Source: Escherichia phage vB_VIPECOMC06 | Sequence record: PQ416618.1 | Strand: one strand, 5' to 3' | DNA: 64,000 nucleotides | Shown here: positions 1-64,000 of the stretch, one piece after another | Numbering within the stretch: position 1 is the first letter of the stretch | Layout of the letters: the number at the start of each line of letters is the position of its first letter | Program-made: the position numbers and the translations under genes | Notes under the pieces: model-generated | The model's database searches: none | Seen by the model: only the letters and a program-made list of their open reading frames with translations | What the model was told of the DNA's origin: nothing

Positions 1-2323
<2,323 letters not shown>

Positions 2324-3148
2324 TTATTGTTTTCTAGGACCAGGAGGGGTTGGTGGAGTCGGGATTGGAATATCATGAGTATAAGTTTGTTCAACTTCGC
2401 CATTCCAATCTTGTGCTTCAACGTCTCTCGGTTTAATTTCTGTATCAACTGATTCAAAAACATTGGCTGCTGTTTGAAGGTCTCGTTCATTAGCATGAAA
2501 ATCAAGATAAGTCGTTTTAATAAGGCCTTCTGCTGCGCCTACCGGAGGATACATCCATCCATTTACTTCAAATGTTAATGACCACTCTAAACGTCGACGG
2601 GATAAATTATCACCGTCTATTTGTTCATCCATTGCTGCTGACATCCATACGACTTTAATATCCCTTTCAAATGGAATATCCTGCCCATATTGCTCAATCA
2701 TAGTCGTATTAAAATGCGGCTGAAAATATGGAATAATTTGCTCAACGATTTGGAACATATCATCTTCATAACGAGTAAAGATGCTCAGTTCAAAAATCAT
2801 TTTAATTGGTGATGGGTTGTATTGGTCTACAATATCCTTAGTCGATTTACTCAAAAGAGAGTTATTCAATATATTCGTTTTAAATGTTGGGTTATAAACG
2901 AAATCTACCATTTGGAGATTTATACGTGGTAGAATAGTTTCGACTTTAGCCACATCTTCTTGTGAGTTTATAGAGGTCCATTTATTAAGTTTCATCATAA
3001 AGTGCTCTTTAGATGCATACGTAATAGGAACTCTAATTAATTTATTGCCTGTAGACAATTGACGGTTAACTTGGATATTTGAAAACAAATCGCCCATCAT
3101 TGTGATATATCGCCTGAACGACGAGTTGTAAAAATAACCAAACATCAT
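2324..3148 (-). CDS. 15: Tail sheath stabiliser / tail completion protein gp15
   Basis: 274 aa (T4 gp15 ~272 aa); position between 14 and 16. Confidence 0.85.
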   Translation of the reverse strand: MMFGYFYNSSFRRYITMMGDLFSNIQVNRQLSTGNKLIRVPITYASKEHFMMKLNKWTSINSQEDVAKVETILPRINLQMVDFVYNPTFKTNILNNSLLSKSTKDIVDQYNPSPIKMIFELSIFTRYEDDMFQIVEQIIPYFQPHFNTTMIEQYGQDIPFERDIKVVWMSAAMDEQIDGDNLSRRRLEWSLTFEVNGWMYPPVGAAEGLIKTTYLDFHANERDLQTAANVFESVDTEIKPRDVEAQDWNGEVEQTYTHDIPIPTPPTPPGPRKQ

Positions 3149-3197
3149 TTCTCCTAACCGGCCTTTCGACCGGTGTTTGCTTTATCTTATCTATTTA

Positions 3198-3962
3198 TTA
3201 ATTCATAAACCCATCGTCAAATGGTGAATTTTGTCTACCACGGTTGTTAACTACTACATACGGCTCAACGTATTCACTTGCCTCTGAATTGATTTGCTCA
3301 ACTTCAGAATATTCATCGATATTAATGTCATGGATACCGTCAAGATTTCTAACAGGGTTAAGTTCCAAGTCACTAAATTCAGGTATATTGATACCTTCAT
3401 TTTTCTGAAGCACCGGATTGATTTCTTCACCAGAGTAAATAAACTTGCCTGCAGTAATTTTACGAATTGCATTTTTACCTACTTGATAGAATGGGTCATA
3501 TGGTTCAACCCAGTTAATCTCAAACAAACTGTTGTCCATTGGGAAGTATATTAAATCACCTTCCTTGGGCTCCTGATTGTTGACCTGGTGTTTGAAAAGA
3601 CCTGGGTTAATAGATAATGTAACTTCGTCTTGAACTTGCATTCCGAAGTTGTTGAAGAACGATTTCGCTCCTTCATAACCTTCAAAAGAGTTCAGATATG
3701 CAGCAAATTTCCATGCTTTAGTAAATTTATTTTTAAGGTCCTCACCAAAGATAAGGTCCACGGCAACATATTCACGTGGAACATAAAAACATTCAATACC
3801 GCGCATCTGTATGCTTTCTGCCACTAGAACATCAGCTAAGGTTTGACTATTTTCATATTTGTTGAAGTTCACGTATTTGTTTAAAATCTCGGTTTCATTA
3901 GTTTTAGAATAGCCTTCTCGGTTTTCTAACTTTGCAAATAAATTTGAATTATACGTCGACAT
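3198..3962 (-). CDS. 14: Neck protein gp14
   Basis: 254 aa (T4 gp14 ~256 aa); synteny 13-14-15. Confidence 0.85.
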
Positions 3963-4584
3963 AATTCCATCCTGCCCATTTAGGTTTGTTGTTTTTGCAT
4001 CGGCCTATAACCGCGCTTGATGTGATATTAAATTCTTCACCACATTCTTTGCAGGTGTTAAATATTTTACCATTTACACTAACTTTTCGAGCTGCTGGAT
4101 TTTTTGAACCAGAAAAATCAGGATGTCTATGTTTGAAATCTTTCCACATTCTTGCTGTAGATTCTTTACGTTTTCTTAACCCTTCTTCAGTCCATTTTCT
4201 TGATTTTGCGGCGTCAGACATTTTCTTTCTAGATTGGGCTGAACGTTTTTGTCCTATAGATGGATTATCTTCTGGGTTAATATACGACCTTCCGCCTGCA
4301 CCACCTTTAACAAGATTTGCGCAATTTTCTAAAATGGATAATTCATCTACCAGTAACTCTTCAGCTTCATCCATTAGAGCTTTAGATTCAAATGGCTTAG
4401 ACCATATAATTTCTTTTATACAAGACGGACCGTATTTTCTTTTGGCCCTTCGTATAAAGGTACCAGACCCAGTATAAGGGTCTTTTGAAGGGTCTTCGTA
4501 AACTGATTTGTGTTTACCACCATAAATCTTTATACCGGTGGATGTTTCAAATGTTGTAATATACAATCTGTAGTATGTTGCCAT
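3949..4584 (-). mobile_element. Free-standing GIY-YIG homing endonuclease gene (seg-like) inserted between neck genes 13 and 14
   Basis: 211 aa; N-terminal YRLYITT...GIKIYGGKH resembles a GIY-YIG motif; basic NUMOD-like middle region; C-terminal CKECG...C Zn-finger-like; no intergenic space on either side; T4 has no gene at this position. Confidence 0.7.
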
Positions 4585-4585
4585 A

Positions 4586-5512
4586 TTAACCTACCAAAAT
4601 ACCTGCAGGAGGGTCCAGTAAATATAACTCTTCTCGTAAAGCTTCTTTCTCTAAACGAGCTTCTTCAATTAATCGAACACCATCAACAGTGACGCCACCC
4701 GGTAACATCATACCTTGATGTTTAGCAAGAATTTGTCCATTAAGCTCTTTAGCTAATGCAGTTGCATAATCTTTAACCCAGCGGTTGTTATATGCGCCTT
4801 GTTTAGTTGCAGGATCTTCACCAACTCGACGTCCGATCAAATTATGGTCTGGATTATCATAACGTTCAGAAATAGACCATGAATCACGAGGACCTACTTG
4901 ACCGTACCCTACTGTATTTCCTACCATCTTATGGGTCTCGATATAAGAGCGAACATACGATTCAACGATAATGACATCTTTCTGTCTAAAGTTACCCATT
5001 ACTTTTAATTGCTCGTTTGCAGAGTTAAACCAAAAATCTGGAAGAGGAGCAATCATATCTTGAAGCATACCCATATAAGATACTAATTGAGAATAATACC
5101 CGAGATCAGCGCCAAAAGCGTTCGGGCCGTAGAATTTACCGCAATTACTACCCATACCACCTGAAACACCTGCCATTCCTAAAAGGAAATCAGTGAACCA
5201 TGGATAAGTTGCATTACCATCCATTGAAGTAATAGAGCCAACGTTTGTTCTTATAATTCTTGTTACAGCAAATACGTTAGAACCACGCATATCAAATACG
5301 CCGTGACGGTATTTTTCTTCGTCATCAACAAAAAATACATGGAAACCTTTATTCAACCCGTCAAAATGGTATTCGCCATAAAGTTCTAACGCTCGTGAAA
5401 TACAATCATAAATTTGATCTGTAGTTAATTCAACATTTACAATAGGAGCGCCTAAACGACGTAATATTACGTCCTTTAATTCTTTAGGGTTTTGTGCATT
5501 ATAACCTGACAT
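4586..5512 (-). CDS. 13: Neck protein gp13
   Basis: 308 aa (T4 gp13 309 aa); synteny wac-13-14. Confidence 0.85.
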
Positions 5513-5523
5513 ATAAATCCTTT

Positions 5524-5539
5524 AGGGCCCGAAGGCCCT
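5524..5539 (-). terminator. GC hairpin (GGGCC-GAA-GGCCC) between wac stop and gene 13 start; terminator/RNA-stability-like
   Basis: Perfect inverted repeat agggcccgaaggccct seen directly; intergenic location. Confidence 0.4.
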
Positions 5540-5544
5540 TTTCA

Positions 5545-6993
5545 TTAAGCTGTAGGAAGTTCAACCCATGCACCGTCTTTGCGAACATAGAATTTACCGT
5601 CTGAAGGAGCATCTTCAATATATCCAGCTTCCTTAAGAGTTTGGATTTCAGCTTCTGCAGCGGCCAAATCAGTTTCAAGAGTAGCAATTCTAGAAGTTAA
5701 ACCATTAATTGTCGTATCGTGACTTTTAACTGTAGGCAATATACCACGTTCTTCAACAGTCGAACCATTTGGGTTGGTGCCGTTTATAAGAGTATTTAAT
5801 GTGTTTACAGAACCCTTAATCCCTGTGGTATTAGTCCCAACATCAGTTTGAATGTTCTGAATGTCATTACTCATCTCACCGATAGATCCTTCAAGCGCTC
5901 GAGTACGATAAAGCAAAGAGCCGGCTGGTTCCGGTTTCCCACCTGAAGCGTCAACACCAACTACGTTATTTAACCATGACACATTAAAACGCAATCCTGA
6001 CGAAGAATCAGAGCCGACAACAGTGTTCAATGCTCCGATAGCATCAGTATTGAGTTTAATACGTCCTTGGATTGTAGTAGGCAAATCATCGGTGCCGATG
6101 GCAGTTTCTACTGTAGTCAAACGAGGTTTAATACCACCTGATTGATTGAGCTCAAGATTAATGTCGTTTATTGCTGAACTATTCGCATTAGTTGTAGTAA
6201 TAATAGAAGTCGTATTAGGATACCCAATAGACTGTTTAATGCCATCTAAGTCAGCATTTTGACGCGACAAAGTTAAATCAATACCGGAAAGACGACTAAA
6301 TACTGGAGTAGTGAAAGAAGTGCGAGGTCCCATTTCTTCGCGTAAGTGTTCGACTTCATTAGTTAAAGAGCCGACGTCAGAATCAGCAAATTTAGTTTCT
6401 AAATCAGTTAATCGAACACCGTGGTCAACAATCACAGAGCTATTAGTCATAATACGGCGTTTCATACCAGTGCTATCATTTCCTGGAGTAGGAACCCCAT
6501 TAATATCTTGACCGGTATATTGTCCTAATTCATTTTTAATCCAAAGCAGGTCGTTACGAACAGTTCTATAAACTGAATCTGTTTCCTGATTATAAACACC
6601 GATATCATCAGTATTCGCATCAATATGTTCATTCAAATCATTCAATTCACTAGCATGGGTTTGAACTGTGACTTTAATGACATCGATATCTTGGGTGTTC
6701 TGACCAATCTGTGCAAGTGCTTCGACGTCCCCGGAAACATCTAAAATACCTTGAATAACTTTTATATCTTCATTGGCTGTATTCAAAGAAGATGCTATAG
6801 TTTTAATATTAGTATCTAACGCTTCTACGTTACGTTGAACTTCAACAATAGGACGGTTCATTACACCTTCAGAACCGTATTTTGTATCAGCACCGGTAAT
6901 TTCTTCGTCGTTTTTAATCCATTCAATACGACTCTGACCCGCATCTGGCGGGCCGTCAACATATGGTAAATCTACCAGAGTTATATCAGCCAT
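5545..6993 (-). CDS. wac: Fibritin (whisker protein) with C-terminal foldon
   Basis: 482 aa; N-terminus [28 protein letters not shown] and C-terminal foldon GYIEDAPSDGKFYVRKDGAWVELPTA match T4 Wac. Confidence 0.92.
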   Translation of the reverse strand: MADITLVDLPYVDGPPDAGQSRIEWIKNDEEITGADTKYGSEGVMNRPIVEVQRNVEALDTNIKTIASSLNTANEDIKVIQGILDVSGDVEALAQIGQNTQDIDVIKVTVQTHASELNDLNEHIDANTDDIGVYNQETDSVYRTVRNDLLWIKNELGQYTGQDINGVPTPGNDSTGMKRRIMTNSSVIVDHGVRLTDLETKFADSDVGSLTNEVEHLREEMGPRTSFTTPVFSRLSGIDLTLSRQNADLDGIKQSIGYPNTTSIITTTNANSSAINDINLELNQSGGIKPRLTTVETAIGTDDLPTTIQGRIKLNTDAIGALNTVVGSDSSSGLRFNVSWLNNVVGVDASGGKPEPAGSLLYRTRALEGSIGEMSNDIQNIQTDVGTNTTGIKGSVNTLNTLINGTNPNGSTVEERGILPTVKSHDTTINGLTSRIATLETDLAAAEAEIQTLKEAGYIEDAPSDGKFYVRKDGAWVELPTA

Positions 6994-8576
6994 TATTTTA
7001 CCTTAATAATATAGTTTAAAGAAATATTCCATGGACGAGTTTCATTTCCAATTAATTCTGGACGATTCATGGTATATTTAGAGTTACGCTGAGACGCTGG
7101 ATCAATTTCATATCCTTCGTTAGTAAAATATGAACGGTTATCCCAGTCAAGTCCTTTACGAGTACCAACAAAGTTTGAACGACGAGTATTACCAAATGCA
7201 CCGGAATCATCGTGTTCGCCAAAACCACCAGCATGTTTATGATATGACATCTGTTGTTTTTGCACTTCACCGACATATCCACCAGTACAACCAACTCCTA
7301 AACGAGGTTTACCAAATTGGTCATTACCATTAACATTAGGGTTAGTTAAATGTGTACCACGACCTGAGCCGCGAACAAATAATCCGCGCATATCAGGCAA
7401 GCCCGGGTTAGAAGAGCTACCACCATATCGTGTCCCAATTCTGGAAGCATATACCGGACATTCTGAAGCAGAAACGGTCCCACCGTGACAGAAGCGCCAG
7501 TCAGAACTCGGTAAACTATCTGCAGCCCACATTGTAATAGAGCCAACAGGAAGAATTCGGTCTAATTCATTTTGAGTCACAATACGATTGCCTTGAATAT
7601 AACCACCAGTCATATTGACATTACCAGTTATATTAGCTCCACCAGAACCAACCGTCAACGTATTATTAATGCGAAGCGTGCCGTTAATAGTTTGTCCACC
7701 TCGTTGGTGGATAACATCAGCATTCCAAGCAAGGGCAGAAGAACCATCACCACCTGATTGGCTACCCGCTTGTGTAGTTAAACGAACAACTCCACGTAAA
7801 GAAGTTGTAGCCCCACGCCCGTTTAATGTTGCGCCGGTCACTACAACTGAAGAGTTGTTACTATTTACTTCAGTCTGTGTCCCTAGTTTAACGACGCCTT
7901 TATTAGTTTCTGATGCTACTGAATTCATAAAGGTATAAGGTGAAATTGCATAGCCTTCACGCAGGGTGCCTTGTTGTGCTTGTGCAACTGTAGCTAAACG
8001 AACAACACCGGTAATAGATTCGGTGGCGTCACTATTATTTGGAGCAATTTGCGAAATAAGTTTAATTGCTAATTGCTGTGTTTTTAACGGGGTCATTGCC
8101 GTTGTATCGTCAGAACCAGCTAATGCCGCAGCAGAAGTTGAAATTTTAATTACACCATTTGTTGCTTCTGTTGACACTTTTGTCTGAAATACATTGTCTA
8201 TTTTTTGATTCAATTTAAGCGGAGTAATTGATGCATCGTCAATAGCTCCGGTTACTGCTTCATCTTCAGTAGCATAACGAGTTAAACCATATTGTGTTTC
8301 GGTTGCATTAGGATATTGTAGACGAGCATTCAGTGTTGCCGGAGTAACAGCTTTACTATTATCTAATCCATCAATAACTTCTTGTGGAGTAGCTATTTGA
8401 ATAATTCCTGGTGTAGTAGTTGTTGCTTCCGGTACGCCATTAACACCTGAAGGAGAAATAGCAGCTAATGCGGCTTGGACATTAGTGACTGTATCTGGAA
8501 AATTCGACCCCGTAGGGTCGAATTCAACGTAAACGGATTCGTTTGAAACGTGTTGGTATGTATTGTTATTACTCAT
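6993..8576 (-). CDS. 12: Short tail fibre protein gp12
   Basis: 527 aa, identical length to T4 gp12; C-terminal receptor-binding region; synteny 11-12-wac. Confidence 0.9.
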
Positions 8577-9232
8577 GAGGCTCTCACAAAGTGGTAGAAA
8601 ACGGTAGGAGTATCATGGTTATCAAGAGTAACCGTTTGGGCACCCAATAAATTCCATGTTCCGTATCCGGATTTTGCTTCAGACAAAATTTCTTGCGAAA
8701 TTGTTACACCAAACGAAGCATATGTTGGCAACACATGACGTTGGTTATCTAAATATGTCACCTGAAGTTTATTACCTTCAGACGGATGGTCTTTATAAGA
8801 AGAAATAGCGATTTGATTAGCAATGGCTTCTTGTAAAGCTATACGAACTTGTGCCGTTAATTCGTTATCAGTCATACCGATTGTTGCTTTAACAGCAAGT
8901 CCAAATACGTTAATAACGACTGGCGTTCCAGTGTCCAAAGTATCGTCGAGAACATCACCAGAAAAAGTCCAATAATCAACTTGTGCTGTACCTTCAGGCG
9001 ATATGCCTGAAGTGTTTGTGACAACAGTACCAATATCGGCTCGTGCCATATTATGGACATCATTTATTGCAGATTCTACGTTAGCATCATAAAAACCGCG
9101 AGCTAACTGAGAAATAGTTACGGAACCTACAGCTTGGTTGTTTAAAACATCAATTTGAGCTGGGTTTTTTCTGTAATTCAAAAAATCAGCATGACGGGAA
9201 ATAACTCCCGCCTTTGTATTAAGTACAGTCAT
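8573..9232 (-). CDS. 11: Baseplate wedge protein gp11 (short tail fibre attachment)
   Basis: 219 aa from Met [12 protein letters not shown], matching T4 gp11 start and length; TAATG overlap with gene 10 stop. Confidence 0.88.
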
Positions 9233-11037
9233 TATGCAATCCTTACCCAACGGTATACAGTTATAGATGGCTGAATATTAGTTATAGAACGCGCTGGAAC
9301 ATGAGATCCATTAGTCTTTGCATAGTCTTCACGATATTTAGTGTAAATAGGACCTTCTTCATCTGGGTCATATTGGCAACCGCCTATAATTACTGTACCA
9401 TTATCATCAGAAATAAGAACCTTTTCATCGGTTTGTGTAGCTGGTAAATCAGCATTTTCTAATGTGATGGTTGTTACACCAACGGTACCACCTGCGGTAT
9501 GAGTAGGGTTACCATTGACGTCAAGGTCATTATTATTTAATGCAAAATTAGGATCCGACGCGTCGTCATTCCAACCTGCTAATACTTTGCCTTGTCCCCA
9601 AATTTTCCACGAACCAAAACCTAAATAAGTTGCCGGATTATTAGGGTTAACCGCATTTTCGTAAATAGTCCCGACAGGATAAATTGTATCAAATATTGCT
9701 GAGATAGTCGAGAATTCACGTTCATACTTAGGAACAGGTTCTACATTAGGCCATCCAATTTTATCGAAATCAGTTAATGCAACGTCACCAGTAATTTCAA
9801 CGTTAGACCCTTGAGAAACATATTTCTCATCAGCGACATCAAGGATTTCTTCCATTTCAAGAAGAGTTCCTAAATCGTTATTAAACCATGTGATGGTAAT
9901 AATGTCTTGGTCTTCAAATTGACGGTCAAACAGAATTGCGCTAGGGATATTATCAGTATATTCAATCGCATAATCTGTATACGATTGAGTCCATGTCCCA
10001 CCGAGATTAGCGCATGACTCTTCAGAATCGGCATCCACACCTTCACAACGGAAAATAGGAGTTCCAACAGTACCCGCTAATTCTTGGAGAATACCATTGA
10101 AGCGAACTTCTAATGAATTCGGGTTAGGTGGTTCTGTAGGATTAATACCAAATGCTGTAAATGGAATAGACCTGAATGTACTCAAATCAGTGACGTAAAT
10201 ACTTCCGTCAATAGACTTTTTAGCAGTCAATTTACTATCTAAAATGCGAACTTGGCGACGAGTATATGAACTACGCCACTGAGAAACACCATCTAGGAAT
10301 GTCTCAATTTGTACAGTGTCCCCAACATTACATGGTTGGCGTAATCTAATATTAAATCCATCGAGTGCAACCAGTTCACCAGGATTAGCGCCTGGAGAAC
10401 CAAAATCACTATTATCACTGAATACATCACCATAATACAATTCGTTGCCACGATGTTTTACGCGAATGTTGTTAACGTTATAAGAGGTACCGTTAAAAAC
10501 ATCCATGAAATCGGTCTGACCTTGGGTTTCAACCAGATATTCTCTACGAGCAACATTACTAATGTCAGAGCTAACTATTTTATCAATTTGTTTGTTCTTG
10601 ATGTATTCCCAACGTCCAGGAGCACAATAAACTAATTCTAAATCAGAGAACTGAACGTTAATTTCTACCGGAGATGAAGAACCTTTAATCGTGTCTCCAT
10701 TTGCCGGAATTAAAGTAACAGGGTTAATGTTCCAAGTTGCAAATACGTCACGAGCACGAATAACTTTATTATAGTCTGCAATTGTCCCTTTAGGAAGATT
10801 TACAGAAACTCGCCCGGAAGTAGTATTAATTGCATAAGATTTACCCCAAGCAGCATTAAGATTAAGACCATCAGCCGCATCATAAGTCTTCCATGCGCCA
10901 GCGGAATAAGGAACTTCACCATCACCTAATTCATAATAGATTTCGTCAAAGTTCTCATTTATTTTTTCACCACCTCGACGAAGGTAATCGCCTTGTCCGT
11001 CATCAACGACGTTACCAATTTTAATATTTTGTTTCAT
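9232..11037 (-). CDS. 10: Baseplate wedge protein gp10
   Basis: 601 aa (T4 gp10 602 aa); synteny. Confidence 0.88.
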
Positions 11038-11909
11038 TATTGAGCGACCCCAATTTTCTGAGTTGAGATAATTTTAACTGCTGAACGTAATCCAATAATA
11101 TCAGATGTAATCGTCATAGTAGCAAAGTTGTTAATAATACTAAAGCTAATATTAGCAATCTCGTCGGTTTCATCTACATTACCAACTCGCATTACTGCAA
11201 ATTCAGTAGAAAGAACTTCTGAGTTAATTGTATCTATTAGAATATTTATTTCGCATGTTTTTATTTTTCTACCGTCGGCGGATTGACATGTAACAAGCAA
11301 TTTAGCCATGTTATAATCTGTGCGATAAAACAGAGGAATAGAAACTGTGTTTCCTGTAAGACTCCAAGTCCCATCGACAGGAGATTCTTTCTGTCCAAAC
11401 ATGCTATCAGTAGAATAATTCCATACTGAAGTTGGCCCATTAATTTCAATACAACGAAGAACAACATGTGTATAAGGGGTGGAAATAACAAGATTATTAA
11501 GAACGCCTTTAATTGAACCATCAGTTACTTGGATACTTAAAGGATTGTTAACAGAAATAGACCCATTAGAGTTTATGAATTCTACAGAGTCACCTAATTC
11601 AGGACGGTCAATAATAACAATCACACCACCATCAGAAGCGTCAATATCATGCATGGTGCCTGGTTTAATAGGAGTTTGATAATCGATCGCCTTTCCTTTT
11701 TGATAATAACCTGTGGCATGAATAGTTTGACCTGTAGGTCCGGTTCCGTCTGCTACAGCCATTTTACGTTGATCGCCAAATGCATTGTAAATAGCGTTGA
11801 TATCGTCATTTATTTTATTACCACCGTCGAATAAGATATCACCTGTTGAGGCATTACCAATTTCGCCGGTATCGATTAATTGTTTAGGAGTTTGCTTAAA
11901 AAATGCCAT
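11037..11909 (-). CDS. 9: Baseplate wedge protein gp9 (long tail fibre socket)
   Basis: 290 aa (T4 gp9 288 aa); synteny. Confidence 0.85.
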   Translation of the reverse strand: MAFFKQTPKQLIDTGEIGNASTGDILFDGGNKINDDINAIYNAFGDQRKMAVADGTGPTGQTIHATGYYQKGKAIDYQTPIKPGTMHDIDASDGGVIVIIDRPELGDSVEFINSNGSISVNNPLSIQVTDGSIKGVLNNLVISTPYTHVVLRCIEINGPTSVWNYSTDSMFGQKESPVDGTWSLTGNTVSIPLFYRTDYNMAKLLVTCQSADGRKIKTCEINILIDTINSEVLSTEFAVMRVGNVDETDEIANISFSIINNFATMTITSDIIGLRSAVKIISTQKIGVAQ

Positions 11910-11942
11910 AATTCTGCCTTTTGTTGTCCGATATTATATTCT

Positions 11943-11950
11943 ATTTATAG
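11943..11950 (-). promoter_or_regulatory. T4-type late promoter TATAAATA for gene 9
   Basis: Plus strand reads tatttata (reverse complement TATAAATA) about 34 nt upstream of the gene 9 start codon. Confidence 0.55.
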
Positions 11951-11960
11951 ATACAAAAAT

Positions 11961-11978
11961 GGGAGCCCGAAGGCTCCC
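11961..11978 (-). terminator. Hairpin gggagcccgaaggctccc followed by a T-run on the minus strand, downstream of gene 8
   Basis: Perfect inverted repeat with GAA loop in the 8/9 intergenic region. Confidence 0.5.
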
Positions 11979-11981
11979 TAA

Positions 11982-12986
11982 TTAAAACATAAACAAAATG
12001 TTAATTTCTTCTGTTTGGTCCATTGCCATAATAACAGGTGGTCGGTTTTCCATATAAATCATTTCACCAGAATGACGCTGCAGGTCTCTAGGGTCGTAAT
12101 AATCCTTTTCTGCTTTAACATTAGGGTCATTTGGATTTTTCTTAGCTTCTAACGGGTTTGCGATAATTGATATCTGTCTAAAACCCTTGTTACCAGGCAA
12201 AGCTGCCTCAGGGAAATAAACAGAATCAAAATACGCTTTAAACCGCATCGTATTGGCTTTAACACGGTAAATCAAGCCGTAGTCATCTTGTTGCCAAGTT
12301 AAGTTATTTTCATATCCCCAACGGGTGGGGTCTTCTTTAATTTCTTCCGGCCATGGAACTACAAGATATTCATTAGTGCAACGGTTAATTGACACATCGG
12401 CAGGAATCTCATAAAGGTATTCCCAAATATACCCATCACCGGTTTCGATAACCCCATTAGCATCGCCTCTGCCTTCAGGAGGAGACATAGAACGAACAGA
12501 CGGAGTCCATTTACCACCTAATTTAAGACATTCATCTTTATTATCTAAAGATTCTATTGAACAGAGCCCTACGTCAGGGACATCTAAACAACGGTAAATT
12601 AACCAACCAGCTCCAACTTCTGTCGCGTTGTACGGAGCAGTATTACATGCGACTATATCGTTAATTCTAAACGTGTAAGGGTCTGGATATCGCACATCTC
12701 CCCAATCACGTCTAGGAATAACAGAATCTAACATTGAAGGTAAAACTTTAACGGTGCCCATCATATGGGTCCACATATCAGTAACACCAAGAACAGAATC
12801 TGTAGGATAAGGTGGGGCGAAGCCCACCTCATTTTCATTTGACGCCCAAGGCTCTGAACGTCCAAACGTAATATAAATGGAGTTCTTATCATCTCCATCC
12901 CCAACTGAATTATAAAAATTCAGCATTTTCTCTGTTCTAAATTTTGATGTAACTATTGCACGATAGATAACACTTGAATCATTCAT
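11982..12986 (-). CDS. 8: Baseplate wedge protein gp8
   Basis: 334 aa, same as T4 gp8; synteny. Confidence 0.88.
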   Translation of the reverse strand: MNDSSVIYRAIVTSKFRTEKMLNFYNSVGDGDDKNSIYITFGRSEPWASNENEVGFAPPYPTDSVLGVTDMWTHMMGTVKVLPSMLDSVIPRRDWGDVRYPDPYTFRINDIVACNTAPYNATEVGAGWLIYRCLDVPDVGLCSIESLDNKDECLKLGGKWTPSVRSMSPPEGRGDANGVIETGDGYIWEYLYEIPADVSINRCTNEYLVVPWPEEIKEDPTRWGYENNLTWQQDDYGLIYRVKANTMRFKAYFDSVYFPEAALPGNKGFRQISIIANPLEAKKNPNDPNVKAEKDYYDPRDLQRHSGEMIYMENRPPVIMAMDQTEEINILFMF

Positions 12987-15900
12987 CTAATTTAACCTGC
13001 GGTGGATTCACGGGGTCTCTTGGATTTCCTACATTATCGATTAACCGTTGTTCAACCAAATCTCTAAATCTAGAGAATGTTGTTCCGGACGCATCAAATA
13101 ATGGGCTCATCAGTTTACGTCGTTCCGATGGAAGTTGACCTTGAAATATGGAGTTATTGTTTTCAGCGTTATAATCTTCAGGCAATGGATAATCTTGGCC
13201 AGCCATAGGGCCTATTTCATATATCGCTTCACCTGTAATAGGGTCAAACTCAACATTTCCTTGTGGGTCTAATTTAGCCACTCGGTCTGCATATTTAGTC
13301 GGTAATCCAGAATCCCACTTATAGTTTTTGTATTTATTAATAATGGTTTCAACATGTTTAAGTGTTAATCCAGTGTTAATAAACATTGTGAGAAGGGTAA
13401 TTGCGATAAATCCAAATCCAACCGGATGAACAAAACGTAATACGTCTGATTTCCAACGAGATGATGGAAGTTTAGATTTAATCTTCATTACGTAGTATGC
13501 TCTACCACGATTTATGTAATCGATGTTGTTCTGAGAAAGCTCTTTACCTTTAATACCACGAACAATTTCACCTTCAAAACCAGGGAGTCTTTCAGCTTTA
13601 ACTTCCTGTCCTTGAATTAAACGACCTAAGAGGTTGTGAATTGTTACAGCCCATTGTAATTTACCTTTAGAGTAACTTCTCTCGATATACGTCACATTAC
13701 AACGTCCTGTAGCGGTGTATATGGTTTGTCCGACCAAATCTTCTGTCAACGAATCAGATTCAATGATGATATCATATTCGGTCCCGGAACTAGATTCAAT
13801 TTCAATTTCAACATCTTCATTATAAAGCACTTTAAACAAAAATTTATATGATGCTTCAGTTCCTTTAGTTGAATAGAAGTCATAACTTCTTGATTCAAAG
13901 AAACGAGACACTAAATCGCGTTTTTCGGCGTTTAAGTAAATGTTTCGTTTATAAATCTCAGACCATAAATATTCCCACGCATGCTCTTCGCGCGGATATT
14001 GATTTTTAATAAGATTTAAAAGGTTGTTATAATGGGTCCCATAGCCGTCAGAAAGATACTGAATATAAGCCTCGCAGAATGCTTCGAAGTTTGTATTATC
14101 TAAAAGATAAGACTCCGGCATCATTGTAGTGAGCAATGGACGTAAATCTGGGTCCGCAATACCATTCTCTTCAACAGGGGACCATGTGGTATCTTTTTCT
14201 TGGTTTTGTAACGATGCTGTTAAGAATACATTAGTAGGCTTCCAAATTATAGAAACATTATCTCTAACACGGTAACTAAAATCATAATAAGAAATAATCT
14301 CACCTGATGCTTTATAGAAAATCATGCCGGATGCATATTTTTTAAATCCGGTGAAATCTACGTTAGGCATCACTATTGTACAGTCACCGTCCTTCCAATA
14401 TTCATGAACTTCACGGTCTGGAGAACTAAGTGGATGACTCTCAATAACCTTAGTGTAAAGTAAATCAGAATAAATTACAACGGCCTTGTCTGAGTTATTA
14501 ATCCAACAACGAGTACCAGACTTTCTAGAATAACTAAAGAACGGCTCAGCATAGTATTCCATCGGTTGAGGAGTGAACGATTCCCATTGAGAGTCTTCGG
14601 TTGAAATAAATGACATCATATGATAATGTTTATCAGCCAACCATTCGCTAGGATACTCATATTTAACAGCACCGATTAAACCGTACTTGGCTTGTGTTTT
14701 TGGGTCATCAACAATATCTGATTCTAAAAATTTAAAATTACTAGATGAAATAGATAACTCAACACCATCAGTAGACATACTGGTGTACCCTGGTTCAATA
14801 CGACGGCGTTCTTCTTCAGTATTACCAAACACGCGTTTAAATGTGCCAGCATCATGGTCTAGAACGTAAACACCCTTATCAGCAGAATCAACAATAGGAG
14901 TGGTCCTCGGGTCGTCATTAAGATTAACAACTTCACCGATAATCAGTGCAAATATTTTACCACCAACAGAATCCATTTTATAGCAAACTGCCTTAGGGTT
15001 ACCTGTGATGTTAAATGTTTCTTGTTCAAACAAACGTTCGGAATATGTCGGAGATAATGGGTCTGAATCAATAGGGGCATTACTAGTTTTAATAAAACGA
15101 ACTTTATCTCGAGCAGCAACGTATACATAATCGTAATTGCAAACGATAGCTTCTGCAATACGTGATACGTTAGCAGGTAATGATGCATAGTTACCAAATA
15201 TTTCTACATCAAATCCTAAATTTAACTGGTCACCGATTTTAGCAAATGTTATATCTTGAGAACTAAATCTCACATCATCAGCGGACCAACGAACGTCTGT
15301 TGATTTACGGCCGTAAAATAATTTATCATACCCAAGAACATACGTGGTGTGATTTGTCTGGTAATACACTGTTCTTGATACAGGGTACCCTACACGGTCA
15401 TTAAACAATTTAACCGATTTCCAGGTTTGTCCCTTATCATTAGAGACTTTAACCACAGGCTGATACCGTTCAAACAAATAAAGAATTCCTTCGGATTCCA
15501 TCAAATAAACACGGTTTATATCATGACACACCTGTTGAATCGAACCTTGAATTTCATGATACTCATTTTCGCCAATAATGAAATTTTTAATAGATGAAAT
15601 ATCCGCATAAGCAGGGCTAAATTGGAACGATTCATTCATTAGAGCGGCCATTATAGTGTCATTATTAAAATCGACATAAGCCATGTTGTTATTTGTAAAT
15701 TTTTCTCTAATAAAAGTGTTAGCCAATTGCATTTCAATCATATGTTGAAATGTATAAGCGTTGGTCTGAAATGATTCAAATATTTCGGTATATACCCAAT
15801 CAGATCTCTCGAAGCCTTCGGCGGCAGTTGATACACGAATAATATAAGAAGTTAATGGGTCTAAGCTATTTTCGAACCAGTCGCTATTAGGAGTATATCC

Positions 15901-16077
15901 TAAATTTACCCATCTGTAGCTGGCAGGGGGAATTATTTCCCCGTCTGCCGTTTTAGTCTCAGCGATTTCTACGAAATAGTAGAAATTAGCACCAACGTCA
16001 TCCCAGCGTATTTGAACTTGGTTAGCGGACAACTTGGATATTCTGAGACTTGTGACTGCTGGCGCTTTTACTGTCAT
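12979..16077 (-). CDS. 7: Baseplate wedge initiator gp7
   Basis: 1032 aa, identical length to T4 gp7; synteny. Confidence 0.9.
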   Translation of the reverse strand: MTVKAPAVTSLRISKLSANQVQIRWDDVGANFYYFVEIAETKTADGEIIPPASYRWVNLGYTPNSDWFENSLDPLTSYIIRVSTAAEGFERSDWVYTEIFESFQTNAYTFQHMIEMQLANTFIREKFTNNNMAYVDFNNDTIMAALMNESFQFSPAYADISSIKNFIIGENEYHEIQGSIQQVCHDINRVYLMESEGILYLFERYQPVVKVSNDKGQTWKSVKLFNDRVGYPVSRTVYYQTNHTTYVLGYDKLFYGRKSTDVRWSADDVRFSSQDITFAKIGDQLNLGFDVEIFGNYASLPANVSRIAEAIVCNYDYVYVAARDKVRFIKTSNAPIDSDPLSPTYSERLFEQETFNITGNPKAVCYKMDSVGGKIFALIIGEVVNLNDDPRTTPIVDSADKGVYVLDHDAGTFKRVFGNTEEERRRIEPGYTSMSTDGVELSISSSNFKFLESDIVDDPKTQAKYGLIGAVKYEYPSEWLADKHYHMMSFISTEDSQWESFTPQPMEYYAEPFFSYSRKSGTRCWINNSDKAVVIYSDLLYTKVIESHPLSSPDREVHEYWKDGDCTIVMPNVDFTGFKKYASGMIFYKASGEIISYYDFSYRVRDNVSIIWKPTNVFLTASLQNQEKDTTWSPVEENGIADPDLRPLLTTMMPESYLLDNTNFEAFCEAYIQYLSDGYGTHYNNLLNLIKNQYPREEHAWEYLWSEIYKRNIYLNAEKRDLVSRFFESRSYDFYSTKGTEASYKFLFKVLYNEDVEIEIESSSGTEYDIIIESDSLTEDLVGQTIYTATGRCNVTYIERSYSKGKLQWAVTIHNLLGRLIQGQEVKAERLPGFEGEIVRGIKGKELSQNNIDYINRGRAYYVMKIKSKLPSSRWKSDVLRFVHPVGFGFIAITLLTMFINTGLTLKHVETIINKYKNYKWDSGLPTKYADRVAKLDPQGNVEFDPITGEAIYEIGPMAGQDYPLPEDYNAENNNSIFQGQLPSERRKLMSPLFDASGTTFSRFRDLVEQRLIDNVGNPRDPVNPPQVKLDE

Positions 16078-18047
16078 TGTGAAATAGGCTCCAAATCTAT
16101 AGTTAAGTACTGAGGACGTAAGTCATTTTCGAATACGATTAAAGAACCATCCTTTGTAAAAATAATATCATCTGCAGGGTCGGAATAAAGTTCAATTGTT
16201 TGAACTTCAAAACGGTCTGAAGTGAGGTCAATTTTAGCAATGTTCCAATAAATCGAATCGGCAGGATAATTCACTTCACCAATTGAATAGTATTTGTTTC
16301 GTCCGTCAGTAACAGTAAGTTTATTAAAATCATTACCTGTATAAGGTTGTATATTTTCGTTTTCAACAACATCACCGTCTGCAAATGGACCAATAATAAC
16401 TTGACCTATGCCACGGTCATTACGGTCCGAAGATACTATGCGAACACCATATTTAATAGTTTCGTTTGCATTTTCTGGATTAGGTCTGTGTGAATCAAAC
16501 GAGAATATATTAGATTCCATCGATCTATCTTTAATCTGATTATTGTATTTAATACCGGCCTCAGGCGTTTTATAGAAGTTTTGTACTTCGCGAACCATTT
16601 GAATAGTAGCTGAAGAACCAATAATAGAAATATCTGCATCATCGACATAAGTTAGCATTTTAGATTTTGCAAATGATGAGTTAAAAATTTCTACATCTTC
16701 AATATAATAACGGTCTATTTTATTAATAATCTGCCCTTCAAGATATTGTTCTGATTCTTGGAGTTTATTCAACGCGTACGTAACTTTGATATTCATTTTG
16801 ATAAACAAATAATCAGGCGAAATAACAACAGGTGTAATAGTCCCTAAGTTATAATCATTTAAATAGTTTTTGATATCATCACGTTGAACAGAAGTCAAAT
16901 ACAACCCAGACTTAGGTTTAGCAGCAATAAATGCGTACCCTGGTTTAGATGAATCTGTGAATGTTTGAACCGCTTGAATAATAGAACCAAACCGCTCAGA
17001 GACGAATGTGTCATAGTCGGAAGCTGTTACACAACGTTGTTGAGTTTCGCGTTTAATTGTGCCTAATTCGCGGATACGTTCAATATCTTCAGGGTCGCCA
17101 CCACCATCAGCCCCAACAAAGTCTGGGTTATTGCTAGGATTCTCGTTAATACCGATTACCGTGATATTAGCTAATGTATCAGCATAAGAAAATCCTACAG
17201 CACCGTTAGCATCTGCGCCGTTAGTAGAAATATACTCAATTACGATTTTAGAACCCTGAACAGGTTTAAGGCCGCCGATGTAGTTAGATGTTAACGCACC
17301 TTCTGATGTGTTAATAGAGATTTCGCCTTCACCAAAATAAAATTCGGTGTTCCCATCAACTGTTTCACGCATATAATAGATTGTTGACGTAGAACCAGCG
17401 TGAACCATCGACTTACGAGTCCAGTTAATCCATTCTGCTCCGTCAACATACAACTTAACCAAATTACGGTCAATATTCTTATCACGAATAATGATAGGTT
17501 TTAATCTATCAAATGTTAATTCAGTGCGAACAATACGGCCCTGAGCTAATCGAAGACGTGGAAAATATTGGTTATTTTTGTCTTTAACTACAATGACATC
17601 TTCAGTAGAAACAAAGTTATACGGGTTAACAGAAGTATCTTTAGCGTATGCTAAGAAACGAGTGCCACGTGGAATGGTGATATAGTTTCTATTTAATGCA
17701 TCCGTACATGTGAGCATAATTTCTGTTTGTGCTGCTGATTTAGATGAAGGCAGATATCCGTTATCTTGAGCCGCTTGTACAACAGAACTACGCAAGTTTG
17801 CAGTACGCATAAAACTTTCATACACTGCACTATTACTGAACTGTTGGATGTAAAGAGTGTTATATGCTAAAAGGTCACATAATACGTTTAAACGCGAACC
17901 TTCAAAATCATAATCAAGAAATTCATTCTGTCCATTGAGCCATTCGATAATGTTCTGTTTGATTTCGGCAAATGTGCCCCCGATAAAAATCTCGGGAATA
18001 GCATTCGCTGTTCGGGTTAATTGATAATTTACAGGAGTGTTTGCCAT
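16074..18047 (-). CDS. 6: Baseplate wedge protein gp6
   Basis: Start set at Met of MANTPVNYQLTRTANAIPEIFIGG (657 aa; T4 gp6 ~660 aa); ORF-track start 19 codons upstream is probably a spurious extension. Confidence 0.88.
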   Translation of the reverse strand: MANTPVNYQLTRTANAIPEIFIGGTFAEIKQNIIEWLNGQNEFLDYDFEGSRLNVLCDLLAYNTLYIQQFSNSAVYESFMRTANLRSSVVQAAQDNGYLPSSKSAAQTEIMLTCTDALNRNYITIPRGTRFLAYAKDTSVNPYNFVSTEDVIVVKDKNNQYFPRLRLAQGRIVRTELTFDRLKPIIIRDKNIDRNLVKLYVDGAEWINWTRKSMVHAGSTSTIYYMRETVDGNTEFYFGEGEISINTSEGALTSNYIGGLKPVQGSKIVIEYISTNGADANGAVGFSYADTLANITVIGINENPSNNPDFVGADGGGDPEDIERIRELGTIKRETQQRCVTASDYDTFVSERFGSIIQAVQTFTDSSKPGYAFIAAKPKSGLYLTSVQRDDIKNYLNDYNLGTITPVVISPDYLFIKMNIKVTYALNKLQESEQYLEGQIINKIDRYYIEDVEIFNSSFAKSKMLTYVDDADISIIGSSATIQMVREVQNFYKTPEAGIKYNNQIKDRSMESNIFSFDSHRPNPENANETIKYGVRIVSSDRNDRGIGQVIIGPFADGDVVENENIQPYTGNDFNKLTVTDGRNKYYSIGEVNYPADSIYWNIAKIDLTSDRFEVQTIELYSDPADDIIFTKDGSLIVFENDLRPQYLTIDLEPISQ

Positions 18048-18055
18048 TTTAATTC

Positions 18056-18349
18056 CTATTTTATAAAGACTTTTGACGAGGCCTGAGAAACAGTATCCCC
18101 GCATGAAATTGGGTCAGCCATTTGAACAGCCTTTTTACCGGTGACGTATACTTTAGATGTACGAGGTTCAGTAACACCTCCATGAGTCTCGTATGGTTTT
18201 TTAATTTCTGTATGAGGTGTTATTTGGTCTCCTGCCACAAGAACAGGAATACCACCGGTGAATACTTTAGATTGGGAAGCATTTATTACAGTAGGAGGCC
18301 ATGCTTCATGACCTGTTGTAACGCACTTGTCGTAACTTAAGCCAGACAT
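18056..18349 (-). CDS. 5.4: gp5.4 PAAR-repeat spike tip protein
   Basis: 97 aa from Met MSGLSYDKC (T4 gp5.4 is 97 aa); position between 5.1 and 6. Confidence 0.75.
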
Positions 18350-18351
18350 TT

Positions 18352-18867
18352 TCACGGCCTCACATAAACATAGTTTCGTAATTGTTGAGCCCATTTGCTC
18401 CAATTTCCTACTATAGTTTTTGTATAAACCTTAGTAAGAGTTTTTTGTACTGGAGCCGGTGGAGGTTCTGTACCAGAGGCACTTCTAGAATCGCCTGATG
18501 AACTTTCTTCTTGGTAGTTATAAATCATTTCAACCGTATAACTAAACACTTTACGAAGATTCTGAGGAGCTCTCCACAAATATAACTGTGTGGATTCATC
18601 TTTTGGTAAATCATCCCATGAAGATGCGGTTTCAAAATCATCATTTAATCGATATTTCAATGCATCTGAAGAAAAGCTAAACACGCTTTCATATGTTCCA
18701 TATAAACGATTACCATCTACCGTAATGCCTTGTGTCGGTTCATAATCTGTTATATTTATTGACACTAAAGTTTCGGTTGTTTCTAACTGTGGAGTAAAAA
18801 GGACGTCAATAGACGCCCCTTCCATGTCTTCTCCTAAGTCGGTATTTAAAGGAAGTATTTGTGCCAT
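18352..18867 (-). CDS. 5.1: gp5.1-like protein
   Basis: 171 aa ORF immediately downstream of gene 5, as in T4. Confidence 0.6.
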
Positions 18868-18870
18868 ATA

Positions 18871-20604
18871 TTACCCAATATCAATACGAGATCCGTCAAC
18901 AGTGTATTGTCCTGAAGCTACTGAGCTCATTGTAGACATTGTTTCTGCCCAATCCCCGGCAACAGTCATATCAACATTACCATTAACAGTCCATTTAACG
19001 TTTCCGTTGACGGTGTAATCATGATTCCCTTCGACCTGAGTTTTAGCATCACCTTTAACAAGAATATCTGCATTTCCGTCAATGACTATTTTGATATTGC
19101 CCTTAACGTAAAGAGTTCCATCGCCTTCAACAGTTTTAGTTTGGTTACCACGAATAAAGATTGTGTCATTGCCGTCTATTTGATGGAGGCGGTCTGCCAT
19201 GTTATAATATATTTCATTAGCACCAACGTTAACAAGTTTATCACCAGAAATCAAGAAGTTCCCATCGCCATTAGTGATGTCAAAAAGGTCTTCTACAGTT
19301 TTACGAGTACGTCGCCCAGACGGAGAAACTTCCTCATATGACCCTGTTGGATGAACTAAGCGATAACGTTCATTACCTGGAGTATCGTCAAATTCTTGGA
19401 TATGACCACTTTCTGTTTCCATAGCATGAACGTATGGATACTCACCACGATAACTTGATTCCGGTTCTTTAAAAAGGATGCGTGAATCTAACGGAACAGG
19501 AGGACCAGCCGGGTCTTCTGGATCGGTATTTCTAGTAACTAAATCAGCACCAACTCCTGGTGAAGGTGGTGTTTTAACAGGAACGCCATATGATTCCATG
19601 TTACCAGTTAAAATAATTGTTGTTACACGTGAAGCACGCCCTTTAGTCTGTTGGAACCATAACGAATCACGCCCAGATTTGTATGCGGTTTTCCAATCGC
19701 CTGTGGCCATTGCTTTAAGCATAGTATTGAATTTTGCTACACCGCCGACGCCCATCTGGAAGCACATGTTTTCTAATGCCATTTGGCGAGATCTGTTCAT
19801 TTTAGCATAAACAGGACCTACTTTAGAATTAGAACGAATGTCTTTCTGCATCTTAGCAAGGTCCTTCTCAAATAACGCTGTTGCTTCTTCTAATGTAATA
19901 GTTCCCGGATTTCCTGTTACTTCACGCCCTACTTGATCAGATAACAATTTATTAATTCGAGACATATCTCGGGTCTTTTCCATTACGATAAGGTGTCCAA
20001 TACCTACTGTAGGATATCCGAGATGGTCCCAATACACTTTATCACGAAGACCTTCGTCACGACGTAACATTTCTGTTATTGTAAAATTAGGGTCATCATC
20101 TTCTGGAATATTTGCTAAATCTGTATCGTCTGGGTTTATACCATAATCCAAGTTGTTATCTTGAATTACGTTAGAGTTCGAATAATAACCAGCTTCACCA
20201 CCTTGGTTTAGTACGTTCGTATCATTACCTAAACGTCGCGGATACTGGCCTGTCGGGTCTGAAAAACCTTCAAGTCTATTAGGCTTTTCACGTACTATTC
20301 CGCCATATGTACCAAGTACAATCCCGTTTGTTTTCCATTTGTCTAAGAAATGACCATATACTCGAGTTCCTTCAACAGGACCTGTAACAGAACCACCAAT
20401 ACCTGACATTGATGCAGACGTAATAGGTTGAATAACAGTCATCCATGGAAGTTTTTCTGTAGGAATACCTTGTACATCACCTTGTGTTCTCTGCGCTGGA
20501 TGAAGACCAACGACTCGAACTCGAACTCGCCCTTGTTTTAATGGGTCCATTCTGTCCTCGACAACACCCACGAACCAATTAAGGCTACTGCTAATCATTT
20601 CCAT
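18871..20604 (-). CDS. 5: Baseplate hub / cell-puncturing protein with lysozyme domain gp5
   Basis: 577 aa (T4 gp5 575 aa); internal T4-lysozyme-like motif LRRDEGLRDKVYWDHLGYPTVGIGHL; C-terminal VxGxxxxx beta-helix repeats. Confidence 0.92.
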   Translation of the reverse strand: MEMISSSLNWFVGVVEDRMDPLKQGRVRVRVVGLHPAQRTQGDVQGIPTEKLPWMTVIQPITSASMSGIGGSVTGPVEGTRVYGHFLDKWKTNGIVLGTYGGIVREKPNRLEGFSDPTGQYPRRLGNDTNVLNQGGEAGYYSNSNVIQDNNLDYGINPDDTDLANIPEDDDPNFTITEMLRRDEGLRDKVYWDHLGYPTVGIGHLIVMEKTRDMSRINKLLSDQVGREVTGNPGTITLEEATALFEKDLAKMQKDIRSNSKVGPVYAKMNRSRQMALENMCFQMGVGGVAKFNTMLKAMATGDWKTAYKSGRDSLWFQQTKGRASRVTTIILTGNMESYGVPVKTPPSPGVGADLVTRNTDPEDPAGPPVPLDSRILFKEPESSYRGEYPYVHAMETESGHIQEFDDTPGNERYRLVHPTGSYEEVSPSGRRTRKTVEDLFDITNGDGNFLISGDKLVNVGANEIYYNMADRLHQIDGNDTIFIRGNQTKTVEGDGTLYVKGNIKIVIDGNADILVKGDAKTQVEGNHDYTVNGNVKWTVNGNVDMTVAGDWAETMSTMSSVASGQYTVDGSRIDIG

Positions 20605-21179
20605 TATGCAATCTCCATCTCACGAATCAAATCTGTGATAAACGAGTTTATATCTTCTTTTGCAACAATTTTTATTTTACGAAGTTTTTCATTATCTAAT
20701 ACTGCCGCTTCATAAGTATCTACTGCAGCTAAAGGTCCTTTATATTGCGGATACTTACGAGCTTCATCACCCTTATCGTACCACACTAAAGGCTCGTCCG
20801 GATATGAAACCAAATTGTAAAATTTCTCATGATTTTCATTAATATGATAAAGAACTTGGTCGCCGCCAGCATTAGCATATTTCTGAATAGAAGCTTGATA
20901 CGCTGCTTCCTGAGATGTAATCCAACCATAATACGGATCATAGTTGTCATTACACATCAAAAGGACCCAGTATAATTGAGGGTTGCCATAAATTATGTTT
21001 GCCAGTTCTTCAGGACGCGGAGAGCCTTTAATATAATAAGAACGTAATCTATAATTGGCAGCAACACGCTTAAAGTACTCTTTATAGTTACGAAATATGT
21101 CTGTCATAGGAATAGTAGGTGCGTTCTTATTAACTGTTTTAGCACTATATCCTATTGGGTCGAAGAATGTAAATAACAA
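20604..21179 (-). CDS. 53: Baseplate wedge protein gp53
   Basis: 191 aa (T4 gp53 196 aa); adjacent to gene 5. Confidence 0.8.
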   Translation of the reverse strand: MLFTFFDPIGYSAKTVNKNAPTIPMTDIFRNYKEYFKRVAANYRLRSYYIKGSPRPEELANIIYGNPQLYWVLLMCNDNYDPYYGWITSQEAAYQASIQKYANAGGDQVLYHINENHEKFYNLVSYPDEPLVWYDKGDEARKYPQYKGPLAAVDTYEAAVLDNEKLRKIKIVAKEDINSFITDLIREMEIA

Positions 21180-21207
21180 GATAGTCTCCTTCCAATATGA
21201 AATTGGT

Positions 21208-21234
21208 ATAAATAATAATACTATTTATAAGGAG
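21208..21234. promoter_or_regulatory. Divergent T4-type late promoters (TATAAATA on both strands) in the 53/4 intergenic region
   Basis: ggTATAAATAat on the plus strand upstream of gene 4; actatttataagg on the plus strand (= TATAAATA on minus) upstream of gene 53. Confidence 0.6.
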
Positions 21235-21240
21235 GACAAC

Positions 21241-21690
21241 ATGGCCTACTCTGGTAAATGGGTCCCGAAAAATTTAAAAAAATACCGTGGAGACCATACC
21301 AAAATAACGTATCGTTCAAACTGGGAAAAATTCTTTTTCGAATGGTTAGATAAAAATCCAGAAATTATTGCATGGGGTAGTGAAACAGCAGTAATTCCAT
21401 ATTTTTGTAATGCCGAAGGTAAGAAACGTCGATACTATATGGACATATGGATGAAAGATGCATCAGGTCAAGAGTTCTTTGTAGAAATAAAACCAAAGAA
21501 AGAAACTCAACCACCTATTAAGCCTGCAAATCTTACTACTGCGGCAAAGAAGCGTTATATGAATGAAATATATACCTGGTCTGTGAACTGTGACAAATGG
21601 AAAGCTGCCTCAGCTGTTGCTGAAAAGAGAAATATAAAATTCCGAGTTCTAACCGAAGATGGTCTTAGAAAACTCGGATACAAGGGGTAA
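21241..21690 (+). CDS. 4: Head completion protein gp4
   Basis: 149 aa from [48 protein letters not shown] (T4 gp4 ~150 aa); AGGAG SD upstream. Confidence 0.85.
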
Positions 21691-21692
21691 TT

Positions 21693-22514
21693 ATGAGCAT
21701 ATTCCAAATTATATCTGAAGGCGTACAAGCCCCTAAGATTGCTCAGTCTGTGAATGAAAGAAAATGGATTGAGATAGGATTAGAATACAAGAAAGCTAAA
21801 GAGAAAGGAATTACTGCAAAAGCATTTGCAGAATCAAAAGGAATAAAATACTCGTCATTTACATCTGCAATGTCTAAATATGCATCATCTATTAAGACTG
21901 CACAGAAAATTGAAACGCTTGAATCTAAACCTAAAAATAAACTCAATAAGCAAGAACGTCAACTTCTGATGATAAACTCGTTTCGCAGTTCAATACGAGA
22001 AAAGATTAGAAATGAAGGCGCAGCAGTAAACAACAAATCATCTAAGTGGTTTGTTGAAACAATTAAGAAAAGTGTAAAAGGTCATAAAGTAGTCAAGCCT
22101 ACGCCAGGCAAAATTTATACTTACGTGTATGATGCTAAACATAAAGATACTCTGCCGTATTGGGACCGATATCCTTTGATTATTTATTTAGGATTAGGTA
22201 AACATAATTTGATGTATGGGTTAAACTTGCACTATATCCCACCTAAAGCACGACAACAGTTTCTTGAAGAATTGCTGAAGCAATATGCTAGCACAACTAC
22301 TATTACTAATAACACAAAGTTGAAGATAGACTGGAGCAAGGTGAAAGGATTTCAAGGTGCTGACAAAATGATTAAAGCATACCTGCCAGGCCACATTAGA
22401 GGAACAATAACAGAAATAGCTCCTAAAGACTGGGCTAACATAATCATGTTACCTACTCAGCAGTTTATGTCAAAAGGAAAACGTTTCTCTGCGAATACTG
22501 TTTGGAAATCTTAA
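21693..22514 (+). CDS. 2: DNA end protector protein gp2
   Basis: 273 aa (T4 gp2 274 aa); basic protein; synteny 4-2-3. Confidence 0.85.
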
Positions 22515-22616
22515 TTCTATTCTCTTCCGTTATTCTGATATTCTGTTGAACCGGATTAATGGAAGAGACCTAAAACCATTATACTGCATTTTTATTAAAG
22601 CGTTTTTGAGGTGCTT

Positions 22617-23201
22617 ATGACTCGTCCAGCGAGACAGATTTTTAACCAAACAAATATAACAAACTTTGTTGTGGATATCCCGGATAGTACACGAACTTCA
22701 GGTTTTGTGCTCAATGCCCAAACGGCTCCATTGCCAGGTGTGAGAATTCCTGTTGTTGAAACTGTGACAGGCACAATGGGGCTAGGACGTGCAATGCGTG
22801 CAGGCACCACATTTGAATACGACCCTTTTGTTGTACGATTTATAGTTGATGAAGACATGACGTCCTGGATGAACATGTATAAATGGATGCTCAGCACTAA
22901 TAACTATATAACCGGACATAATACGGCCCACTCTGATGGTCCTGAGTTTGTTACTTTGCACATTTTAAACAACAATAAGACCGAAGTAGTTTTGACGGCA
23001 AATTTCTATAAACCATGGATTTCTGATTTGAGTGAAATTGAATTTAGTTACACTGAAGACTCTGACCCTGCCGTTACGTGCGTAGCAACTATTCACTACG
23101 CGTATATGACGATAGAAAAGGATGGTGAAGTCATTGTATCTCAACAACCACGTCAAGCGGTCGAATCTAAATCCATTTCTAGACACCCTTCCTTGCGTTA
23201 A
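22617..23201 (+). CDS. 3: Tail completion / tail tube terminator protein gp3
   Basis: ORF between genes 2 and 1; start chosen at the first ATG (MTRPARQ) with GAGGTG SD; 194 aa versus ~176 aa in T4, so the start is uncertain. Confidence 0.7.
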   Translation: MTRPARQIFNQTNITNFVVDIPDSTRTSGFVLNAQTAPLPGVRIPVVETVTGTMGLGRAMRAGTTFEYDPFVVRFIVDEDMTSWMNMYKWMLSTNNYITGHNTAHSDGPEFVTLHILNNNKTEVVLTANFYKPWISDLSEIEFSYTEDSDPAVTCVATIHYAYMTIEKDGEVIVSQQPRQAVESKSISRHPSLR

Positions 23202-23254
23202 TCGCTTCTAGCTCCGTATGTTATAATCACTCATAAATTATATGAGGAAAACCT

Positions 23255-23989
23255 ATGGAGCTAATCTTTTTAAGTGGCATCAAACGTAGTGGTAAAGACA
23301 CTACTGCTGATTACATCAATTCAAACTTTAAATCCGTAAAATACCAATTGGCATATCCGATTAAAGACGCTCTAGCAATAGCCTGGGGACGTAGACATGC
23401 TGAAAATCCTGATGTATTCACAGAGTTGAAATACGAATACTTTGAAGGCATTGGATACGACCGTGAAACACCATTAAATCTCAATAAGTTAGATGTTATT
23501 GAATTATTGGAAGAAGCGCTAATTTATTTGCAAAGTCAATATTTACCAATTAATAATGTTAAAGTATTATCATCGTTAGAAGGTGGATATTCGTATCTAG
23601 ATATTAAACCATATGAAGCCCTGCGTGAAGCTATAAATAATATCAACGACACATGGTCAATCCGCCGTCTTATGCAAGCCCTCGGTACGGATGTTGTCGT
23701 TAATTTATTTGACCGTATGTATTGGGTTAAACTTTTTGCATTAAACTATATGGATTATATTGGAAGTGATTTCGATTACTATGTTGTAACCGATACACGT
23801 CAAGTCCATGAAATGGAAACCGCTAGAGCGATGGGTGCTACAGTTATTCATGTGGTTCGCTCTGGTACGGAATCCACTGATAAACATATTACAGAAGCTG
23901 GGTTGCCTATTGAAGAAGGCGATTTAGTTATTACAAACGACGGCTCTTTAGAAGAGCTTTATTCTAAAATTGAAACAATCTTAAGGTAA
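23255..23989 (+). CDS. 1: Deoxynucleoside monophosphate kinase gp1
   Basis: 244 aa; MELIFLSGIKRSGKDTTADYI P-loop and ...AMGATVIHVVR...DLVITNDGSLEEL match T4 gp1 closely. Confidence 0.93.
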   Translation: MELIFLSGIKRSGKDTTADYINSNFKSVKYQLAYPIKDALAIAWGRRHAENPDVFTELKYEYFEGIGYDRETPLNLNKLDVIELLEEALIYLQSQYLPINNVKVLSSLEGGYSYLDIKPYEALREAINNINDTWSIRRLMQALGTDVVVNLFDRMYWVKLFALNYMDYIGSDFDYYVVTDTRQVHEMETARAMGATVIHVVRSGTESTDKHITEAGLPIEEGDLVITNDGSLEELYSKIETILR

Positions 23990-23993
23990 TAAA

Positions 23994-24679
<686 letters not shown>

Positions 24680-24691
24680 TTTCACAAAGTT

Positions 24692-24720
24692 ATTTACACG
24701 GGGTTTTAGTAGTGATACTA
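24692..24720 (+). promoter_or_regulatory. Early promoter/stem-loop cassette (aTTTAC -35, tagtgatactattaccctatc palindrome over -10)
   Basis: Sequence seen directly; same architecture recurs about 20 times in the window. Confidence 0.55.
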
Positions 24721-24757
24721 TTACCCTATCAAAACAAATGTGAAATTAGAGAATAAA

Positions 24758-25030
24758 ATGAAAACATTTAAAGAATTTATCAATGAAGCTGCTTTTAACG
24801 AAAAAGTAAAAATTAGCAAAGCTGTCAAGGCTTTGATTGATGACATCAATTACCTATATGATATTGATTTAACTGACTATGTAACAGTTGGTAACAAACG
24901 TAACTTTTTCGTGTTTGACATCTCTGAACTTGACCAGAATCAAATTAACAACATTGAGCGTTTTGCTAATGATAAGAGTCTTCGTCATGAGTCAGCGGGT
25001 TATAAAAAATACGCAATTTATTTAAAATGA
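24758..25030 (+). CDS. Internal-protein-like injected protein with capsid targeting sequence (IPI-position)
   Basis: Starts MKTFKEFINEA, the T4 internal-protein capsid-targeting-sequence signature (MKTYQEFIAE); located 3' of 57B where T4 has ipI. Confidence 0.7.
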   Translation: MKTFKEFINEAAFNEKVKISKAVKALIDDINYLYDIDLTDYVTVGNKRNFFVFDISELDQNQINNIERFANDKSLRHESAGYKKYAIYLK

Positions 25031-25060
25031 GTTTACTTTTAAATAGGGTTGTGGTACTAT
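25031..25060 (+). promoter_or_regulatory. Early promoter cassette (GTTTAC -35, 18-nt spacer, TACTAT -10)
   Basis: gtttacttttaaatagggttgtggtactat upstream of the 25091 ORF. Confidence 0.55.
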
Positions 25061-25090
25061 TATCTCATCAAAATTAATTAGGAAAATAAA

Positions 25091-25399
25091 ATGAAAACAT
25101 TTAAAGAATTTATCTGTGAAGCAGCTGCACCAAAGACATTCGTTATTCATACTCAAGCGGGTCTTGATGATGAGTATGCGGAAGCAATTCTGAAGTCACT
25201 TGCTAAGAACGGCGTTGAAGTAATTGCTTCGGACTTTAAGAAAGGGGCTCCCGAGATGTTTATTTCTATAACTAAAGGATCTAAAGCTAAGATTAAATCA
25301 TCATTCGGAGTTGCTCGTACCGATCAACTTGACAATCATAACTTTAAACAAACTGGCGTTAAACGGCAGAATACGATTGCATCACGCGGAATAAAATAG
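25091..25399 (+). CDS. Internal-protein-like injected protein with capsid targeting sequence
   Basis: Starts MKTFKEFICEAA; 102 aa; paralogous N-terminus to the 24758 ORF. Confidence 0.7.
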   Translation: MKTFKEFICEAAAPKTFVIHTQAGLDDEYAEAILKSLAKNGVEVIASDFKKGAPEMFISITKGSKAKIKSSFGVARTDQLDNHNFKQTGVKRQNTIASRGIK

Positions 25400-25410
25400 T
25401 TTATAAAACC

Positions 25411-25448
25411 GTTTACTTTTAGATAGGGTAGTGATACTATTACCCTAT
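25411..25448 (+). promoter_or_regulatory. Early promoter/stem-loop cassette
   Basis: gtttac -35, palindrome atagggtagtgatactattaccctat over -10, then caactactgaggagaataaaATG. Confidence 0.55.
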
Positions 25449-25468
25449 CAACTACTGAGGAGAATAAA

Positions 25469-25654
25469 ATGAAACGCGCTGAACTGATTCGTAATGTTGC
25501 TGTAGTAATTGCTTCAATGGCTTTTAGTTTTTCGATGTTTGTAGGATTCATTTGTGGACTACTGACAACAACAGAAAATTCTATCTCATTGGTAGTAGCA
25601 TTTCTAATCGGCTTAATCGCTATCGTTATGGATAAAATTGCAAAAGGTGAGTAA
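25469..25654 (+). CDS. Small hydrophobic (membrane) protein
   Basis: 61 aa, one long hydrophobic stretch; GAGGAG SD. Confidence 0.5.
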   Translation: MKRAELIRNVAVVIASMAFSFSMFVGFICGLLTTTENSISLVVAFLIGLIAIVMDKIAKGE

Positions 25655-25655
25655 A

Positions 25656-26018
25656 ATGAAATATCAAGTATATGCGGATTTTGAATCAAATCCTTCTAAA
25701 GACCCTGATTGTCGTTTGATACGCAGACCATTTGATTCAGCAGCTCAAGCCTGGGCTTGGATTAAAACTTGTACTCCTTCTTACACTTTCTTTGAAGTGG
25801 TAGATGATAACGGCATTTTGCATCCAGAACCTACAAAAACTATTAATTTCCTTCTGTTTGCTGGTTACGACTGTTATCCTCTTGGCGGTATTGACGATCT
25901 TGTTGCTACAGGAAAAACTGTTGAAGCTCTTCGTGAAATCTACAAAAATGCTGAAGAAAATTTTGACTGGTACCAGATTGTCAGTGCACATACTTTTGAA
26001 GTGGTGGAACACTCATGA
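25656..26018 (+). CDS. Hypothetical protein
   Basis: 120 aa from MKYQVYADF with AAAGGTGAG SD. Confidence 0.5.
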   Translation: MKYQVYADFESNPSKDPDCRLIRRPFDSAAQAWAWIKTCTPSYTFFEVVDDNGILHPEPTKTINFLLFAGYDCYPLGGIDDLVATGKTVEALREIYKNAEENFDWYQIVSAHTFEVVEHS

Positions 26019-26305
26019 TTCTTTATGCTAAAGTAAAATCTGTCGAGAACGGATATGAAAGCGATCAACGTGCAGCTAAAGCACTAGTCGATGACTATGG
26101 TATTTTGACTATTTTTGAAGTTGAAAAGGTTTACATCGACCGTTCATCTTCACAGGTTAAATTACTCTGTGAAGATGATAAATTTAACACAGTTAACTTT
26201 GATTTCTTTATTGAAACAGAAAAAGGCCCTCTTGAATATGATATTTTCAAGAATCCTTTGAAATTACGTTGCATTGAATATAATTACATTAATATGGTAC
26301 GGTGA
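26015..26305 (+). CDS. Hypothetical protein
   Basis: 96 aa; ATGA start/stop overlap with the upstream ORF. Confidence 0.5.
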   Translation: MILYAKVKSVENGYESDQRAAKALVDDYGILTIFEVEKVYIDRSSSQVKLLCEDDKFNTVNFDFFIETEKGPLEYDIFKNPLKLRCIEYNYINMVR

Positions 26306-26309
26306 GTAA

Positions 26310-26825
26310 ATGAATATTTGTTTAGGCAGTACAATTCCTAAAGGTTACGTAATTGATGTCACTACTTGGGAAAATGACGGTGACAACTATAAAACCAAAA
26401 CATTATTTGGTGTAGAAGAGCATGAGCTCCAACAGTTTAAATATCTCTTGAAGAAATTTAAGAGCCGTCATTCTAGCACCAAAGCCGAACGTTATTGCGG
26501 TAATACACCATTCAGTGATTGCTCGCTTTTAATCTATGAATACTTGGTTGAAGGACTGTTCTCAGACCAGCTTTATCCAGAATTCATTAAAAAGGTCTTT
26601 GATATTGAAGTCGACCTCGGTAATAAATCTGAAGAAGACGAATCACGTGTATTTGACCTGTTCCGTGAGAATGGATATTTGGTATCAGAAGGTCTCACTG
26701 ATATTCTTGGTCATGCTTCTGAATATTATGATTATGATTTCTTGCGTGTAGTTGAACGTGTCGAATTTGCTTATATTGAAGAAGAAATCGTTTTGCCAAC
26801 CGTTAAAATGATTGATTTGCTTTAA
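26310..26825 (+). CDS. Hypothetical protein
   Basis: 171 aa ORF with GGTGAG SD. Confidence 0.5.
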   Translation: MNICLGSTIPKGYVIDVTTWENDGDNYKTKTLFGVEEHELQQFKYLLKKFKSRHSSTKAERYCGNTPFSDCSLLIYEYLVEGLFSDQLYPEFIKKVFDIEVDLGNKSEEDESRVFDLFRENGYLVSEGLTDILGHASEYYDYDFLRVVERVEFAYIEEEIVLPTVKMIDLL

Positions 26826-26904
26826 GAATTATGTGTTATTATTAATTCATACCCTCTATTACCAAAGGTGCTCTAAAGTGCCTTTCATAATAGAAAGTTA
26901 TTAA

Positions 26905-26976
26905 GGCCCTGTAGCTCAATGGGAGAGCTGTCAGCTCATAACTGATAGGTAGCTGGATCGAAACCAGCCAGGGCCA
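26905..26976 (+). tRNA. tRNA with CAU anticodon (Met or lysidine-modified Ile)
   Basis: Cloverleaf readable by eye: acceptor GGCCCTG/CAGGGCC, D-arm GCTC-AATGGGA-GAGC, anticodon stem GTCAG/CTGAT with loop CTCATAA, T-arm GCTGG-ATCGAAA-CCAGC, discriminator A; no encoded CCA. Confidence 0.8.
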
Positions 26977-27017
26977 TATTTTGGGAACATAAATACTCTT
27001 AGAAATAGGAGATATTT

Positions 27018-27686
27018 ATGTTCCATTACACTTATAAAATAACAAATAAAATTAATAATAAAATCTATATAGGCGCTCATTCTACCGAAAATTTAGATGA
27101 TGGATATATGGGTTCTGGTAAATTATTAAAAAGAGCCCAAGACAAGTATGGTATAGAAAATTTTAATAAAGAAATTTTAGAATTCTTTGACACTAAAGAG
27201 CAGATGTTTGAAGCCGAGAAAAATATCGTAAACGAAGAATTTTTGAATCGTTCTGACGTATATAATTTAAAACTTGGTGGCGAAGGTGGTTGGGACCATT
27301 TAAATACTTACGAATTTAATTATAAAAAGAAAGAAGCCTCTATTAAAGGAGCCAAAGCTTTTAAAGAGAGATTTGATTCTGATGAAGTGCTTCAAGAAAA
27401 ATATCGTAAAATGGGTTCAGAGAAATTAAAGCATCTGTGGACTTTACCTGAATACAGAGAAAAATTCTCTAGCACTAAGTCGTTTTTAAATAAAAATCAT
27501 ACTTCCGAAACTATTGCTAAAATGAAAGATACCCACGCCAGGAACAAACACCAACAAGGCGAGAAAAATTCCCAGTTTGGTACTATGTGGATTCATTCAT
27601 TAGAAGAAAAGAAATCTAAGAAAATTAAGAAAACCGATCCTATTCCGGAAGGTTGGATTAAAGGCTATAAACTAAAATTTAAGTGA
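27018..27686 (+). mobile_element. GIY-YIG homing endonuclease (SegB-like) immediately 3' of the tRNA
   Basis: 222 aa; N-terminal YTYKITNKINNKIYIGAHS GIY-YIG motif; C-terminal NUMOD-like basic repeats; T4 segB (~221 aa) also lies in the tRNA cluster. Confidence 0.75.
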
Positions 27687-27693
27687 GGAAAAT

Positions 27694-28038
27694 ATGAAAG
27701 GCAATATTTATCTGGTAGTTCATGATTTAACGTTTTATTTTAACGAATATGATACAGTTATTTCTCATCGATTGATTAATTCGCTGTATCAGCACGCCGA
27801 TTACATTTATGTCCAAAATGAATTTGGACATTGGAAGTTCATTAAAAATCGTTCTGGGTTAACTAGTTTTGAATACTTTGACCGTAAAGACCTTTTAAAC
27901 GAAATCCCATTGCAACATCGGTTCCAGAAACGCGAATCATTATATTATTGCCGTCATATACCAAATGCCGAATGTGTTTATGAAGCGATTAATCTATGGC
28001 GTCGGCGTCGAGAGCAAATTAATGATATGCCAAAATAA
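27694..28038 (+). CDS. Hypothetical protein
   Basis: 114 aa ORF with GAGGAAAA SD. Confidence 0.45.
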   Translation: MKGNIYLVVHDLTFYFNEYDTVISHRLINSLYQHADYIYVQNEFGHWKFIKNRSGLTSFEYFDRKDLLNEIPLQHRFQKRESLYYCRHIPNAECVYEAINLWRRRREQINDMPK

Positions 28039-28040
28039 GA

Positions 28041-28337
28041 AACCGGGTCGCTACCGGTAAGTCGTCGGACTGATGTTCCCTGCGTAAGGACTGGTCTTAA
28101 TAAATCTTTATGATTTGTTAATATCCCCTTACATCACAGCAGAAACGGCGCACAGAATTATCGATTCGAGGAAATATCTTTGCCGTAAGCCGAGTAGCGT
28201 TTTTGACGGAACGTTCGGATATGGTCGAGATATGGCCTTTTAAAAATATTGAGTAGCGTCAACTGCTTAATAACCGGGTTCGAATCCCGGCGTTTCGTAC
28301 AAACACTTGCCTTGCAGGTGGAACCCCGACAAGGTAT
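28041..28337 (+). ncRNA. ORF-free candidate structured/stable RNA region containing a tRNA-like T-arm
   Basis: About 300 bp with no ORF of 60 aa or more; ccgggTTCGAATcccgg at 28274-28290 is a canonical tRNA T-stem-loop but I could not pair a full acceptor stem; T4 encodes stable RNAs C and D next to its tRNAs. Confidence 0.3.
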
Positions 28338-28366
28338 AGCCCCTTCCGAAAGGTTGGGGCTTTTTG
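28338..28366 (+). terminator. Rho-independent terminator
   Basis: agcccc-ttccgaaaggtt-ggggct hairpin followed by TTTTT; a near-identical copy is at 43427-43455. Confidence 0.7.
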
Positions 28367-28498
28367 GTATCTAGGCCTTTCAGGGCCTCTCTAGGCATCA
28401 TTTAGTTTATACCCTTTATAATATATTATCCTACCTTTTAATTTCCTCTCCCTGCCCTAGAATTCCATAAAACTTTTTTTAAAAATTTTCACAAAACT

Positions 28499-28528
28499 GT
28501 TTACATCCCTGTTCTTCTATGGTACTAT
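28499..28528 (+). promoter_or_regulatory. Early promoter cassette (GTTTAC ... TACTAT)
   Basis: ctgtttacatccctgttcttctatggtactat then caactactg...ggagaataaaATG. Confidence 0.5.
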
Positions 28529-28570
28529 ATCAATATCAACTACTGATACAGAAACAACTTGGAGAATAAA

Positions 28571-28834
28571 ATGGATAATTACGGTGAACTGTTCAACTTC
28601 TTTATGAAATGCGTTCCAGAAGATTTCGGACGTACAGTGAATGATATTAAAGTTATTGGACCTGAACACCCGGTGTATGAAACCTATGCAGTAATGGGTA
28701 ATGAAGATGGACAGTGGTATACAATTAAAGTTGTGATTAATATGTTCTCGGCTGAAGGCTACGCCAAATCGTCTACCAAAGTTTACCATGATAACGATTT
28801 TGATGCGGAAGATTATTTCAATAATATGAAATAA
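28571..28834 (+). CDS. Hypothetical protein
   Basis: 87 aa from MDNYGEL with GGAG SD. Confidence 0.45.
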   Translation: MDNYGELFNFFMKCVPEDFGRTVNDIKVIGPEHPVYETYAVMGNEDGQWYTIKVVINMFSAEGYAKSSTKVYHDNDFDAEDYFNNMK

Positions 28835-28864
28835 TTGTTTACATGGGCTCATGATTAAGATATT

Positions 28865-29197
28865 ATGAGCCCTATTAATGAGAAGAATGTTATGAGTCTT
28901 TATACTGAACTGAATAAAAAATCTGAAGAATCTGCTGAAACTATTTTTAAAAACGTGCAAAAGCGTATTTTAGAAAAGATGTATAACACTGCAGCTAAAG
29001 GTGAAAAATCTTGCCGGTTTCCGATGAGGTGTTCTTCTGATTTATGCGCAAATACTATTGAATGGCTGGAAAGCGAAGGTCTTACGGTAGAGAAAAATCC
29101 AACGACTTCTATTGACAGTGAATCATATATTAGTATTTCTTGGGATAAACCACGTATTAATGAAGGACACTACAAGTTGTTAAGTTGGAAAAATTAA
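28865..29197 (+). CDS. Hypothetical protein
   Basis: 110 aa ORF. Confidence 0.4.
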   Translation: MSPINEKNVMSLYTELNKKSEESAETIFKNVQKRILEKMYNTAAKGEKSCRFPMRCSSDLCANTIEWLESEGLTVEKNPTTSIDSESYISISWDKPRINEGHYKLLSWKN

Positions 29198-29266
29198 AAA
29201 TAAATGATGTACAAACGCCAAGGACGGTGTTACTATAGACTTATCAACTACAGAGGAGTAAACAAA

Positions 29267-29431
29267 ATGACTACTTTAATTATTTGGTTCGATGAAAATG
29301 AAGAAACATACTGTGTGAATATTGGTGAAAGTCCAATGCCTGAATTTGAATCCTCAGATAAAAACTCTGTTGTATCTTGGGCTGAAGGTTATAAAGCAGC
29401 TAAAGGTGACGTTGAAATAATTTACATCTAA
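29267..29431 (+). CDS. Hypothetical small protein
   Basis: 54 aa from MTTLIIWF with GAGGAG SD; ORF-track extension upstream lacks an SD. Confidence 0.35.
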   Translation: MTTLIIWFDENEETYCVNIGESPMPEFESSDKNSVVSWAEGYKAAKGDVEIIYI

Positions 29432-29478
29432 GTAAGTTTATGTTATAGTAATCACATCAAATCAAGAGGAGAAACAAA

Positions 29479-29706
29479 ATGGCTACAGTTAGTATTGATG
29501 TCGTTGATTATGAATACACCGAAGAAGTTATTCGCAACCGTCACCCTGAAGTTCGTATCGATTCGGTCCAAGATTCCAAGTTCTGGACAACTGAGCTTAA
29601 TCTGAGTGGTCCTTATGAAGCTGTTAAGAAGTTCATGGTTGAAGAATACTGTGAAGGCATGCACCCAGAAGACGCCGAGTTTTATGTCAATTTGATTAAA
29701 AAATAA
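29479..29706 (+). CDS. Hypothetical acidic protein
   Basis: 75 aa; AGAGGAG SD. Confidence 0.45.
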   Translation: MATVSIDVVDYEYTEEVIRNRHPEVRIDSVQDSKFWTTELNLSGPYEAVKKFMVEEYCEGMHPEDAEFYVNLIKK

Positions 29707-29741
29707 TTTACAAACTCTTGAGAGCAGAGTATAATGCTCTC
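29706..29741 (+). promoter_or_regulatory. Early promoter/stem-loop cassette; near-identical copy at 59314-59348
   Basis: tttacaaactcttgagagcagagTATAATgctctc; palindrome gagagca/tgctctc flanks the -10. Confidence 0.55.
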
Positions 29742-29776
29742 ATTGGATATTAAACCACCAATTGAAAGGTAATAAT

Positions 29777-30370
29777 ATGAACACACTGAAGAAACTTGTT
29801 GAATTCATCCGCACTAAACTGGGTACTGCTATGGCTAAAAATCTGACTGTCGAAGAACAGTATAACGCAGCTGCAGATAAGTTGATTACCCAAATCAAAG
29901 AACTAAAAACGGCTTCTGTTAAATCTATTAATGAAGAAAAACGTATTCGTGAACTTGTTATTGAAAAGAATAAGCAAGCCGCTTCTAAGGAACGTGAAAT
30001 TCGTAAGCTCTTGGCTGAAGGACAAGATGTTACCATGCATGCTAAGCTTGGTCTTCTGTATCGTCGAACTGCCGAACAACTTAATACAAAAGCCGACGGG
30101 TACGCTGCTATGCGAATTGAAATTGCTCGTAAGGTGGTTGAACTTGATGATGCTCGTCAGAACCTGGCAATCAAACTCGAATACATTCGTGAAACTCGAG
30201 CAGCCAATGCCCTTGGTATCTCTACGGCTGATGATGTAATTGAAATCGCTGCACTGACTAAGGTTGATATCGAAGACACTCTGACTCGTGTTGAAACGTT
30301 CAATGGCACTCCAACTGGTGTCGAAACAACTTCTGCTGATGTACAAGAATATATTAACTCTTTGAAATAA
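29777..30370 (+). CDS. Coiled-coil protein, possibly PspA/IM30-like
   Basis: 197 aa, long heptad-like helical sequence (…[28 protein letters not shown]…[20 protein letters not shown]); resemblance to PspA architecture is by eye only. Confidence 0.4.
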
Positions 30371-30378
30371 AATAATAC

Positions 30379-30400
30379 GGAGGACTCCGGTCCTCCTTTT
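30379..30400 (+). terminator. Rho-independent terminator
   Basis: ggaggac-tccg-gtcctcc hairpin followed by TTTT. Confidence 0.65.
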
Positions 30401-30419
30401 GGATAATAAAGGAGTTAAC

Positions 30420-31016
30420 ATGCGAAACCAAAATAATGATATTGACTCAATGTTCGAAGAGTTCCGAAATAAGGTAAATCCACCTACGTCTTTAGTTGAT
30501 TCATTACGATATGTTGCAACTGGACGTAAATGGTACTGGTCGTCTTCTTATGAGACAACTGAATATGCAAATAACCGAAAATCTTTATTAGCCCCAGGTA
30601 TTATGATTCATGATATCGGAGCTATTGCTAAACTAGTTGCAGACCATGATATTAGATTCACTGATTTCGTTGCTCCTACGTGGTCTGTTTGTTGTTTAAA
30701 CACTGAATGGGACTATATCAGTGAACGCTCTGAAGATTATTATGGTTTTAGAGATAAGCTCTTAAGGTCTAACATGTTTTATATCGATACTGAAGTTCTA
30801 GTCGATAATAAAAAATATTACTTTACGTTAATCGTCGATTCTGAAACTATGTATGAAGGCAAGCCTTTGCTTAAAAGAGTTGATGCTTTAAGTGCTATTG
30901 ATGCGCTTTATGAAACCATGGTTGTTAGTCCTAATTTCACTAACAATTTAATCCTTGAGCAATTTATTATGGAATGTAGAGAATATGTCAAAGCCAACCC
31001 TGTACATGCCAAGTAA
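30420..31016 (+). CDS. Hypothetical protein ending in the FIMECR junction motif
   Basis: 198 aa from MRNQNNDID with AAAGGAG SD; C-terminus ...EQFIMECREYVKANPVHAK. Confidence 0.45.
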   Translation: MRNQNNDIDSMFEEFRNKVNPPTSLVDSLRYVATGRKWYWSSSYETTEYANNRKSLLAPGIMIHDIGAIAKLVADHDIRFTDFVAPTWSVCCLNTEWDYISERSEDYYGFRDKLLRSNMFYIDTEVLVDNKKYYFTLIVDSETMYEGKPLLKRVDALSAIDALYETMVVSPNFTNNLILEQFIMECREYVKANPVHAK

Positions 31017-31380
31017 GCCCTGGGCGTATGAATACAAACGTAAATTAATCCCAAATGAAGTACTATTTGGCCCTATTTTAGCTTTAGCATTTTTAATCTT
31101 TATGATTATAGGAGCTATTTTAGATTCCAATAAAGTTATATCATCTGATGCAGTGTTTTTACTTATTATAGCCGGGTCGTTTATTGTACCATTTTTATTA
31201 ATGCCTATTAACTGGGTGGGATATTGGTACCAAGGACGTCATCACAGAGCCCGATTAAGAGAATGGAAAGTTCAGTGCGCAAAAGCCCAAGCTCAGTATG
31301 ATGAAGCTGTTAAAAAGTATGAATATGAAGAAGCTATGGAATTCGTTAAGGAAATAAGATGCAAAAGCCTCAACTCTTAA
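30985..31380 (+). CDS. Small membrane protein (FVKEIRC-tail family)
   Basis: 131 aa from MSKPTLYMP; two hydrophobic segments; C-terminus ...MEFVKEIRCKSLNS. Confidence 0.5.
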   Translation: MSKPTLYMPSKPWAYEYKRKLIPNEVLFGPILALAFLIFMIIGAILDSNKVISSDAVFLLIIAGSFIVPFLLMPINWVGYWYQGRHHRARLREWKVQCAKAQAQYDEAVKKYEYEEAMEFVKEIRCKSLNS

Positions 31381-31718
31381 CCGTATGGCCTTCTCTTGGC
31401 GAGAACATTCTAATTTTTATTATGAGTATTGGCATGGGATTTGCCTTTGGATTAGTTGGATTTCTTATTGACGGCGTTGTGTTAGGATTTATAGGGAACA
31501 CTGGTGGATTCACAGACCAATGGCAGGACTTACGGTATACCCAAGCCTTTGCATCCATCGCATCCTTTTGTACTGTAGTCTATTTTTACTACGATTTTAT
31601 AAACCATAACAAGAAAAATAAAAAGGTTTACGCTTCTCAAATGATTAGTTATAATGAACTCCTAGCTAGACGTGAAAATGAAACAATAGAAAACTTTATT
31701 AAGGAATGTAGAAAATGA
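31359..31718 (+). CDS. Small membrane protein (FIKECR-tail family)
   Basis: 119 aa; hydrophobic segments; C-terminus ...ENFIKECRK; AAGGAA SD. Confidence 0.5.
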   Translation: MQKPQLLTVWPSLGENILIFIMSIGMGFAFGLVGFLIDGVVLGFIGNTGGFTDQWQDLRYTQAFASIASFCTVVYFYYDFINHNKKNKKVYASQMISYNELLARRENETIENFIKECRK

Positions 31719-32020
31719 GTAAGATTATTGAAATTAAAGTACCAGAGTTTAATGATGCCAAATCCGCTTCAGATGCAATTTATAAACTTCTGAATCAAGC
31801 TGAACGTATCGAAGAAGAAGCAACAAAGATCGCAGACCAATATGCTGTATCATTTTCTGTAGGTGATTACGGTAGCGGTCGTACTTATTATCCTAAGGGT
31901 GAAATTGTATCCCAGTGGATGAAAGATGAAATTGAAAATAATGGTGGTGATGTTAAACGTGAAGGTAATGGTTACGTTATTACTGAAGGTGCTTGGGTTT
32001 CGTCTTCTGCGATGTGCTAA
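31715..32020 (+). CDS. Hypothetical protein, member of a tandem paralog triplet (C-terminal W-V-S-S-S..C)
   Basis: 101 aa; C-terminus EGAWVSSSAMC; the next two ORFs share this tail. Confidence 0.5.
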   Translation: MSKIIEIKVPEFNDAKSASDAIYKLLNQAERIEEEATKIADQYAVSFSVGDYGSGRTYYPKGEIVSQWMKDEIENNGGDVKREGNGYVITEGAWVSSSAMC

Positions 32021-32029
32021 GGAATCATT

Positions 32030-32302
32030 ATGTCTAAAGAACAAACCGAACTGGCCGAAGCCGTAGAAAAAATCTATGCAGCTATTGAGGCTGCCAAAGA
32101 AATTGCTGATAAACAAAACACAACATTCGACTTGTATCCAGCTTATGGTATGGGTGGAACCTATCATTCACCTGGACAACTTAAAGCCGATCTTGAACGT
32201 TGTACAAAAAACGGCTATGCTGAATGGGCTGACGTTTACCAATACGACTACAACCTGAGCCTCGAAACCGGTGGTTGGATTGCATCTTCTCACACTTGCT
32301 AA
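32030..32302 (+). CDS. Hypothetical protein, paralog triplet member
   Basis: 90 aa; C-terminus GGWIASSHTC. Confidence 0.5.
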   Translation: MSKEQTELAEAVEKIYAAIEAAKEIADKQNTTFDLYPAYGMGGTYHSPGQLKADLERCTKNGYAEWADVYQYDYNLSLETGGWIASSHTC

Positions 32303-32311
32303 GGAAATCAT

Positions 32312-32509
32312 ATGTCTCGTGAATTAGATTGTGCTGTACGTACGGCAGTAGCTGCTCTGGAAAACCTGTTCCAAATTGCAACAGAAGAACGCGAAGAAGT
32401 TACATTATGGATTGAAGATAACGCAGGTCTGAATCTCCAGAATGCAATCTCGGTATCAAATAATAGTATTACTGTTCAAGGCTGGGTATCATCTAGTTAT
32501 TCTTGCTAA
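32312..32509 (+). CDS. Hypothetical protein, paralog triplet member
   Basis: 65 aa; C-terminus QGWVSSSYSC. Confidence 0.5.
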   Translation: MSRELDCAVRTAVAALENLFQIATEEREEVTLWIEDNAGLNLQNAISVSNNSITVQGWVSSSYSC

Positions 32510-32513
32510 AACA

Positions 32514-32543
32514 GTTTACAACAAGATAGGGCTATGTTATAGT
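32514..32543 (+). promoter_or_regulatory. Early promoter/stem-loop cassette
   Basis: gtttacaacaagatagggctatgttatagtagtcctatc (palindrome atagg.../...cctat over -10). Confidence 0.5.
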
Positions 32544-32571
32544 AGTCCTATCAAATTAAATGGAGTCCACA

Positions 32572-32811
32572 ATGATTTATTACGAAAGTATCGGAACCAA
32601 AGTGGTTGGTAAAACCATTACTCGTGAAAAGTTTGCAAAGATATTCGATATGCGTTATAAAAAATCTGAACACAAAGGCATCAGATTCGAAGATGCACAC
32701 TGTACAATTTGCCCTTATAATGAAGACATAAATGGTACAATCGTTCCATTGGTAGAGGCTTCACATGACGACCTCTGGGATGAATATAATATCGCATGTC
32801 GCGAAATTTAA
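32572..32811 (+). CDS. Hypothetical Cys/His-containing small protein
   Basis: 79 aa from MIYYES with GGAG SD. Confidence 0.4.
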   Translation: MIYYESIGTKVVGKTITREKFAKIFDMRYKKSEHKGIRFEDAHCTICPYNEDINGTIVPLVEASHDDLWDEYNIACREI

Positions 32812-32839
32812 GTTAATGAATTAATCCGAGGAAATTATT

Positions 32840-33796
32840 ATGATGTTAGTTATTGGTTCTCGTGCACTTCACTATCATGGACTTATTGATTCTAACGCTA
32901 TCAAAAATAGTGACTGGGACTTTATTGCGGACCAAGGTTCTTGGAATACATTCAAAAATCAAATGATGGGTGTATATGTTCACCAAGATAACCCTGATGT
33001 CCAAGTTTTCAAATGCTTCCATAACGGACGCGAAACTCATTTTGAAGCATATATTGTTCCGGCAATCACTAATGTCCGTGAATTAGTCGGTGAACTCACT
33101 CCTGAAGATTTCACGTCTTCTTACGACCTTTTAAAATACGCCAAGAAAAATTTAACTAAAGACCGTTTGAACGGGTTTTACTGGGCAACTCCTGGGATGT
33201 GTCTTGCAATTAAGATGTCTCATCGTTTCAAGAAAAATAATCCATTCTTTTTAAAGACTATGAACCATATTCAGTATCTTCGTGGTAAAGGTGTTACACT
33301 GAACGATGAACTTACTGAAATTATGCTGAAACGCCAGAAAGAAACCTTGAACTATGCTCACCCAGTTCTTGACACTTCTAAAAGTGCGTTCTTTAAAGAT
33401 GACATCTATACATATGACCATGATACTATTCATGAAGCCATTGCACTAACAGACCGTCCAGCATATACATTTTATATGAAAGACGGTTCTGAAGTCATGA
33501 CCTCACGCGAGAAGTTTGAATCATTACCAGAAATGGTCAAATTGGCCGGTGTATACGAAGAATCATGTGTACTAGCATTAGAACGTTCTCAGATTCCTAA
33601 TGACTTTAAAATTAACCCTGAATCCAGTTTCATGATGGCATTGGAAAAAGTCTGTACAAGCATCACCTCCGGTTGGTTCCGTGAGTATGCCTGGGAAAAC
33701 TACAGCAAAGTAGTAAGTATGTACCAAAGCTTAGGACATGATGATTACGTCAAACGTTTCAAACAAAATTTCCATATGGTAAAACCTTTCAAATAA
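32840..33796 (+). CDS. Hypothetical 318-aa protein, possibly nucleotidyltransferase-fold
   Basis: N-terminus LVIGSRALHYHGLIDSNAIKNSDWDFI loosely fits a pol-beta NTase G-S...D-x-D signature, but the spacing is atypical; GAGGA SD. Confidence 0.35.
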   Translation: MMLVIGSRALHYHGLIDSNAIKNSDWDFIADQGSWNTFKNQMMGVYVHQDNPDVQVFKCFHNGRETHFEAYIVPAITNVRELVGELTPEDFTSSYDLLKYAKKNLTKDRLNGFYWATPGMCLAIKMSHRFKKNNPFFLKTMNHIQYLRGKGVTLNDELTEIMLKRQKETLNYAHPVLDTSKSAFFKDDIYTYDHDTIHEAIALTDRPAYTFYMKDGSEVMTSREKFESLPEMVKLAGVYEESCVLALERSQIPNDFKINPESSFMMALEKVCTSITSGWFREYAWENYSKVVSMYQSLGHDDYVKRFKQNFHMVKPFK

Positions 33797-33808
33797 CTTC
33801 ACAAAACT

Positions 33809-33838
33809 GTTTACAACATGATAGGACTATGTTATAGT
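33809..33838 (+). promoter_or_regulatory. Early promoter/stem-loop cassette
   Basis: gtttacaacatgataggactatgttatagtagtcctat. Confidence 0.5.
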
Positions 33839-33866
33839 AGTCCTATTAAAACATGAGGAGAATATT

Positions 33867-34172
33867 ATGAAATTAGGCGAAACCAACCGAATTGGTCTTT
33901 TAACAATATTTGCATCACCTTTTTACGCAGCCCTTTCTGTTGCAGTATTACAAAAGGCTTACGATATGGATGGTGTTCCTGGTTTTGTATTCTTATCGCC
34001 GTTTTTGCTATTCGTTGGAGCATTGTTATTATATGCCACGACTAGTTTCGACCATAACGTCTGGGTCAATTATAAATGTAAATTGTCTGAAGAAGAACAC
34101 GCGGAAGCTCGTAAAAAAGCTATTGAATCTACTAATCTAGAAAATTTCATTAAAGAATGTCGAGGAAAATAA
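33867..34172 (+). CDS. Small membrane protein (FIKECR-tail family)
   Basis: 101 aa; two hydrophobic segments; C-terminus ...LENFIKECRGK. Confidence 0.5.
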   Translation: MKLGETNRIGLLTIFASPFYAALSVAVLQKAYDMDGVPGFVFLSPFLLFVGALLLYATTSFDHNVWVNYKCKLSEEEHAEARKKAIESTNLENFIKECRGK

Positions 34173-34243
34173 TATGAATAGTTGATGGCAATGAAGGTAT
34201 TTCATACTATTCAGTAGATTGGACATCCTGTCCATCCTACTTA

Positions 34244-34642
34244 GTGAAACATATTTGCCAAGAATTTAAAATCGACCAGCCAGCAGGTATTATCGTGAAC
34301 AGATACATTAATGGATATCAACCTATCGATGAAGTAATACGAACAACCCAAGCTGAGCTTGAAAAGTTTTTCAATAAGTGCCAATGGATAACAGGATGGA
34401 TTATATTTGTACCATCGGTATGGTTTTTTAGTACTAAAGTAAGTGCCTTTGCCGTACTAGATATTATCGCCATCTTATTAGCATCTATTATCATAAGTGT
34501 TGTTGGTGGCATCATTGGCGGCGGTACCGCCGCCATCATTATTAATCTTATTAAAAGTAGTTTACAAGAACGTAAAGACAAGATAAAAGCCAAGAATAAT
34601 GAAGTTGAACGTTTTATTACCGAATGCAGGAATTTGAGATGA
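34244..34642 (+). CDS. Small membrane protein (FITECR-tail family), non-ATG (GTG) start
   Basis: 132 aa; no in-frame ATG in the N-terminal two-thirds and no clear SD; hydrophobic core with GG-rich segment; C-terminus ...ERFITECRNLR. Confidence 0.35.
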   Translation: MKHICQEFKIDQPAGIIVNRYINGYQPIDEVIRTTQAELEKFFNKCQWITGWIIFVPSVWFFSTKVSAFAVLDIIAILLASIIISVVGGIIGGGTAAIIINLIKSSLQERKDKIKAKNNEVERFITECRNLR

Positions 34643-35097
34643 TGAGTAAGAAAAATAAAGTGAAAGAACTATCAGCCGGTATTATTTTCCTTACCGAAGA
34701 TAAAGAATTATTCATGGGGCGTGTAACTGGTTCTCGTCCTAAAGGTTCTTTAGCTCATCGGTGGGATATTCCTAAAGGTCGTGTCGAGCCCGGCGAATCT
34801 CCTATTGAAGCCGCTATTCGTGAATGTGAAGAAGAAACTGGGTTTACACAATATGACCCTGCCTTCCTGAAAGACCTAGGTGAACATCGTTACTCAGACA
34901 ATAAGAATATTCATCTGTTCCTATATACCATCCCTGTAGAGCACGAGCAATTCAGAAACAGTGTTTGTAATTCCTATCATACGTTCCCAGACGGACGACA
35001 GATTCCTGAATTTGATGCATTCGCTTTAATTAAACCTTCTCAATGGGAATATGTAATGGGCAAATCATTATATAAGGTGCTCACTACCCTCCTATAA
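34639..35097 (+). CDS. nudE: Nudix hydrolase NudE (T4 e.1)
   Basis: Nudix box GRVEPGESPIEAAIRECEEETG; about 152 aa; adjacent to lysozyme gene e. Confidence 0.88.
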   Translation: MMSKKNKVKELSAGIIFLTEDKELFMGRVTGSRPKGSLAHRWDIPKGRVEPGESPIEAAIRECEEETGFTQYDPAFLKDLGEHRYSDNKNIHLFLYTIPVEHEQFRNSVCNSYHTFPDGRQIPEFDAFALIKPSQWEYVMGKSLYKVLTTLL

Positions 35098-35103
35098 GTA
35101 ATA

Positions 35104-35131
35104 AATACCTCCTATAAACGTGGGAGGTATT
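35104..35131 (+). promoter_or_regulatory. Gene e translational-control hairpin with embedded late promoter
   Basis: tacctcc-TATAAAcg-tgggaggta: stem ACCTCC/GGAGGT sequesters the SD (GGAGG); TATAAA late-promoter-like element sits in the loop, as described for T4 gene e. Confidence 0.6.
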
Positions 35132-35620
35132 ATGAATATATTTGAAATGCTTCGTAATGACGAAGGTCTTAGACTGACTTTATACAAAGACACTGAAGGC
35201 TTTTGGACGATTGGCATAGGTCATTTAGTAACAAAGAACCCGTCTTTAGCTGTAGCTAAAGCCGAACTTGACAGAATGATCGGGCGTAAATGCAACGGTA
35301 CAATTACCCTTGATGAGGCTGAAAAGTTATTTAATGAAGACGTTGATAAAGCTGTTCGCGGAATCTTGGGTAATGCTAAACTTAAACCGGTGTATGATTC
35401 TTTAGATGCAGTTCGTCGATGTGCATTGGTCAATATGGTCTTCCAAATGGGTGTAGCAGGCGTCGCCGGTTTTACTAATTCTCTTCGTATGCTTCAACAG
35501 AAACGTTGGGACGAAGCGGCAGTAAATCTAGCCCAATCTAAATGGTATCGTCAGACACCTAATCGCGCGAAACGCGTAATCTCAACATTTAAAACAGGAA
35601 CTTGGAAAGCGTATATATGA
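35132..35620 (+). CDS. e: Endolysin (T4 lysozyme)
   Basis: 162 aa; [32 protein letters not shown]...[13 protein letters not shown]...[15 protein letters not shown] matches T4 lysozyme, including the catalytic Glu11/Asp20/Thr26 region. Confidence 0.95.
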
Positions 35621-35898
35621 AAACATATAGTGAATTTTTATCAGAATCTATTCTTAACGAAGCTACTGACACATTTGCAACTAAGCTAGGTGCAGCTTTG
35701 GTTGAAGCTGAAAGTTTATTAGCACGTATTTCTGAACTTGCTAGTAAGATAGATACTCGCAAATTTGAGCGCACCAGTGATATCGTTAAGCTTGAAGCCT
35801 TGTTGCGTATGTGCGATAAACCAGAAGAAATCGCTAAGAACGGCTCGCTGATGAAACAACGTCTTGAAAAATATATTTCAGGCGCTTCAGAAAAATAG
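35617..35898 (+). CDS. Internal-protein-like protein with capsid targeting sequence
   Basis: Starts [10 protein letters not shown] (CTS-like); ATGA overlap with the gene e stop; 93 aa. Confidence 0.6.
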
Positions 35899-35930
35899 TG
35901 TTTACTTCCTCCAAGGACTTTGATACTATA
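35899..35930 (+). promoter_or_regulatory. Early promoter cassette
   Basis: gtttacttcctccaaggactttgatactat then caactacttggaggaaattATG. Confidence 0.5.
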
Positions 35931-35956
35931 CATTCATCAACTACTTGGAGGAAATT

Positions 35957-36370
35957 ATGACTCGTATCAATTTAACACTTGTTTCTGAACTGACCGACCA
36001 ACATCTTATGGCGGAGTATCGTGAATTACCACGCGTATTTGGTGCAGTCCGTAAACATGTTCAAAACGGTAAACGTGTAAAGGATTTTAAAATCTCTCCA
36101 ACATTTATCTTAGGCACAGGACACGTAACATTCTTTTACGACAAACTCGAATTTTTACGTTTACGTCAAATCGAGCTAATCGCTGAATGCTTGAAACGTG
36201 GTTTCAAAATCAAGGACACGACTGTCCAGGATATTTCCGACATCCCTGCAGAATTTCGTAATAATTATGTCCCGTCCGAAGCGTCCATTGCGATAAGTCA
36301 AGCACGCTTAGACGAAAAAATTGCCCAACGTCCTACTTGGTACAAATACTATGGTAAATCAATTTACTAA
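35957..36370 (+). CDS. denV: Endonuclease V (pyrimidine dimer DNA glycosylase)
   Basis: 137 aa; [34 protein letters not shown]...[22 protein letters not shown] matches T4 DenV almost exactly. Confidence 0.95.
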
Positions 36371-36401
36371 GGAAAAAGGTTGCGATGGTAAAGCTTAAAT
36401 T

Positions 36402-36431
36402 GTTTACGCTTAAGTATTAATATGGTATAAT
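36402..36431 (+). promoter_or_regulatory. Early promoter (GTTTAC -35, TATAAT -10)
   Basis: gtttacgcttaagtattaatatggTATAAT upstream of the 36462 ORF. Confidence 0.5.
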
Positions 36432-36461
36432 TACTCTATCAAAACAAACAAGGAAACAAAA

Positions 36462-36776
36462 ATGAAAACGTATAAAGAATTTATTGCAGAATCCGCCAAC
36501 CAACGCGTTGAAGGTGGTTATATTTGGATTGAACAAGTTGAGCCACCGAGCCGCACTTCTACAGGTAAATGGAAAATTACTGTTGATGGTCCTGGTGGTA
36601 AACGTAGGACTCTTAAAGAAATTAATGGGTACTATGAAGAAGCTCTTTCGGATGCAGGAACTTACATGATGCAAATCATGATTAAAAACCCTGAAAACCG
36701 TTTTGCAGCTAAAGTCTTCCGTCGCATCGGTAATAAACTTTATGACGCATACTCTAAAAACTTCCCTAAAGAATAA
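36462..36776 (+). CDS. Internal protein (IPII-like) with capsid targeting sequence
   Basis: Starts MKTYKEFIAESA; 104 aa; near denV/e as are T4 ipII/ipIII. Confidence 0.75.
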   Translation: MKTYKEFIAESANQRVEGGYIWIEQVEPPSRTSTGKWKITVDGPGGKRRTLKEINGYYEEALSDAGTYMMQIMIKNPENRFAAKVFRRIGNKLYDAYSKNFPKE

Positions 36777-36802
36777 CATGAATTAAAACAATAGGAACAA
36801 AA

Positions 36803-37381
36803 ATGAAAACATATAAAGAATTTATCGCCGAGGCCTTTGCAGGAAAAGCTCAAGGCATTAATAAGGACGAGTGGACTTATCGTGGTGGAAACGGCTTTGA
36901 CCCTAAAACTGCTCCACTTGAACGATATCTAGCCACAAAGGCTTCCGACTTTAAAGCTTTCGCTTGGGAAGGACTTCGCTGGCGTAACGATCTAAATATT
37001 GAAGTTGACGGACTTAAATTTGCTCATATTGAAGATGTTGTTGCTAGTAACTTAGACGCAGCTTTTGTTAAAGCCGACAGTGATCTTCGACGCTGGAATT
37101 TAAAACTGTTCTCTAAACAAAAAGGACCGAAGTTTGTGCCTAAAGCTGGTAAATGGGTCATTGATAATAAATTAGCTAAGGCTGTCAACTACGCTGGTCT
37201 TGAATTCGCCAAGCACAAATCATCATGGAAAGGTCTTGATGCAATGGCTTTCCGTAAAGAATTTGCTGATGTTATGGCTAAAGGCGGCTTTAAGGCAGAA
37301 ATAGATACCTCTAAAGGTACGTTTAAAGACGCTAATGTTCAGTACGCTTACGCCGTTGCTAATGCAGCCCGTGGTAATTAA
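36803..37381 (+). CDS. Internal protein (IPIII-like) with capsid targeting sequence
   Basis: Starts MKTYKEFIAEAF; 192 aa (T4 IPIII ~193 aa). Confidence 0.75.
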   Translation: MKTYKEFIAEAFAGKAQGINKDEWTYRGGNGFDPKTAPLERYLATKASDFKAFAWEGLRWRNDLNIEVDGLKFAHIEDVVASNLDAAFVKADSDLRRWNLKLFSKQKGPKFVPKAGKWVIDNKLAKAVNYAGLEFAKHKSSWKGLDAMAFRKEFADVMAKGGFKAEIDTSKGTFKDANVQYAYAVANAARGN

Positions 37382-37419
37382 GGCCTATACTTAGGCCTAT
37401 TTACATTTAAAGGACACAT

Positions 37420-37749
37420 ATGAAAACATATCAAGAGTTTATCACTGAAGTTACATTATCTGCGGAACAGAAAGCTGCTATCGAAGAAGGTAAAAATCCC
37501 AAAGTAACATATAAAGTAAATAGTAAAGGCGTTTTTGATGGCTTGGTTCAAGACCCTGAATTGAAAAAAGCTCTTTCTAAAACTAATGCGTACTTTGCTC
37601 CTAAATTTAACACAGCCGGTGTACTTATTGGATTGGATGTATTCAACTCTAAAGGTGTTCTATCTAGTGCCTTTGGTTATGCCGCTAACAAAATTACCAA
37701 AGCCGCATGGGAATCCAATACCAAACAAGCTCAAAAGCCTAGAGTATAA
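37420..37749 (+). CDS. Internal protein with capsid targeting sequence
   Basis: Starts MKTYQEFITEV; 109 aa. Confidence 0.75.
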   Translation: MKTYQEFITEVTLSAEQKAAIEEGKNPKVTYKVNSKGVFDGLVQDPELKKALSKTNAYFAPKFNTAGVLIGLDVFNSKGVLSSAFGYAANKITKAAWESNTKQAQKPRV

Positions 37750-37922
37750 TTCTTGCCTAATAAAGGGAAACGCAACCTCTCCTTATGAACGTCGAGTCCT
37801 CTGAGTGATGTACCTTTTCCAACCTGTAATAAGGTCGAGCCCAAGTGCGGTAATGGGTTTACATAGCGAGTCGAAGGACCTAACATGTGCCACGGAATGG
37901 CCCCAACCTTAAGAGAAACTAA

Positions 37923-38462
37923 ATGAGAACATTTTTAACTGGACCTTATCTATCCCTGATGAATGCTTTTACACACCATTCTGATGCTAGAGTAGAAGAA
38001 ATTTGTAAGAACGGTTATGCCCCACCATTTGAAGACGTACTCAAGCAGTACTGTACACTTCGTTTAGATGGTGGCAGACAATCTGGTAAATCAACTGCAG
38101 TAACTAATTTTGCTGTTAATTGGCTGTATGACGGTGGAACGATTATTGTTCTTTCTAATACTTCAGCTTATGCTAAAATTTCTGCTGGCAACATTGAAAA
38201 AGAATTTTCTCGTTATTCTAGCGACGATATTCGATTCCGTTTATTTACTGATTCTGTTCGTAGTTTTATTGGCAATGAAGGTTCTAAATTCCGTGGATTA
38301 ACGCTTTCTCGTATTCTGTATATAATTGATGAGCCTATTAAAGCTCCTGATATGGATAAGATTTACAATGTCCATATTAAAACAGTCCAACACTGTTGCA
38401 AAAGCAAATATTGCATCAGCGGTAATGCTCGTCCTCAATTTTTTGTGATTGGAATGCAATGA
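37923..38462 (+). CDS. P-loop NTPase-like hypothetical protein
   Basis: 179 aa; Walker A-like GGRQSGKST and Walker B-like hhhhDE (LYIIDE). Confidence 0.45.
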   Translation: MRTFLTGPYLSLMNAFTHHSDARVEEICKNGYAPPFEDVLKQYCTLRLDGGRQSGKSTAVTNFAVNWLYDGGTIIVLSNTSAYAKISAGNIEKEFSRYSSDDIRFRLFTDSVRSFIGNEGSKFRGLTLSRILYIIDEPIKAPDMDKIYNVHIKTVQHCCKSKYCISGNARPQFFVIGMQ

Positions 38463-38767
38463 TGACAACTATTGAAGTTTTTGAGTATTGTTATAACAGC
38501 CCAGTATGCAATAAAAGGGCTCTTGTAGAAAATTATGAGATTTATCATTTTAAACCTAAACGATATCGTTTGACTAAAGGTCCGTTCGCAGGGCAGCAGG
38601 TTCTTTGTACTGCTCCTAATGCACGGTTGATGACTAGTATTCCGCATTTCAAAATGGAATTTATTGATGGGCCGTTTAAGGGATTAATCACTCAAAGTTT
38701 AATGGCGTTTAATTCCGACCCATTTTTGATTAAAGAAAAATCTTGGATAAATTTATTTTCTAATTGA
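38459..38767 (+). CDS. Hypothetical protein
   Basis: 102 aa; ATGA overlap with the upstream ORF. Confidence 0.45.
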   Translation: MMTTIEVFEYCYNSPVCNKRALVENYEIYHFKPKRYRLTKGPFAGQQVLCTAPNARLMTSIPHFKMEFIDGPFKGLITQSLMAFNSDPFLIKEKSWINLFSN

Positions 38768-38773
38768 GGTTAT

Positions 38774-39136
38774 ATGAAAGCATATCAAATTCTTGAAGGC
38801 ACGCATAAAGGTACTATTTATTTTGAAGACGGTATTCAAGCACGAATTATTGTCTCTAAAACTTTTAAAGAAGACGCTATTGTAGACCCGGAAATTTTCT
38901 ACGGTTTGAATGCTCGTGAAATTGAAATTGAACATCAACCTAAAGTTAAAATTGAAGGTGGTCAACACCTGAACGTTAACGTTCTGCGTCGCGAAACTCT
39001 GGAAGATGCAGTTAAGCATCCAGAAAAATATCCACAGCTGACCATCCGTGTATCTGGTTATGCAGTTCGCTTTAACTCTCTGACTCCAGAACAGCAGCGC
39101 GACGTTATCGCTCGTACCTTTACTGAGAGTCTATAA
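38774..39136 (+). CDS. Autonomous glycyl radical cofactor (GrcA/YfiD-like spare-part protein)
   Basis: 120 aa; C-terminal half [63 protein letters not shown] is essentially the E. coli GrcA/PflB glycyl-radical domain (RVSGY motif). Confidence 0.85.
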
Positions 39137-39360
39137 TGGCTAAATTGATTATAGAAGGGTCTGAAGATGTTTTAAAATGTTTTGCCGCCTGGTTTAGTTG
39201 CTCAGGCGAGCAATCATTCATTGAAGCATTTAGAACGGGTGATATTACTGGAAAATATCCGTCAACCGATATCACTGTACGCGGATATGGTATTAATGAG
39301 CCTATCCAATTGGTCGAATATGACCTTGCCACCGATGAGGAAATTCCTTATGTCGATTGA
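39136..39360 (+). CDS. Hypothetical protein
   Basis: 74 aa ORF, ATG directly after the previous stop. Confidence 0.4.
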   Translation: MAKLIIEGSEDVLKCFAAWFSCSGEQSFIEAFRTGDITGKYPSTDITVRGYGINEPIQLVEYDLATDEEIPYVD

Positions 39361-39616
39361 AGACATCAAAGGCTACAAGCCGCATACCGATGATAAAATC
39401 AGTAAAGTGAACGCTATTAAAGATGCAGAAGTCCGTCTTGGATTGATGTTTGATGCTCTGATTGAAGAAGCATATATCTTGAAAGAAAATGAATCAGAGC
39501 AACAAACCAAAGAAGATATGGATGCAGTGCAGGCTCTTAAGTATGCTAAGCAACATCTAAAAGAAGCCAGCATGTGGGCATGTCGTGCAGTATTTCGACC
39601 TGAGGAAAAATACTAA
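39350..39616 (+). CDS. Hypothetical protein
   Basis: 88 aa from MSIEDIKGY; overlaps the upstream ORF end. Confidence 0.4.
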   Translation: MSIEDIKGYKPHTDDKISKVNAIKDAEVRLGLMFDALIEEAYILKENESEQQTKEDMDAVQALKYAKQHLKEASMWACRAVFRPEEKY

Positions 39617-39831
39617 TGGCTTCTACTATTACTGGGTTATTGGACTTTCAAGAAAAGGTCAACAAAATTTGTAGTGAATACTTAAAGTATCTTGAAGAAG
39701 ACCTTGAAGATTGTAAGGAAGAAGGCGAAGAAGACTATGCTGACCAGCGTCGTCGCCAAATCGAAGAGATGAGGCATTTCGCCGATATGGTATCTAAAGA
39801 ATCTTGGGCTTTAACTCCATTTTATCAATAA
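39616..39831 (+). CDS. Hypothetical acidic protein
   Basis: 71 aa ORF. Confidence 0.4.
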   Translation: MASTITGLLDFQEKVNKICSEYLKYLEEDLEDCKEEGEEDYADQRRRQIEEMRHFADMVSKESWALTPFYQ

Positions 39832-39835
39832 AGTA

Positions 39836-39866
39836 GTTTACTTCTCCTCTAGATGTGTTACTATAG
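39836..39866 (+). promoter_or_regulatory. Early promoter cassette upstream of regB
   Basis: gtttacttctcctctagatgtgttactatagacct then gtcaactagaggagaaatcaaaATG. Confidence 0.5.
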
Positions 39867-39892
39867 ACCTGTCAACTAGAGGAGAAATCAAA

Positions 39893-40351
39893 ATGACTAT
39901 CAATTCTGACGTTTTTATCCGCCGTAATAAACTCCGTCGAATCTTTGAAACGGAGTTCCGCAAAATAAATGCCGGTATAAAAGATGCTGCAAAGTCTCTT
40001 GGAATACCAGGCTTTCATATCAAGTATTCTCAACATCTCTTAGATCGTGCTATCCAGAGAGAAATAGATGAGAACTACGTTTTTGAATTATTTCGTAAAG
40101 TAAAAAATCATGTTAAAGAAGTTGCAGAATTTTTATCAATGCCGGCACGTCCAGATGTTGATGAAGATTTTGTCGAAGGTGTTGAATATCGCCCAGGCCG
40201 TTTAGAAATAACTGACGGAAATCTTTGGTTAGGACTTACAGTTTGTCGCGAAAATCCAGCATTCAAAATGAAGACTCTTCAATGCAGAATGGCTATTATT
40301 AACAGTAAACGACTACCAGGAAAAGCTTCTAAAGCAGTGATTAAAATCTAG
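39893..40351 (+). CDS. regB: RegB site-specific endoribonuclease
   Basis: 152 aa; MTINSDVFIRRNKLRR...KYSQHLLDRAIQREIDENYVFELF...GVEYRPGRLEITDGNLWLG...LQCRMAIINSKRLPGKASKAVIK matches T4 RegB. Confidence 0.93.
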   Translation: MTINSDVFIRRNKLRRIFETEFRKINAGIKDAAKSLGIPGFHIKYSQHLLDRAIQREIDENYVFELFRKVKNHVKEVAEFLSMPARPDVDEDFVEGVEYRPGRLEITDGNLWLGLTVCRENPAFKMKTLQCRMAIINSKRLPGKASKAVIKI

Positions 40352-40359
40352 AGGTAAAC

Positions 40360-40902
40360 ATGAGAAAAGCACTACTCGCTGGTCTATTTGCTCTTTCATT
40401 ATCAGCACATAGCTCCGAGCATACTTTTAGTAATGTCCAACTCGATAACTTGAATTATGCTTATCAGTTTGGGGAACAGTTTTCTAAGGACGGAAAATTT
40501 AAAACGCATGAAAATATGCATAAGAAAGGACTTGGATACATAATGGCCGCAATACTATGGCAGGAATCATCTGCCGGTATTAATCTTAAAGATAAGAAAG
40601 GTCACCATGCGTATGGAATGTTCCAAAATTATCTACCAACAATGAGGGCAAGAATTAACCAGCTTGGTTATAATATGACTGATGCCCAAATTAAGAAAAT
40701 GCTATCTAAGCGGTCTAATTCAGCCAGATGGGCTTATATCGAATTTTCTTATTGGTTAAATATACATAACGGGGATATAAGAAAAGCTATATCCTCATAT
40801 AATGCGGGATGGAAGACGAGTGCTGGAAGTAAATATGCTTCTGAAGTCCTAGAAAAGGCTAATTACCTTAAATCAAACAAACTACTGGAAATAAAAGAAT
40901 GA
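40360..40902 (+). CDS. Secreted protein, possible lytic-transglycosylase-like
   Basis: 180 aa; N-terminal signal peptide MRKALLAGLFALSLSAHS; WQESS...YGMFQ resembles the SLT E-S / G-(L/M)-x-Q motif. Confidence 0.4.
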   Translation: MRKALLAGLFALSLSAHSSEHTFSNVQLDNLNYAYQFGEQFSKDGKFKTHENMHKKGLGYIMAAILWQESSAGINLKDKKGHHAYGMFQNYLPTMRARINQLGYNMTDAQIKKMLSKRSNSARWAYIEFSYWLNIHNGDIRKAISSYNAGWKTSAGSKYASEVLEKANYLKSNKLLEIKE

Positions 40903-41246
40903 CCAAAATGTTGGCTTTAATAGTTGGCTTGGTTTCATTTAACGCTCTTGCTAATACTACATATACTGATGTAACGGAGTATACAAACAGAACAGCGTCT
41001 GATTATTGTGGTAAAAGTCAAGAGTGTAAAGTAGATTTTTCACAAAAATTGTTATATGCGTATAAAGACGGAGAAAAAGATGGGGCGTCTAGTAGGTTCA
41101 AGGCGTCTACCTTAATTAAAAGATACTATAAAAAATGGCAAATATTAGAATGCTCGGTGGCGGAACCTAAAGATAAGGCAGCATGCAATTCTATGGTGGA
41201 CCGTCTAGTTGACTCTTATACTAGAGGACTTGCAGCAAGTGATTAA
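40899..41246 (+). CDS. Secreted/periplasmic hypothetical protein
   Basis: 115 aa; signal peptide MTKMLALIVGLVSFNALA; four Cys. Confidence 0.45.
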   Translation: MTKMLALIVGLVSFNALANTTYTDVTEYTNRTASDYCGKSQECKVDFSQKLLYAYKDGEKDGASSRFKASTLIKRYYKKWQILECSVAEPKDKAACNSMVDRLVDSYTRGLAASD

Positions 41247-41706
41247 AAACTATATCAAGGGCGATATTGTCGCCCTGTTTTCTAAAGGTAATAATATTGC
41301 TCATGGGTGTAATTGTTTTCATACAATGGGCGCTGGTGTGGCAGGACAATTAGCAAAGGCTTATCCAAAAATTCTAGAAGCCGATAAACTTCAAACCGAA
41401 TTCGGAGACGAGTCTAAACTCGGGACTTATTCGGTTTATGAAAAATATTTTAAGACCCATAAAGCTTATTGCTTTAATCTTTATACACAGTTTGAGCCTG
41501 GACCTAATTTTGAGTACTATGCTTTAATGAATTGTATAATAGAATTAAATGAATTCGGAAAGAATAAGATAACAAAGCCTGTAATTTATATGCCAAGAAT
41601 TGGTGCAGGTATCGGTGGCGGAAACTGGGATGTCATCGAAGAGATTTTAGATACGTATTCCACTAAACTAGAAATTGTGATTGTTGATTGGGAACCATTA
41701 TTATGA
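41209..41706 (+). CDS. Macro-domain protein (Poa1/ADP-ribose-1''-phosphate phosphatase-like), non-ATG start
   Basis: KGDIVALFSKGNNIAHGCNCFHTMGAGVAGQLAKAYP resembles the Poa1 macro motif ([25 protein letters not shown]); no in-frame ATG before this motif, so the start is TTG 41209 or GTG 41239 (GAGGA SD 10 nt upstream of the GTG). Confidence 0.6.
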   Translation: MTLILEDLQQVIKNYIKGDIVALFSKGNNIAHGCNCFHTMGAGVAGQLAKAYPKILEADKLQTEFGDESKLGTYSVYEKYFKTHKAYCFNLYTQFEPGPNFEYYALMNCIIELNEFGKNKITKPVIYMPRIGAGIGGGNWDVIEEILDTYSTKLEIVIVDWEPLL

Positions 41707-41915
41707 ATATACATTATCCACATCCATATGACCCAAAGAATAAGGCAGTAATTATTCGTCAATGGGAACGCATTTGTCGTACCAAATGTCCAATTAATAG
41801 TCCACACGATGTAGATAAAGACTACATCGGAACATTCGTTGAATATACCTTTATTGATAAGAAAGGCCGTAAACAACATGTAGAAGAATACTGCTTAAAG
41901 GTGACATGGCTATGA
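41703..41915 (+). CDS. Hypothetical Cys-containing protein
   Basis: 70 aa from MNIHYPHP; ATGA overlap with the macro-domain ORF stop. Confidence 0.4.
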   Translation: MNIHYPHPYDPKNKAVIIRQWERICRTKCPINSPHDVDKDYIGTFVEYTFIDKKGRKQHVEEYCLKVTWL

Positions 41916-42097
41916 GTTTAAGCAAAGAACAAAAAGACAAACTCTTTTCTCTTATCCATGAAGTTATGGATAAAAATAGTGAATTGGAAAAAGTTTGTAA
42001 TGAATGCGGTCCTTTTAGTGCAAACGAGTACGAAGAACTTTCTAAAGAATTCGATAATAAAGAGCAAGAACTCATTGATTATATAAATTCCTTATGA
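41906..42097 (+). CDS. Hypothetical small helical protein
   Basis: 63 aa; similar in size and composition to the next ORF. Confidence 0.4.
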   Translation: MAMSLSKEQKDKLFSLIHEVMDKNSELEKVCNECGPFSANEYEELSKEFDNKEQELIDYINSL

Positions 42098-42291
42098 TTA
42101 CTCGCAAACAAAAGAACGAAATATTATTTTTAGTTAGTGAAATTGTTAGTTTAGAAAAGGATTTGTCTTTTGAAATATCTTCTGAATACGGAGATGCCGA
42201 AACATATTACGAATTAGTAAAATCTATCGATAAAGCTGAAAATGATTTAGAAACATATTTAGAAAATTTAACTAAGGACTCTTATGGCTAG
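42094..42291 (+). CDS. Hypothetical small helical protein
   Basis: 65 aa. Confidence 0.4.
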   Translation: MITRKQKNEILFLVSEIVSLEKDLSFEISSEYGDAETYYELVKSIDKAENDLETYLENLTKDSYG

Positions 42292-42865
42292 TTTAATTTT
42301 TACATATGCCGCTATGAACGCTGGTAAATCTGCTTCATTACTTACTGCCGCACATAACTATAAAGAACGTGGCATGGGTGTATTAGTTCTTAAACCGGCT
42401 ATTGATACTCGCGATTCAAAAGGTGAAATAGTCTCTCGTATTGGTATTCGTCAGGACGCCAATATAATTACAAAAGACATGGATATCTTTGAATTCTATA
42501 AATGGGCTGCAGCACAAAAGGATATTCATTGTGTATTTGTTGACGAAGCTCAGTTTTTAACTACTGAAAAGGTGTATCAACTTAGTCGTATTGTTGACGT
42601 ATACAATGTGCCGGTAATGGCATATGGACTACGAACAGATTTTAAAGGTAATTTATTTGAAGGTTCTCAAGCATTAATGGCTATTGCCGATAAACTTGTT
42701 GAACTTAAAGGTGTCTGTCATTGCGGTAAAAAGGCCACAATGGTAGCTAGAGTCACGGAAGATGGACTTCCAATTACAGACGGCAGTCAAATTGAAATTG
42801 GTGATACTGATAGATATGTGTCATTATGCCGGAAGCATTGGAATGATTTGACAGGGTTGTTATAA
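42284..42865 (+). CDS. tk: Thymidine kinase
   Basis: 193 aa (same as T4 Tk); P-loop AMNAGKSASLL, VFVDEAQF, C-terminal CHCGKKA...C zinc motif. Confidence 0.93.
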   Translation: MASLIFTYAAMNAGKSASLLTAAHNYKERGMGVLVLKPAIDTRDSKGEIVSRIGIRQDANIITKDMDIFEFYKWAAAQKDIHCVFVDEAQFLTTEKVYQLSRIVDVYNVPVMAYGLRTDFKGNLFEGSQALMAIADKLVELKGVCHCGKKATMVARVTEDGLPITDGSQIEIGDTDRYVSLCRKHWNDLTGLL

Positions 42866-42892
42866 ATACTAATATCTAACCAAGAGGTATAT

Positions 42893-43105
42893 ATGCAGCA
42901 ATTAAACGAAAGACAACTTCGTAATCTTACTGTAACCCAATTGGATGAAATCCGAAGAGAATTAGGACATTCTATTTCTCATTTAAACGAGGATATCCGT
43001 CAAACTGGTTCTAAAGCTGATTATACACGCAAGCGCAAGCTGGAAAAATACCTCACAGATGTTAAGGCCGTCCAAAGGCGAAAAATAAATACTGGCCAAA
43101 ATTAA
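42893..43105 (+). CDS. Hypothetical basic helical protein
   Basis: 70 aa ORF with AGAGG SD. Confidence 0.4.
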
Positions 43106-43117
43106 CAGGAGGCCTAT

Positions 43118-43420
43118 ATGGCCTTAAGAGCGATAGCTGTCATGGCGATGCTGGGGTTTTTTGCAGCAACAACTCCTATCGTTGGTACTGCGTACACTGA
43201 CCCATATTTTGATAACTTTATGGAATCAGGGATTAAAAACGTATATACTTTGTTTGAAATTCAAAATGTCGAGAATTCTGAAAAATTCTATAAGTATATG
43301 GCAAAGCATTACAAAAATAGCCCCTGTGATGATGCATTTGAATGTCATGAACAAGGCATAAAAACTGCTAGACAATTTGCCGAGTTCATGAAAATAAAAT
43401 TAGAGCCTACATCTATCTAA
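43118..43420 (+). CDS. rI: Lysis inhibition regulator RI (periplasmic antiholin)
   Basis: 100 aa; MALRAIAVMAMLGFFAA...DPYFDNFMESGIKNVYTLFE...SPCDDAFEC...MKIKLE matches T4 RI. Confidence 0.85.
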   Translation: MALRAIAVMAMLGFFAATTPIVGTAYTDPYFDNFMESGIKNVYTLFEIQNVENSEKFYKYMAKHYKNSPCDDAFECHEQGIKTARQFAEFMKIKLEPTSI

Positions 43421-43426
43421 TTTACT

Positions 43427-43455
43427 AGCCCCTTCCTTACGGTTGGGGCTTTTTG
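43427..43455 (+). terminator. Rho-independent terminator (copy of the 28338 element)
   Basis: agcccc-ttccttacggtt-ggggct followed by TTTTT. Confidence 0.7.
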
Positions 43456-43465
43456 GCATTTAGCA

Positions 43466-43493
43466 GTTTACTTTTCCTCAGGTTGTGTTATAG
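43466..43493 (+). promoter_or_regulatory. Early promoter cassette
   Basis: gtttacttttcctcaggttgtgttatagtagacct then tacttactagaggagaacgttATG. Confidence 0.5.
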
Positions 43494-43521
43494 TAGACCT
43501 TACTTACTAGAGGAGAACGTT

Positions 43522-43701
43522 ATGTCACGTAAAGAAAAAATTTCTAAGTTAATGTTTTTGATTGAAGAGTACGCTAATGCGGTGTCTGATTGGGAAAATG
43601 CTCATGGTTGCGAAGATGGAGACATCGACATTAACAGAGCTATGAAAAAGATGGCAGATGCCCACACTGAATTACAAATGTATGTTAACGAGATTATGTG
43701 A
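43522..43701 (+). CDS. Hypothetical small protein
   Basis: 59 aa from MSRKEKISK with AGAGGAG SD. Confidence 0.4.
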   Translation: MSRKEKISKLMFLIEEYANAVSDWENAHGCEDGDIDINRAMKKMADAHTELQMYVNEIM

Positions 43702-43708
43702 GGATATT

Positions 43709-43876
43709 ATGCTTTACGATTATACCGGAAAATCTGAAGACGGTGTATTTGAACTTTTACCTGAAAGCGCTGAAGATGATGATATGGTGGTGATATATTG
43801 TGTTGGTTGTCAATCAATGCATGATGAAATTTTTAAACGTGAACCAAGAAACTGTTGGCACAGGAGCATGAGATGA
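43709..43876 (+). CDS. Hypothetical small Cys-rich protein (MLYD-family paralog)
   Basis: 55 aa MLYDYTGKSEDGVFELLPE...; paralog of the 43968 ORF. Confidence 0.4.
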   Translation: MLYDYTGKSEDGVFELLPESAEDDDMVVIYCVGCQSMHDEIFKREPRNCWHRSMR

Positions 43877-43967
43877 TTTATTATCTTGAACCTTGGGCTT
43901 GGTTAACAATGGCTGTAGGACCTGTTTTAATTGGTTTATTCTTTTCATGGTTAGCGAGGAAACTGTA

Positions 43968-44183
43968 ATGTTATATGACCCAAGCGGTTGTTCTGAAGAT
44001 GGTGTGATTGTTCTGGAGCCTGAGCATCCAGTTGGTGATGTATATCGCACCGTTGAAGTATGCGAATGTAATTTCGTTGAAGGTAATACTGGCGGAATTT
44101 CCATTGAGCAAGATGATGATGTTATTTACCTGGATGCAAGCCAAGTAGAAGCTCTTTATAACATTTTAAAACATAATCGGTAG
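43968..44183 (+). CDS. Hypothetical small protein (MLYD-family paralog)
   Basis: 71 aa MLYDPSGCSEDGVIVLEPE... Confidence 0.4.
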   Translation: MLYDPSGCSEDGVIVLEPEHPVGDVYRTVEVCECNFVEGNTGGISIEQDDDVIYLDASQVEALYNILKHNR

Positions 44184-44211
44184 TTTACGTCTTGGTAGGA
44201 CTATGATATAG
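44183..44211 (+). promoter_or_regulatory. Early promoter/stem-loop cassette
   Basis: gtttacgtcttggtaggactatgatatagtaatcctac (palindrome gtaggact/agtaatcctac). Confidence 0.5.
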
Positions 44212-44528
44212 TAATCCTACCAAAACAAATGGAGAACAAAATGAAACTTTTGCTTATCGCTTATGTTGTAGTACAATACAATTATCCGATGTTTACTTAT
44301 AACATGGTAAACGGCATAGTGAATCTTATTGAAACGAGTATGGTAAAATGACCCGTGAACAAGCTAATAAATTGATGGACCTTATCCATGACTTACGTGA
44401 AGCCGATTCAGATTTGAATGATGTAGCTTATCACGCGGTAAATGATAACGGAGACTTTTATGAAAATCAGGTTGATGCTTGCCAGAATGCTTTGGTGAAT
44501 TTTGTTGAAACTTTAATTGGTGAATAAT

Positions 44529-45059
44529 ATGAAAACTGTAATTGAAACGACCGAACTGTTCGGTGATTTGACTATCGAAAAACGTGGTAATGTATACGTT
44601 CTGACTCAGGAAGATGATGGTATTACTATTTGTCCTATGGAACTAGACGAGATTTTGAAACTCAATCCGCCTGGTCATGCATCGGCAATTAATATTGGTG
44701 GAGACCTTCAGGCTCGTTTTTATCATGGGCTTTATAACGGTGCTAATATCGAAACTGAAGACAAATGCCTTTCTATCGATAACTGGAAAACATTCGTTGC
44801 TAAGGTGAAAGAATTCTTGGAATCCGAACCACCTGAAAAGGCTAAACTTAAATGGGGTATCAGTCGTGGTGCTTACATTATTAATCCAATAGCTCCAAAC
44901 TATACCACGACTTTGGCTGTCATGAATTCTTATGAAGATGGTGATGTAGTAACTATTCGCCAAAATGATGATTTACGTTCACATGTTACTACATTTACCA
45001 AAGACGAAGCTGTAGCTCTTAAAGCTTATCTCGATTCCATTATCCCAACTTTGAAATAA
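44529..45059 (+). CDS. Hypothetical protein
   Basis: 176 aa from MKTVIETTELFG. Confidence 0.45.
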   Translation: MKTVIETTELFGDLTIEKRGNVYVLTQEDDGITICPMELDEILKLNPPGHASAINIGGDLQARFYHGLYNGANIETEDKCLSIDNWKTFVAKVKEFLESEPPEKAKLKWGISRGAYIINPIAPNYTTTLAVMNSYEDGDVVTIRQNDDLRSHVTTFTKDEAVALKAYLDSIIPTLK

Positions 45060-45068
45060 GGAATTATT

Positions 45069-45542
45069 ATGATTATCAATGAAAACTCTTGGCACTTTAA
45101 AATTTATGCCGCGTTCAATAGTACATGGAATCGTCCGAAAACGTTGTGTGTTTATTTTTGGAAAACGTTAATCCCGGTATTGGCTGTTTCAATTATTGGA
45201 TTTGCTATTTTAGCCGCAGTCACAATTATTGGCCAGGAATTTTTAACTAGATTCTTTGTTTTTAGTAGTCTATGGACATTAGTTCCGGCCTCAATTGGCG
45301 TAGGCATTTTAATGGTAGCAGTCATGGCTTTTATTGCTGCCGGGGCGGTAATTGGTCCGTCTTGGTTGTTAGACAAATATAACGACAGAAAATATTATAA
45401 AGAAATTGAGCTCATTGCGCAAAACCAAGAACGAATTAAAAATGGACTTGAACCTATTGAACGTAAGAAATCATTAATAGGTGAATACCTTAAAGCTCGT
45501 AAAGAAAAAGTCTGTCCTACTCTTGAATATAAGGCTAAATGA
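45069..45542 (+). CDS. Integral membrane hypothetical protein
   Basis: 157 aa; three hydrophobic segments; AAGGAA SD. Confidence 0.5.
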   Translation: MIINENSWHFKIYAAFNSTWNRPKTLCVYFWKTLIPVLAVSIIGFAILAAVTIIGQEFLTRFFVFSSLWTLVPASIGVGILMVAVMAFIAAGAVIGPSWLLDKYNDRKYYKEIELIAQNQERIKNGLEPIERKKSLIGEYLKARKEKVCPTLEYKAK

Positions 45543-46528
45543 TGAAAACAATTATGAAAGGCTACTTTGGTAGCCACCTTTATGGAACGTCTACTCCTGA
45601 ATCTGACGTCGATTTTAAAGAAATTTATGTCCCTCACGCTCGTGATATCTTGACCGGTAACGTTAAAGAACACATGAGCAAGAACACGAATAACACATCT
45701 TCTAAGAACACAAAAGACGACGTGGACCATGAGTTGTATAGTCTCAAATATTTCTTTAAACTAGCTGCAGACGGTGAAACCGTCGCATTAGATATGCTTC
45801 ACACTCCACAAAGTCTAGTAGTTAAATCTGATTTGCCTGATGTATGGAAGTATATTCAAGATAACAGGTCTCGTTTCTATACTACTAACATGAAATCTTA
45901 TTTAGGGTATGTCCGTAAGCAAGCTTCTAAATATGGTGTCAAGGGTTCTCGACTGGCTGTTCTTCGTCAAGCCCTTAAACGTTCTAATGAATGGGGACAA
46001 TACTTTGATAATGGTGCAGTAATTCGTTTATCACATATGAAGAATGTTCTGCCTATAGGTGAATTTGCTTCATGGGTTGAAACAGAAAACGAGAAAACAG
46101 GTAAGCAAACATTCTATAATCTGTTAGACCGTAAATTCCAAGACACATTAACCAATAAAGAGTTCAATGCCATCCTGGTTAAACTGGAAGAGAACTATGG
46201 TGAACGTGCTCGTAAGGCAGAAGCTAACGAAGGTATTGACTGGAAAGCATTGAGTCATGCATGTCGTGGTGGACTTCAATTATTGGAAATTTACAAAACC
46301 GGCGACCTGGTTTACCCACTTCAGGATGCTCCATTTATTCTCGATGTTAAGCTTGGTAAACATACTTTTAAAACTGTACAAGAATTCCTAGAAGATATCG
46401 TTGACCAAGTTGAACATGCGTCAGAACAAGCTGCCAAGAACGGTATGCAACAAAAAGTAGATATGAGTTTCTGGGATGACTTCCTTGAACAGGTCTATCT
46501 CGAAAATCATAATTCTTACTATAAATAA
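45539..46528 (+). CDS. Polymerase-beta-superfamily nucleotidyltransferase
   Basis: 329 aa; N-terminal KGYFGSHLYGTSTPESDVDF fits the hG[GS]x(9-13)Dh[DE]h NTase signature (GS...SDVD); downstream acidic residue in DMLH. Confidence 0.6.
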   Translation: MMKTIMKGYFGSHLYGTSTPESDVDFKEIYVPHARDILTGNVKEHMSKNTNNTSSKNTKDDVDHELYSLKYFFKLAADGETVALDMLHTPQSLVVKSDLPDVWKYIQDNRSRFYTTNMKSYLGYVRKQASKYGVKGSRLAVLRQALKRSNEWGQYFDNGAVIRLSHMKNVLPIGEFASWVETENEKTGKQTFYNLLDRKFQDTLTNKEFNAILVKLEENYGERARKAEANEGIDWKALSHACRGGLQLLEIYKTGDLVYPLQDAPFILDVKLGKHTFKTVQEFLEDIVDQVEHASEQAAKNGMQQKVDMSFWDDFLEQVYLENHNSYYK

Positions 46529-46559
46529 GTAGATAAATAACCATTAACTTGAGGTAAAT

Positions 46560-46823
46560 ATGAAAAAATTGGTAATTGGTTTATTCGCAGTAATGATGGC
46601 ATTCTCTGTTGGTGCTACCACGGGTGCAGCCGGCGGTAACCAGACTTCTGGGCCTTCTAATGGTTCGGTAAATGCATCACATTCTCAGGGTATTGAGAAC
46701 ATTAAATCAAGCTATATTAATAGCACGGCCGGACAAGCAACTGAAGCATGGTCAAAGGGACGAGTAGTTACTCGCTCCGTATTCTGTGATATGCCTAATT
46801 ATGTTGCTAAGTGCGATAAGTAA
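46560..46823 (+). CDS. Secreted small protein
   Basis: 87 aa; signal peptide MKKLVIGLFAVMMAFSVGA; Gly/Ser/Asn-rich; followed by a terminator hairpin. Confidence 0.5.
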   Translation: MKKLVIGLFAVMMAFSVGATTGAAGGNQTSGPSNGSVNASHSQGIENIKSSYINSTAGQATEAWSKGRVVTRSVFCDMPNYVAKCDK

Positions 46824-46827
46824 ATGT

Positions 46828-46848
46828 GGGGACCTTCGGGTCCCTTTA
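46828..46848 (+). terminator. Rho-independent terminator
   Basis: gggacc-ttcg-ggtccc hairpin followed by TTT. Confidence 0.6.
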
Positions 46849-46875
46849 GGGGGTTAAAATATTTTTAAAAAAGTA

Positions 46876-46905
46876 GTGTACATGCTTTTAGGATATGTTA
46901 TTATA
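46876..46905 (+). promoter_or_regulatory. Early promoter cassette (GTGTAC variant)
   Basis: gtgtacatgcttttaggatatgttattatagacctatc then ggagaataaaATG. Confidence 0.45.
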
Positions 46906-46942
46906 GACCTATCGAAACGAAATGAGTAAATTGGAGAATAAA

Positions 46943-47923
46943 ATGTTCAACGTTCAAATCAAAAAAGGTATCTATCGTAATAACGAAATCTCTGGTTCTT
47001 ATGTTGCCACAAAGACATGGTTCCCGGCAAAGCTTAATCCTGAATGTTCCCACTTAGGTGATGGTAAAATTTTCGTTATGATTGATGGTTCTGAACGTGG
47101 AGTATGGGTCTTCAAATCAGACATCGTAATGGAAGGAGTTGAGACATCACCAGTTGCAGTTGTTGAAAGCACTGAAGATATGAAAACTCGTATCAACAAA
47201 CGCTTTAAAGTAATGAACATGATGACGAATGGCATTATCGATGGCAAAATTCGTTCACTCATTATTTCAGGTGCAGCTGGTATTGGTAAGACGTATTCTC
47301 TGGATAAAGCACTTAATAACGCTAATGATAATGGTTTCATCAAATACAAAAGCATTAATGGTAAAATCTCTGGTATTGGCCTTTACGAACAACTTTGGCT
47401 CAACCGTGATGCAGACAGCGTTCTCTTAATCGACGACGTTGACGTATTCTCAGATATGGACATCTTGAACCTTCTTAAAGCAGCATTAGATACTGGAGAT
47501 AAACGCAAAGTTTGCTGGAGCACTGCGTCATCTTATCTCGATGATAAGGGTATTGATAAAGAATTTGAGTTTGAAGGTACTATCGTTTTCATTACAAACG
47601 TTGATATCGATAAAGAGTTAGAACGCGGTTCGAAACTTGCTCCACACCTTCAAGCTTTAGTATCTCGTTCAGTGTATCTCGACCTTGGAGTACACTCTAA
47701 TGAAGAGATTATGGTTCGAGTTGAAGATGTAATATTATCTACTGACATGATGCAGAAACGTGGTCTGACAGATGCAGAAACGTATAAAGCATTGTCCTGG
47801 ATGAAGGCTAACGTATCTCGTCTTCGCAATGTATCATTACGTACGGCTCTTTACGTAGCAGATTTTATTTCAACTGATAAAGATGGTTGGGAGGAAATCT
47901 CTGAAGTTACTTTACTGAAATAA
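46943..47923 (+). CDS. P-loop (AAA-like) ATPase
   Basis: 326 aa from MFNVQIKKG; Walker A ISGAAGIGKTYS; Walker B VLLIDDVD. Confidence 0.6.
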   Translation: MFNVQIKKGIYRNNEISGSYVATKTWFPAKLNPECSHLGDGKIFVMIDGSERGVWVFKSDIVMEGVETSPVAVVESTEDMKTRINKRFKVMNMMTNGIIDGKIRSLIISGAAGIGKTYSLDKALNNANDNGFIKYKSINGKISGIGLYEQLWLNRDADSVLLIDDVDVFSDMDILNLLKAALDTGDKRKVCWSTASSYLDDKGIDKEFEFEGTIVFITNVDIDKELERGSKLAPHLQALVSRSVYLDLGVHSNEEIMVRVEDVILSTDMMQKRGLTDAETYKALSWMKANVSRLRNVSLRTALYVADFISTDKDGWEEISEVTLLK

Positions 47924-48061
47924 GCTTATAGGAAGTTCTGAGGTAACAAAAGCCATAAAGATGAATAATCATATGGCTTACCTCAAAGAAGGACACCAGG
48001 AACCTACTGAGGGCATAGAAATATTTAAAAATAATGTTGTACAAATCAAAGAGGCTATGTT

Positions 48062-48349
48062 ATGGATTTTATGCAAAAAATTAAAGCCGCAGTAGAACTG
48101 TATGCTCATCGTATGGTTAGTTCTACAATGCAATATAGCGAGGAGGTTCGCCAGGACTCTTCCTTGAAAGGAAAAACTAAAGCCTTAATTACCTTAGATC
48201 GTTTGCAAAAGAATGCCCTAGAGTTGTTCCAGTACGACAAGGATGCATATAAGAAAGAACAGGAAGAGAAACTTAAATCTGAAAAATTACAGAAAATTCC
48301 GAAATCAGTTTGGTTCAGTGGAAAAAATACCGAAAAAAGTTTCTTTTAG
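48062..48349 (+). CDS. Hypothetical helical protein
   Basis: 95 aa ORF. Confidence 0.4.
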   Translation: MDFMQKIKAAVELYAHRMVSSTMQYSEEVRQDSSLKGKTKALITLDRLQKNALELFQYDKDAYKKEQEEKLKSEKLQKIPKSVWFSGKNTEKSFF

Positions 48350-48351
48350 TT

Positions 48352-48380
48352 GTTTACAAGGTCTATGGTTATGTTATTAT
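48352..48380 (+). promoter_or_regulatory. Early promoter/stem-loop cassette
   Basis: gtttacaaggtctatggttatgttattatagacctatc then caactactggaggtaaaacATG. Confidence 0.5.
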
Positions 48381-48407
48381 AGACCTATCAACTACTGGAG
48401 GTAAAAC

Positions 48408-48935
48408 ATGAACGCTAAAGATATTTTCAACCTGGTAAATTATAACGACGGTAAATTTAAATCTGAAGCACAAAGCAAGTTCTTTAATGACGTTGCTTAT
48501 GGTAACGAGATTACCGTGGACGGAGGTCAGATTTTCAAATCTCGCTGGAATTGGATTGTTATCATCGATTCAGTTGGAATTGTGGAAGTCTACAAAAACA
48601 CTAACAAAAAACGTACATTATTCTGGTCTCGTGAAACTAACGAGCAGTACAAAAAGGATAAAGCATCTCGTTTATCTAAAGTAACCCAGGAAGATATCGA
48701 GTTTATCAAGAAAGATATCGAGATGTACGAAAATTTAATCGCTGAAGACCAGGCAGTACTCGATAAGTTTGATGAAATTAAAGCTTCTCGTGAAATCCCT
48801 GACTTCATGAAAGAAACAGTAAACGAACGATACGCTCTCACTTCAGAACGTATTGCAAACTATACAAAACAGAAAGCAGAACGTATTAGTACTCTTCGGA
48901 AATTTGAAGAACGTTTAAAGACGGTTCACGCATAA
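48408..48935 (+). CDS. Hypothetical protein
   Basis: 175 aa ORF. Confidence 0.45.
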   Translation: MNAKDIFNLVNYNDGKFKSEAQSKFFNDVAYGNEITVDGGQIFKSRWNWIVIIDSVGIVEVYKNTNKKRTLFWSRETNEQYKKDKASRLSKVTQEDIEFIKKDIEMYENLIAEDQAVLDKFDEIKASREIPDFMKETVNERYALTSERIANYTKQKAERISTLRKFEERLKTVHA

Positions 48936-48937
48936 AC

Positions 48938-48962
48938 GCTTTACCCAAGGACGGGTTATAAT
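48938..48962 (+). promoter_or_regulatory. Early promoter (cTTTAC -35, TATAAT -10)
   Basis: ctttacccaaggacgggtTATAAT upstream of the 48998 ORF. Confidence 0.45.
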
Positions 48963-48997
48963 GGTTCTGAGTTCCAATTAAATCTGAGGAAATAGTT

Positions 48998-49993
48998 ATG
49001 AGCATTACATCTGATGCGGTAAAACATGAAATTAACGGTTTATGTGCTTCACAGATTAAAGTGTGGTTTAAAGACCATAATGATCGCAGAGCACTTAATT
49101 ATGAGCAAATTGCTATCCAAGTTCATCAATTACTGACTAGTAAATTTGATTTTCATATGCCGTCTGAAATCTATACTAATCTACCGCGAGCGCTTATTAA
49201 AGCGTGTAAAGGTTATGGAAAATCAATGGCTGATGGAATCTTCAGCGCGCTGAATAAACTTAACGTTCTGTCGATGATTAACTCTAACAACATCCTGCGT
49301 AATCTAGGACGTACTGATTTGTTCGGTCGTGAACAGTGTAAAATGCCTTTGAAATGGATTGTTGCTCATCTTAACGAGAACCAAACACGTTTTATGGCTG
49401 TATCAGCACGCTTACAAATGGGCCTAGATCGTCAGATGAACTTTAAAACTCATCCACGTTATTCAGGTTCAACAGACTTTTATAAATGTGAGCTTCAAAA
49501 GGTTGCAGGTAAAACTGTCTTAGTAGTTCGTGTAACGTTTGAAGGACGACGTCAAGGATATTTTGACCTAATCGGCTCTGGTCTTAAACATTGTGGATTT
49601 ATTGACGAAGTTGATATCAAGCGAGACAGCATTGGATACCGTATTGGATATGTTTGTACTCTTAAAGAAGAGATTTCAGGACCAGTACCAGGACTAAAAG
49701 ACGTTAGATATAAAGACGAGCTCGTTGAAGAAATAAAAGAAGTTGAATATGATATCAACCAAGAAGATGCTCTTAAAGACCTTATTGATGAACTAAACCA
49801 AGACGTTATTCCGGTTCAGAAATTTGAATCAAAACATGCTGAGCAAATCAAATACTTTGAAGCTTTGATTAACGAACTTAATGTAACTATTCAACAGACT
49901 GACGATGAAATCTCGCGATTAGCAGGCTTAAACGGTAAAAATAAAACGGAACGAGCTAATCTTATTCAGGTAGTAAAACTTCTTAAGGAATGA
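48998..49993 (+). CDS. Hypothetical 331-aa protein with C-terminal coiled coil
   Basis: Acidic helical C-terminal third; own promoter cassette. Confidence 0.5.
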   Translation: MSITSDAVKHEINGLCASQIKVWFKDHNDRRALNYEQIAIQVHQLLTSKFDFHMPSEIYTNLPRALIKACKGYGKSMADGIFSALNKLNVLSMINSNNILRNLGRTDLFGREQCKMPLKWIVAHLNENQTRFMAVSARLQMGLDRQMNFKTHPRYSGSTDFYKCELQKVAGKTVLVVRVTFEGRRQGYFDLIGSGLKHCGFIDEVDIKRDSIGYRIGYVCTLKEEISGPVPGLKDVRYKDELVEEIKEVEYDINQEDALKDLIDELNQDVIPVQKFESKHAEQIKYFEALINELNVTIQQTDDEISRLAGLNGKNKTERANLIQVVKLLKE

Positions 49994-50022
49994 TGTACAA
50001 CCAAGGATGGTTGGAGTATAAT
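49993..50022 (+). promoter_or_regulatory. Early promoter/stem-loop cassette (ccaaggatggttgg palindrome, TATAAT -10)
   Basis: atgtacaaccaaggatggttggagTATAAT; near-identical copy at 50986-51015. Confidence 0.5.
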
Positions 50023-50048
50023 AAATTTTTCAACATGAGGAATATAAA

Positions 50049-50981
50049 ATGGCTTTTATTACACGTAGAGAACTTATCAAAGAATTTACCTCGAACGCAT
50101 ATACTCCAGGACCTAATCCTATCCGTATGCCTGTAAAGACTCCTGAAGAGATTGAGGAAATCTGTTCATATTATGGGATTAATTCTCGTAAGTTTACTCA
50201 ATTTGAATGCGTTACTAACACACCCGTTAAAGAGTTCATTAAAAATGGTGAGTTCAGCCGTTTATTAGCCAAACAGAAACTTCGTAATTTTTGTATCGGC
50301 GGTGAAGGACAATATTTCGCTAAGCAGTTCAGGAATAACCTTAACAATCTGATGGCCATTGCTTCTCGTATTCGTCCTCAAGCAATTAACATGAAACATT
50401 TGAAATATACTTACGATAAGTTAGAAATCATGGTTATCAGTGAGAACGAGTTCACTCTTAAGTATAAACCTAAGAATGATAACGTTGCTCGTGTATTCCA
50501 CCAAGCGTTGGAAGTTTTAGGTGATAATATCCACCAGATTAAAGCAATTTATTCTCGTGAGCTTAATATTATCGACCCTATCAAGAATAAGGGCCATATC
50601 GCTATCCAGGCTCGTGTATCTATTGGTAAAAAGGTTCCTGCGCCATGGTGGCACAAAGACTCTGAATATTATAAAAATCTTAAAAAGGAAAATGCAACGT
50701 TTGAAGCGTCAATTATTGTCGCCCCGACTATCGGTAAGATTAACGCAGCTTCAGCACAACCTGTTATGTTTAACGGCACGTCTTCGACTAAACTGGAAAT
50801 CTCTAATGGTCTTCTTCCTGCCGAAGATTACTATTATAATCAAATCAAAGCCACTGTGGACCAACTGTCTGTTGAACTTGACAAAGCACAAGCTAAGCTT
50901 CGTGATGCTCAACAAGTAGTTACCAAGCTCCAGTTGCAGTACTCTAAACTTTTTAACGCAATGAATGCATTAAAATCATAA
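50049..50981 (+). CDS. Hypothetical 310-aa protein with C-terminal coiled coil
   Basis: C-terminus LDKAQAKLRDAQQVVTKLQLQYSKLFNAMNALKS; own promoter cassette. Confidence 0.5.
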   Translation: MAFITRRELIKEFTSNAYTPGPNPIRMPVKTPEEIEEICSYYGINSRKFTQFECVTNTPVKEFIKNGEFSRLLAKQKLRNFCIGGEGQYFAKQFRNNLNNLMAIASRIRPQAINMKHLKYTYDKLEIMVISENEFTLKYKPKNDNVARVFHQALEVLGDNIHQIKAIYSRELNIIDPIKNKGHIAIQARVSIGKKVPAPWWHKDSEYYKNLKKENATFEASIIVAPTIGKINAASAQPVMFNGTSSTKLEISNGLLPAEDYYYNQIKATVDQLSVELDKAQAKLRDAQQVVTKLQLQYSKLFNAMNALKS

Positions 50982-50985
50982 ATCA

Positions 50986-51015
50986 GTTTACAACCAAGGA
51001 TGGTTGGAGTATAAT
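50986..51015 (+). promoter_or_regulatory. Early promoter/stem-loop cassette (copy of the 49993 element)
   Basis: gtttacaaccaaggatggttggagTATAAT. Confidence 0.55.
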
Positions 51016-51043
51016 CTTTCTATCTTAACGAGAGGAAAATATT

Positions 51044-51994
51044 ATGACACGTTCACATTACATTGATTATTTTGCAGGTCTTATCGCTAACGTTCATGCC
51101 CAACGTGCTTCTGGTTCATTAGGATTTGATGTTCCACACCGAGTTGTAGTAAGTGGTATTCTTCGCGATTTTGGTACATACACAGGCCAAGAAAATCATA
51201 TCTGTAAAGATACTCAGAATGCGTATTCTCATTCATTAGGGACACTGCTTCAATGGTTCAAACGTTCTCGTTTATTATCTTCTACTGTAGCTCGCGATAA
51301 CATTAAAAACTTTATGAAGCCGAGCTTTATTAAATCTGTGACATCTAAAACCGATTTGGTTGAATTTACTATTATTAACGATGTTAAAAAGACTCATTTA
51401 GCTGATTGGTTATCTACCATTCCTGAAACTAAATTTGCTGATAAATTTGCTTGTGAATTCAATAACCAAGTGAATATGCTTTTTAAACATTCTCGTAAAT
51501 TATTCACAGGTGGCGATGATCGTACAAATAAAGTTCATGTTAAAGATTGGGTTACTGCAGTATTCAAACCGACCGGTAATGGTAACGCATCATTGTCAAT
51601 TGATATCCAGGTTCCGTATTACTACTCACGTAATCTCGGCACCATGAAAGCTGAAGAAATTAAGAAGCACAACAAAACCATTCGTTCGCTGTCTTATAAA
51701 CTTCGCATGATGTTAAGAATCATGGACGTGGTAGAAATGTATGATGAAACCGAAGATAACGGTTCAATGTTATTCAGTTCTCGTATTCAAATTAAGCTGA
51801 AGAACCCTAACGAGTATAAGCCTAAGCCTATTAAAGAGACTAAAGCAGAAAAAGCTGATAATTTAAGAGAAGAACGCGAATATCTCAAATCTCGTCTGAA
51901 AGAAGTCGAAGCCCAGATTGCAGAACAAACTAAATCATTAAAAGCTCTGAATGCAAAAGCTGATGGTTTACGAAATGCTATTGAGGTTTTATAA
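51044..51994 (+). CDS. Hypothetical 316-aa protein with C-terminal coiled coil
   Basis: C-terminus EEREYLKSRLKEVEAQIAEQTKSLKALNAKADGLRNAIEVL; own promoter cassette. Confidence 0.5.
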   Translation: MTRSHYIDYFAGLIANVHAQRASGSLGFDVPHRVVVSGILRDFGTYTGQENHICKDTQNAYSHSLGTLLQWFKRSRLLSSTVARDNIKNFMKPSFIKSVTSKTDLVEFTIINDVKKTHLADWLSTIPETKFADKFACEFNNQVNMLFKHSRKLFTGGDDRTNKVHVKDWVTAVFKPTGNGNASLSIDIQVPYYYSRNLGTMKAEEIKKHNKTIRSLSYKLRMMLRIMDVVEMYDETEDNGSMLFSSRIQIKLKNPNEYKPKPIKETKAEKADNLREEREYLKSRLKEVEAQIAEQTKSLKALNAKADGLRNAIEVL

Positions 51995-52299
51995 TGAAAC
52001 TACGTCTTTTAGAGGATATTGATATGAGCACTAATCACGGCTTGGTTAAGTTTATTGACGATAGTTCAAAGATTGAATTTGTTCAGCGAGATAAAATCCA
52101 CGGTGAAGAAGAGTTCGTTCCTCCGGCATGGAACGAAATCATGAAAATGGTTGAACGACGTGAAAATGCTGCCAAATCGGCAGCAAAACATCCGTGCCCG
52201 GAATGTGGAACTATCCAAGTCCAACTGGTTAACTGGACCACTGATAACTTGAAATTGAAATGCCGTAAATGCTTCCACAAATTTGAGAGAACATTATAA
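51994..52299 (+). CDS. Zinc-ribbon small protein
   Basis: 101 aa; CPECG...CRKC four-Cys motif near the C-terminus. Confidence 0.45.
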   Translation: MKLRLLEDIDMSTNHGLVKFIDDSSKIEFVQRDKIHGEEEFVPPAWNEIMKMVERRENAAKSAAKHPCPECGTIQVQLVNWTTDNLKLKCRKCFHKFERTL

Positions 52300-52712
52300 T
52301 GAGATATAGCCTTCGTTGTTTTATCGCAGCTTTAGTTTTTGCCATCATTCCATTCATTTGGAACAGCCAGAATACTTACATGGAAACTAAAGTAATTCCT
52401 GTGGAGGTAGTGGAATTAATCTCAGGCCAATCTACAGGAAAATATTCTAAATTGGAATTTATTGCAGTTTATAAAGATGAACAAGGTCGAGTTTTTGACA
52501 GGCATGTATCACCGTCGTTTTATACGCTTCTGAATAAAGGTGATACGATAGCTATAGAAATTCGTGAGATGGATATCAAACAAACTACTAAAGATAACTT
52601 GATTTGGTTCTTTGGTACAGTGTTGTTGGTTTCTATCTGTATCACAGGTTTTATTACATGTATTGTATTTGGCATTACATATTTAATCGATGAAAGGAAA
52701 AATAATGTTTAA
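52299..52712 (+). CDS. Membrane hypothetical protein
   Basis: 137 aa; N- and C-terminal hydrophobic segments. Confidence 0.45.
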   Translation: MRYSLRCFIAALVFAIIPFIWNSQNTYMETKVIPVEVVELISGQSTGKYSKLEFIAVYKDEQGRVFDRHVSPSFYTLLNKGDTIAIEIREMDIKQTTKDNLIWFFGTVLLVSICITGFITCIVFGITYLIDERKNNV

Positions 52713-52968
52713 AGTGTATGGTTATGACTCTACTATTCATAAATGCATTTATTGCGATAATGTAAAACGATTGCTGACTGTTAAGAAACAGCCATTCGAA
52801 TTCATTAATGTTATGCCAGAAAAAGGTATTTTTGATGATGAGAAAATTGCTGAGCTTCTGGTTAAGCTTGGACGTGAATCACAAGTCGGATTGACTATGC
52901 CTCAAGTGTTTGCTCCTGATGGAACTTCGATCGGTGGCTTTGACCAACTACGAGAATATTTTAAATGA
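52705..52968 (+). CDS. nrdC: Glutaredoxin/thioredoxin NrdC
   Basis: 87 aa; MFKVYGYDSTIHKCIYCDNVKRLLTVKKQPFEFINVMPEKG...MPQVFAPDG...GGFDQLREYFK matches T4 NrdC including the CxYC redox site. Confidence 0.92.
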   Translation: MFKVYGYDSTIHKCIYCDNVKRLLTVKKQPFEFINVMPEKGIFDDEKIAELLVKLGRESQVGLTMPQVFAPDGTSIGGFDQLREYFK

Positions 52969-53321
52969 CATATTCATTAAATCTTAAAGATTTCCAAGAT
53001 GTATACGAAGTTTGTGCTAATGAACTTGGTCCTGATGCTCCAACTATTATTGAAGTTTTAAATGTGCTCCCTTCATCATTAGCTTACGAAGCCAAATCAT
53101 GGGGTTGGAACGACACTGTCGTTCGTGATGACCTTTACGTCCTGATGAACGATATGATGGTTAAAAAGGCAGAACAGGCTGCACCAATGGTTACCATTAC
53201 CGTTAAAGAATATAATCGCCTGCAAGCCATTGAAGAGCTTCTGTGGAACATTGAATGTGACCTGCCATCCGGACTAGAATCCTGGATTGATTATGAAGAG
53301 CTCAATAAACTCCGGGGTTAA
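52965..53321 (+). CDS. Hypothetical protein
   Basis: 118 aa ORF. Confidence 0.4.
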   Translation: MTYSLNLKDFQDVYEVCANELGPDAPTIIEVLNVLPSSLAYEAKSWGWNDTVVRDDLYVLMNDMMVKKAEQAAPMVTITVKEYNRLQAIEELLWNIECDLPSGLESWIDYEELNKLRG

Positions 53322-53350
53322 ACCGTGGTATTCGGCTCGATGGGAGACAG

Positions 53351-53380
53351 TCGAGCCAGACGTCGAAACAGTTTACAACG
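53351..53380 (+). promoter_or_regulatory. Early promoter (GTTTAC -35, TATGAT -10)
   Basis: gtttacaacgacgaagaaaaatgtTATGAT. Confidence 0.45.
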
Positions 53381-53449
53381 ACGAAGAAAAATGTTATGAT
53401 GAGCCTTCAATAAATGAATTAATTGATATGGAAATGGGAAGAGATTATT

Positions 53450-53620
53450 ATGCAAGTTAAATTATTGTACCGTTTATTAAAAAATGGCAAGCATGATTGG
53501 TATTTGCTTATTAAAACCGATCCGAATTTTTTCTCTGGACAACCATTTACAGTTCGTCCTACTAAACGTCAGCTTCGCAAAGCTAAACGTTCTCATCATA
53601 ACTTTTATAGAGAATATTGA
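53450..53620 (+). CDS. Hypothetical small basic protein
   Basis: 56 aa from MQVKLLYRL; start uncertain. Confidence 0.3.
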   Translation: MQVKLLYRLLKNGKHDWYLLIKTDPNFFSGQPFTVRPTKRQLRKAKRSHHNFYREY

Positions 53621-53621
53621 T

Positions 53622-54035
53622 ATGAATATTTCTGAAACTCGCGGTAAATGGTTCAAGATTGTTAAAGAAGACGAAGAACTCCAAGATAAGTTTCCTGAAT
53701 TAAAGAAAGATACGATCATCAAGGTAATTGGTACTACTACCGAAGATGGTTATGGCGACCATGGCATTATCGAAGTGATGTTGAACACAGGTGAGAAACT
53801 TTGCATCTATGACCGTGATACTTCTCTTTGGTGCTTCTGGGAATCCCATTCAATAGATGAACTCGAAGAAATTGACCAAGTAGTTTGTGATGGTGGACTT
53901 GGCGAATTCGAAGGTGAACGTATTTCTTATGCTTTAGCTAAATTAGCCGCCCAAGAAAATAATGACGGTTATGAAGGTAATCTGATGCAAGCCGCAGCGG
54001 AATACATTGAATATTTAGAAAGACGTTTAAGTTAA
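53622..54035 (+). CDS. Hypothetical acidic protein
   Basis: 137 aa from MNISETRGKWF. Confidence 0.45.
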   Translation: MNISETRGKWFKIVKEDEELQDKFPELKKDTIIKVIGTTTEDGYGDHGIIEVMLNTGEKLCIYDRDTSLWCFWESHSIDELEEIDQVVCDGGLGEFEGERISYALAKLAAQENNDGYEGNLMQAAAEYIEYLERRLS

Positions 54036-54262
54036 GGGCTTATTATGAAAACTGCATTATTTTTTGGCGAAAGAACAAACGGTCAAAAATCTTGGAAATT
54101 TGTTATGATTGGTGCTCCAAACAATCCGAACATGAGGACTTCAATCATTTCTGTAACACGTCCTACTAAAAGAATGATTCGCCAATACAAACGTTTCCAT
54201 CGTGACTTTTATAACATTTATTAAATTATAAATACCCTTATCTAATATGGTAAGGGTTTATT

Positions 54263-54736
54263 ATGTTATTATCAGGCGCAAAATATAAAGAAGAAAAACA
54301 AAAATTTTATGATGCACAGAATGGTAAGTGTCCTATTTGCCACCGTGAATTAGACCCTGATGTTCAAGGTAACCATCTTGACCACGACCACGAATTAAAC
54401 GGGCCAAAAGCAGGTAGAGTTCGTGGGTTACTCTGTAATCTGTGCAACGCAGCAGAAGGCCAAATGAAGCATAAGTTCAACCGTTCGGGTCTTAAAGGAC
54501 GTGATGTCGACTACCTCGAATGGCTTGAAGCTCTTCTTGCTTATTTGAAACAAGATTATTCTGATAATAATATCCATCCTAATTTTGTTCCAGACAAAAC
54601 TAAAGAGTTCTCAAGACTAGGTAAAGAGGAAATGATGGCCGAGATGCTTCAAAGAGGATTTGAATATAATGAATCTGATACTAAAACACAATTAATAGCT
54701 TCATTCAAAAAGCAGCTTAGAAAGAGTTTAAAATGA
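54263..54736 (+). CDS. 49: Endonuclease VII (Holliday junction resolvase / packaging endonuclease)
   Basis: 157 aa; MLLSGAKYKEEKQKFYDAQNGKCPICHREL...HLDHDHELNGPKAGRVRGLLCNLCNAAEGQMKHKFNRSGLKG matches T4 gp49. Confidence 0.95.
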   Translation: MLLSGAKYKEEKQKFYDAQNGKCPICHRELDPDVQGNHLDHDHELNGPKAGRVRGLLCNLCNAAEGQMKHKFNRSGLKGRDVDYLEWLEALLAYLKQDYSDNNIHPNFVPDKTKEFSRLGKEEMMAEMLQRGFEYNESDTKTQLIASFKKQLRKSLK

Positions 54737-56550
54737 AAATTGAAAAAGAAATTGAAGGATTAATTCATAAAACTAATAAAGATCTTTTGAACGAGAATGC
54801 TAATAAAGATTCTCGTGTTTTTCCAACTCAACGGGACCTTATGGCTGGTATTGTGTCTAAGCACATTGCCAAAAATATGGTCCCGTCTTTTATTATGAAA
54901 GCACATGAAAGCGGAATTATCCATTTCCATGATATTGATTATTCCCCTGCTCTTCCATTTACTAATTGTTGTTTAGTAGATTTAAAGGGAATGCTTGAAA
55001 ATGGGTTTAAGCTAGGTAATGCTCAAATTGAAACGCCTAAATCTATCGGTGTTGCTACTGCAATTATGGCACAAATTACCGCACAGGTTGCTTCCCATCA
55101 ATATGGCGGAACGACTTTTGCTAATGTAGATAAAGTACTTTCTCCTTATGTTAAACGCACCTATGCAAAACATATTGAGGATGCAGAAAAATGGCAAATC
55201 GCTGATGCGTTGAATTATGCCCAATCTAAAACAGAAAAAGACGTATACGATGCATTTCAAGCTTATGAGTATGAAGTAAATACTCTTTTTAGCTCAAACG
55301 GTCAAACGCCTTTTGTAACAATTACATTTGGTACTGGAACTGACTGGACTGAACGAATTATTCAGAAGGCAATTCTTAAAAACCGCATTAAAGGCCTTGG
55401 TCGTGATGGAATAACTCCTATTTTCCCTAAACTTGTTATGTTCGTTGAAGAGGGTGTCAATCTTTATAAAGACGACCCGAACTACGATATTAAGCAGCTT
55501 GCTCTAGAGTGTGCAAGCAAAAGAATGTATCCTGATATTATTTCAGTTAAGAACAATAAAGCTATCACCGGTTCATCTATTCCTGTTTCTCCAATGGGTT
55601 GTCGTAGTTTCTTGAGTGTATGGAAAGATTCGACAGGTAATGAAATTCTTGATGGGCGTAATAATCTTGGTGTTGTAACACTGAATCTTCCTCGTATTGC
55701 GTTAGATTCTTATATTGGAACACAGTTCAATGAACAAAAATTTACTGAATTGTTCAATGAGCGAATGGATCTGTGTTTTGAAGCATTGATGTGTAGAATT
55801 AGTTCCTTAAAAGGAGTTAAAGCTACTGTTGCTCCTATTCTTTACCAAGAAGGTGCATTTGGGGTCCGTCTTAAACCTGATGATGATATAATTGAGTTAT
55901 TTAAAAACGGTAGAAGTTCAGTGTCCTTAGGATACATTGGAATTCACGAATTGAATATTCTTGTCGGACGTGATATTGGACAGGAAATTTTGACTAAAAT
56001 GAATGCTCGTCTTAAGCAGTGGACTGAAAGAACCGGTTTTGCTTTTAGCTTGTATTCTACTCCTGCTGAAAACCTGTGCTATCGATTCTGTAAACTTGAT
56101 ACTGAGAAATATGGAAGGGTAAAAGATGTTACTGATAAAGGCTGGTACACTAATAGTTTCCACGTTTCGGTAGAAGAAAATATTACTCCGTTTGAAAAGA
56201 TTTCTCGCGAAGCCCCATATCATTTCATTGCGACTGGCGGACACATTTCTTATGTTGAACTTCCTGATATGAAAAATAACCTAAAAGGTCTTGAGGCTGT
56301 CTGGGATTATGCTGCGCAACATTTAGATTATTTTGGTGTTAATATGCCGGTAGATAAATGTTTTACGTGTGGAAGTACTCATGAAATGACTCCTACTGAA
56401 AACGGATTTGTTTGTTCTATTTGTGGAGAAACTGATCCTAAAAAGATGAACACAATAAGAAGAACTTGTGGTTATTTGGGAAATCCGAATGAACGCGGAT
56501 TTAATCTCGGCAAAAATAAAGAAATCATGCATAGGGTTAAACACCAATGA
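54733..56550 (+). CDS. nrdD: Anaerobic ribonucleoside-triphosphate reductase NrdD (class III, glycyl radical), uninterrupted
   Basis: 605 aa, same as spliced T4 NrdD; C-terminal Zn site and glycyl radical motif ...RTCGYLG; no intron or intron endonuclease present. Confidence 0.93.
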   Translation: MKIEKEIEGLIHKTNKDLLNENANKDSRVFPTQRDLMAGIVSKHIAKNMVPSFIMKAHESGIIHFHDIDYSPALPFTNCCLVDLKGMLENGFKLGNAQIETPKSIGVATAIMAQITAQVASHQYGGTTFANVDKVLSPYVKRTYAKHIEDAEKWQIADALNYAQSKTEKDVYDAFQAYEYEVNTLFSSNGQTPFVTITFGTGTDWTERIIQKAILKNRIKGLGRDGITPIFPKLVMFVEEGVNLYKDDPNYDIKQLALECASKRMYPDIISVKNNKAITGSSIPVSPMGCRSFLSVWKDSTGNEILDGRNNLGVVTLNLPRIALDSYIGTQFNEQKFTELFNERMDLCFEALMCRISSLKGVKATVAPILYQEGAFGVRLKPDDDIIELFKNGRSSVSLGYIGIHELNILVGRDIGQEILTKMNARLKQWTERTGFAFSLYSTPAENLCYRFCKLDTEKYGRVKDVTDKGWYTNSFHVSVEENITPFEKISREAPYHFIATGGHISYVELPDMKNNLKGLEAVWDYAAQHLDYFGVNMPVDKCFTCGSTHEMTPTENGFVCSICGETDPKKMNTIRRTCGYLGNPNERGFNLGKNKEIMHRVKHQ

Positions 56551-57017
56551 ATTATGATAGATTTTATCCTTGCGATTTTGTGAATGGCCCTGGTTGCAGG
56601 GTCGTTCTTTTCGTTACAGGTTGTTTGCATAAATGCGAAGGGTGTTATAATAAATCAACATGGAACGCTAGAAATGGTATTCCATTCACGGGTGAAACAC
56701 TAGAGCAATTAATTGAATGTTTGAATAATGATTATATAGAAGGATTAACTATAACTGGAGGAGACCCTCTCTATCCTGATAACCGAGATGATGTTCATTG
56801 CATTGCTCAAACAGTAAAAAATCTTTATCCCAATAAAAGCATTTGGTTGTGGACAGGGTACAAGTTTGAAGATATTAAACAACTAGAAATGCTTAAATAT
56901 GTTGATGTTATTATTGATGGGAAGTATGAGAAAAATCTTCCGACTAAAAAGCTGTGGCGAGGATCAGATAATCAGCGACTTTGGTCAAATACCGATGGGG
57001 TGTGGAAACATGATTAA
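56547..57017 (+). CDS. nrdG: Anaerobic RNR activating enzyme NrdG (radical SAM)
   Basis: 156 aa; CxxxCxxC cluster (GCLHKCEGC). Confidence 0.9.
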   Translation: MNYDRFYPCDFVNGPGCRVVLFVTGCLHKCEGCYNKSTWNARNGIPFTGETLEQLIECLNNDYIEGLTITGGDPLYPDNRDDVHCIAQTVKNLYPNKSIWLWTGYKFEDIKQLEMLKYVDVIIDGKYEKNLPTKKLWRGSDNQRLWSNTDGVWKHD

Positions 57018-57131
57018 ATTGAATTATATTATGGATACTATAAATGATATGATTTTTCATTTTGGTCCAGAATTTTATTCACAATATAGTTTAGTGTTTA
57101 TCAATGCTTGGTTAATTAATTAAGGGTAAAT

Positions 57132-57347
57132 ATGTATAAATTTCGTAAAGGTTTAGCTGATTTTCTTACAACTGTAACGTTCTTTTTGTTTATGGCAGTT
57201 GGAGCTATTTTTCTTATTCCTTTTACTGTTGTATTTTTCTTGATTAGTTTAATTTCTCCGGAAAAGGGTTTATCCTCCAGCGAATTCAATGAACGTTTGG
57301 ACAAAATTACTAATAAACTGAATTCTGTTCTTGATAAAAAGGCTTAA
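57132..57347 (+). CDS. Small membrane protein
   Basis: 71 aa; hydrophobic. Confidence 0.4.
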   Translation: MYKFRKGLADFLTTVTFFLFMAVGAIFLIPFTVVFFLISLISPEKGLSSSEFNERLDKITNKLNSVLDKKA

Positions 57348-57349
57348 TT

Positions 57350-57667
57350 ATGATTAGTTTTGAGCAGTATGTGGTAGAGAGTTGGAAAGGTTTTGATATG
57401 TTCGGTAATGACTATTATTTTTATGAATGTAGTCTAAATCCTAGTTTTTGGGCTGGACGTGAACGAGATCTCGAAGAAATTAATGCTCGTGTCGAATTGT
57501 TAGGTGAACTGCCTACAGTTTATTTTACCTTTGATGAATCTGGATTTGTTATCCAGGTTTATTTTCCTGAAGAAAACTCTGGCGAGGATTCTGTTAATCC
57601 TCCTTATTGGGCTTACCAAGGAATTATTTCTCGTGGAACAAAACTCGAACTTAAAGAACAAGATTGA
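57350..57667 (+). CDS. Hypothetical protein
   Basis: 105 aa ORF. Confidence 0.4.
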   Translation: MISFEQYVVESWKGFDMFGNDYYFYECSLNPSFWAGRERDLEEINARVELLGELPTVYFTFDESGFVIQVYFPEENSGEDSVNPPYWAYQGIISRGTKLELKEQD

Positions 57668-57956
57668 AATCTATGGCATCCCTGAAGAAGTAGGACGTTG
57701 TCCCGGATGTTATACTGTTACAAAACTTTTAAAGGAGCTCAATGCTCCTTATACATTTTATAAAGTCCTCACTAATAATGGTAAGATTGAATATGACCGT
57801 CCTTTAATCGTATCTCTTGCTAAACGTGCAGGATTCACTTCACTTAATATTCGTTATCCTGTCATATTTTTAAATGATAAGAAACAAAAGAATATTGCAG
57901 AGTTTAAAAAGTCCTTGATTTCATTAGGATATGACTCTGATATCATAGAAGATTGA
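57637..57956 (+). CDS. Glutaredoxin-like (NrdH-like) redoxin, probable GTG start
   Basis: IEIYGIPEEVGRCPGCYTVTKLL has a CPGC redox motif in a glutaredoxin-fold-like context; no in-frame ATG, GTG with AAGGA 10 nt upstream; overlaps the upstream ORF end. Confidence 0.45.
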
Positions 57957-58064
57957 CCAGGTGCCGCCTGGTCTTCTTTATCTCATTTCTAATATAATCC
58001 ATTGGAATCTTCACTTCACTATCTCCTTGTGCCCCTCTCAAATCAAAAATATTTTCATAAAACA

Positions 58065-58094
58065 GTTTACATCCTCAATAGATGTGTTAAGATT
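58065..58094 (+). promoter_or_regulatory. Early promoter cassette
   Basis: gtttacatcctcaatagatgtgTTAAGAT ... tagaggaaaataaaATG. Confidence 0.45.
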
Positions 58095-58121
58095 AAACCA
58101 TCTACTATAGAGGAAAATAAA

Positions 58122-58370
58122 ATGATTAGTTTAGATTCAAAGAAAGTTGTTCTAACTCTTAATGTAAACAACGAACGTCTGATATTCATTACCATTTCCG
58201 ATTTGAACGTTGAAATTGCTAATGGCGTCCGTACTTATCAAACGTCTAAAACACAATGGGACTATATCCCAATGTTGACGCTTACTCAGCGTTTAGAATC
58301 AATCGGTCTTAAAGACCTTTCAGTAAGTGAAGTGAATTTTATCAAACGCATTGTATCAATCAACCTCTGA
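58122..58370 (+). CDS. Hypothetical protein
   Basis: 82 aa from MISLDSKK. Confidence 0.4.
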   Translation: MISLDSKKVVLTLNVNNERLIFITISDLNVEIANGVRTYQTSKTQWDYIPMLTLTQRLESIGLKDLSVSEVNFIKRIVSINL

Positions 58371-58377
58371 GGTACTT

Positions 58378-58671
58378 ATGGGTAAAACGTATCGTCGTAA
58401 AGATTTGAAAGTTCGTGATTACGACTATTTTGGTAAACGTAAAGCTCCTGACGGTGTTAGCCACAAAGACATGGTTGAAAACATTTTCCGCTCAGATAAA
58501 TGGAAACGTATGAAAGGTGTTGATTCTGAAGTCAAGAACGAAATGAATCGACAACTTCGCAAAGAAGTTCGTAAGTTGAAAAAAGATGTTTACAGTAAAG
58601 AAGATTATGATTATAATACTTCTCATACTGAAGCCAAACGTAAAGCTAACGAATGTTATCGTTACAGTTGA
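58378..58671 (+). CDS. Hypothetical basic protein
   Basis: 97 aa from MGKTYRRKD with GAGG SD. Confidence 0.4.
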   Translation: MGKTYRRKDLKVRDYDYFGKRKAPDGVSHKDMVENIFRSDKWKRMKGVDSEVKNEMNRQLRKEVRKLKKDVYSKEDYDYNTSHTEAKRKANECYRYS

Positions 58672-58809
58672 GGAAATTATGAATATCAAACGAATGCTTT
58701 TTAAGCAGGGATTATATACTTTAAATGCTAATCCAAAGGGTGATACAACTAAATGGTCTGTAAATGACTGGATTAAGTTCATCGACGAAAACGGGGCGTG
58801 GAACACAAA

Positions 58810-59010
58810 ATGAATCCTGAAAATATTGTGTCATGGCAACTTCGTGAAGAACGTGCCGAATTCTTTGCCAATATGAAACTCAACGGTGTTGAGGACGAAG
58901 ACTTTTTACGTTGGTTCTGGATTTACAAATACAAAGAATGCCAGCACGCTGTACTACTGACTTGTGCAGTTATGTATGAAGGCTGGAAAGGCGCTAAAAA
59001 GTTCGGTTAA
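58810..59010 (+). CDS. Hypothetical protein
   Basis: 66 aa from MNPENIVSW. Confidence 0.35.
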   Translation: MNPENIVSWQLREERAEFFANMKLNGVEDEDFLRWFWIYKYKECQHAVLLTCAVMYEGWKGAKKFG

Positions 59011-59073
59011 TAATATACAACGATAGGAAGACATGTTATTATCTTCCTATCGTCTTAAAATGAGGAAAATATC

Positions 59074-59313
59074 ATGGAACAAGAATTAGACATTATTACA
59101 TCGAAAAAACGTCTTGAAGTCGTAGTGAATGGCTCAACTATTAAGTTTGTATACGACACTTTAACTGATGCTATTACTGTTAGTTGTGGTGGAAAGGCTT
59201 TTAGTCTAGATTCTACTGAAAACAAATACCCGTTCTATAAAGGTATCTTTGATATGGGTGTTGATATCAGTGTTCGTCAAGCAAACTATTTACATTATCT
59301 TATCACGGAATAA
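59074..59313 (+). CDS. Hypothetical protein
   Basis: 79 aa; GAGGAAAA SD. Confidence 0.4.
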   Translation: MEQELDIITSKKRLEVVVNGSTIKFVYDTLTDAITVSCGGKAFSLDSTENKYPFYKGIFDMGVDISVRQANYLHYLITE

Positions 59314-59348
59314 TGCACAAACTCTTGAGAGCAGAGTATAATGCTCTC
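59314..59348 (+). promoter_or_regulatory. Early promoter/stem-loop cassette (copy of the 29706 element)
   Basis: gcacaaactcttgagagcagagTATAATgctctctc. Confidence 0.55.
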
Positions 59349-59381
59349 TCATTGGATAATAAAATAACCGAGGAAAATAAT

Positions 59382-59714
59382 ATGTCTACTAAAATCAAAA
59401 ACGTAGTTAATTCTTTCGCTTTCGATAAAGTTGTTGCTCTTCTGGAATCCGGCAATATTGTTACTCCTCAAGTCCTTGACGCGTGGGAATTCCGTCTTTA
59501 TGAAATCATGCAAAAACACGACCAGAAAATTGGACGTAATTCTATTCGCGAAATTCTAGTACAATATATTCTTTCTGAATTTGACGTTGCTGCATTTGGT
59601 GTTGAATCTAAAGCTTATCAGAAACATGAAATCTCTGAAAAAACTATCCGTCGTATGAAAAATCAACGTAAGAAAAAATTCGTTGACCTGAAAATTGTTA
59701 AGGCGGTAAAATGA
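59382..59714 (+). CDS. Hypothetical protein
   Basis: 110 aa from MSTKIKNVV with GAGGAAAA SD. Confidence 0.45.
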   Translation: MSTKIKNVVNSFAFDKVVALLESGNIVTPQVLDAWEFRLYEIMQKHDQKIGRNSIREILVQYILSEFDVAAFGVESKAYQKHEISEKTIRRMKNQRKKKFVDLKIVKAVK

Positions 59715-59938
59715 GCGTATTAACAGAAACTTTGATTAATGACCTGCGTCTAGCTGGTTACGAAGTTGGTACAAATAGCCTAGGTCTTTCTCAGATTGAA
59801 GGGCTTGGATTTATCCTAGAATATGAATTCAAACAATGGTGGCTATATGCTACGGCTGACGATGCGTTGAATATCGATTTCGTTGACCAATTTGATTCGT
59901 TGGATGATGCTCTTGAAGCAGCAAAGGAACTAGAATGA
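59711..59938 (+). CDS. Hypothetical acidic protein
   Basis: 75 aa; ATGA overlap. Confidence 0.4.
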   Translation: MSVLTETLINDLRLAGYEVGTNSLGLSQIEGLGFILEYEFKQWWLYATADDALNIDFVDQFDSLDDALEAAKELE

Positions 59939-60204
59939 AATTAACTCGAATCAGTATAACTGAAGAAAAGCTGGGCGAATTTTATGTTGACGAATACATG
60001 AAAGTCACGTATTTTCCATTCGTTAAAGGTGTTGGTTTTTGGGAAACTCATGTATCTCAATTAAACGAAGGCGACTATAACGAAACTCATGAGAACTTTT
60101 TAGATTTTCTTTATAATGCCGGTCTTACTGAGCTTTATATCGATATCCATGAGTTCAAACGTTTAATGGAAAAAGTGTTTCAGGCTTATTGTTTGCTCCG
60201 ATAG
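59935..60204 (+). CDS. Hypothetical protein
   Basis: 89 aa; ATGA overlap. Confidence 0.4.
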   Translation: MKLTRISITEEKLGEFYVDEYMKVTYFPFVKGVGFWETHVSQLNEGDYNETHENFLDFLYNAGLTELYIDIHEFKRLMEKVFQAYCLLR

Positions 60205-60276
60205 TATCTCGTGCTTTAAGATAGGTCTCTAAATATTATGATATAATAGACCTATGAATTGAGCTAAGAGGTACTT

Positions 60277-60834
60277 ATGACTGAACAAAAACCTAAAAAT
60301 AACTATGTGAATAATAAAGAGCTTCTCGCCGCTATAATCGAGTGGAAAAAGGAGCTCTTAAATAATAAAGACCCAAACAAAATTATTCGTCAGAATGATA
60401 CCATCGGTTTAGCAATTATGCTTATCGCCGAAGGCCTGTCCAAACGTTTCAACTTTTCAGGATATACCCAGTCTTGGAAGCAGGAGATGATTGCAGATGG
60501 GATTGAAGCCTCTATTAAGGGACTTCATAATTTCGACGAAACTAAGTACAATAACCCACATGCATACATAACTCGAGCTTGTTTTAATGCTTTTGTCCAA
60601 CGTATCAAAAAAGAACGTAAGGAAGTTGCAAAGAAATATAGTTACTTCGTTCATAACGTCTACGACAGTCATGACGATGATATGGTAGCGTTGGTAGATG
60701 AAACGTTTATTCAAGACATCTACGATAAAATGACGCATTACGAAGAATCCGCTTATAAAGCTCCTGGGGCTGAAAAGAAGGAAGTTGTTAGCGATTCGCC
60801 TAGTTTGGATTTTTTATATGAGGATGACAATTGA
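60277..60834 (+). CDS. 55: Late-transcription sigma factor gp55
   Basis: 185 aa, same as T4 gp55; [27 protein letters not shown]...[16 protein letters not shown]. Confidence 0.92.
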
Positions 60835-61033
60835 CATCTCTAACTACTTAGAAGAACCTTTTGACGAAGCAATCCCTTATTTGGTAAAACTGTTGGGTCG
60901 TGAATTTAAAATTAATTTTGACATCGACCCTTTGAACCCACATGACGTGTCATTTTCGATAAATGGGACTCCGGTTGAGTATGAGTTCTGTATTGAAGAG
61001 GACGGACGTTTTTATTTTAATTTAATGAGATAA
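60818..61033 (+). CDS. Hypothetical protein
   Basis: 71 aa from MRMTIDIS; overlaps the gene 55 end. Confidence 0.35.
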
Positions 61034-61034
61034 T

Positions 61035-61358
61035 ATGACTACCGAGATTATTGAAAATAAAGAAGCAGAAGATGCAGTAGCTAAAATGCTACAAGAAATC
61101 CAAAAGAAAAATGAAGCTGAAGCACGTAAAAAATCCGAAAAGATTCTTAAAAAGAATCGTTTTGAACTAAACCGTCTTTATGCTCATGCTCAAGAAGCAG
61201 CAATTCAAAACAACTTCGAAGCTTATGAATATGCTATTAAGAAATCTCGGGATATTCTACGACAACCATATAATGACAAGTTAATTAAAATCCAGTGGGT
61301 TACTACACGTCAGGCTATTGAGGACATCATTAATGGCGCTAGTTCAAACAAAGTTTAA
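61035..61358 (+). CDS. Hypothetical helical protein
   Basis: 107 aa ORF. Confidence 0.4.
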   Translation: MTTEIIENKEAEDAVAKMLQEIQKKNEAEARKKSEKILKKNRFELNRLYAHAQEAAIQNNFEAYEYAIKKSRDILRQPYNDKLIKIQWVTTRQAIEDIINGASSNKV

Positions 61359-61539
61359 ACGTCTGAAGTTGAACGCAGGGTTCACCCTTAAATTGGGAGG
61401 TCCTCTTTGTGTTAAAATCTCTGAAAAGGAATATCACGACGGTTCTATTACAGAAATTTGTCCGCCTATTGTAAAGGCAGACCCAAAACAACTCGTGTGG
61501 GTTGATTCATTTCAAGTTAAGAAATGGTGGAAACGATGA
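61333..61539 (+). CDS. Hypothetical protein
   Basis: 68 aa from MALVQTKF with GAGGA SD. Confidence 0.35.
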   Translation: MALVQTKFKRLKLNAGFTLKLGGPLCVKISEKEYHDGSITEICPPIVKADPKQLVWVDSFQVKKWWKR

Positions 61540-61751
61540 GAGAAATCGATTTAGGTATTTTCTGAGAGGTGATTATGCATGACGAACGACCTGACCTCTG
61601 AAAATTTCGATAAAATCCGTAAAGGCAAAGCAGAAAGAATGAGACGTTTTAAAGAGTCTTATGATAAAGCTAAAGCCGAAGGAACTATTACATACAAGCC
61701 CATTCGATTTAAAAGTTCAAATGAGCCTCTGTACGGTGTACTATGTGGATA

Positions 61752-61776
61752 GGAACTCTTCGGAGTTCCTTTTTTG
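61752..61776 (+). terminator. Rho-independent terminator
   Basis: ggaactc-ttcg-gagttcc hairpin followed by TTTTTT. Confidence 0.7.
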
Positions 61777-61798
61777 CTTTATAAACGGATGATAGAAT
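61771..61798 (+). promoter_or_regulatory. MotA-dependent middle promoter for gene 47
   Basis: tttTGCTTTA (MotA box) followed about 12 bp later by TAGAAT (-10), upstream of the gene 47 start at 61822. Confidence 0.5.
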
Positions 61799-61821
61799 GA
61801 ATTAACTAATGAGGAAATAAT

Positions 61822-62841
61822 ATGAAAATTTTAAATTTAGGTGATTGGCATTTAGGTGTTAAAGCTGATGATGAGTGGGTTCAATCCATTCAGTTGGATG
61901 GAATTAAGCAGGCGATAGAATATTCTAAGAAAAATGGAATTACTACATGGATTCAATACGGTGATATTTTTGATGTGCGAAAAGCAATCACGCATAAAAC
62001 TATGGAGTTCGCACGTGAAATAGTTCAAATGCTTGATGATGCTGGTATTACCCTACATACTGTTGTAGGAAACCATGATATGCACTTTAAAAATACTTTA
62101 ACTCCAAACGCTTCTACTGAGCTTTTAGCTAAATATCCTAATGTTAAAGTATATGATAAGCCTACTACAGTAGATTTTGACGGATGTTTGATTGATTTAA
62201 TTCCTTGGATGTGCGAAGAAAATACTGGTGAAATTCTTGAACATATCAAAACTTCATCTGCTTCTTTTTGTGTTGGGCACTGGGAACTGAATGGCTTTTA
62301 TTTCTATAAAGGAATGAAGTCTCATGGGCTTGAACCTGATTTCTTAAAGACCTATAAACAAGTCTGGTCCGGCCACTTCCACACAATCTCTGAAGCTGCT
62401 AACGTCAAATATATTGGGACACCATGGACACTTACTGCAGGTGATGAGAATGACCCGCGCGGATTCTGGGTATTTGACACTGATGTTGAACGTATGGAAT
62501 TTATTCCTAATGAAACAACATGGCATCGACGAATCACTTATCCGTTTAAAGGCAAAATCAATTATTCTGATTATACTAATCTAGCCGTACGTGTTATAGT
62601 ATCAGAAATTGATTCAGAGTTGACTAAGTTTGAATCTGAACTTGAAAAAGTAGTTCACTCTCTTCGTATGGTTTCTAAAGTTGATAACAGTGTTGAATCT
62701 GATGATGACCAGGAAATCGAGATTAAATCACTTCAAGATATCATTAAAGAATATATTGACGCGATTCCAGATATCTCAGACGAAGACAGAGAAGCGCTGG
62801 TCAAATATTCTAACGAACTTTATATTGAGGCAACACAATGA
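61822..62841 (+). CDS. 47: Recombination endonuclease subunit gp47 (Mre11-like)
   Basis: 339 aa, same as T4 gp47; phosphoesterase motifs LGDWHLG, GDIFD, GNHD. Confidence 0.93.
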   Translation: MKILNLGDWHLGVKADDEWVQSIQLDGIKQAIEYSKKNGITTWIQYGDIFDVRKAITHKTMEFAREIVQMLDDAGITLHTVVGNHDMHFKNTLTPNASTELLAKYPNVKVYDKPTTVDFDGCLIDLIPWMCEENTGEILEHIKTSSASFCVGHWELNGFYFYKGMKSHGLEPDFLKTYKQVWSGHFHTISEAANVKYIGTPWTLTAGDENDPRGFWVFDTDVERMEFIPNETTWHRRITYPFKGKINYSDYTNLAVRVIVSEIDSELTKFESELEKVVHSLRMVSKVDNSVESDDDQEIEIKSLQDIIKEYIDAIPDISDEDREALVKYSNELYIEATQ

Positions 62842-63095
62842 CTTTAGATGAATTTAACAATGCTGGGCTTGGGCTTGAAGTTGAAATGGACGTTAAAGAT
62901 GATGACGGATTCGAGAACACTATCAAGTATTGGATTGAGCCATTACGCGTTGAAGGCAATGAAGTTAAAGCAGTTCATGTCTGCACCGACTGGGCTATTG
63001 AATTTAGCTTTAATATAATGGACAACGATACTCCTGGCTCTATTCTTAAAATGGCTGAAGCATGTATTGAGGACGCGTATAATGACGAAGACTGA
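62838..63095 (+). CDS. Hypothetical acidic protein
   Basis: 85 aa; ATGA overlap with gene 47. Confidence 0.4.
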   Translation: MTLDEFNNAGLGLEVEMDVKDDDGFENTIKYWIEPLRVEGNEVKAVHVCTDWAIEFSFNIMDNDTPGSILKMAEACIEDAYNDED

Positions 63096-63321
63096 TTATG
63101 AAATCCATCGTCATGAATTTAGTATTGGCGACGGTTATATTGGTGTCGTTGAATGGACTGAGAATTACGAGGAATCAACTCCTCGTTTCTTTGGAACCAT
63201 GTATGTTACCTGTGAGTACGCACCAGGTGTTGTCATGTATGCAGAACTAGATGAATATTTTGCTGATAGAGATGACATGTTAAAATATGTAGAGGACTTC
63301 ATTCGAAGAGAATACATATGA
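63067..63321 (+). CDS. Hypothetical protein
   Basis: 84 aa; ends in an ATGA overlap with the gene 46 start. Confidence 0.4.
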   Translation: MRTRIMTKTDYEIHRHEFSIGDGYIGVVEWTENYEESTPRFFGTMYVTCEYAPGVVMYAELDEYFADRDDMLKYVEDFIRREYI

Positions 63322-64000
63322 AATCATTTAAATTAAATCGTGTTCGTTATCAAAACATCATGTCGGTAGGTGGGAATCCTATTGACATCCAATTAGATAA
63401 AGTCCAAAAGACATTAATCACTGGTAAAAATGGTGGTGGTAAATCTACGATGTTAGAAGCCATTACTTTCGGACTTTTCGGTAAACCATTTCGTGATGTT
63501 AAGAAAGGGCAAATCATTAATAGCACGAACAAGAAAGAGCTCTTAGTTGAGCTTTGGATGGAATTTGATGGTAAAAAATACTTCATTAAACGTGGCCAAA
63601 AGCCCAATATTTTCGAAATCTCCGTTGACGGTGTTCGTCTCGATGAATCTGCCAGCAGTCGTGACTTCCAAGAAGAATTTGAACGTAGCATCGGAATGTC
63701 ATACGCGTCTTTTAAACAAATCGTTGTGCTTGGGACGGCAGGGTATACCCCTTTCATGGCTCTTAGCACCCCTGCTCGCAGAAAACTTGTCGAAGACCTT
63801 TTAGAAGTCGGCACACTCGCTGAAATGGATAAAATCAATAAGTCTCAAGTTCGAGAACTTAATTCCCAAGGACAAGTTCTCGATGCCAAGAAAGATGGTA
63901 TTATCCAACAAATTAAGATTTATAACGAGAATATCGAACGTCAAAAGAAATTATCTGGTGATAATGTAGCGCGTCTACAGAATATGTATGACGACCTAGC
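63318..64000 (+). CDS. 46: Recombination endonuclease subunit gp46 (Rad50-like ATPase), 5' part only, truncated by window end
   Basis: Not in the ORF track (no stop in window); my translation from ATG 63318 gives MKSFKLNRVRYQNIMSVGGNPIDIQLDKVQKTLITGKNGGGKSTMLEAITFGLFGKPF..., matching the T4 gp46 N-terminus with Walker A. Confidence 0.9.
   Translation, partial: MKSFKLNRVRYQNIMSVGGNPIDIQLDKVQKTLITGKNGGGKSTMLEAITFGLFGKPFRDVKKGQIINSTNKKELLVELWMEFDGKKYFIKRGQKPNIFEISVDGVRLDESASSRDFQEEFERSIGMSYASFKQIVVLGTAGYTPFMALSTPARRKLVEDLLEVGTLAEMDKINKSQVRELNSQGQVLDAKKDGIIQQIKIYNENIERQKKLSGDNVARLQNMYDDL

Follow-up and report, generated by a model that had tools for sequence, protein, structure and literature searches.

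A predicted Seg-type GIY-YIG homing endonuclease gene between neck genes 13 and 14 of a T4-like phage

The gene located between the neck protein genes 13 and 14 of Escherichia phage vB_VIPECOMC06 (PQ416618.1), a T4-like phage of the genus Mosigvirus, is very probably a free-standing, promoter-less gene for a Seg-type GIY-YIG homing endonuclease that lies within the late neck-gene transcript and would undergo homing with marker exclusion. An original prediction, made from the letters of the DNA alone, had assigned a homing endonuclease to this site, and this identity is supported by the fold and the domains of the protein as well as by its sporadic distribution at one fixed site. The window, i.e. 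the whole stretch of DNA analysed, comprises 64,000 nucleotides, and its late structural genes are encoded on the minus strand (Table 1). Position, length and description of the open reading frame (ORF) had been predicted correctly; its strand had to be corrected to minus.

Free-standing Seg-like GIY-YIG genes have been described in depth (PMC2988022, PMC2330249, PMC1564403), and the gene is already annotated in public genomes, but uncharacterised. It is listed as 'GIY-YIG endonuclease' or 'homing endonuclease' in RPN187, moskry, mogra, F2, SQ17, NicPhage, JM10 and others, and its counterparts at the 13/14 junction of Phi1, SP18 and VR26 are labelled 'segC', the annotations of Phi1 and SP18 dating from around 2010. 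In the literature we found no study of the cleavage, homing or exclusion activity of a 13/14 endonuclease. We rejected a chance frame and an antisense artefact as explanations of the ORF. Conversely, a 163-aa ORF on the opposite strand (3986-4477, +) is an antisense shadow of the endonuclease gene and has no independent support.

Table 1. Features of the 13/14 region and neighbouring late genes, in positions of the window
Feature	Position	Strand	Basis
Gene 17	1-1836	-	
Gene 16	1820-2314	-	
Gene 15	2324-3148	-	
Gene 14 (neck protein / head closure Hc2)	3198-3962	-	PF11649, E 1.6e-126
Recoded patch, 5' end of gene 14	3900-3962	-	17 substitutions in 63 nt
Seg-like GIY-YIG homing endonuclease ORF (predicted), 211 aa	3949-4584	-	PHROG 314, E 1.7e-37; annotated 99%-identical copies
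Surrogate gene 14 initiation region in the 3' end of the endonuclease gene	3960-3973	-	Sequence
I-TevI-type helix-turn-helix DNA-binding domain (predicted), C-terminal (aa 157-208)	3961-4116	-	PF20987 and 1i3j matches
Extra 622 bp relative to endonuclease-free Mosigviruses	3963-4584	-	Locus lengths 3501 vs 2879; flanks align gap-free
Basic linker with two helices, NUMOD3-like (predicted; aa 105-150)	4135-4272	-	NUMOD3 scores and helices of the model
GIY-YIG catalytic domain (predicted), N-terminal (aa 1 to ~92)	4309-4584	-	Y8, Y21-G-G23, E75/E76, N90
Captured translation-initiation region	4582-4595	-	Junction alignment of the window, RPN187, F27, KAW3E185 and T4
Gene 13 (neck protein / head-tail adaptor Ad2)	4586-5512	-	PHROG 211 and annotation in relatives
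wac	5545-6993	-	
Gene 12	6993-8576	-	

Anatomy of the insertion and exchange of start sites

The ATG of the endonuclease gene (4584-4582) lies 1 nt past the stop codon of gene 13 (TAA-T-ATG), and the last 14 nt of the ORF overlap the start of gene 14. Thus, the predicted overlap holds, but the predicted lack of any spacer on the gene 13 side has to be amended by this single nucleotide. T4 shows the identical layout of gene 13 stop, T and gene 14 start with no gene in between, and its junction sequence bears out the earlier statement that T4 has no gene at this place.

The captured translation-initiation region is composed of GGTAGG (4590-4595), the gene 13 stop codon TAA (4586-4588), one T and the ATG (4582-4584), and in empty alleles this sequence serves gene 14 at the same position. 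In the empty alleles of Mosigvirus and in T4 gene 14 starts as ...GGTAGGTTAAT-ATGGCAACTTATGAT (MATYDKNLF). In the window it is the endonuclease that starts from this upstream sequence and ATG, ATGGCAACATACTAC (MATYYRLY), and gene 14 restarts 622 nt downstream as ATGTCGACGTATAAT (MSTYNSNLF). The corresponding sequences in Gaprivervirus are ATGGCTACATATGAC (MATYDANLF) for the empty allele and ATGGCTACATATTAT (MATYYRLY) for the endonuclease start of VR26, where gene 14 restarts with MRNS-YDASLF and the insert measures 631 nt. Slopekvirus has an empty allele reading taaggaggaaaa-ATGCAAAAT (MQNWDENLF), an endonuclease that uses the same Shine-Dalgarno (SD) sequence and ATG, ATGCACTAT (MHYRLY), and a gene 14 restart with MRD-WDENLF, the insert being 607 nt long.

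The replacement for the lost start site is located in the 3' end of the endonuclease gene. In the window it comprises AGGATGG (3967-3973) and an ATG (3960-3962) that is made up from the Tyr208 codon TAT and the following G, and this W-N/K-Y/ATG arrangement recurs in VR26, SP18, ER54 and Phi1. In every genus the new gene 14 ATG is formed from a conserved C-terminal Tyr codon (TAT) of the endonuclease plus the next G, and an SD-like GGATGG, GGAGGG or GGAAGGAG lies ahead of it within the last endonuclease codons. The shared position of SD and ATG at the 5' end together with the SD and ATG at the 3' end indicate that the element captures the initiation region of gene 14 and donates a surrogate. 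This start-site swap, with captured SD/ATG and exact junctions, is seen in three genera. As the MAT(Y) sequence is shared and the N-terminus is 1-2 residues longer in the MATY forms, the endonuclease may be regarded as translationally fused to codons 1-3 of gene 14.

On the coding strand no consensus T4 late promoter (TATAAATA) is found in the ORF or just upstream of it, the nearest one being at 11949-11942; there are only versions with one mismatch, e.g. TATAAAGA at 4534-4527 inside the ORF, which we discounted as evidence. Scans for sigma-70 promoters and terminators gave background levels, and minimum free energy folds of the region -45..+35 around the start sites were weak (-12.1 and -9.8 kcal/mol) and revealed no convincing sequestration of the start sites by RNA structure. 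The lack of a late promoter in or near the ORF suggests a promoter-less cassette, as described for segC, segF and segG in T4 (PMC2988022), and is consistent with the tight co-transcription that had been anticipated for this gene. Presumably, the endonuclease gene shares a transcript with genes 13 and 14, and its translation begins at the captured gene 14 start.

Two neighbouring elements deserve mention. In Phi1 a 66-nt spacer (1435-1500) separates gene 13 from the endonuclease gene, unlike in the other genera, and contains a strong SD and a 10-bp hairpin (atgttctcgt/acgagaacat) besides TTGACT...TATGAT, which looks like a promoter; in this the spacer is similar to the promoter-stem-loop cassettes known from Phi1 and RB49 (PMC2839356). 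In the window the intergenic region between wac and gene 13 contains a perfect GC-rich hairpin (5524-5539; AGGGCC-TTCG-GGCCCT on the coding strand) immediately before the SD of gene 13. This hairpin is labelled 'terminator' in KAW3E185, yet the coding strand has no T-run, and its role could be in RNA stability or processing instead of termination.

Distribution among relatives and the recoded start of gene 14

The 13-14 region matches 204 phage records, 12 of which carry the endonuclease ORF with 98.3-99.4% identity; some 140 others are 95-99% identical and exactly 622 bp shorter. Carriers account for 12 of ~150 records in Mosigvirus, for ~7 of 32 in Gaprivervirus (VR26, SP18, RZ and others) and for ~16 of 111 in Slopekvirus (Klebsiella KP15-like), and vB_EcoM_005 is a Dhakavirus carrier at the same junction. 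The homologs at the 13/14 junction of other genera have 55-61% identity, the one of Krischvirus Phi1 being more distant (28.6%); in comparison with its sister phage RB49 segC is reported to be specific to Phi1 (PMC2839356). Members of the subfamily (>50% identity) were not seen at loci other than 13/14. If a distant 20-kb region of the window is considered, carriers occur among the closest relatives side by side with records that are not on the list of carriers, and the presence of the endonuclease does not track overall relatedness. The gene is thus polymorphic for presence and absence at one fixed site in three genera. The comparison of 13/14 junctions in related phages, which had been suggested along with the original prediction, defined the boundaries of the 622-bp insertion, and an ortholog at this site in all relatives, named there as counter-evidence, was not found, as most close relatives lack the gene.

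The divergence of the endonuclease between genera is similar to that of the adjacent genes (identities of 59 vs 65/62%, 55.5 vs 49/52% and 49 vs 57/48% for the endonuclease vs gp13/gp14), suggesting that its association with the 13/14 junction is old.

Several database entries at this locus call for comment. The cluster of 99%-identical proteins includes a 'hypothetical protein [Shigella flexneri]' from a 90-kb contig, presumably a phage contig within a bacterial assembly. The endonuclease of VR26 is annotated from 1555, and homology and the MATYYRLY start point to 1501 (1501-2136). In SP18 the endonuclease homolog occupies 1006-1641 and gp14 is annotated at 1736-2422 (228 aa); judged by homology to VR26, SP18 gp14 probably starts at the ATG overlapping the 3' end of the endonuclease gene. 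The neck genes near the endonuclease homolog of vB_EcoM_005 are annotated as short fragments of 378, 477 and 171 nt, which probably reflect sequencing frameshifts and not biology.

The insertion is accompanied by a patch of recoded sequence where gene 14 begins. A comparison with two empty Mosigviruses shows 16-17 substitutions from nt 1 to nt 50-62 of gene 14 in the window and beyond this about one per 130 nt, and towards gene 13 the nearest 74-107 nt are free of substitutions (binomial P = 1e-16 for the clustering). The changes comprise A2S, D5N, K6S and G16E plus about 10 synonymous ones, and pS is 0.79 in the patch vs 0.044 in the rest of gene 14, i.e. synonymous sites are saturated. The linkage is perfect, as the patch is found in 12 of 12 Mosigvirus carriers and in none of ~210 other records, with 80.7% for the best non-carrier match. 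In Gaprivervirus the first 78 nt of gene 14 contain 16 substitutions (binomial P = 3e-9), with a pS of 0.61 vs 0.10 outside. On the other side of the insert VR26 has 0 mismatches over 848 nt of left flank, and in SP18 the last ~33 nt of gene 13 are diverged as well. The C-terminus of SP18 gp13 reads ...PAGILIG vs ...APTPILVG in other Gapriverviruses and resembles the ...PPAGILVG of Mosigvirus, which suggests a left-side co-conversion tract from another lineage. The changes in Slopekvirus carriers are confined to codons 2-3, and no patch extends beyond codon 3; hence the patch is not required for carriage of the endonuclease gene.

The first 26 nt of gene 14 are identical at 25 of 26 positions in T4 and in the empty alleles of Mosigvirus, and the carrier differs at 8-9. 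Such identity marks a conserved sequence of the type homing endonucleases usually target. Flanking tracts that look co-converted and differences between carrier and empty alleles at the putative target are both present, and a conserved target in an essential gene, its disruption or recoding in carriers and flanking conversion tracts are, as far as they can be read from the alignments, classical signatures of homing. Neither the start-site swap nor the recoded patch with its perfect linkage was found described in the literature; both fit established homing-endonuclease biology, e.g. the presence of essential signals within segG.

The patch itself is a candidate recognition or immunity region, or a co-conversion tract, and may be donor DNA only. 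It is quite possible, if short of probable, that it represents co-converted DNA from a divergent, unsampled lineage and that the real cleavage site lies elsewhere. Saturated synonymous sites are expected for foreign DNA, Slopekvirus carriers do without the patch, and distant cleavage, possibly hundreds of bp away, is typical of free-standing enzymes, e.g. SegF and SegG (PMC2988022). A donor of the patch was found in no endonuclease-free phage, and the nearest endonuclease homolog among 5.8 billion proteins has 63% identity, implying that the donor is unsampled. Against this stands the distribution of the patch, which is present in every Mosigvirus carrier and absent from every endonuclease-free genome, though recombination has homogenised the sequence beyond ~62 nt. 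Moreover, the perfect match of VR26 on the opposite side suggests selection against separating endonuclease and patch, and the first 26 nt, nearly invariant in the empty alleles of T4 and Mosigvirus, are altered in the carrier.

Alternatively, and we advance this tentatively as a possible but rather doubtful reading, the endonuclease and the recoded gene 14 start form an old linked haplotype that is polymorphic within genera, with the start-site swap as a conserved, intron-free route of invasion into the start of an essential coding sequence. Recombination would then erase all divergence save the ~60-80 nt that set sensitivity or immunity. If so, the locus would be a natural homing element spanning several genera, both self-immunising and addictive, excision being lethal, and the patch would directly mark the recognition site.

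Domain architecture and selection

Sequence profiles and a structural model indicate that the ORF is a Seg-type GIY-YIG nuclease with a basic helical linker and an I-TevI-type helix-turn-helix (HTH) domain, and without a zinc finger. Searches with the single sequence remain below the Pfam cutoffs for the I-TevI DNA-binding domain (I-TevI_DNA-bd, PF20987; 22.6 bits, cutoff 27) and NUMOD3 (17.2 bits, cutoff 20.4), and these two domains are matched by 8 of 11 and 5 of 11 family members, respectively. The Pfam profiles GIY-YIG (PF01541) and SegE_GIY-YIG / PF19835 gave no match to the ORF, and the NCBIfam 'group I intron endonuclease' (TIGR01453) covers residues 95-208 only, leaving the N-terminal part unmatched. 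Thus, the Pfam and NCBIfam libraries recognise the C-terminal half alone. PHROG 314 ('homing endonuclease') matches over the full length.

From a search of 5.8 billion proteins we built a family alignment of 12 members that are 52-63% identical. The AlphaFold2 model based on this alignment has a mean pLDDT of 83 (~90 across residues 1-90) and predicts a three-stranded β-sheet with flanking helices, as in the GIY-YIG fold, followed by linker helices at 116-128 and 133-149. The top Foldseek match of the model is 1i3j (prob 1.0), and the family profile also matches PDB 1i3j (E 2.7e-5). When the family profile was compared by hhalign with a canonical GIY-YIG profile built from I-TevI, T4 SegC, Phi1 'SegC' and the second seg gene of the window, residues 2-101 aligned with 97.2% probability (E 4.5e-11). 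The profile comparison and the helical, NUMOD3-like linker agree with the GIY-YIG-like N-terminus and the NUMOD-like basic region that had been predicted, and instead of the non-nuclease fold named as possible counter-evidence we obtained a predicted GIY-YIG nuclease with an I-TevI-like DNA-binding domain.

The motif residues map onto I-TevI as Y8 to Y6, Y21 to Y17, G23 to G19 and N90 to N90, and the counterpart of I-TevI E75 is E75 according to MAFFT and E76 according to hhalign. Y8, Y21, G23, E75/E76 and N90 are invariant across the 12-member family. The catalytic Arg of I-TevI, R27, sits in a 9-residue segment, the counterpart of which is missing from the endonuclease family and from T4 SegC. 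Positions 24-26 are K24-H25-K26 in this endonuclease and K24-R25-H26 in its 11 relatives. As to the zinc finger of I-TevI, PF22635 matches I-TevI only, and the family alignment contains no conserved Cys4 pattern. A zinc finger is no defining feature of Seg proteins in general.

The endonuclease evolves under purifying selection, as seen from the comparison of the Gaprivervirus pair VR26 and SP18; the Mosigvirus copies are too similar for such a test (2 substitutions). The pair shows 36.5 synonymous and 8.5 non-synonymous differences in the endonuclease gene, yielding an omega of 0.052, which is indistinguishable from the values for gp13 (0.050) and gp14 (0.048).

These data bear on whether the gene might be a catalytically dead or decaying relic, kept only because its 3' end carries the ribosome-binding site (RBS) and start of gene 14 so that its loss is lethal. 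The embedded SD and ATG, the K-H-K in place of the otherwise conserved K-R-H, the catalytic Arg that cannot be mapped and the failure of the Pfam GIY-YIG profile could all be taken in this way. We nevertheless consider a relic unlikely, since the ORF is full length and keeps all the invariant motif residues, and the H-K at positions 25-26 is shared by T4 SegC, which is experimentally active (PMC2988022 Table 1). Furthermore, expression of gene 14 needs the last ~20 nt only, yet the whole ORF has an omega of 0.05 in the Gaprivervirus pair, and the gene is still polymorphic in three genera, as expected of a cycling element. Very unlikely, finally, is an active nuclease with long vertical residence and repeated loss, whose main role would be phage-phage or phage-host interference or another domesticated function: its divergence between genera and the selection on it are comparable to those of its essential neighbours, and Seg enzymes are reported to bring the carrier phage benefits beyond homing (PMC13096335), but the gene is dispensable, 80-90% of close relatives having no endonuclease, the linked saturated patch and the SP18 gene 13 patch look like gene-conversion tracts, and interference and homing are not mutually exclusive, as marker exclusion is interference.

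Proposed homing cycle and comparison with known systems

Based on these findings we favour homing with marker exclusion, in which cleavage and exclusion are inferred by analogy with T4 SegF, SegG and SegB (PMC2988022, PMC2330249). During late mixed infection the C-terminal domain would bind the DNA of an endonuclease-free phage where gene 14 begins and at the intact 13/14 junction, and the GIY-YIG domain would then introduce a double-strand break into this co-infecting genome. In recombination-dependent repair the carrier genome would serve as template for copying the endonuclease gene together with adjacent markers, resulting in intronless homing with localized marker exclusion. The carrier would be immune because its site is interrupted by the insert and, in Mosigvirus and Gaprivervirus, also because the neighbouring sequence has been recoded. 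As gene 14 now has its start within the endonuclease gene, the phage would not survive an imprecise deletion, and this would favour retention. Precedents exist for active Seg enzymes that are free-standing, for cassettes lacking a promoter and for essential signals located within endonuclease genes (PMC2988022). Many Seg enzymes cut hundreds of bp away from their insertion site (PMC2988022), and the target thus need not be the 13/14 junction.

For genome annotation this has little impact, as the gene is already labelled in about a dozen near-identical phage records. It does, however, offer a clean natural system, with carrier and empty alleles in at least three genera and one precise insert at the start of an essential late gene. 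The short recoded tract points to a likely recognition site, and target mapping, immunity swaps and marker-exclusion crosses would be straightforward. In therapeutic cocktails containing Mosigviruses, co-infecting relatives could swap the neck-gene region asymmetrically.

Among known systems, I-TevI from the td group I intron of T4 is intron-encoded, whereas the 13/14 gene is free-standing and inserted at a start codon; moreover, I-TevI has a zinc finger and the R27/H31 segment, the 13/14 endonuclease neither of them. Aeh1 mobE, which splits nrdA, is an endonuclease gene within an essential reading frame that retains its function without intron or intein. MobE, however, is an HNH and not a GIY-YIG enzyme, and nrdA is split into two large polypeptides, whereas at 13/14 only the first 2-3 codons of gene 14 are displaced and replaced. 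With T4 SegF and SegG the 13/14 gene has in common that they are free-standing Seg genes beside essential genes and that carrier and recipient target alleles differ near the insert. In addition, segG carries signals of the downstream essential gene inside its ORF, e.g. gene 32 promoters (PMC2988022). The sequence similarity is weak, though (24% for SegG; the SegF match covers ~45% of the protein), the embedded signal at 13/14 is an RBS plus start codon and not a promoter, and the 13/14 endonuclease uses the original start site of the displaced gene.

The best-matching characterised enzyme is T4 SegC with 33.8-37% identity (E 1e-9 to 3e-10; 33.8% over 92% of the protein with E 1e-9 in one alignment). 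Both have the Seg-type core (YxxY... IY[VG]G.HK... D.Y.GSG... KYG... AE... N) without the R27 helix of I-TevI, and both are promoter-less cassettes within a late structural-gene transcript (PMC2988022). Nevertheless, segC is located between 5.1 and 5.3, has a target other than 13/14, and encodes a protein of 140 aa without the C-terminal I-TevI-type HTH domain. We therefore rejected the 13/14 gene as an orthologue of T4 segC, given the different locus, the identity of 34-37%, limited to the nuclease domain, and the HTH domain missing from T4 SegC; the label 'segC' given to the 13/14 genes in Phi1, SP18 and VR26 reflects similarity, not orthology. The window contains a second, canonical Seg-like GIY-YIG ORF (27018-27686, +; 222 aa, MFHYTYKITNKINNKIYIGAHSTENLDDGYMGSG...) with identities of 54% to T4 SegC over the nuclease domain (E 5e-32), 41% to Phi1 'SegC' and 35% to the 13/14 endonuclease. 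This ORF is thus more closely related to T4 SegC than the 13/14 gene is.

Follow-up and report, generated by a model that had tools for sequence, protein, structure and literature searches.

Early promoter cassettes of an RB69-like coliphage carry copy-specific hairpins, some of which are predicted to mask the downstream Shine-Dalgarno sequence

Early promoter cassettes ahead of accessory genes

The window analyzed here is a stretch of 64,000 nucleotides from Escherichia phage vB_VIPECOMC06 (PQ416618.1), an RB69-like (Mosigvirus) coliphage. Between 24.6 and 59.4 kb, about 21 cassettes of 55-90 bp each are found on the + strand ahead of non-essential early genes, arranged in the order GTTTAC, a spacer of 17-18 nt, TGnTAnnnT, a short leader, a GGAG-type ribosome binding site (RBS) and ATG. 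As promoters they are not new, being the usual early promoters of a T4-type phage related to RB69. The initial annotation had described a promoter/stem-loop/RBS cassette recurring before accessory ORFs, and motif counts bear this out: GTTTAC-N15-19-TAnnnT occurs 22 times in the window versus 5.06 +/- 2.59 expected, a number reached in 0/100 shuffles, and 19 of these matches are + strand sites within the interval 25.0-58.6 kb (a looser motif scan was also run). Eighteen of the 20 coordinates given at the time are genuine cassettes, and three further copies (28837, 29206 and 29420) had been overlooked. Position 48938 was rejected, as its GCTTTA-N13-TATAAT arrangement has a spacing that suits middle promoters with a MotA box, not early sigma70 promoters; the site is absent from both RB69 promoter lists, early and middle, of Nolan et al. 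Position 53351 was rejected as well: the true GTTTAC is located at 53371 within a coding sequence and is accompanied by neither a hairpin nor a conserved leader. The leader, initially given as one sequence, falls into two families, TCAACTACT and TCAAAACAAA (repeat family D8). Copy-specific hairpins are present in about half of the cassettes and fall into two classes: class A hairpins enclose the -10, and class B pairs the spacer with the downstream Shine-Dalgarno (SD) sequence. The copies and an associated terminator are listed below, with z denoting the fold z.

24692..24760, + strand: cassette with class A hairpin GGGGT..AGTA / TACT..ACCCT, before an internal-protein-like gene; z = -2.46
25031..25093, + strand: chimeric cassette without hairpin, 5' arm of the 25411 type and 3' arm TATCTCATC; z = +1.2
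25411..25471, + strand: cassette with class A hairpin GATAGGGTA/TACCCTATC; z = -3.95
28337..28374, + strand: canonical GC-rich terminator hairpin with T-run, second copy at 43426-43463; repeat family D15
28499..28573, + strand: cassette of an e.8-like gene, weak structure, exact RegB consensus at 28561; RB69 Pe:73274
28837..28894, + strand: cassette with class A hairpin GGGCTCAT/ATGAGCCC; z = -4.86
29206..29269, + strand: cassette with ATGTAC -35, no hairpin; RB69 Pe:72567, repeat families D5 and D13
29420..29481, + strand: cassette with ATTTAC -35, no hairpin; RB69 Pe:72354
29706..29779, + strand: cassette with class A hairpin GAGAGC/GCTCTC, near-twin of 59313; z = -3.93
32514..32574, + strand: cassette with class A hairpin ATAGGGCTA/TAGTCCTAT, one G.U pair; z = -3.84, RB69 Pe:69254
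33809..33869, + strand: cassette with class A hairpin ATAGGACTA/TAGTCCTAT; z = -4.92
35900..35959, + strand (initially placed at 35899): denV cassette, class B, spacer TTCCTCCAAG pairing with SD CTTGGAGGAA; z = -5.89
36402..36464, + strand: cassette of an internal-protein-like gene, no hairpin; RB69 Pe:64193 and Pm:64182
39836..39895, + strand: regB cassette, class B, spacer TTCTCCTCTAG pairing with SD CTAGAGGAGAA; z = -3.67
43466..43524, + strand: cassette with weak class B pairing TTTTCCTC/GAGGAGAA, one G.U; repeat family D15, folding
44183..44243, + strand: cassette with class A hairpin GGTAGGACTA/TAATCCTACC, exact RegB consensus at 44231; z = -4.25
46876..46945, + strand: cassette with GTGTAC -35, no hairpin, exact RegB consensus at 46933; RB69 Pe:55296 and Pe:55018
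48352..48410, + strand: nrdC.8 cassette, class A hairpin AGGTCTAT/ATAGACCT; folding and T4 comparison
49993..50051, + strand: cassette with ATGTAC -35, 27-nt core shared with 50986; repeat D17, RB69 Pe:52042
50986..51046, + strand: cassette with weak structure, 27-nt core shared with 49993; RB69 Pe:51019
58065..58124, + strand: cassette with nested hairpins, TAGATG/CATCTA within TCCTC/GAGGA; z = -3.57
59313..59384, + strand (initially placed at 59314): cassette copy with degenerate -35 TGCACA, class A hairpin GAGAGC/GCTCTC; z = -3.06

The genes behind class B promoters include the nuclease RegB (39836; Pfam REGB_T4) and the DNA-repair glycosylase DenV (35900; Pfam Pyr_excise). Several copies differ from their counterparts in other phages. 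The RB69 homologue of 24692, Pe:77187, has another stem (GGATGAT/ATCATCC), and in Pe:72936, the counterpart of 28837, one pair is a U.G wobble. In the L110 and T4 homologues of the chimeric 25031 cassette the arms match (GATGAGGTA/TA(T/C)CTCATC), and its leader sits behind three different promoters in different phages. The pairing at 43466, directly 5' of which the second terminator copy is located, is perfect in relatives (TTCTCCTC). The nrdC.8 promoter at 48352 is class A in the window phage and class B in its T4 orthologue, where GenBank U76612 annotates -35 and -10 signals. For 36402, RB69 lists both an early (Pe:64193) and a middle (Pm:64182) promoter.

Evidence for copy-specific RNA hairpins

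The inverted repeat assigned to the cassette in general proved to be copy-specific and beyond chance where present, but only about half of the copies have one; the described form, with the -10 embedded in one arm, corresponds to class A, and the spacer:SD pairing of class B had been missed. For the window cassettes, native combinations of 5' and 3' halves gave -8.2 kcal/mol versus -4.95 kcal/mol for chimeric combinations (z = -5.8, 0/5000 permutations), and the per-copy fold z ranges from -1.8 to -5.9 in 12 copies and is approximately 0 in the others. A larger test set comprised 249 de-replicated cassettes from the window, five Mosigvirus relatives, T4 and IMG/VR. Here, the native MFE was -9.7 compared to -7.03 +/- 0.12 in chimeras, and helices of at least 9 bp were enriched both between the spacer and the -10/+6 zone (21 vs 1.0 +/- 1.0 in chimeras) and between the spacer and the SD zone (12 vs 0.6 +/- 0.8). 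For class B, the excess is found in long helices only, as a loose pair count shows none over chimeras. Part of the class B complementarity results from pyrimidine-rich spacers lying opposite purine-rich SDs.

Many unrelated arm sequences occupy one and the same position across cassettes, and the fixed-register covariation score is 0.224 versus 0.180 +/- 0.012 in shuffled sets (0/500 shuffles), with slid registers giving 0.06-0.14. The covariance analysis that the initial annotation had proposed finds covariation, and the repeats do not reduce to a promoter consensus without palindrome conservation. Covariation is present in both classes, including between the window phage and T4: at the denV promoter the T4 orthologue pairs TCTCCTGTAG/CTACAGGAGA, compensatory to the window sequences, and at the regB promoter T4 pairs TTTTCCTCTT/AAGAGGAGAA, again compensatory, with an RB69 helix of 12 bp. 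Internal non-Watson-Crick positions are G.U in 15 cases and A.C in 2 for class A, and G.U in 7 and A.C in 0 for class B, which are small counts of 17 and 7 informative positions, respectively; that nearly all are G.U points to a helix acting as sense-strand RNA. A G.T-tolerant hairpin in single-stranded + strand DNA would yield an equal G.U bias. Since half of the copies lack a hairpin and are presumably functional promoters, the hairpin is not needed for promoter activity.

Ribosome binding sites and the RegB consensus

A GGAG Shine-Dalgarno sequence precedes 12/23 cassette genes versus 5/72 other genes, and the four exact matches to GGAGRAYARAA all coincide with cassette RBSs, including GGAGAATAAAA at 25459 in the 25411 copy. 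In T4 early mRNAs, GG*AGRAYARAA is the RegB cleavage consensus, and secondary structure protects against RegB (PMC3014915). The cassette RBS block matches this RegB/S1 consensus and is a predicted cleavage site.

Recombination at cassettes

Individual recombination events are observed among relatives, including crossovers inside cassettes, swapped promoters, the chimeric promoter at 25031 and insertions flanked by cassette copies. In ECO111 5-P, a 663-bp insertion lies exactly at the 33809 cassette, four relatives show a breakpoint at 36377-36387 (36402 cassette), and at the 46876 locus RB69 has two cassette copies (Pe:55296 and Pe:55018) around an extra ORF. Four relatives lack the 58065 cassette ahead of the same gene, the promoter preceding some genes differs between the window phage and RB69, and both terminator copies coincide with indel breakpoints. 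Repeat comparison confirms the two near-identical pairs noted at the outset, with 95% identity over 40 nt between 29702-29741 and 59309-59348 (repeat D11) and 100% identity over 27 nt between 49996-50022 and 50989-51015 (repeat D17). In both pairs the likeness ends at the cassette, and the downstream genes are unrelated and not paralogues. Breakpoints were found at 11/23 cassette-bearing junctions versus 25/71 cassette-free junctions (odds ratio 1.7, p = 0.33). The earlier suggestion that the cassettes probably mediate modular gene shuffling is consequently borne out by single events and not by a significant excess of breakpoints at junctions, so that gene shuffling through cassettes is only anecdotally supported.

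Proposed mechanism and alternative explanations

It is hypothesized, and considered probable, that the hairpins of these early promoters can fold only on read-through RNA, class B masking the downstream SD. Each cassette is a T4-type early promoter read by host sigma70 RNA polymerase: an A-rich UP region precedes the GTTTAC -35, the spacer measures 17-18 nt and the -10 is of the extended type (TGnTAnnnT). A leader of about 25 nt follows, together with a GGAG-type RBS that may double as a RegB/S1 cleavage site, and each cassette would drive one non-essential early gene in the hyperplastic region. In about half of the copies, the spacer and the discriminator/leader, stretches that the polymerase reads without base specificity, have been turned into the arms of a hairpin. 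Based on sigma70 promoter geometry, the cassette's own transcript would start about 7 nt past the -10, within the hairpin; its mRNA would lack the 5' arm, and therefore only RNA from an upstream promoter could fold. On such RNA, the class B fold is expected to bury both the SD and the RegB site, so that regB, denV and the other genes downstream of class B promoters would each be translated only from their own early transcript. The class A hairpin lies 10-15 nt upstream of the RBS, just past the preceding gene, where it would most likely serve as an attenuator or 3'-end barrier insulating neighbouring cistrons; this role is the weakest part of the account. In addition, the common -35, TGnTAnnnT and +1 region may provide short homology patches at which recombination swaps promoters and genes.

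A possible, though less convincing, explanation is that the hairpins are terminators or attenuators of upstream transcription and the cassette a composite terminator-promoter, as proposed, and in part tested, for the PeSLs of phi1 and RB49. When inserted between lacZ and a strong promoter, one phi1 PeSL stem-loop cut expression approximately as rrnB T1 does (PMC2839356), and class A hairpins directly follow the preceding gene. Furthermore, the cassettes at 28499, 43466, 46876 and 58065 have a separate canonical terminator upstream and no strong class A hairpin. The two elements look like alternatives to each other, four promoters being too few for significance. However, no U-tract follows any class A stem and none of these hairpins was recovered in a terminator scan of the window, which makes classical intrinsic termination by class A unlikely. 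In contrast to the polyG/polyC stems of RB49 and phi1 (PMC2839356), the stems here are AT-rich and modestly stable (-12 to -18 kcal/mol), and class B stems, which end at the SD with a spacing of 25-35 nt, suit RBS masking instead.

It is unlikely that the inverted repeats act in DNA, through cruciform or hairpin cutting (e.g. by endonuclease VII) or replication stalling, as hot spots that move genes and with RNA structure being incidental. Such a role would fit the in-cassette crossovers, the cassette-flanked insertions, the promoter swapping and the cassette-limited duplicates 30 kb apart, and PeSL-to-PeSL mini-circles have been physically shown in phi1 and RB49 (PMC2839356). A duplex cruciform, however, should suffer equally from G.T and A.C mismatches, whereas in class A G.U outnumbers A.C on the sense strand (15 vs 2). 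Cassettes without hairpin recombine too (36402 and 46876), crossover points fall in shared -10 and +1 sequences, so that shared homology is enough, breakpoints are not significantly enriched at cassette junctions, and the published mini-circle junctions lie between the -10 and the SD/ATG, off the stem (PMC2839356).

Even less probable is that these are plain T4-type early promoters whose palindrome is a by-product of a partly self-complementary consensus, with TAGG of the spacer matching CCTA of the discriminator, and no selected structure. The lack of structure in half of the copies agrees with this, as do the 3' arms TAGTCCTATCAA, TAGACCTATCAA and TACCCTATCAA, which recur as families without a matching 5' arm (for example in RB69 Pe:72354 and Pe:55018). 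Nevertheless, the chimera and covariation tests largely refute it: chimeras between copies keep the consensus and lose the structure, covariation exceeds shuffles and slid registers, and unrelated stems share the same register (GAGAGC/GCTCTC, GGGCTCAT/ATGAGCCC, GGATGAT/ATCATCC and GTTGACAAGATT/AATCTTGTCAAC). Finally, it is hardly credible that the palindromes serve as operators at which a dimeric protein, of phage or host origin, switches early promoters off after 2-3 minutes. The T4 shut-off mechanism is indeed stated to be unknown (PMC2988021, PMC3014915), and operators are classically found as inverted repeats centred on the -10. However, the arms differ fully between copies yet stay complementary, which marks a nucleic-acid helix rather than a protein site, half of the early promoters are without any repeat and G.U wobbles are tolerated.

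Comparison with known systems

For RB69, 58 early promoters were predicted in 2006 using an HMM (Nolan et al. 2006, PMC1524935). Nearly every copy in the window maps onto one of them at an orthologous position, spanning Pe:48639 to Pe:73274 plus the positions of Pe:76459, Pe:76812 and Pe:77187, and shares the features noted there, namely the -10, the GTTTAC -35 and C-richness from -3 to -1. In that paper, however, the promoter is a sequence profile only, and the term 'stem-loop' occurs 0 times.

The cassette kind is already known, its architecture being that of published PeSLs (Arbiol et al. 2010, PMC2839356; Comeau et al. 2014, PMC4122927), and the likeness drawn by the initial annotation is correct: both combine a sigma70-like early promoter and an AT-rich upstream region with a stem-loop, commonly between the -35 and -10 or over the -10, and both end in an SD followed by the start codon. 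PeSLs likewise form dense clusters ahead of small non-essential ORFs in hyperplastic regions, with crossovers between copies. Their preferential link with indels is not reproduced at the level of window junctions. The published PeSLs come from RB49/phi1, T4/PST and KVP40/nt-1 and do not include the RB69 group; those of T4/PST are reported to have their stem-loops immediately 5' of the promoter (PMC4122927), whereas many stems of the window cassettes and the homologous T4 region enclose the -10. Moreover, the stem was read as a terminator or attenuator, and translation or RBS masking is never mentioned (PMC2839356, PMC4122927); neither the class B spacer:SD pairing nor the G.U sense-strand signature is described in these papers.

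As for the RegB/S1 sites of T4 early mRNAs, GGAGAATAAAA and near variants at cassette RBSs equal the consensus, and regB of the window phage carries one, as reported for T4-related phages. In contrast, about half of the cassette genes have non-GGAG SDs, and the sites in the window are predicted from sequence.

The closest parallel to class B is offered by T4 e, soc, 49 and I-TevI (PMC3014915), in which the 5' strand of an SD-masking helix also lies upstream of an internal promoter start, transcripts initiated upstream are silent and those from the internal promoter are open, as predicted for the window, and the targets are often lytic or nucleolytic proteins. There, the embedded promoter is late and the mask blocks early expression, whereas in class B an early sigma70 promoter is embedded and contributes its own spacer as the anti-SD; if true, the class B mask would prevent expression from RNA that reads through from upstream or at later times.

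Genomic context of the cassettes

The source of the window is an RB69-like coliphage of the genus Mosigvirus (Tevenvirinae). Shigella phage phi25-307 (96.6%) and RB69 (94.7%) both match the segment at 24-34 kb, over ~86% of the segment's length. By reference to the annotated RB69 counterpart, late baseplate and neck genes occupy the minus strand as far as ~21 kb. The plus strand then carries genes 4, 2, 3, 1 and 57 in this order, and after them an early block of non-essential genes (internal proteins, tRNA, e.x, e, denV, vs, regB, tk, rI, mobD, nrdC.x and pin) that constitutes the hyperplastic region classically described for T4-type genomes. Three features of this block were recorded in addition to the cassettes:

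27018-27686: gene for a 222-aa GIY-YIG (seg-like) homing endonuclease directly past the tRNA at 26905-26976; missing at the same position in RB69, TH12, phiEC1 and EP02SG, with a ~657 bp unaligned segment at this position in ECO111 5-P
24758, 25091, 36462, 36803 and 37420: starts of a small-gene family with a common N-terminal leader, MKT(F/Y)KEFI, of the kind typically seen in internal head proteins of T4; promoter and leader are retained among relatives, whose gene bodies vary
36803-37381: 192-aa internal-protein-like ORF with no Pfam match, missing from RB69, ECO111 5-P and EP02SG; its insertion site is a junction without a cassette

Promoter identity and census of copies

On sequence criteria, the cassettes, designated by their window coordinates, are predicted T4-type early promoters in the form of promoter-early stem-loops (PeSLs), already predicted in RB69. 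They combine the features by which T4-type early promoters are recognized, namely a GTTTAC-like -35 element, a spacer of 17-18 nt to TAnnnT (often with TGn) and an A-rich upstream region. All are located on the plus strand within the ipI-e-denV-regB-tk-nrdC early block, with an ATG and its Shine-Dalgarno (SD) sequence 45-70 nt downstream. A pattern scan of the window for GTTTAC-N15-19-TAnnnT returned 22 matches against 5.06 ± 2.59 expected, 19 of them on the plus strand between 25.0 and 58.6 kb and 14 with TG preceding the -10. Among the promoter patterns scanned, only this T4-specific one was enriched; a generic sigma70 scan (TTGACA/TATAAT) yielded no enrichment (80 vs 69.8 and 77 vs 68.5). 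For RB69, 58 early promoters were predicted with an HMM seeded with the T4 early consensus (Nolan et al., 2006; PMC1524935). The 22 of these that fall into the homologous RB69 segment were extracted and compared with the window by BLAST, and nearly all cassettes map to one of them. The exception is formed by three cassettes of the internal-protein locus, for which the position is kept and the sequence replaced. Additionally, -35 and -10 signals are annotated in the T4 GenBank record U76612 at the orthologue of the 48352 copy.

Copies were recovered with a one-mismatch scan that required a downstream SD and ATG. This procedure recovered the sites of the initial annotation, 18 of whose 20 coordinates are genuine, and added three overlooked copies (28837, 29206 and 29420). 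The two coordinates that did not hold are 48938 and 53351. The site at 48938-48962, upstream of an nrdC.6-like gene, reads GCTTTA-N13-TATAAT and thereby has the layout of a middle promoter dependent on MotA; it is present in neither the early nor the middle RB69 promoter list of Nolan et al. For 53351, the real GTTTAC lies at 53371, inside coding sequence and without hairpin and leader. Two further sites were set aside: 51966 (GTTTAC-N18-TATAAT) is a chance match inside nrdC.3 whose -10 overlaps the nrdC.2 ATG, and 31626 is more likely a middle promoter (early score 4.9 vs middle score 16.2 in Nolan's lists). The sites 36402-36431 and 31626-31655 both read GTTTACGCTT.. and thus carry a MotA-box-like GCTT right behind the -35; for RB69, the orthologous sites appear in the early as well as the middle promoter list (Pe:64193/Pm:64182 and Pe:70143/Pm:70132). 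The near-identical pairs noticed at the outset were borne out (29706/59314, 95% over 40 nt; 49993/50986, 100% over 27 nt). In neither pair does the similarity extend beyond the cassette, and the proteins encoded downstream are unrelated, which rules out gene duplication as the origin of these promoter pairs.

Hairpins in the window copies

Each copy in the window was folded from the spacer through the start codon, and 12 of ~21 copies reached z <= -1.8, the remainder being without a hairpin. Two classes are distinguished: in class A, a hairpin encloses the -10, and in class B, the spacer is paired with the downstream SD.

Folding of the cassette copies in the window (plus strand)
24692, 25411, 28837, 29706, 32514, 33809, 44183, 48352, 59313: class A, nine copies; z -1.8 to -4.9
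35900, 39836, 58065: class B, longer-range fold, three copies; z -3.6 to -5.9
25031, 28499, 36402, 43466, 46876, 49993, 50986: without significant structure

The inverted repeat ascribed to the cassette in the initial annotation is real, yet only about half of the copies have one. As a control, chimeras were assembled from the 5' half of one copy and the 3' half of another, so that the consensus was retained and copy identity was broken. Native window copies fold at -8.2 kcal/mol compared to -4.95 for the chimeras (z = -5.8, 0 of 5000 permutations). A search against Rfam returned no known RNA family at any cassette, its sole match being a tRNA.

Covariation and the folding molecule

The sample was widened to IMG/VR (among the matches listed), five relatives within Mosigvirus and the corresponding 50 kb of T4. 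The pattern used for IMG/VR fixed the -35, TGnTAYWRT and a downstream TCAA and left both arm regions free, and de-replication at 85% identity resulted in 249 cassettes (the IMG/VR part among the matches listed). In this sample, with the same restriction to listed IMG/VR matches, the native minimum free energy (MFE) is -9.7 versus -7.03 ± 0.12 for chimeras. The same stem position is occupied by unrelated sequences: GGACTA/TAGTCC, GGGTA/TACCC, GGCTAT/ATAGCC, GGTCTAT/ATAGACC, GATGAGGTA/TATCTCATC, GAGAGC/GCTCTC, GGGCTCAT/ATGAGCCC and GTTGACAAGATT/AATCTTGTCAAC. Covariation was scored for 150 promoters with 18-nt spacers (IMG/VR again among the matches listed), without hairpin selection and in one fixed register; the score of 0.224 exceeds that of shuffles (0.180 ± 0.012, 0 of 500 reaching the observed value), and slid registers gave 0.06-0.14. 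For class B, an MFE pair-count classifier showed no excess (95 vs 92 for chimeras), since any pyrimidine-rich spacer pairs with any SD, and it was replaced by the longest contiguous helix that the spacer can form with either target zone. Among the matches listed, Watson-Crick helices of at least 9 bp were counted 21 times in the class A zone against 1.0 ± 1.0 in chimeras, and 12 times in the class B zone against 0.6 ± 0.8. Covariation across many unrelated stems provides quantitative evidence, at the level of sequence comparison, for selection on the embedded hairpins.

Single non-Watson-Crick positions flanked by continuing helix were counted as an indicator of the molecule that folds. Read on the sense strand, G.U exceeds A.C by 15 to 2 in class A and by 7 to 0 in class B (IMG/VR among the matches listed). 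This bias is not expected of a duplex cruciform or of antisense RNA, and sense-strand RNA is the simplest reading. Single-stranded plus-strand DNA is a conceivable second candidate for the folding molecule. Readings of the palindromes as protein operators or as DNA cruciforms were both rejected on the covariation together with the G.U bias in this sample (IMG/VR among the matches listed). For the sense-strand RNA, sigma70 geometry would place the transcription start ~7 nt past the -10, that is, at the last bases of the 3' arm in class A and between the arms in class B. With a start within the hairpin, the promoter's own transcript would be unable to form either structure, and only RNA reading through from upstream could do so.

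As a separate observation, the homologous T4 segment (OZ035787.1 106288-156259, reverse complement) contains 7 class A hairpins (for instance at segment positions 9565, 13144, 17704 and 25506) and 4 class B hairpins (for instance at 18090, 20698 and 29552) among 18 candidate early promoters.

The spacer as a putative anti-Shine-Dalgarno

Class B is absent from the initial description. Here, the bases right after GTTTAC are complementary to the SD of the driven gene, so that the promoter's own spacer provides the 5' strand and the loop contains the -10, with the start site placed by sigma70 geometry. The pairing is TTCTCCTCTAG...CTAGAGGAGAA at 39836 (11 bp) and TTCCTCCAAG...CTTGGAGGAA at 35900 (10 bp), and it is shorter at 43466 and 58065; Pfam identifies the proteins downstream of the first two as RegB and the pyrimidine-dimer glycosylase DenV, respectively. 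The arms reach past the SD core, and the gene-specific bases always match (CTAG, CAAG, CATG, GTTAG, ATTAG, TTTGT, ATTT). The T4 orthologues keep the pairing with other sequences, TCTCCTGTAG/CTACAGGAGA at denV and TTTTCCTCTT/AAGAGGAGAA at regB. At these two genes, T4 and RB69-type phages have the putative anti-SD subclass in common, the arms differing by compensatory changes. The literature searched contained nothing specific on T4 start-site mapping.

Elsewhere in the window, the gap separating the ORFs 58798-59010 and 59074-59313 is taken up by an inverted repeat at 59019-59054, whose stem (GACGATAGGAAGA...TCTTCCTATCGT) measures 15 bp; on the plus strand the repeat includes AGGAAGA...ATG, which might be another masked start.

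The ribosome binding site and RegB

The conserved GGAGGAnAATAAAATG block pointed out initially corresponds to the RegB/S1 cleavage consensus GG*AGRAYARAA (PMC3014915). All four exact matches to this consensus in the window are located at cassette ribosome binding sites (RBSs) and none on the minus strand, and a GGAG-type SD is found at 12 of 23 cassette genes compared to 5 of 72 other plus-strand genes. According to the same review (PMC3014915), structured RNA is shielded from RegB, and the SD of regB is itself a target of RegB cleavage.

Recombination at cassettes

Collinear BLAST chains against RB69, ECO111 5-P, TH12, phiEC1 and EP02SG resolved 25 separate indels or replacements across the early region, of which ~12 have an edge in a cassette or at most 26 nt from one. 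Internal-protein genes are replaced between the cassettes 24692, 25031 and 25411, insertions in relatives are found exactly at 33809, 36402 and 43466, and at the position of 46876 RB69 carries an ORF flanked by two cassette copies. Promoters are swapped as well: anchored on the downstream gene, the leader and gene at 25091 are preceded by one of three promoters, depending on the phage. Copy 25031, which has no hairpin, is chimeric: a 5' arm that matches its 3' arm TATCTCATC exists only in other phages. Candidate substrates for mini-circle formation are present in the form of 27-nt identical cores at 49996 and 50989, 993 bp apart. A canonical terminator, consisting of a GC-rich hairpin (TAGCCCCTTCC..GGTTGGGGCTTTTTGG) and a T-run, is repeated at 28337-28374 and 43426-43463 with 87% identity, and both copies coincide with indel breakpoints versus relatives, so that exchange points are marked by promoters and terminators alike.

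The probable role in modular gene shuffling put forward initially is upheld in part: individual exchanges within cassettes are evident, yet breakpoints occur at 11 of 23 cassette junctions and 25 of 71 other junctions (odds ratio 1.7, p = 0.33), and the comparison is unchanged for junctions with a spacer of at least 20 nt. Cassettes sit at gene junctions, and breakpoints fall on junctions in general; the popular notion of preferential gene shuffling by cassettes does not stand out from the gene-junction background in these data.

Proposed mechanism and its implications

The account with the strongest support takes the cassette as an early promoter joined to a RegB-sensitive translation start, which in about half of the copies would be embedded in an RNA structure present only on read-through transcripts. 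Translation of a class B gene would then be confined to transcripts of its own promoter, which shuts down after 2-3 minutes, and RNA reading through from upstream or at later times would not be translated. In the window, denV is located directly downstream of lysozyme and internal-protein genes, which are late-expressed in T4. Class A stems closely follow the gene in front of them and lie 10-15 nt ahead of the RBS; they are without a U-tract, and none was detected by a terminator scan of the window. A phi1 stem of this general type lowered downstream reporter expression (PMC2839356). Class A can be assigned a role with less certainty, the main options being an attenuator or a 3'-end barrier after cleavage by RegB or RNase E. 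A related purpose of both classes is suggested by the promoter of nrdC.8, which belongs to class A in this phage but to class B in T4.

A tentative generalization, possible rather than probable, is that in T4-type phages including T4 about half of the early promoters lie inside RNA hairpins to which the spacer of the promoter itself contributes the 5' arm, leaving mRNA from the own promoter translatable and read-through mRNA masked or insulated, a genome-wide switch set by where the transcript starts. If so, each small early gene, especially those for the nucleases RegB and DenV, would be solely under its own short-lived promoter, masked sites would be protected from RegB, classes A and B would be interchangeable solutions, and hairpin-less promoters would largely be recent recombinants of promoters with different stems. 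Functional read-through-only structures would help to explain both how dozens of tandem strong promoters in T4-type genomes avoid cumulative downstream over-expression and how toxic early nuclease expression is limited to the first minutes of infection, and would offer phage engineers a compact, portable insulator design.

Comparison with known systems

The likeness to PeSLs proposed initially is well founded: a stem-loop lies in or next to the early promoter in 12 of ~21 copies, with SD and start codon 3' of it, in the hyperplastic region before ORFans. Published PeSLs share this composite architecture, which comprises an AT-rich upstream region, a sigma70-like promoter, a stem-loop often overlapping the -10, and an SD with ATG (Arbiol et al., 2010, PMC2839356; Comeau et al., 2014, PMC4122927). 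These papers cover RB49/phi1, T4/PST and KVP40/nt-1 and not the RB69 group to which the window phage belongs. The hairpin-less window copies resemble the 'degraded' PeSLs described for other T4-type phages (PMC4122927). The published T4/PST PeSLs have stem-loops upstream of the promoter (PMC4122927), whereas the seven class A hairpins of the T4 segment enclose the -10. The PeSL papers also link cassettes to indels; here, ~12 of 25 events against the five relatives touch cassettes, with p = 0.33 at the junction level. Translation or sequestration is not mentioned by Arbiol et al. (2010; PMC2839356), and the literature searched contains no description of RBS sequestration by early promoters, although older T4 papers may contain one.

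Class B would follow the logic of the hairpins that mask T4 e, soc, 49 and I-TevI, with which it has in common a helix between the SD/AUG and an upstream strand and, by sigma70 geometry, a promoter start between the strands. The embedded promoter is late (gp55) in those genes and of the early GTTTAC/TAnnnT type in class B, which therefore would work like this family without being a strict member; the class B arrangement at denV is proposed to be the mirror image of that at T4 gene e. The promoters and their PeSL form are ordinary and already known, to which the present comparison adds the apparent RNA-level selection on the hairpins and a predicted anti-SD subclass common with T4.

Follow-up and report, generated by a model that had tools for sequence, protein, structure and literature searches.

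What are six small phage proteins good for that resemble each other at their N-termini only? The question is raised by the window, i.e. the whole 64-kb stretch of DNA analysed here. It belongs to an RB69-like Mosigvirus and spans tail/baseplate genes to gene 47. Its closest relative is phi25-307; RB69 is 95% identical to the window over this region. Six ORFs on the + strand, W1 to W6, start with the capsid targeting sequence (CTS) of phage T4. Judged by sequence, their products are members of the internal-protein (Ip) class of T-even phages. Very probably they are packaged, cleaved and injected proteins, most likely inhibitors of GmrSD-type enzymes, whose repertoire recombines.

Six tagged genes in the known ip loci

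The genes and their products are the following:

24758-25030, + strand: W1, Ip9-type internal protein gene (90 aa; CTS MKTFKEFINE; predicted mature protein of 80 aa, pI 6.8)
25091-25399, + strand: W2, Ip7-type internal protein gene (102 aa; CTS MKTFKEFICE; mature pI 9.8)
35617-35898, + strand: W3, RB69ORF127c-type internal head protein gene (93 aa; mature pI 6.3)
36462-36776, + strand: W4, Ip10-type internal protein gene (104 aa; CTS MKTYKEFIAE; mature pI 9.6)
36803-37381, + strand: W5, IPIII (Ip3) ortholog (192 aa; CTS MKTYKEFIAE; mature pI 9.6)
37420-37749, + strand: W6, RB69ORF123c-type CTS protein gene (109 aa; CTS MKTYQEFITE; mature pI 9.7)

An earlier note on this DNA had announced six such ORFs, and all are found where it placed them. 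Only the start of its region has to be corrected: 24740 is a GTG upstream of W1 and in frame with it, and the first codon of the CTS is the ATG at 24758. W1 and W2 lie in the ipI locus, between 57B/Acb1 (24224-24679) and tRNA.4. The ipII-ipIII locus near e and denV is cut in two by denV: W3 follows the lysozyme gene e, the stop codon of which overlaps the ATG of W3 (ATGA), and W4 to W6 follow denV. The three clusters of the earlier note are thus the ipI locus and the two parts of the ipII-ipIII locus. The placement of the genes agrees with the synteny in T4, RB69 and phi25-307.

The consensus of the six tags is MKT[F/Y]xEF[I/L]xE, with the prohead-protease site L/I-x-E at residues 8-10. M1, K2, T3, E6, F7 and E10 do not vary; F and Y alternate at position 4, I and L at position 8, and the tags of W4 and W5 are identical. 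All align without gaps to those of T4 IPII and IPIII, to that of IPI over the first 7 residues only. The alignment of N-termini that had been proposed as a check thus bears out both the T4 CTS and the cleavage motif in 6/6; that T4 itself has three CTS genes is also correct. In T4 IPIII, positions 4 and 7 are critical for targeting, and 8 and 10 (Glu at 10) for processing (PMC9026906). These positions are intact in every tag of the window (F/Y at 4, F at 7, I/L at 8, E at 10), and W3 has a second site, L-N-E, ending at residue 15. Within the tag, synonymous codons vary (ACA/ACG, GAA/GAG, ATC/ATT), which points to constraint at the protein level.

The probability that the motif recurs by chance, or that the ORFs are mis-called, is practically nil. 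A six-frame search of the whole window for MKT[FY].EF yielded six matches, every one at the N-terminus of an ORF, and none was obtained in 200 shuffles of the window. Purine-rich leaders precede all six starts, and homologs of the six families occur in 90-496 phage genomes each. Together these findings refute the idea. Looser CTS patterns yielded no further candidates in the window.

Unrelated bodies behind the tag

Outside the tag, W1 to W6 are without significant similarity to each other, as had been claimed before. In BLASTP, all cross-matches stay within the first 10-20 residues, with the longer match of W4 to W6 as the one exception; it drops to E = 0.098 when the CTS is removed. The likeness of W1, W2, W3, W4 and W6 to the T4 Ips is likewise confined to the tag, and searches of Pfam, NCBIfam and PDB gave no match for these five bodies.

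All six families are already in public databases, and of the five PHROG families matched, four have been named there as internal head or virion proteins. For W1, 'Ip9' of phage RB15 is a 90% identical relative and phrog_7673 ('internal head protein') a match at 8e-54; the gene has homologs in 169 phage records and is without a counterpart in phi25-307 and RB69. Its AF2 model (pLDDT 78) comprises a CTS helix, a disordered linker and a small alpha/beta domain; the Ip9 body is found with either tag flavour. W2 is 94% identical to the 'Ip7 protein' of WG01, 99% to phi25-307 gp262 and 65% to RB69ORF156c; it matches phrog_2667 ('internal head protein', 4e-40) and has homologs in 283 phage records. 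For W3, the identities are 100% to phi25-307 gp088 and 92% to RB69ORF127c; it matches phrog_3499 ('internal head protein', 1e-46), its family (496 phage records) bearing the same name in RefSeq. W4 clusters at 90% with 'Ip10' of phage Pol (CAA84455) and with RB69ORF124c; its identity to phi25-307 gp085 is 99%, and 189 phage records contain a homolog. W4 and W6 both match phrog_3966. W5 is 92% identical to T4 IPIII over its full length and matches phrog_5341 ('internal virion protein', 2e-117). The entries from RB15 and Pol are presumably those of Repoila et al. 1994, a paper to which PMC3012670 and PMC12373910 refer.

W6 alone lacks an internal-protein label among the record and cluster matches listed. 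It is 97% identical to RB69ORF123c. Among the best 30 of its 90 matches, all annotated records but one read 'hypothetical protein'; the exception, a relative of about 37% identity among the matches listed, is labelled 'RNA polymerase ADP-ribosylase'. The only distant relative of W6 is P0093 (40% identity), which follows denV in Dhakavirus WG01. The AF2 model of W6 is unusable (pLDDT 46).

Compared with T4 IPI, IPII and IPIII, the window has the same CTS, the same L/I-x-E site, the same loci and the same small size of the proteins, with W5 as an ortholog of IPIII. It differs in having neither an IPI nor an IPII ortholog, in five bodies that are unrelated to any T4 Ip, and in that the phage is a Mosigvirus. 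The fold of IPI* consists of two beta sheets with helices on the N- and the C-terminal side. From Ip7, Ip9 and Ip10 of other T-even phages there is no difference in kind; we here deal with their orthologs in a Mosigvirus background.

Control signals and cassette turnover

The signals around the genes are listed here:

24693-24721, + strand: promoter-like site 5' of W1, early-type sigma-70 (TTTACA, 17 nt spacer, TACTAT, preceded by TG; promoter scan)
25032-25060, + strand: second copy of the ipI-type promoter/leader, 5' of W2 (TTTACT, 17 nt spacer, TACTAT, TGG before the -10 hexamer)
36403-36431, + strand: early-type promoter-like site 5' of W4 (TTTACG, 17 nt spacer, TATAAT, preceded by TG; 10/12, promoter scan)
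37381-37398, + strand: terminator-like hairpin in the W5/W6 gap (AGGCCTATACTTAGGCCT, then a T-rich tail; terminator scan)
37420-37449, + strand: CTS-coding repeat of W6, containing the junction of the IPII cassette missing in comparison with phi25-307

The region 5' of W1 aligns with the T4 ipI upstream sequence, and the module upstream of W2 aligns with both. The W2 copy was read from the sequence; with 8/12 it stays under the threshold of the promoter scan (9/12). W1 and W2 have promoter and leader of the T4 ipI type, while the leader of W6 is of the T4 ipII/ipIII type. The site at 36403-36431, also present in the alignment of the upstream regions, probably serves W4 and W5, and perhaps also W6. 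The hairpin is kept in phi25-307, where it lies between IPIII and IPII. A canonical late promoter, TATAAATA, is not found on the + strand from 23632 to 42861; since the promoters visible there are of the early type only, a supply of the proteins at head assembly is assumed.

Early-type promoters directly 5' of W1, W2 and W4, with no canonical late one nearby, would also suit a different reading, namely that some tags are relics copied together with the promoter/leader module, and that the proteins behind them remain unpackaged and act as ordinary early proteins of the cytoplasm. Relatives show such decay: a frameshift pair scrambles residues 5-12 of RB69ORF127c, and in RB69ORF123c the Glu at position 10 is replaced by Ala. 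We nevertheless consider relic tags highly improbable here. None of the six tags of the window has lost a functionally critical position. The tag of the W6 family has been kept across genera while the body diverged; that of P0093 (MKTYQQFITE) still agrees with W6 in 9/10 residues, although the bodies are down to 40% identity. Moreover, the ten CTS residues are enough in T4 to package foreign proteins (PMC9026906).

Relative to phi25-307, three ip cassettes have been gained or lost (+Ip9, -IPII, -gp086) between flanks that are 97% identical. The junctions of Ip9 and IPII fall within the repeated promoter/leader/CTS module; that of gp086 is bounded by a CTS start and the promoter of the next cassette. 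At the IPII junction, the window matches the IPIII-IPII spacer of phi25-307 5' of the W6 ATG, and from about nucleotide 20 of the ORF on it matches phi25-307 gp082; over the first 19 nt of the ORF, the three sequences compared do not differ. That the junctions fall within the repeated module or at its borders supports the swapping of cargo behind a packaging tag that the earlier note had suggested. Homologous recombination between the repeats heading each cassette would be the way in which the repertoire turns over.

RB69 and phi25-307 have ip loci of the same layout, and identities of 92-100% link W3, W4 and W6 with RB69ORF127c, 124c and 123c and with phi25-307 gp088, 085 and 082. The contents differ: RB69 has IPI, ORF149c and ORF125c and is without IPIII, while phi25-307 has gp086 and IPII and is without Ip9. 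With seven CTS-type ORFs in RB69, seven in phi25-307 and six in the window, six CTS genes are not unusual for a Mosigvirus.

A probable path from the head into the next host

The likely life of these proteins can be sketched after T4. While the prohead is being assembled, the N-terminal CTS (~10 residues) would bind each of them to the gp22/gp21 scaffolding core, and the gp21 prohead protease would cut after Glu10 (I/L-x-E). The mature proteins, about 9-20 kDa in size, would remain in the head with the DNA, enter the next host cell together with the genome and act there before any phage gene is expressed. The genes of gp21 and of the scaffold proteins gp22, gp67 and gp68 lie outside the 64-kb window; the close relative RB69 encodes all four. 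A literature search revealed no virion proteomics of a Mosigvirus, and for W1 to W6 packaging, cleavage, injection and anti-defence activity are inferred. Published work states that T-even phages have many CTS-tagged Ips.

The likeliest job of the Ips would be to inhibit, stoichiometrically, those host enzymes that are directed against sugar-modified phage DNA, chiefly type IV enzymes of the GmrSD family, each of the unrelated bodies being matched to a different enzyme subtype. T4 Ip1, Ip2 and Ip3 inhibit GmrSD type IV enzymes, a different one in each case (PMC12373910). Ip3 inhibits the GmrS1/GmrSD2 enzyme of ECOR17 (PMC12373910; PMC9391042), and T4 requires it to infect this strain (PMC9391042). 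W5, as its ortholog, is predicted to block an ECOR17-type GmrS1/GmrSD2 enzyme. For the other five bodies, an anti-restriction activity is extrapolated from class membership. Their lack of homology to Ip1-3 is compatible with GmrSD inhibition, because Ip1-3 are themselves mutually unrelated (PMC12373910). The T4 experiments (PMC12373910, PMC9391042) and W5 speak, by analogy, for the earlier proposal that all six are candidate anti-restriction or anti-defence effectors.

The DNA of Mosigvirus contains arabinosylated 5-hydroxycytosine instead of glucosyl-hmC (PMC13326640), and by genus membership this phage should have it too; the modification genes lie outside the window. GmrSD-family enzymes cut the arabinosylated DNA of Mosigvirus and RB69, and RB69 IPI was reported to prevent the restriction of RB69 by this family (PMC6024577; PMC13390438).

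Packaged proteins might also do physical work in the head. Some or most of the Ips could neutralise the charge of the DNA, organise or anchor it, or aid its ejection, and have no part in anti-defence. Four of the six mature proteins are indeed strongly basic (pI 9.6-9.8, net charge +5 to +9), and in emptied T4 heads Ip3 was seen bound to the inward side of the major capsid protein, touching residual DNA; it was suggested to leave after the genome (2026 preprint 10.64898/2026.03.06.709160). W1 and W3, however, are not basic, all three T4 Ips have specific GmrSD targets, and Ip3 works from the host cytoplasm even without its CTS (PMC9391042; PMC12373910). The fast turnover by presence and absence between near-identical phages also fits accessory genes of an arms race better than structural ones. 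We therefore regard a merely physical role as unlikely and keep to injected inhibitors as the preferred reading.

Proteins delivered from the head to block restriction are not peculiar to T-even phages. The Dar system of phage P1 (DarA, DarB, Hdf and others) is likewise packaged in the head and delivered with the DNA (PMC12810830). By literature comparison only, it differs in its unrelated, mostly large proteins, its ordered packaging, its type I R-M targets and the lack of a T4-type CTS. Other propeptides are found in T4 Alt and in the ejection proteins of SPN3US and other giant phages; these are much larger enzymes, encoded outside the ip loci.

More tentatively, at least one of the Ip7, Ip9, Ip10, ORF127c and ORF123c types may be an injected inhibitor of a target other than a GmrSD enzyme directed against glucosyl-hmC, which we consider possible, if rather doubtful. 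Candidates for such a target would be a type IV enzyme that recognises specifically DNA with arabinosylated 5-hydroxycytosine, or a defence system unrelated to restriction. If true, the array of CTS cassettes, which adjoins Acb1/57B and turns over within the tag-coding repeats, would be a general 'first-minute' platform for the delivery of anti-defence proteins.

Concept, tag, loci and families can all be found in the literature and the databases already; the finding is real but ordinary, not a discovery. What is gained is an annotation for W6 and a priority list for experiments: six concrete candidates that can be tested cheaply, of which only the Ip3 ortholog has a predicted target, from a genus that carries arabinose, not glucose, on its DNA and could thus reveal new pairs of inhibitor and enzyme. 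The cassette junctions illustrate how the repertoire is reshuffled. As the Ips arrive before phage gene expression, they determine the host range of T-even phages in the face of modification-dependent restriction.

Six genes with a capsid targeting sequence

The earlier note had reported six ORFs that begin with the capsid targeting sequence (CTS) of the T4 internal proteins (Ips). All six are there, at the reported starts and on the + strand, and the observation is thereby confirmed:

W1: 24758-25030, + strand, CTS-tagged ORF, Ip9
W2: 25091-25399, + strand, CTS-tagged ORF, Ip7
W3: 35617-35898, + strand, CTS-tagged ORF, RB69ORF127c type
W4: 36462-36776, + strand, CTS-tagged ORF, Ip10
W5: 36803-37381, + strand, CTS-tagged ORF, IPIII
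W6: 37420-37749, + strand, CTS-tagged ORF, RB69ORF123c type

Position 24740, from which the note had the region start, is an upstream in-frame GTG; the tag of W1 begins at the ATG at 24758. A six-frame regular-expression search of the whole window for MKT[FY].EF matches only the starts of W1-W6, and looser patterns yielded no additional CTS candidates in the window. Chance recurrence of the motif is excluded, as it was seen 0 times in 200 shuffles of the window versus the six occurrences observed.

Aligned with T4 IPI, IPII and IPIII, all six proteins share M1, K2, T3, E6, F7 and E10, with F or Y at position 4 and I or L at position 8. The mutagenesis of IPIII by Mullaney and Black, in the summary that PMC9026906 gives of it, assigns targeting to residues 4 and 7 and processing to residues 8 and 10. 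Foreign proteins are packaged by the first ten residues alone (PMC9026906). Since the residues at these critical positions are conserved, W1-W6 have everything that can be demanded of the sequence, including the I/L-x-E site of the prohead protease gp21; tag and cleavage motif are present in 6/6. T4 IPI obeys the same I/L-x-E rule: it comprises 95 aa, its mature form 76 aa (PMC3012670), which implies a cut after I-T-E at residue 19.

Residues 1-10 of W1-W6 display a mean pairwise identity of 76%. Their codons differ synonymously (ACA/ACG, GAA/GAG, ATC/ATT), which indicates that the peptide is under selection and not merely copied recently. The bodies behind the tag are indeed unrelated, as had been claimed: BLASTP among the six proteins reveals no significant similarity outside the tag. 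The sole longer match is that of W4 with W6, both of which match phrog_3966. The kinship of the W4 and W6 bodies hinted at by this common family was rejected, the similarity without the tag being not significant (E = 0.098).

Genomic setting and promoters

Over the 14.5 kb around the finding, identity is 97% with Shigella phage phi25-307 and ~95% with RB69, two phages of the genus Mosigvirus (Tevenvirinae). The gene order is that of T4 and RB69. At the first locus it reads gene 1, 57A, 57B, [W1, W2], tRNA.4-tRNA.2, tRNA-Met, which places W1 and W2 in the canonical ipI locus; at the second it reads e.8 to e.2, nudE, e, [W3], denV, [W4, W5, W6], vs.8 onward, which places W3-W6 in the ipII-ipIII locus near e and denV. 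The window spans the tail/baseplate genes to gene 47, the prohead protease and scaffold genes being outside it; RB69 encodes gp21, gp22, gp67 and gp68. Within Mosigvirus, six CTS genes are not exceptional: the CTS-type ORFs of RB69 number seven (ORF156c, ipI, ORF149c, ORF127c, ORF125c, ORF124c and ORF123c), as do those of phi25-307. RB69ORF149c (4377-4817 of the RB69 sequence; MKTYAEFLTEAA, 146 aa) is a CTS ORF between the tRNA region and e.8, a separate location for an ip cassette with no counterpart in the window.

Some neighbours deserve mention in their own right. The 57B ortholog directly 5' of W1 (24224-24679) is an Acb1 anti-CBASS nuclease (Pfam PF23474, 1.3e-58); the ipI locus thus adjoins another anti-defence gene. 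The ORF at 27018-27686 is a GIY-YIG seg-like homing endonuclease gene (Pfam GIY-YIG, 1.3e-6) within the segment 26983-27674. It is flanked by the end of the phi25-307 homology at 26982 and its restart at 27675, and its position is exactly that of tRNA-Arg(UCU) in phi25-307 and RB69. ARAGORN and Rfam detected only tRNA-Met (26905-26976) in the window and no tRNA-Arg, so the endonuclease gene seems to have taken the place of the tRNA-Arg gene. A gap of ~520 nt without any ORF of at least 60 aa (28039-28558) occupies the T4 position of two small stable RNAs, rnaC and rnaD; conservation with RB69 is 92% over 27675-28368, and Rfam at the gathering threshold gave no match in 28039-28558. In the variable e.2-e.3 region, a 318-aa ORF (32840-33796), the ortholog of RB69ORF134c, combines DUF7277 and DUF7275 (3e-27 and 6e-79).

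Upstream of W1, W2 and W4 lie sites that resemble early sigma-70 promoters (at 24693, 25032 and 36403; a -35 like GTTTAC, a spacer of 17 nt and an extended -10), each followed by a similar leader. The W1 and W2 modules align with the upstream region of T4 ipI, the W6 leader with those of T4 ipII and ipIII. The late promoter TATAAATA was not found within 120 nt of any of the six genes. Early-type promoters being the only ones visible, the tags might be relics on early proteins that stay unpackaged. The canonical T4 late promoter is, in fact, absent from the + strand of 23632-42861, i.e., from 19 kb including e and the ip genes; variants of it with one mismatch do occur there, e.g., AATAAATA at 35100, 5' of e. 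Tag decay, too, is seen in RB69. In RB69ORF127c, the counterpart of W3, a 1-nt deletion is followed 22 nt later by a 1-nt insertion (13164-13200 of the RB69 sequence), which scrambles tag residues 5-12 to yield MKTYMNFYQN; either the CTS has truly decayed here, or the 2003 sequence contains an error. RB69ORF123c, the counterpart of W6 (14589-14918 of the RB69 sequence), reads MKTYQEFIAAV: alanine at position 10 replaces the glutamate of the cleavage site, and the prediction for this protein is head targeting without processing at that site. The idea of relic tags has to cope, however, with six of six tags being intact in the window.

Turnover of cassettes and identity of the cargoes

Compared with phi25-307, its nearest relative, the window shows three differences in cassettes (an ip gene with its promoter/leader/CTS module), seen at 24680-24760, 36377-36387 and 37420-37440, with flanks that are 97% identical. 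An Ip9 cassette is extra, the crossover being within the repeated promoter region. Gp086, a CTS gene of phi25-307 between denV and Ip10, is missing: the stretch from its start codon to 12 nt before its stop corresponds to 9 nt in the window (36378-36386), with the junction at the CTS start and the promoter of the next cassette. IPII is missing as well. Here, the window 5' of the W6 ATG matches the IPIII-IPII spacer of phi25-307 and the W6 ORF from about nucleotide 20 onward matches phi25-307 gp082; all three sequences agree over the initial 19 nt of the ORF. The junction is located in these ~19 nt of CTS-coding sequence. The Ip9 and IPII junctions both lie inside the repeated promoter/leader/CTS module. 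In the alignment of the Ip9 family, moreover, one and the same conserved body stands behind two tags, MKTFKEFINE (ipI type) or MKTYQEFI[S/A/T]E, implying recombination breakpoints inside the tag or immediately behind it. The three cassette differences and the Ip9 body with either tag directly support the swapping of cargo behind a conserved tag that the earlier note had proposed. The idea itself reportedly dates back to Repoila et al. 1994. In their passages on the diverse set of CTS-tagged Ips, PMC3012670 and PMC12373910 cite that work.

The proteins are not newcomers. W5 is IPIII, with 92% identity to the T4 protein over 192 residues. W1 has a 90% identical counterpart in phage RB15, named "Ip9"; W2 matches a protein that bears the name Ip7 (94% identity) and RB69ORF156c (65%); W4 shares a 90% cluster with "Ip10" of phage Pol and RB69ORF124c. 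W3 belongs to the RB69ORF127c family, whose RefSeq name is now internal head protein, and W6 to the RB69ORF123c family. Four of the five matched PHROGs families are labelled internal head or virion protein. Among 50,697 phage records, homologs number 169 for W1, 283 for W2, 496 for W3, 189 for W4 and 90 for W6. In short, this is a textbook feature: each of the six families is already public, and labels exist for most of them. A literature search for Ip7, Ip9 and Ip10 surfaced only unrelated papers.

W6 is "hypothetical protein" in the annotated records among the 30 listed of its 90 matches, and in the named members of its cluster; the exception among the matches listed, a ~37% relative, carries the label "RNA polymerase ADP-ribosylase". 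For W6, an exhaustive HMMER scan of 1.84 billion representative proteins retrieved, besides the cluster of W6 itself, a single relative (40% identity); further matches in giant proteins were disregarded as low-complexity. The 40% relative matches the ORF after denV in Dhakavirus WG01 and starts with MKTYQQFITE, and this retention of the tag is good evidence that it is functional in the W6 family.

Searches of W1-W6 against Pfam, NCBIfam and PDB sequences gave nothing useful. AbiJ_NTD3 for W2 (E = 0.0067, 16 bits versus a cutoff of 32.5) was sub-threshold and treated as noise. The AF2 model of W1 (pLDDT 78) shows a helix formed by the tag and a small alpha/beta domain, with a disordered linker between them; fold searches with it returned generic alpha/beta domains only, plus one viral protein of 535 aa in BFVD (32% identity, E = 1.4e-5). 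The AF2 model of W6 (pLDDT 46) is too poor for use.

Possible functions and targets

In T4, the mechanism of Ip packaging and injection is established (PMC3012670; PMC9026906). The anti-defence role, too, now rests on experiments for all three T4 proteins, each with its own target. Ip1 blocks CT596 GmrSD, Ip2 the GmrSD/BrxU of ECOR21 and Ip3 the GmrS1/GmrSD2 pair of ECOR17, without cross-protection (PMC12373910). T4 requires IPIII to infect ECOR17, and IPIII lacking the CTS is active from the cytoplasm (PMC9391042). Mosigvirus DNA contains arabinosylated 5-hydroxycytosine (PMC13326640), a modification we infer for vB_VIPECOMC06 from its genus, as the modification genes lie outside the window. 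GmrSD-family enzymes do cut Mosigvirus DNA, that of RB69 by the CT596 and UTI89 enzymes and that of NP by BrxU (PMC6024577; PMC13390438), which makes the same class of targets relevant to vB_VIPECOMC06. Being the ortholog of IPIII, W5 is predicted to inhibit an ECOR17-type enzyme. For W1-W4 and W6, the likeliest role is subtype-specific inhibition of type IV enzymes or of other early-acting defences; this extrapolates from class membership, the bodies themselves offering no hint. The reading of these genes as candidates for injected anti-defence effectors is supported. A search of the literature found no Mosigvirus virion proteome.

A physical role in the head is a rival reading and may coexist with the anti-defence role. 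Four of the mature proteins are basic, and a 2026 preprint shows Ip3 attached to the inside of the capsid and to residual DNA; both would suit such a role. The turnover of cassettes by presence and absence fits it poorly.

What remains of value beyond the textbook is W6, which lacks an internal-protein label in the public annotation examined, five cargoes without a known target in a genus with arabinosylated DNA, and unusually clear recombination junctions in the repeats that code for the tag.

Follow-up and report, generated by a model that had tools for sequence, protein, structure and literature searches.

Which codon does the lone tRNA(CAU) of this phage read, and did the homing endonuclease gene that lies next to it shape the small tRNA set? 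We addressed these questions in a window of 64 kb (the whole stretch of DNA that was analyzed) out of a genome of ~168 kb. Over the 20 kb searched (positions 20000-40000), the window is 95-97% identical to phages phi25-307, RB69, and p000v (97.3% to phi25-307 and 95.7% to RB69), and by this similarity the source is an RB69-like T-even phage of the genus Mosigvirus.

The tRNA gene and its surroundings

ARAGORN detected one tRNA in the whole 64-kb window, at 26905-26976 on the plus strand, with anticodon CAT and the label Met; Rfam at the gathering threshold recovered the same sole tRNA (62.4 bits, E = 3.8e-11). A permissive Rfam scan (E ≤ 10) of positions 26000-29000 revealed neither a second tRNA or pseudo-tRNA nor a remnant of tRNA-Arg, only chance-level matches (snoRNA, isrK, RT-6, 5.8S, and Ysr197), all far under the gathering scores. 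Alignment of T4 tRNA-Arg to this region recovered solely a 14-nt T-arm-like stretch of rnaC. An earlier reading made from the letters alone (hereafter, the sequence-only reading) had described a single tRNA with an elongator-type acceptor stem, and both points were borne out. Its baseline, the eight tRNAs of T4, was the wrong comparison: the whole-genome count in Mosigvirus, RB69 included, is two tRNAs, both at this locus (PMC1524935; PMC12898486), so that only tRNA-Arg(UCU) has been lost. Because these relatives carry both of their tRNAs here, we infer a single tRNA for the genome, 64 kb of which were seen. The gene does not encode a CCA end, and its T loop, AUCGAAA (A54, A60), is unusual; the anticodon loop is CUCAUAA (C34-A35-U36, A37, A38), the same as in the host tRNA.

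A leader hairpin (26855-26893, plus strand), identified by folding and conservation, ends 11 nt 5' of the tRNA start. It folds at -15.7 kcal/mol (z = -5.65; none of 200 shuffles folded as well), and its sequence is kept in RB69, F2, and p000v and partly upstream of the RB33 tRNA-Gln. The hairpin probably serves in processing of the tRNA precursor; an RNase III site lies upstream of T4 tRNA-Gln, to which it may be related.

Downstream of the tRNA lies segB (27018-27686, plus strand), which encodes a free-standing GIY-YIG homing endonuclease of 222 aa. Its product contains the Pfam GIY-YIG domain (PF01541, E = 1.3e-6, 29 bits against a curated cutoff of 22.6), matches PHROG 314 "homing endonuclease" (E = 1e-49), and retains the catalytic motif Y17-I18-G19 (within NKIYIGAH); the Y17A/G19A variant of T6 SegB is catalytically dead (PMC13096335). 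The protein is 78% identical to RB33 SegB over 221 aa, gapless and at full length, ~75% identical to T4 SegB, and 100% identical to that of p000v. Between the tRNA and the ATG, which starts 42 bp past the final tRNA base, is a 41-nt spacer that is identical to that of RB33 and 97.6% identical to that of T4. On these sequence comparisons, the ORF is a true SegB orthologue, confirming the proposed SegB-like gene 42 bp downstream. The adjacency of tRNA and segB is not peculiar to this genome but is the conserved T4 arrangement (tRNA-Ile, 41 nt, segB).

Another hairpin (26984-27024, plus strand; 18 base pairs with a perfect 12-nt inverted repeat; -21.4 kcal/mol, z = -7.14) buries the start signals of segB, its Shine-Dalgarno sequence AGGAG (27007-27011) as well as its AUG (27018). 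This predicted structure should restrain translation of segB, which would be throttled over its own ribosome-binding site and AUG; such RBS-sequestering hairpins have been described for T4 homing endonucleases (PMC2330249).

The next gene, ORF114 (27694-28038, plus strand; 114 aa), is a Mosigvirus backbone gene, homologous to RB69 ORF150c, that is predicted to share a transcription unit with the tRNA and segB. It belongs to PHROG 3355 (unknown function); Pfam gave no match for it or for the neighboring 171-aa ORF, which PHROGs likewise places in a family of unknown function. Homologues of both T4 stable RNAs follow on the plus strand: rnaD (T4 species 2; 28035-28153), 88.9% identical to T4 rnaD, aligned to the annotated RB33 rnaD, and with a fold z of -2.9, and rnaC (T4 species 1; 28161-28299), 98.6% identical to its T4 counterpart and with a fold z of -4.07. 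Rfam has no family for either RNA, and the assignments were made by homology and by position downstream of the tRNA cluster. The two RNAs, which the sequence-only reading had implied to be missing, are thus both retained (28035-28299); they are unannotated in most records of such loci. A GC-rich hairpin followed by a T run (28338-28366, plus strand; -18.5 kcal/mol, z = -3.3), conserved in p000v and F2, is likely the intrinsic terminator of the tRNA-segB-ORF114-rnaD-rnaC unit, a structural assignment that is absent from a simple terminator scan. The sigma-70 promoter/terminator scan of 26.2-28.7 kb showed no enrichment over shuffles (7 found vs 9.4 expected) and yielded no usable promoter call. 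The locus probably forms one transcription unit, from the leader hairpin through tRNA(CAU), segB, ORF114, rnaD, and rnaC to the terminator.

Identity and role of the tRNA(CAU)

When the tRNA was searched with blastn in 5,426 E. coli genomes, only 10 genes matched, all annotated as tRNA-Ile; two of these loci were opened, one of which is a prophage late region, beside the antiterminator Q. Because this search gave no match, not even an 11-mer seed, to ileX or metT, identity elements were compared by structural position. In the resulting table, the window tRNA has C4-G69, C5-G68, U12-A23, G27·U43, C29-G41, and A73, along with C11-G24, A30-U40, A44, and the anticodon stem GUCAG/CUGAU. C4-G69, C5-G68, and C29-G41 are common to E. 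coli ileX, T4 tRNA-Ile, the RB69 and RB33 tRNAs, and the E. coli prophage tRNA-Ile, and the 27:43 pair is non-Watson-Crick in all of these as well as in the window tRNA. E. coli metT has U4-A69, A5-U68, C27-G43, U29-A41, C30-G40, and G44.

These positions bear on recognition by host enzymes. C4-G69 and C5-G68, both present here, are positive determinants for E. coli TilS (PMC2500205; PMC1635315), and U4-A69 and A5-U68, both absent, are TilS antideterminants as well as MetRS acceptor-stem elements (PMC2500205; PMC9976931). The tRNA-Met acetyltransferase TmcA needs C27-G43, C30-G40, and G44 and has G27·U43 as an antideterminant (PMC2500205); the window tRNA contains none of the three required elements and does contain the antideterminant. 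For the synthetases, with identity sets taken from PMC9976931, the IleRS elements A73, C4-G69, U12-A23, and C29-G41 are all found (4 of 4). Further elements on the E. coli IleRS list, the D-loop positions G16, U20, and U21, are missing here, and E. coli ileX does not have them either. The elongator tRNA-Met set (U4-A69, A5-U68, C27-G43, C30-G40, and G44) is complete in metT and entirely lacking in the window tRNA. A CAU anticodon within a CUCAUAA loop is common to tRNA-Met and is necessary for tRNA-Ile2 without being discriminating.

By its identity elements and its synteny with T4 tRNA-Ile, the window tRNA is strongly favored to be a lysidine-type tRNA-Ile2, an AUA reader. Nolan et al. (2006) assigned the CAU tRNAs of T4, RB69, and other phages to the lysidine-type Ile class and traced "Met" labels on such tRNAs to naming by anticodon only; lysidine and Ile charging are known for T4 tRNA-Ile from the literature and the T4 annotation (PMC1524935). 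The sequence-only reading had offered Met or lysidine-modified Ile and suggested an identity-element analysis, which found all published Ile2 discriminators and none of the elongator-Met or initiator ones. Its Ile/AUA half therefore stands, by these elements and T4 synteny, whereas leaving the choice open does not, the Ile assignment having been published since 2006. The main result is thus an annotation correction: the label "tRNA-Met" in dozens of phage records should become tRNA-Ile2 (AUA reader). Relatives show compensatory pair changes (VR7 has U7-A66 for G7-C66, and a Phapecoctavirus has G30-C40 for A30-U40), which indicate selection on tRNA structure.

That the gene encodes an ordinary elongator tRNA-Met reading AUG is highly unlikely. 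Such a tRNA would be compatible with the CAT anticodon and the ARAGORN label, with the tRNA-Met annotation in the majority of phage records, and with unmodified tRNA-Ile2 being a known MetRS substrate (PMC9976931). However, that label is a product of anticodon-only naming (PMC1524935), the MetRS acceptor elements are missing and double as TilS antideterminants, and the gene has G27·U43 in place of the pairs and G44 that TmcA uses (PMC2500205). Moreover, T4 has its tRNA-Ile at the corresponding position, the genes matched in E. coli carry the annotation tRNA-Ile, and ATG is no rare codon in need of supplementation. The probability of an initiator tRNA-fMet is practically negligible, although it shares the CAU anticodon and the AUCGAAA T loop is similar to the A54/A60 signature of eukaryotic initiator tRNAs. 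Initiators are recognized by a C1xA72 mismatch, A11-U24, and three G-C pairs at 29-31:39-41 (PMC1635315); here, 1:72 is a G-C pair, the D stem has C11-G24 and U12-A23 instead of A11-U24 and G12-C23, and the anticodon stem GUCAG/CUGAU lacks the three G-C pairs, so that this candidate is already refuted by sequence. Points that count against the Ile2 assignment are the missing D-loop elements, the atypical A54/A60 T loop, which may affect TilS, IleRS, or EF-Tu, and the possibility that TilS is outpaced during infection, when tRNA with unmodified C34 would be charged with Met.

AUA accounts for 12.0 per 1000 codons and 16% of Ile codons in 97 window ORFs, compared with 2.7 per 1000 and 4.6% in 48 E. 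coli K-12 genes. Among the AUA-rich genes of the window, ORF 21693-22514 reaches 36.6 AUA per 1000 codons. The codon is thus ~4.5 times commoner in the phage window than in the E. coli sample, in line with the suggestion that it is rare in the host and common here; for AGA, the excess of phage over host is ~6-fold. If the tRNA-Ile2 assignment is correct, host RNase P would cut the 5' end of the tRNA, and the 3' end would be trimmed by host enzymes, which would also add the CCA that the gene lacks. TilS would then recognize C4-G69 and C5-G68 and convert C34 to lysidine, and IleRS would charge the modified tRNA, which could supply AUA reading in a host whose own tRNA-Ile2 is scarce. It is improbable that the tRNA is kept mainly as a counter-defense asset rather than for codon supply, be it to replace a host tRNA that an anticodon nuclease has depleted or as a substrate for segmental amplification by SegB. 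In T6, SegB amplifies the adjacent tRNA-Tyr, allowing escape from Septu, and a statistical association links segB to tRNA genes (PMC13096335); the present allele is also spread over unrelated phage groups. Yet no tandem duplication or amplification was seen in the window, the anticodon loop is the same as that of the host and so carries no escape mutation, and AUA enrichment is a sufficient and simpler reason. We also know of no defense system that targets tRNA-Ile2.

Probable SegB homing and the loss of tRNA-Arg

The canonical order in RB69 and phi25-307 is tRNA(CAU), 6 nt, tRNA-Arg(UCU), and ORF114, whereas the window, p000v, and LF82-4 (3 of the 134 records containing ORF114) have tRNA(CAU), segB, and ORF114. 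segB thus occupies the exact slot of the missing tRNA-Arg, and all three segB-positive Mosigviruses lack this tRNA. At the right junction of the segB cassette (27678-27682, plus strand), a three-way alignment of the window, RB33, and RB69 revealed a TTTAA microhomology common to the T4-type segB end and the sequence just past the CCAA 3' end of the Mosigvirus tRNA-Arg gene. The junction lies ~1 nt past the predicted SegB cut site, and the deletion end-point is within 1-6 nt of the CCAA end. SegB has been reported to cut tRNA genes at their 3' ends, directly behind CCAR, and in T4 x T2L crosses, SegB homing removes recipient tRNA genes, tRNA-Arg included (PMC2330249). The arrival of segB next to tRNA-Ile probably explains why tRNA-Arg(UCU) is gone and apparently removed this second Mosigvirus tRNA.

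A likely course of events can be outlined from the enzymology and homing of SegB (PMC2330249; PMC13096335). SegB would cut the T-arm/3' end of tRNA genes in rival phage genomes without segB, and segB would be copied in through recombinational repair, along with flanking DNA. In this lineage, a T4-type segB cassette would have been joined directly after A73 of tRNA(CAU) and, at its other end, at the TTTAA microhomology right after the tRNA-Arg CCAA, deleting tRNA-Arg. The window SegB, a variant 75-78% identical to the studied enzymes, is predicted to cleave site-specifically at the T-arm/3' end of tRNA genes and to be preferentially inherited; indirect support comes from the presence of segB in some close relatives and its absence from others, from the junction beside a CCAR site, and from an identical 890-bp tract in diverged backgrounds. 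The 64 kb contain three perfect copies of the SegB core GGTTCRANTCC (at 908, 28277, and, on the minus strand, 45444); the second of these (GGTTCGAATCC, 28277-28287) lies within the tRNA-like T arm of rnaC. The T arm of the window tRNA, GGATCGAAACC, has two mismatches to this core; T4's own tRNA-Ile has two as well, and T-loop "immunity" to SegB is not treated as established.

The tRNA-segB block appears to have since moved among diverged Mosigvirus genomes. There are no mismatches between the window and p000v over 26812-27701, with the flanking ORFs 89% and 92% identical, nor between the window and LF82-4 over 26850-27747; the block is thus 100% identical to both over ~890 bp amid flanks diverged by 8-11%. 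The nearest backbone relative, phi25-307, bears another tRNA(CAU) allele with ~20 differences. Such an identical block within diverged flanks points to its recent transfer by homing. From the 890-bp tract it follows that the copies of the block share a recent ancestor; it does not follow that SegB cleavage drove the transfer. Repeats of the tRNA-segB segment, whether direct or from tandem amplification of the kind seen in T6 Septu escapers, were sought, and just short chance repeats came up.

Loss of tRNA-Arg independently of SegB, by random deletion in a segB-carrying lineage, with the shared block spread by ordinary homologous recombination, is the less likely course but has an appreciable probability. 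T-even genomes are highly mosaic, T4 retains tRNA-Arg adjacent to segB, VR7 has a lone tRNA(CAU) but no segB, and F2 keeps tRNA-Arg with another endonuclease-like ORF in the slot that segB occupies here. An unrelated event would, however, have to place the deletion end-point in the reported SegB cut region, 1-6 nt from the tRNA-Arg CCAA end (PMC2330249), replace tRNA-Arg exactly with segB, and leave every segB-positive Mosigvirus (n = 3) without this tRNA, and the T4 x T2L crosses demonstrate removal of recipient tRNA genes by SegB homing (PMC2330249). Deletion of tRNA-Arg by an unrelated event could have occurred before or after segB arrived.

With SegB homing as the preferred explanation, the locus illustrates neatly how, in nature, a homing endonuclease reshapes the tRNA complement of a phage, with both junctions readable, and the natural pattern (the junctions and the 890-bp tract in diverged genomes) agrees with the experimental T4 x T2L crosses. 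More tentatively, and with some doubt, the tRNA(CAU)-segB block might be a selfish cassette that erodes the Mosigvirus tRNA set, overwriting the resident tRNA(CAU) allele and deleting tRNA-Arg(UCU) at each homing event. If so, the tRNAs that a phage carries would be set by endonuclease drive and not by translational selection, despite the ~6-fold excess of AGA; as a corollary, the A54/A60 T loop and the lost encoded CCA(R) would make a poor SegB substrate, protecting the cassette from its own nuclease.

Comparison with known loci

The T4 locus (NC_000866, 70.9-72.0 kb) likewise contains tRNA(CAU), a 41-nt spacer, and segB, then rnaD and rnaC; the RefSeq annotation gives tRNA-Ile 41 nt 5' of segB followed by Arg, rnaD, and rnaC, an order shared by RB33. 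The T4 tRNA, like that of the window, is without an encoded CCA. In contrast to T4, the window lacks the six upstream tRNAs (Gln, Leu, Gly, Pro, Ser, and Thr) and tRNA-Arg, has the 114-aa ORF between segB and rnaD, and carries a different allele of the tRNA body (39 of 46 aligned 5' positions identical, 84.8%), with the A54/A60 T loop. RB69 and phi25-307 share the backbone of the window (ORF171, leader, tRNA(CAU), ORF114, rnaD, and rnaC) but have tRNA-Arg(UCU) 6 nt past tRNA(CAU), no segB, and a T4-type tRNA(CAU) allele with the normal UUCGAAU T loop. The architecture and junctions of p000v (NC_055781) and LF82-4 (PV660448) are the same as in the window, except that LF82-4 is without the ORF171 gene. 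Gaprivervirus VR7 carries the same tRNA allele (97%; VR7_gt001, the sole annotated tRNA in a 3-kb stretch) with no adjacent segB and a different ORF downstream. E. coli tRNA-Ile2 (ileX/ileY), the lysidine-modified AUA reader with the same CAU anticodon and CUCAUAA loop, shares with the window tRNA G1-C72 through C5-G68, G27·U43, C29-G41, A73, and the T stem GCUGG/CCAGC; it differs from the window tRNA in its normal T loop, its encoded CCA, and its D-loop and variable-loop sequences.

Taken as a whole, the account of a T4-type tRNA-Ile counterpart, SegB homing, a cassette that deleted tRNA-Arg, and later movement of the block is, in our judgment, quite likely correct. The locus exemplifies known biology neatly and without real surprises; all of its elements have already been described, and it opens no new question: tRNA-Ile(CAU) in T4-like phages, tRNA targeting by SegB, and the small tRNA sets of RB69-like phages are all published.

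tRNA content and identity of the CAU tRNA

ARAGORN detected a single tRNA in the whole 64-kb window, at 26905-26976 on the plus strand, with anticodon CAT and a sequence that folds into a cloverleaf. Rfam at gathering thresholds recovered the same lone tRNA (62.4 bits, E = 3.8e-11) and no other family in the window, and a permissive Rfam scan (E ≤ 10) of 26000-29000 produced no second tRNA-like match. The one convincing tRNA of the sequence-only reading is thus borne out by two programs that agree. The eight tRNAs of T4, with which that reading compared it, are the wrong yardstick: over 20 kb that include the locus, the window shares 95-97% identity with members of Mosigvirus (Tevenvirinae), among them Shigella phage phi25-307, RB69, and p000v. 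The published complement of RB69-like phages is one CAU and one Arg-UCU tRNA (Nolan et al. 2006, PMC1524935; GADS24, PMC12898486), and both are present in the RB69 and phi25-307 sequences. Given the Mosigvirus membership, the correct baseline is two tRNAs.

Three independent lines of sequence evidence, namely, position, identity elements, and database neighbors, point to lysidine-type tRNA-Ile2, the isoleucine option of the two previously left open for the CAU anticodon. The tRNA lies precisely where T4 has tRNA-Ile. In standard tRNA numbering, it contains G1-C72, C4-G69, C5-G68, U12-A23, G27·U43, C29-G41, A37, A38, and A73. The pairs C4-G69, C5-G68, and C29-G41 are common to E. coli ileX (the tRNA-Ile2 gene), T4 tRNA-Ile, the RB69, RB33, and Phapecoctavirus copies, and two E. 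coli tRNA-Ile(CAU) genes (one of which adjoins prophage late genes), and position 27:43 is non-Watson-Crick in all of these. The E. coli elongator tRNA-Met gene, metT, has U4-A69, A5-U68, C27-G43, U29-A41, and G44. The discriminators compared here are experimentally defined (PMC2500205, PMC9976931): TilS needs both C4-G69 and C5-G68, with U4-A69 and A5-U68 acting as antideterminants; for the tRNA-Met acetyltransferase TmcA, the determinants are C27-G43, C30-G40, and G44, and G27·U43 is an antideterminant (PMC2500205); and IleRS elements include A73, C4-G69, U12-A23, and C29-G41 (PMC9976931). In blastn searches of 5,426 complete E. coli genomes, the only matches were ten genes, annotated by PGAP as tRNA-Ile. 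The putative tRNA-Ile2 assignment agrees with that of Nolan et al. 2006, who found a CAU tRNA in every T4-like genome that has tRNAs, noted that tRNAscan calls it Met despite its IleRS/lysidine signatures, and listed RB69 as 'Arg UCU + Ile CAU*' (PMC1524935). Initiator identity was also considered and rejected, as C1xA72, A11-U24, and GGG:CCC (criteria from PMC1635315) are all missing from the window tRNA.

Compensatory changes in relatives, G7-C66 to U7-A66 in VR7 and A30-U40 to G30-C40 in the Phapecoctavirus Schickermooser, imply that the gene is under structural selection. The closest E. coli relative, 78% identical, is a tRNA-Ile(CAU) in a lambdoid prophage of E. coli M19 (L012, 1201-1510), where it and a tRNA-Gly gene immediately follow the gene for antiterminator Q.

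Codon usage was compared between 97 non-overlapping window ORFs (18,947 codons) and 48 annotated E. coli K-12 genes (14,474 codons). AUA, as had been supposed, is rare in the host (2.7 per 1000; 4.6% of Ile) and common in the phage (12.0 per 1000; 16% of Ile), an enrichment of about 4.5 times, consistent with the tRNA serving codon supply. For AGA, the enrichment is about 6.5 times (8.0 per 1000, or 18% of Arg, vs 1.2 per 1000, or 2.2% of Arg), although the AGA-reading tRNA is lost. The distribution of AUA is uneven: the long ORFs on the minus strand at 1-20.6 kb have 6-17 per 1000, and five plus-strand ORFs of 310-333 aa at 45539-51994 have 0-3 per 1000. In the ORF at 21693-22514, AUA reaches 36.6 per 1000 codons.

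Organization of the tRNA-segB-stable RNA locus

In T4 (RefSeq) and RB33, the gene order is Gln, Leu, Gly, Pro, Ser, Thr, Ile(CAU), 41 nt, segB, Arg, rnaD, rnaC. In the window, the tRNA is preceded by a strong, conserved leader hairpin (26855-26893; fold z -5.65), possibly a site of precursor processing, which ends 11 nt before the tRNA begins. Immediately upstream of this leader, the window shares with p000v, RB69, and F2 a 171-aa ORF (PHROG 2290, function unassigned) that is absent from LF82-4 (L008, 1771-1866, vs window 26310-26825). The tRNA is followed by a 41-nt spacer, identical in RB33 and 97.6% identical in T4, and by segB (27018-27686, plus strand, 222 aa), which begins 42 bp beyond the tRNA 3' end. 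The proposed SegB-like GIY-YIG gene was confirmed by a Pfam GIY-YIG match above the curated cutoff, a match to PHROG 314 ('homing endonuclease', E = 1e-49), and a full-length, gap-free alignment with RB33 SegB (78% identity). Its identity is about 75% with T4 SegB and 100% with the p000v protein, and it retains the Y17-I18-G19 motif, mutation of which kills T6 SegB (PMC13096335). An 18-bp hairpin (26984-27024; -21.4 kcal/mol, z -7.1), conserved with T4 and RB33, spans the spacer and the first segB codons and buries the Shine-Dalgarno sequence and AUG; translational restraint by hairpins of this kind has been discussed for T4 homing endonucleases (PMC2330249).

Downstream of segB are a 114-aa ORF of unassigned function (27694-28038; RB69 ORF150c homologue, PHROG 3355), rnaD (28035-28153), rnaC (28161-28299), and a predicted GC-rich hairpin with a T run (28338-28366). 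The two stable RNAs, previously cited as a contrast with T4, are therefore both kept, with 88.9% (rnaD) and 98.6% (rnaC) identity to their T4 counterparts. No Rfam family matched either RNA in the gathering-threshold scan of the window or the E ≤ 10 scan of 26000-29000, and this probably accounts for their rare annotation; both are unannotated in the fetched p000v, RB69, F2, phi25-307, and LF82-4 records. A tRNA-like T arm closes rnaC and contains a perfect SegB core motif (28277-28287).

Loss of tRNA-Arg and probable spread of the tRNA-segB block

The canonical Mosigvirus order is tRNA(CAU), 6 nt, tRNA-Arg, and the 114-aa ORF; in the window, segB takes the place of tRNA-Arg. The left junction reads ...CAGGGCCA|TATTTTGGG..., continuing as the T4/RB33 spacer, whereas the segB-less allele of phage F2 reads ...CAGGGCCA|CCAAAC..., so the cassette starts right after discriminator A73 and the encoded CCA is removed. 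On the right, segB of RB33 ends with AAATTTTAA, followed by tRNA-Arg; tRNA-Arg of RB69 ends with ...GACCAAC, followed by TTTAAGTGAGGAAAATATG; and the window reads AAATTTAAGTGAGGAAAATATG. This three-phage comparison places the join at a TTTAA microhomology (27678-27682), 1 nt past the CCAA of the missing tRNA-Arg, and explains why the window SegB has 222 rather than 221 residues. That CCAA is a CCAR site, the reported place of SegB cleavage. The recognition site of SegB spans about 27 bp and contains the T-arm motif GGTTCRANTCC, and cleavage falls near the 3' ends of tRNA genes, often directly after CCAR; in T4 x T2L crosses, its homing efficiency is nearly 100%, and about 1,250 bp of the recipient genome, with the genes for tRNA-Met, Tyr, Asn, and Arg, is excluded in the process (PMC2330249). 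This core motif was also obtained by SITE-seq, and a statistical association of segB with tRNA genes holds across phages (PMC13096335). In phage F2 (L002, 2827-3498), an unannotated 223-aa ORF between tRNA(CAU) and tRNA-Arg weakly matches a PHROG 'homing endonuclease' (E = 1.6e-5), which indicates a different endonuclease-like gene in the same inter-tRNA slot, with tRNA-Arg kept.

Among 134 phage records containing the region of the 114-aa ORF, the window-type junction occurs in three, two of p000v and one of LF82-4. The window and p000v show no mismatches over 26812-27701 (890 bp), with adjacent ORFs 89.1% and 92.2% identical; the window and LF82-4 show none over 26850-27747. Had the spacer and segB (710 bp) diverged as far as the flanks (~9.6%), these two alone would show roughly 70 differences, and none was seen (chance about 1e-31 by our arithmetic). 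The closest relative of the backbone, phi25-307, has the other, T4/RB69-type tRNA(CAU) allele, with about 20 differences, indicating that the tRNA allele and segB move together. These alignments are most simply read as a single founding event, in which segB would have been fused to the window-type tRNA allele with deletion of tRNA-Arg, followed by spread of the block among diverged Mosigviruses by homing or co-conversion. We infer SegB to be the cause of the spread and of the tRNA-Arg loss. The broader notion that endonuclease drive, not translational selection, trims the tRNA set appears rather doubtful.

Copies with 97-100% identity to the window allele occur in other Mosigviruses, in the Gaprivervirus VR7, in SP18, and in unrelated Phapecoctavirus myoviruses; in VR7, it is the only tRNA annotated within the stretch fetched. 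In Phapecoctaviruses, tRNA-Arg follows tRNA(CAU) after 2 nt (Schickermooser, L009, 1501-1652), and this RB69-like pairing in an unrelated myovirus suggests that the Ile(CAU)+Arg pair may move as a module. The T loop (T arm 26953-26969) is AUCGAAA rather than UUCRANU, with U54 and the pyrimidine at position 60 replaced by A54 and A60, a pattern that we take to resemble the eukaryotic initiator T-loop signature. This loop creates two mismatches to the SegB core motif. Immunity of the tRNA gene to SegB through the T loop is nevertheless an improbable idea because T4's own tRNA-Ile is likewise imperfect with respect to the motif.

Relationship to known systems

T4 tRNA-Ile(CAU), SegB and its tRNA-gene targets, rnaC and rnaD, the small RB69-like tRNA sets, and the lone CAU tRNA of VR7 are already known, and the exact architecture is present in GenBank in p000v and LF82-4, where the tRNA is labeled Met. 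To these, the present analysis adds a junction-level account of the loss of tRNA-Arg, evidence for recent movement of the tRNA-segB block, and the finding, contrary to the sequence-only reading, that the window has the stable RNAs.
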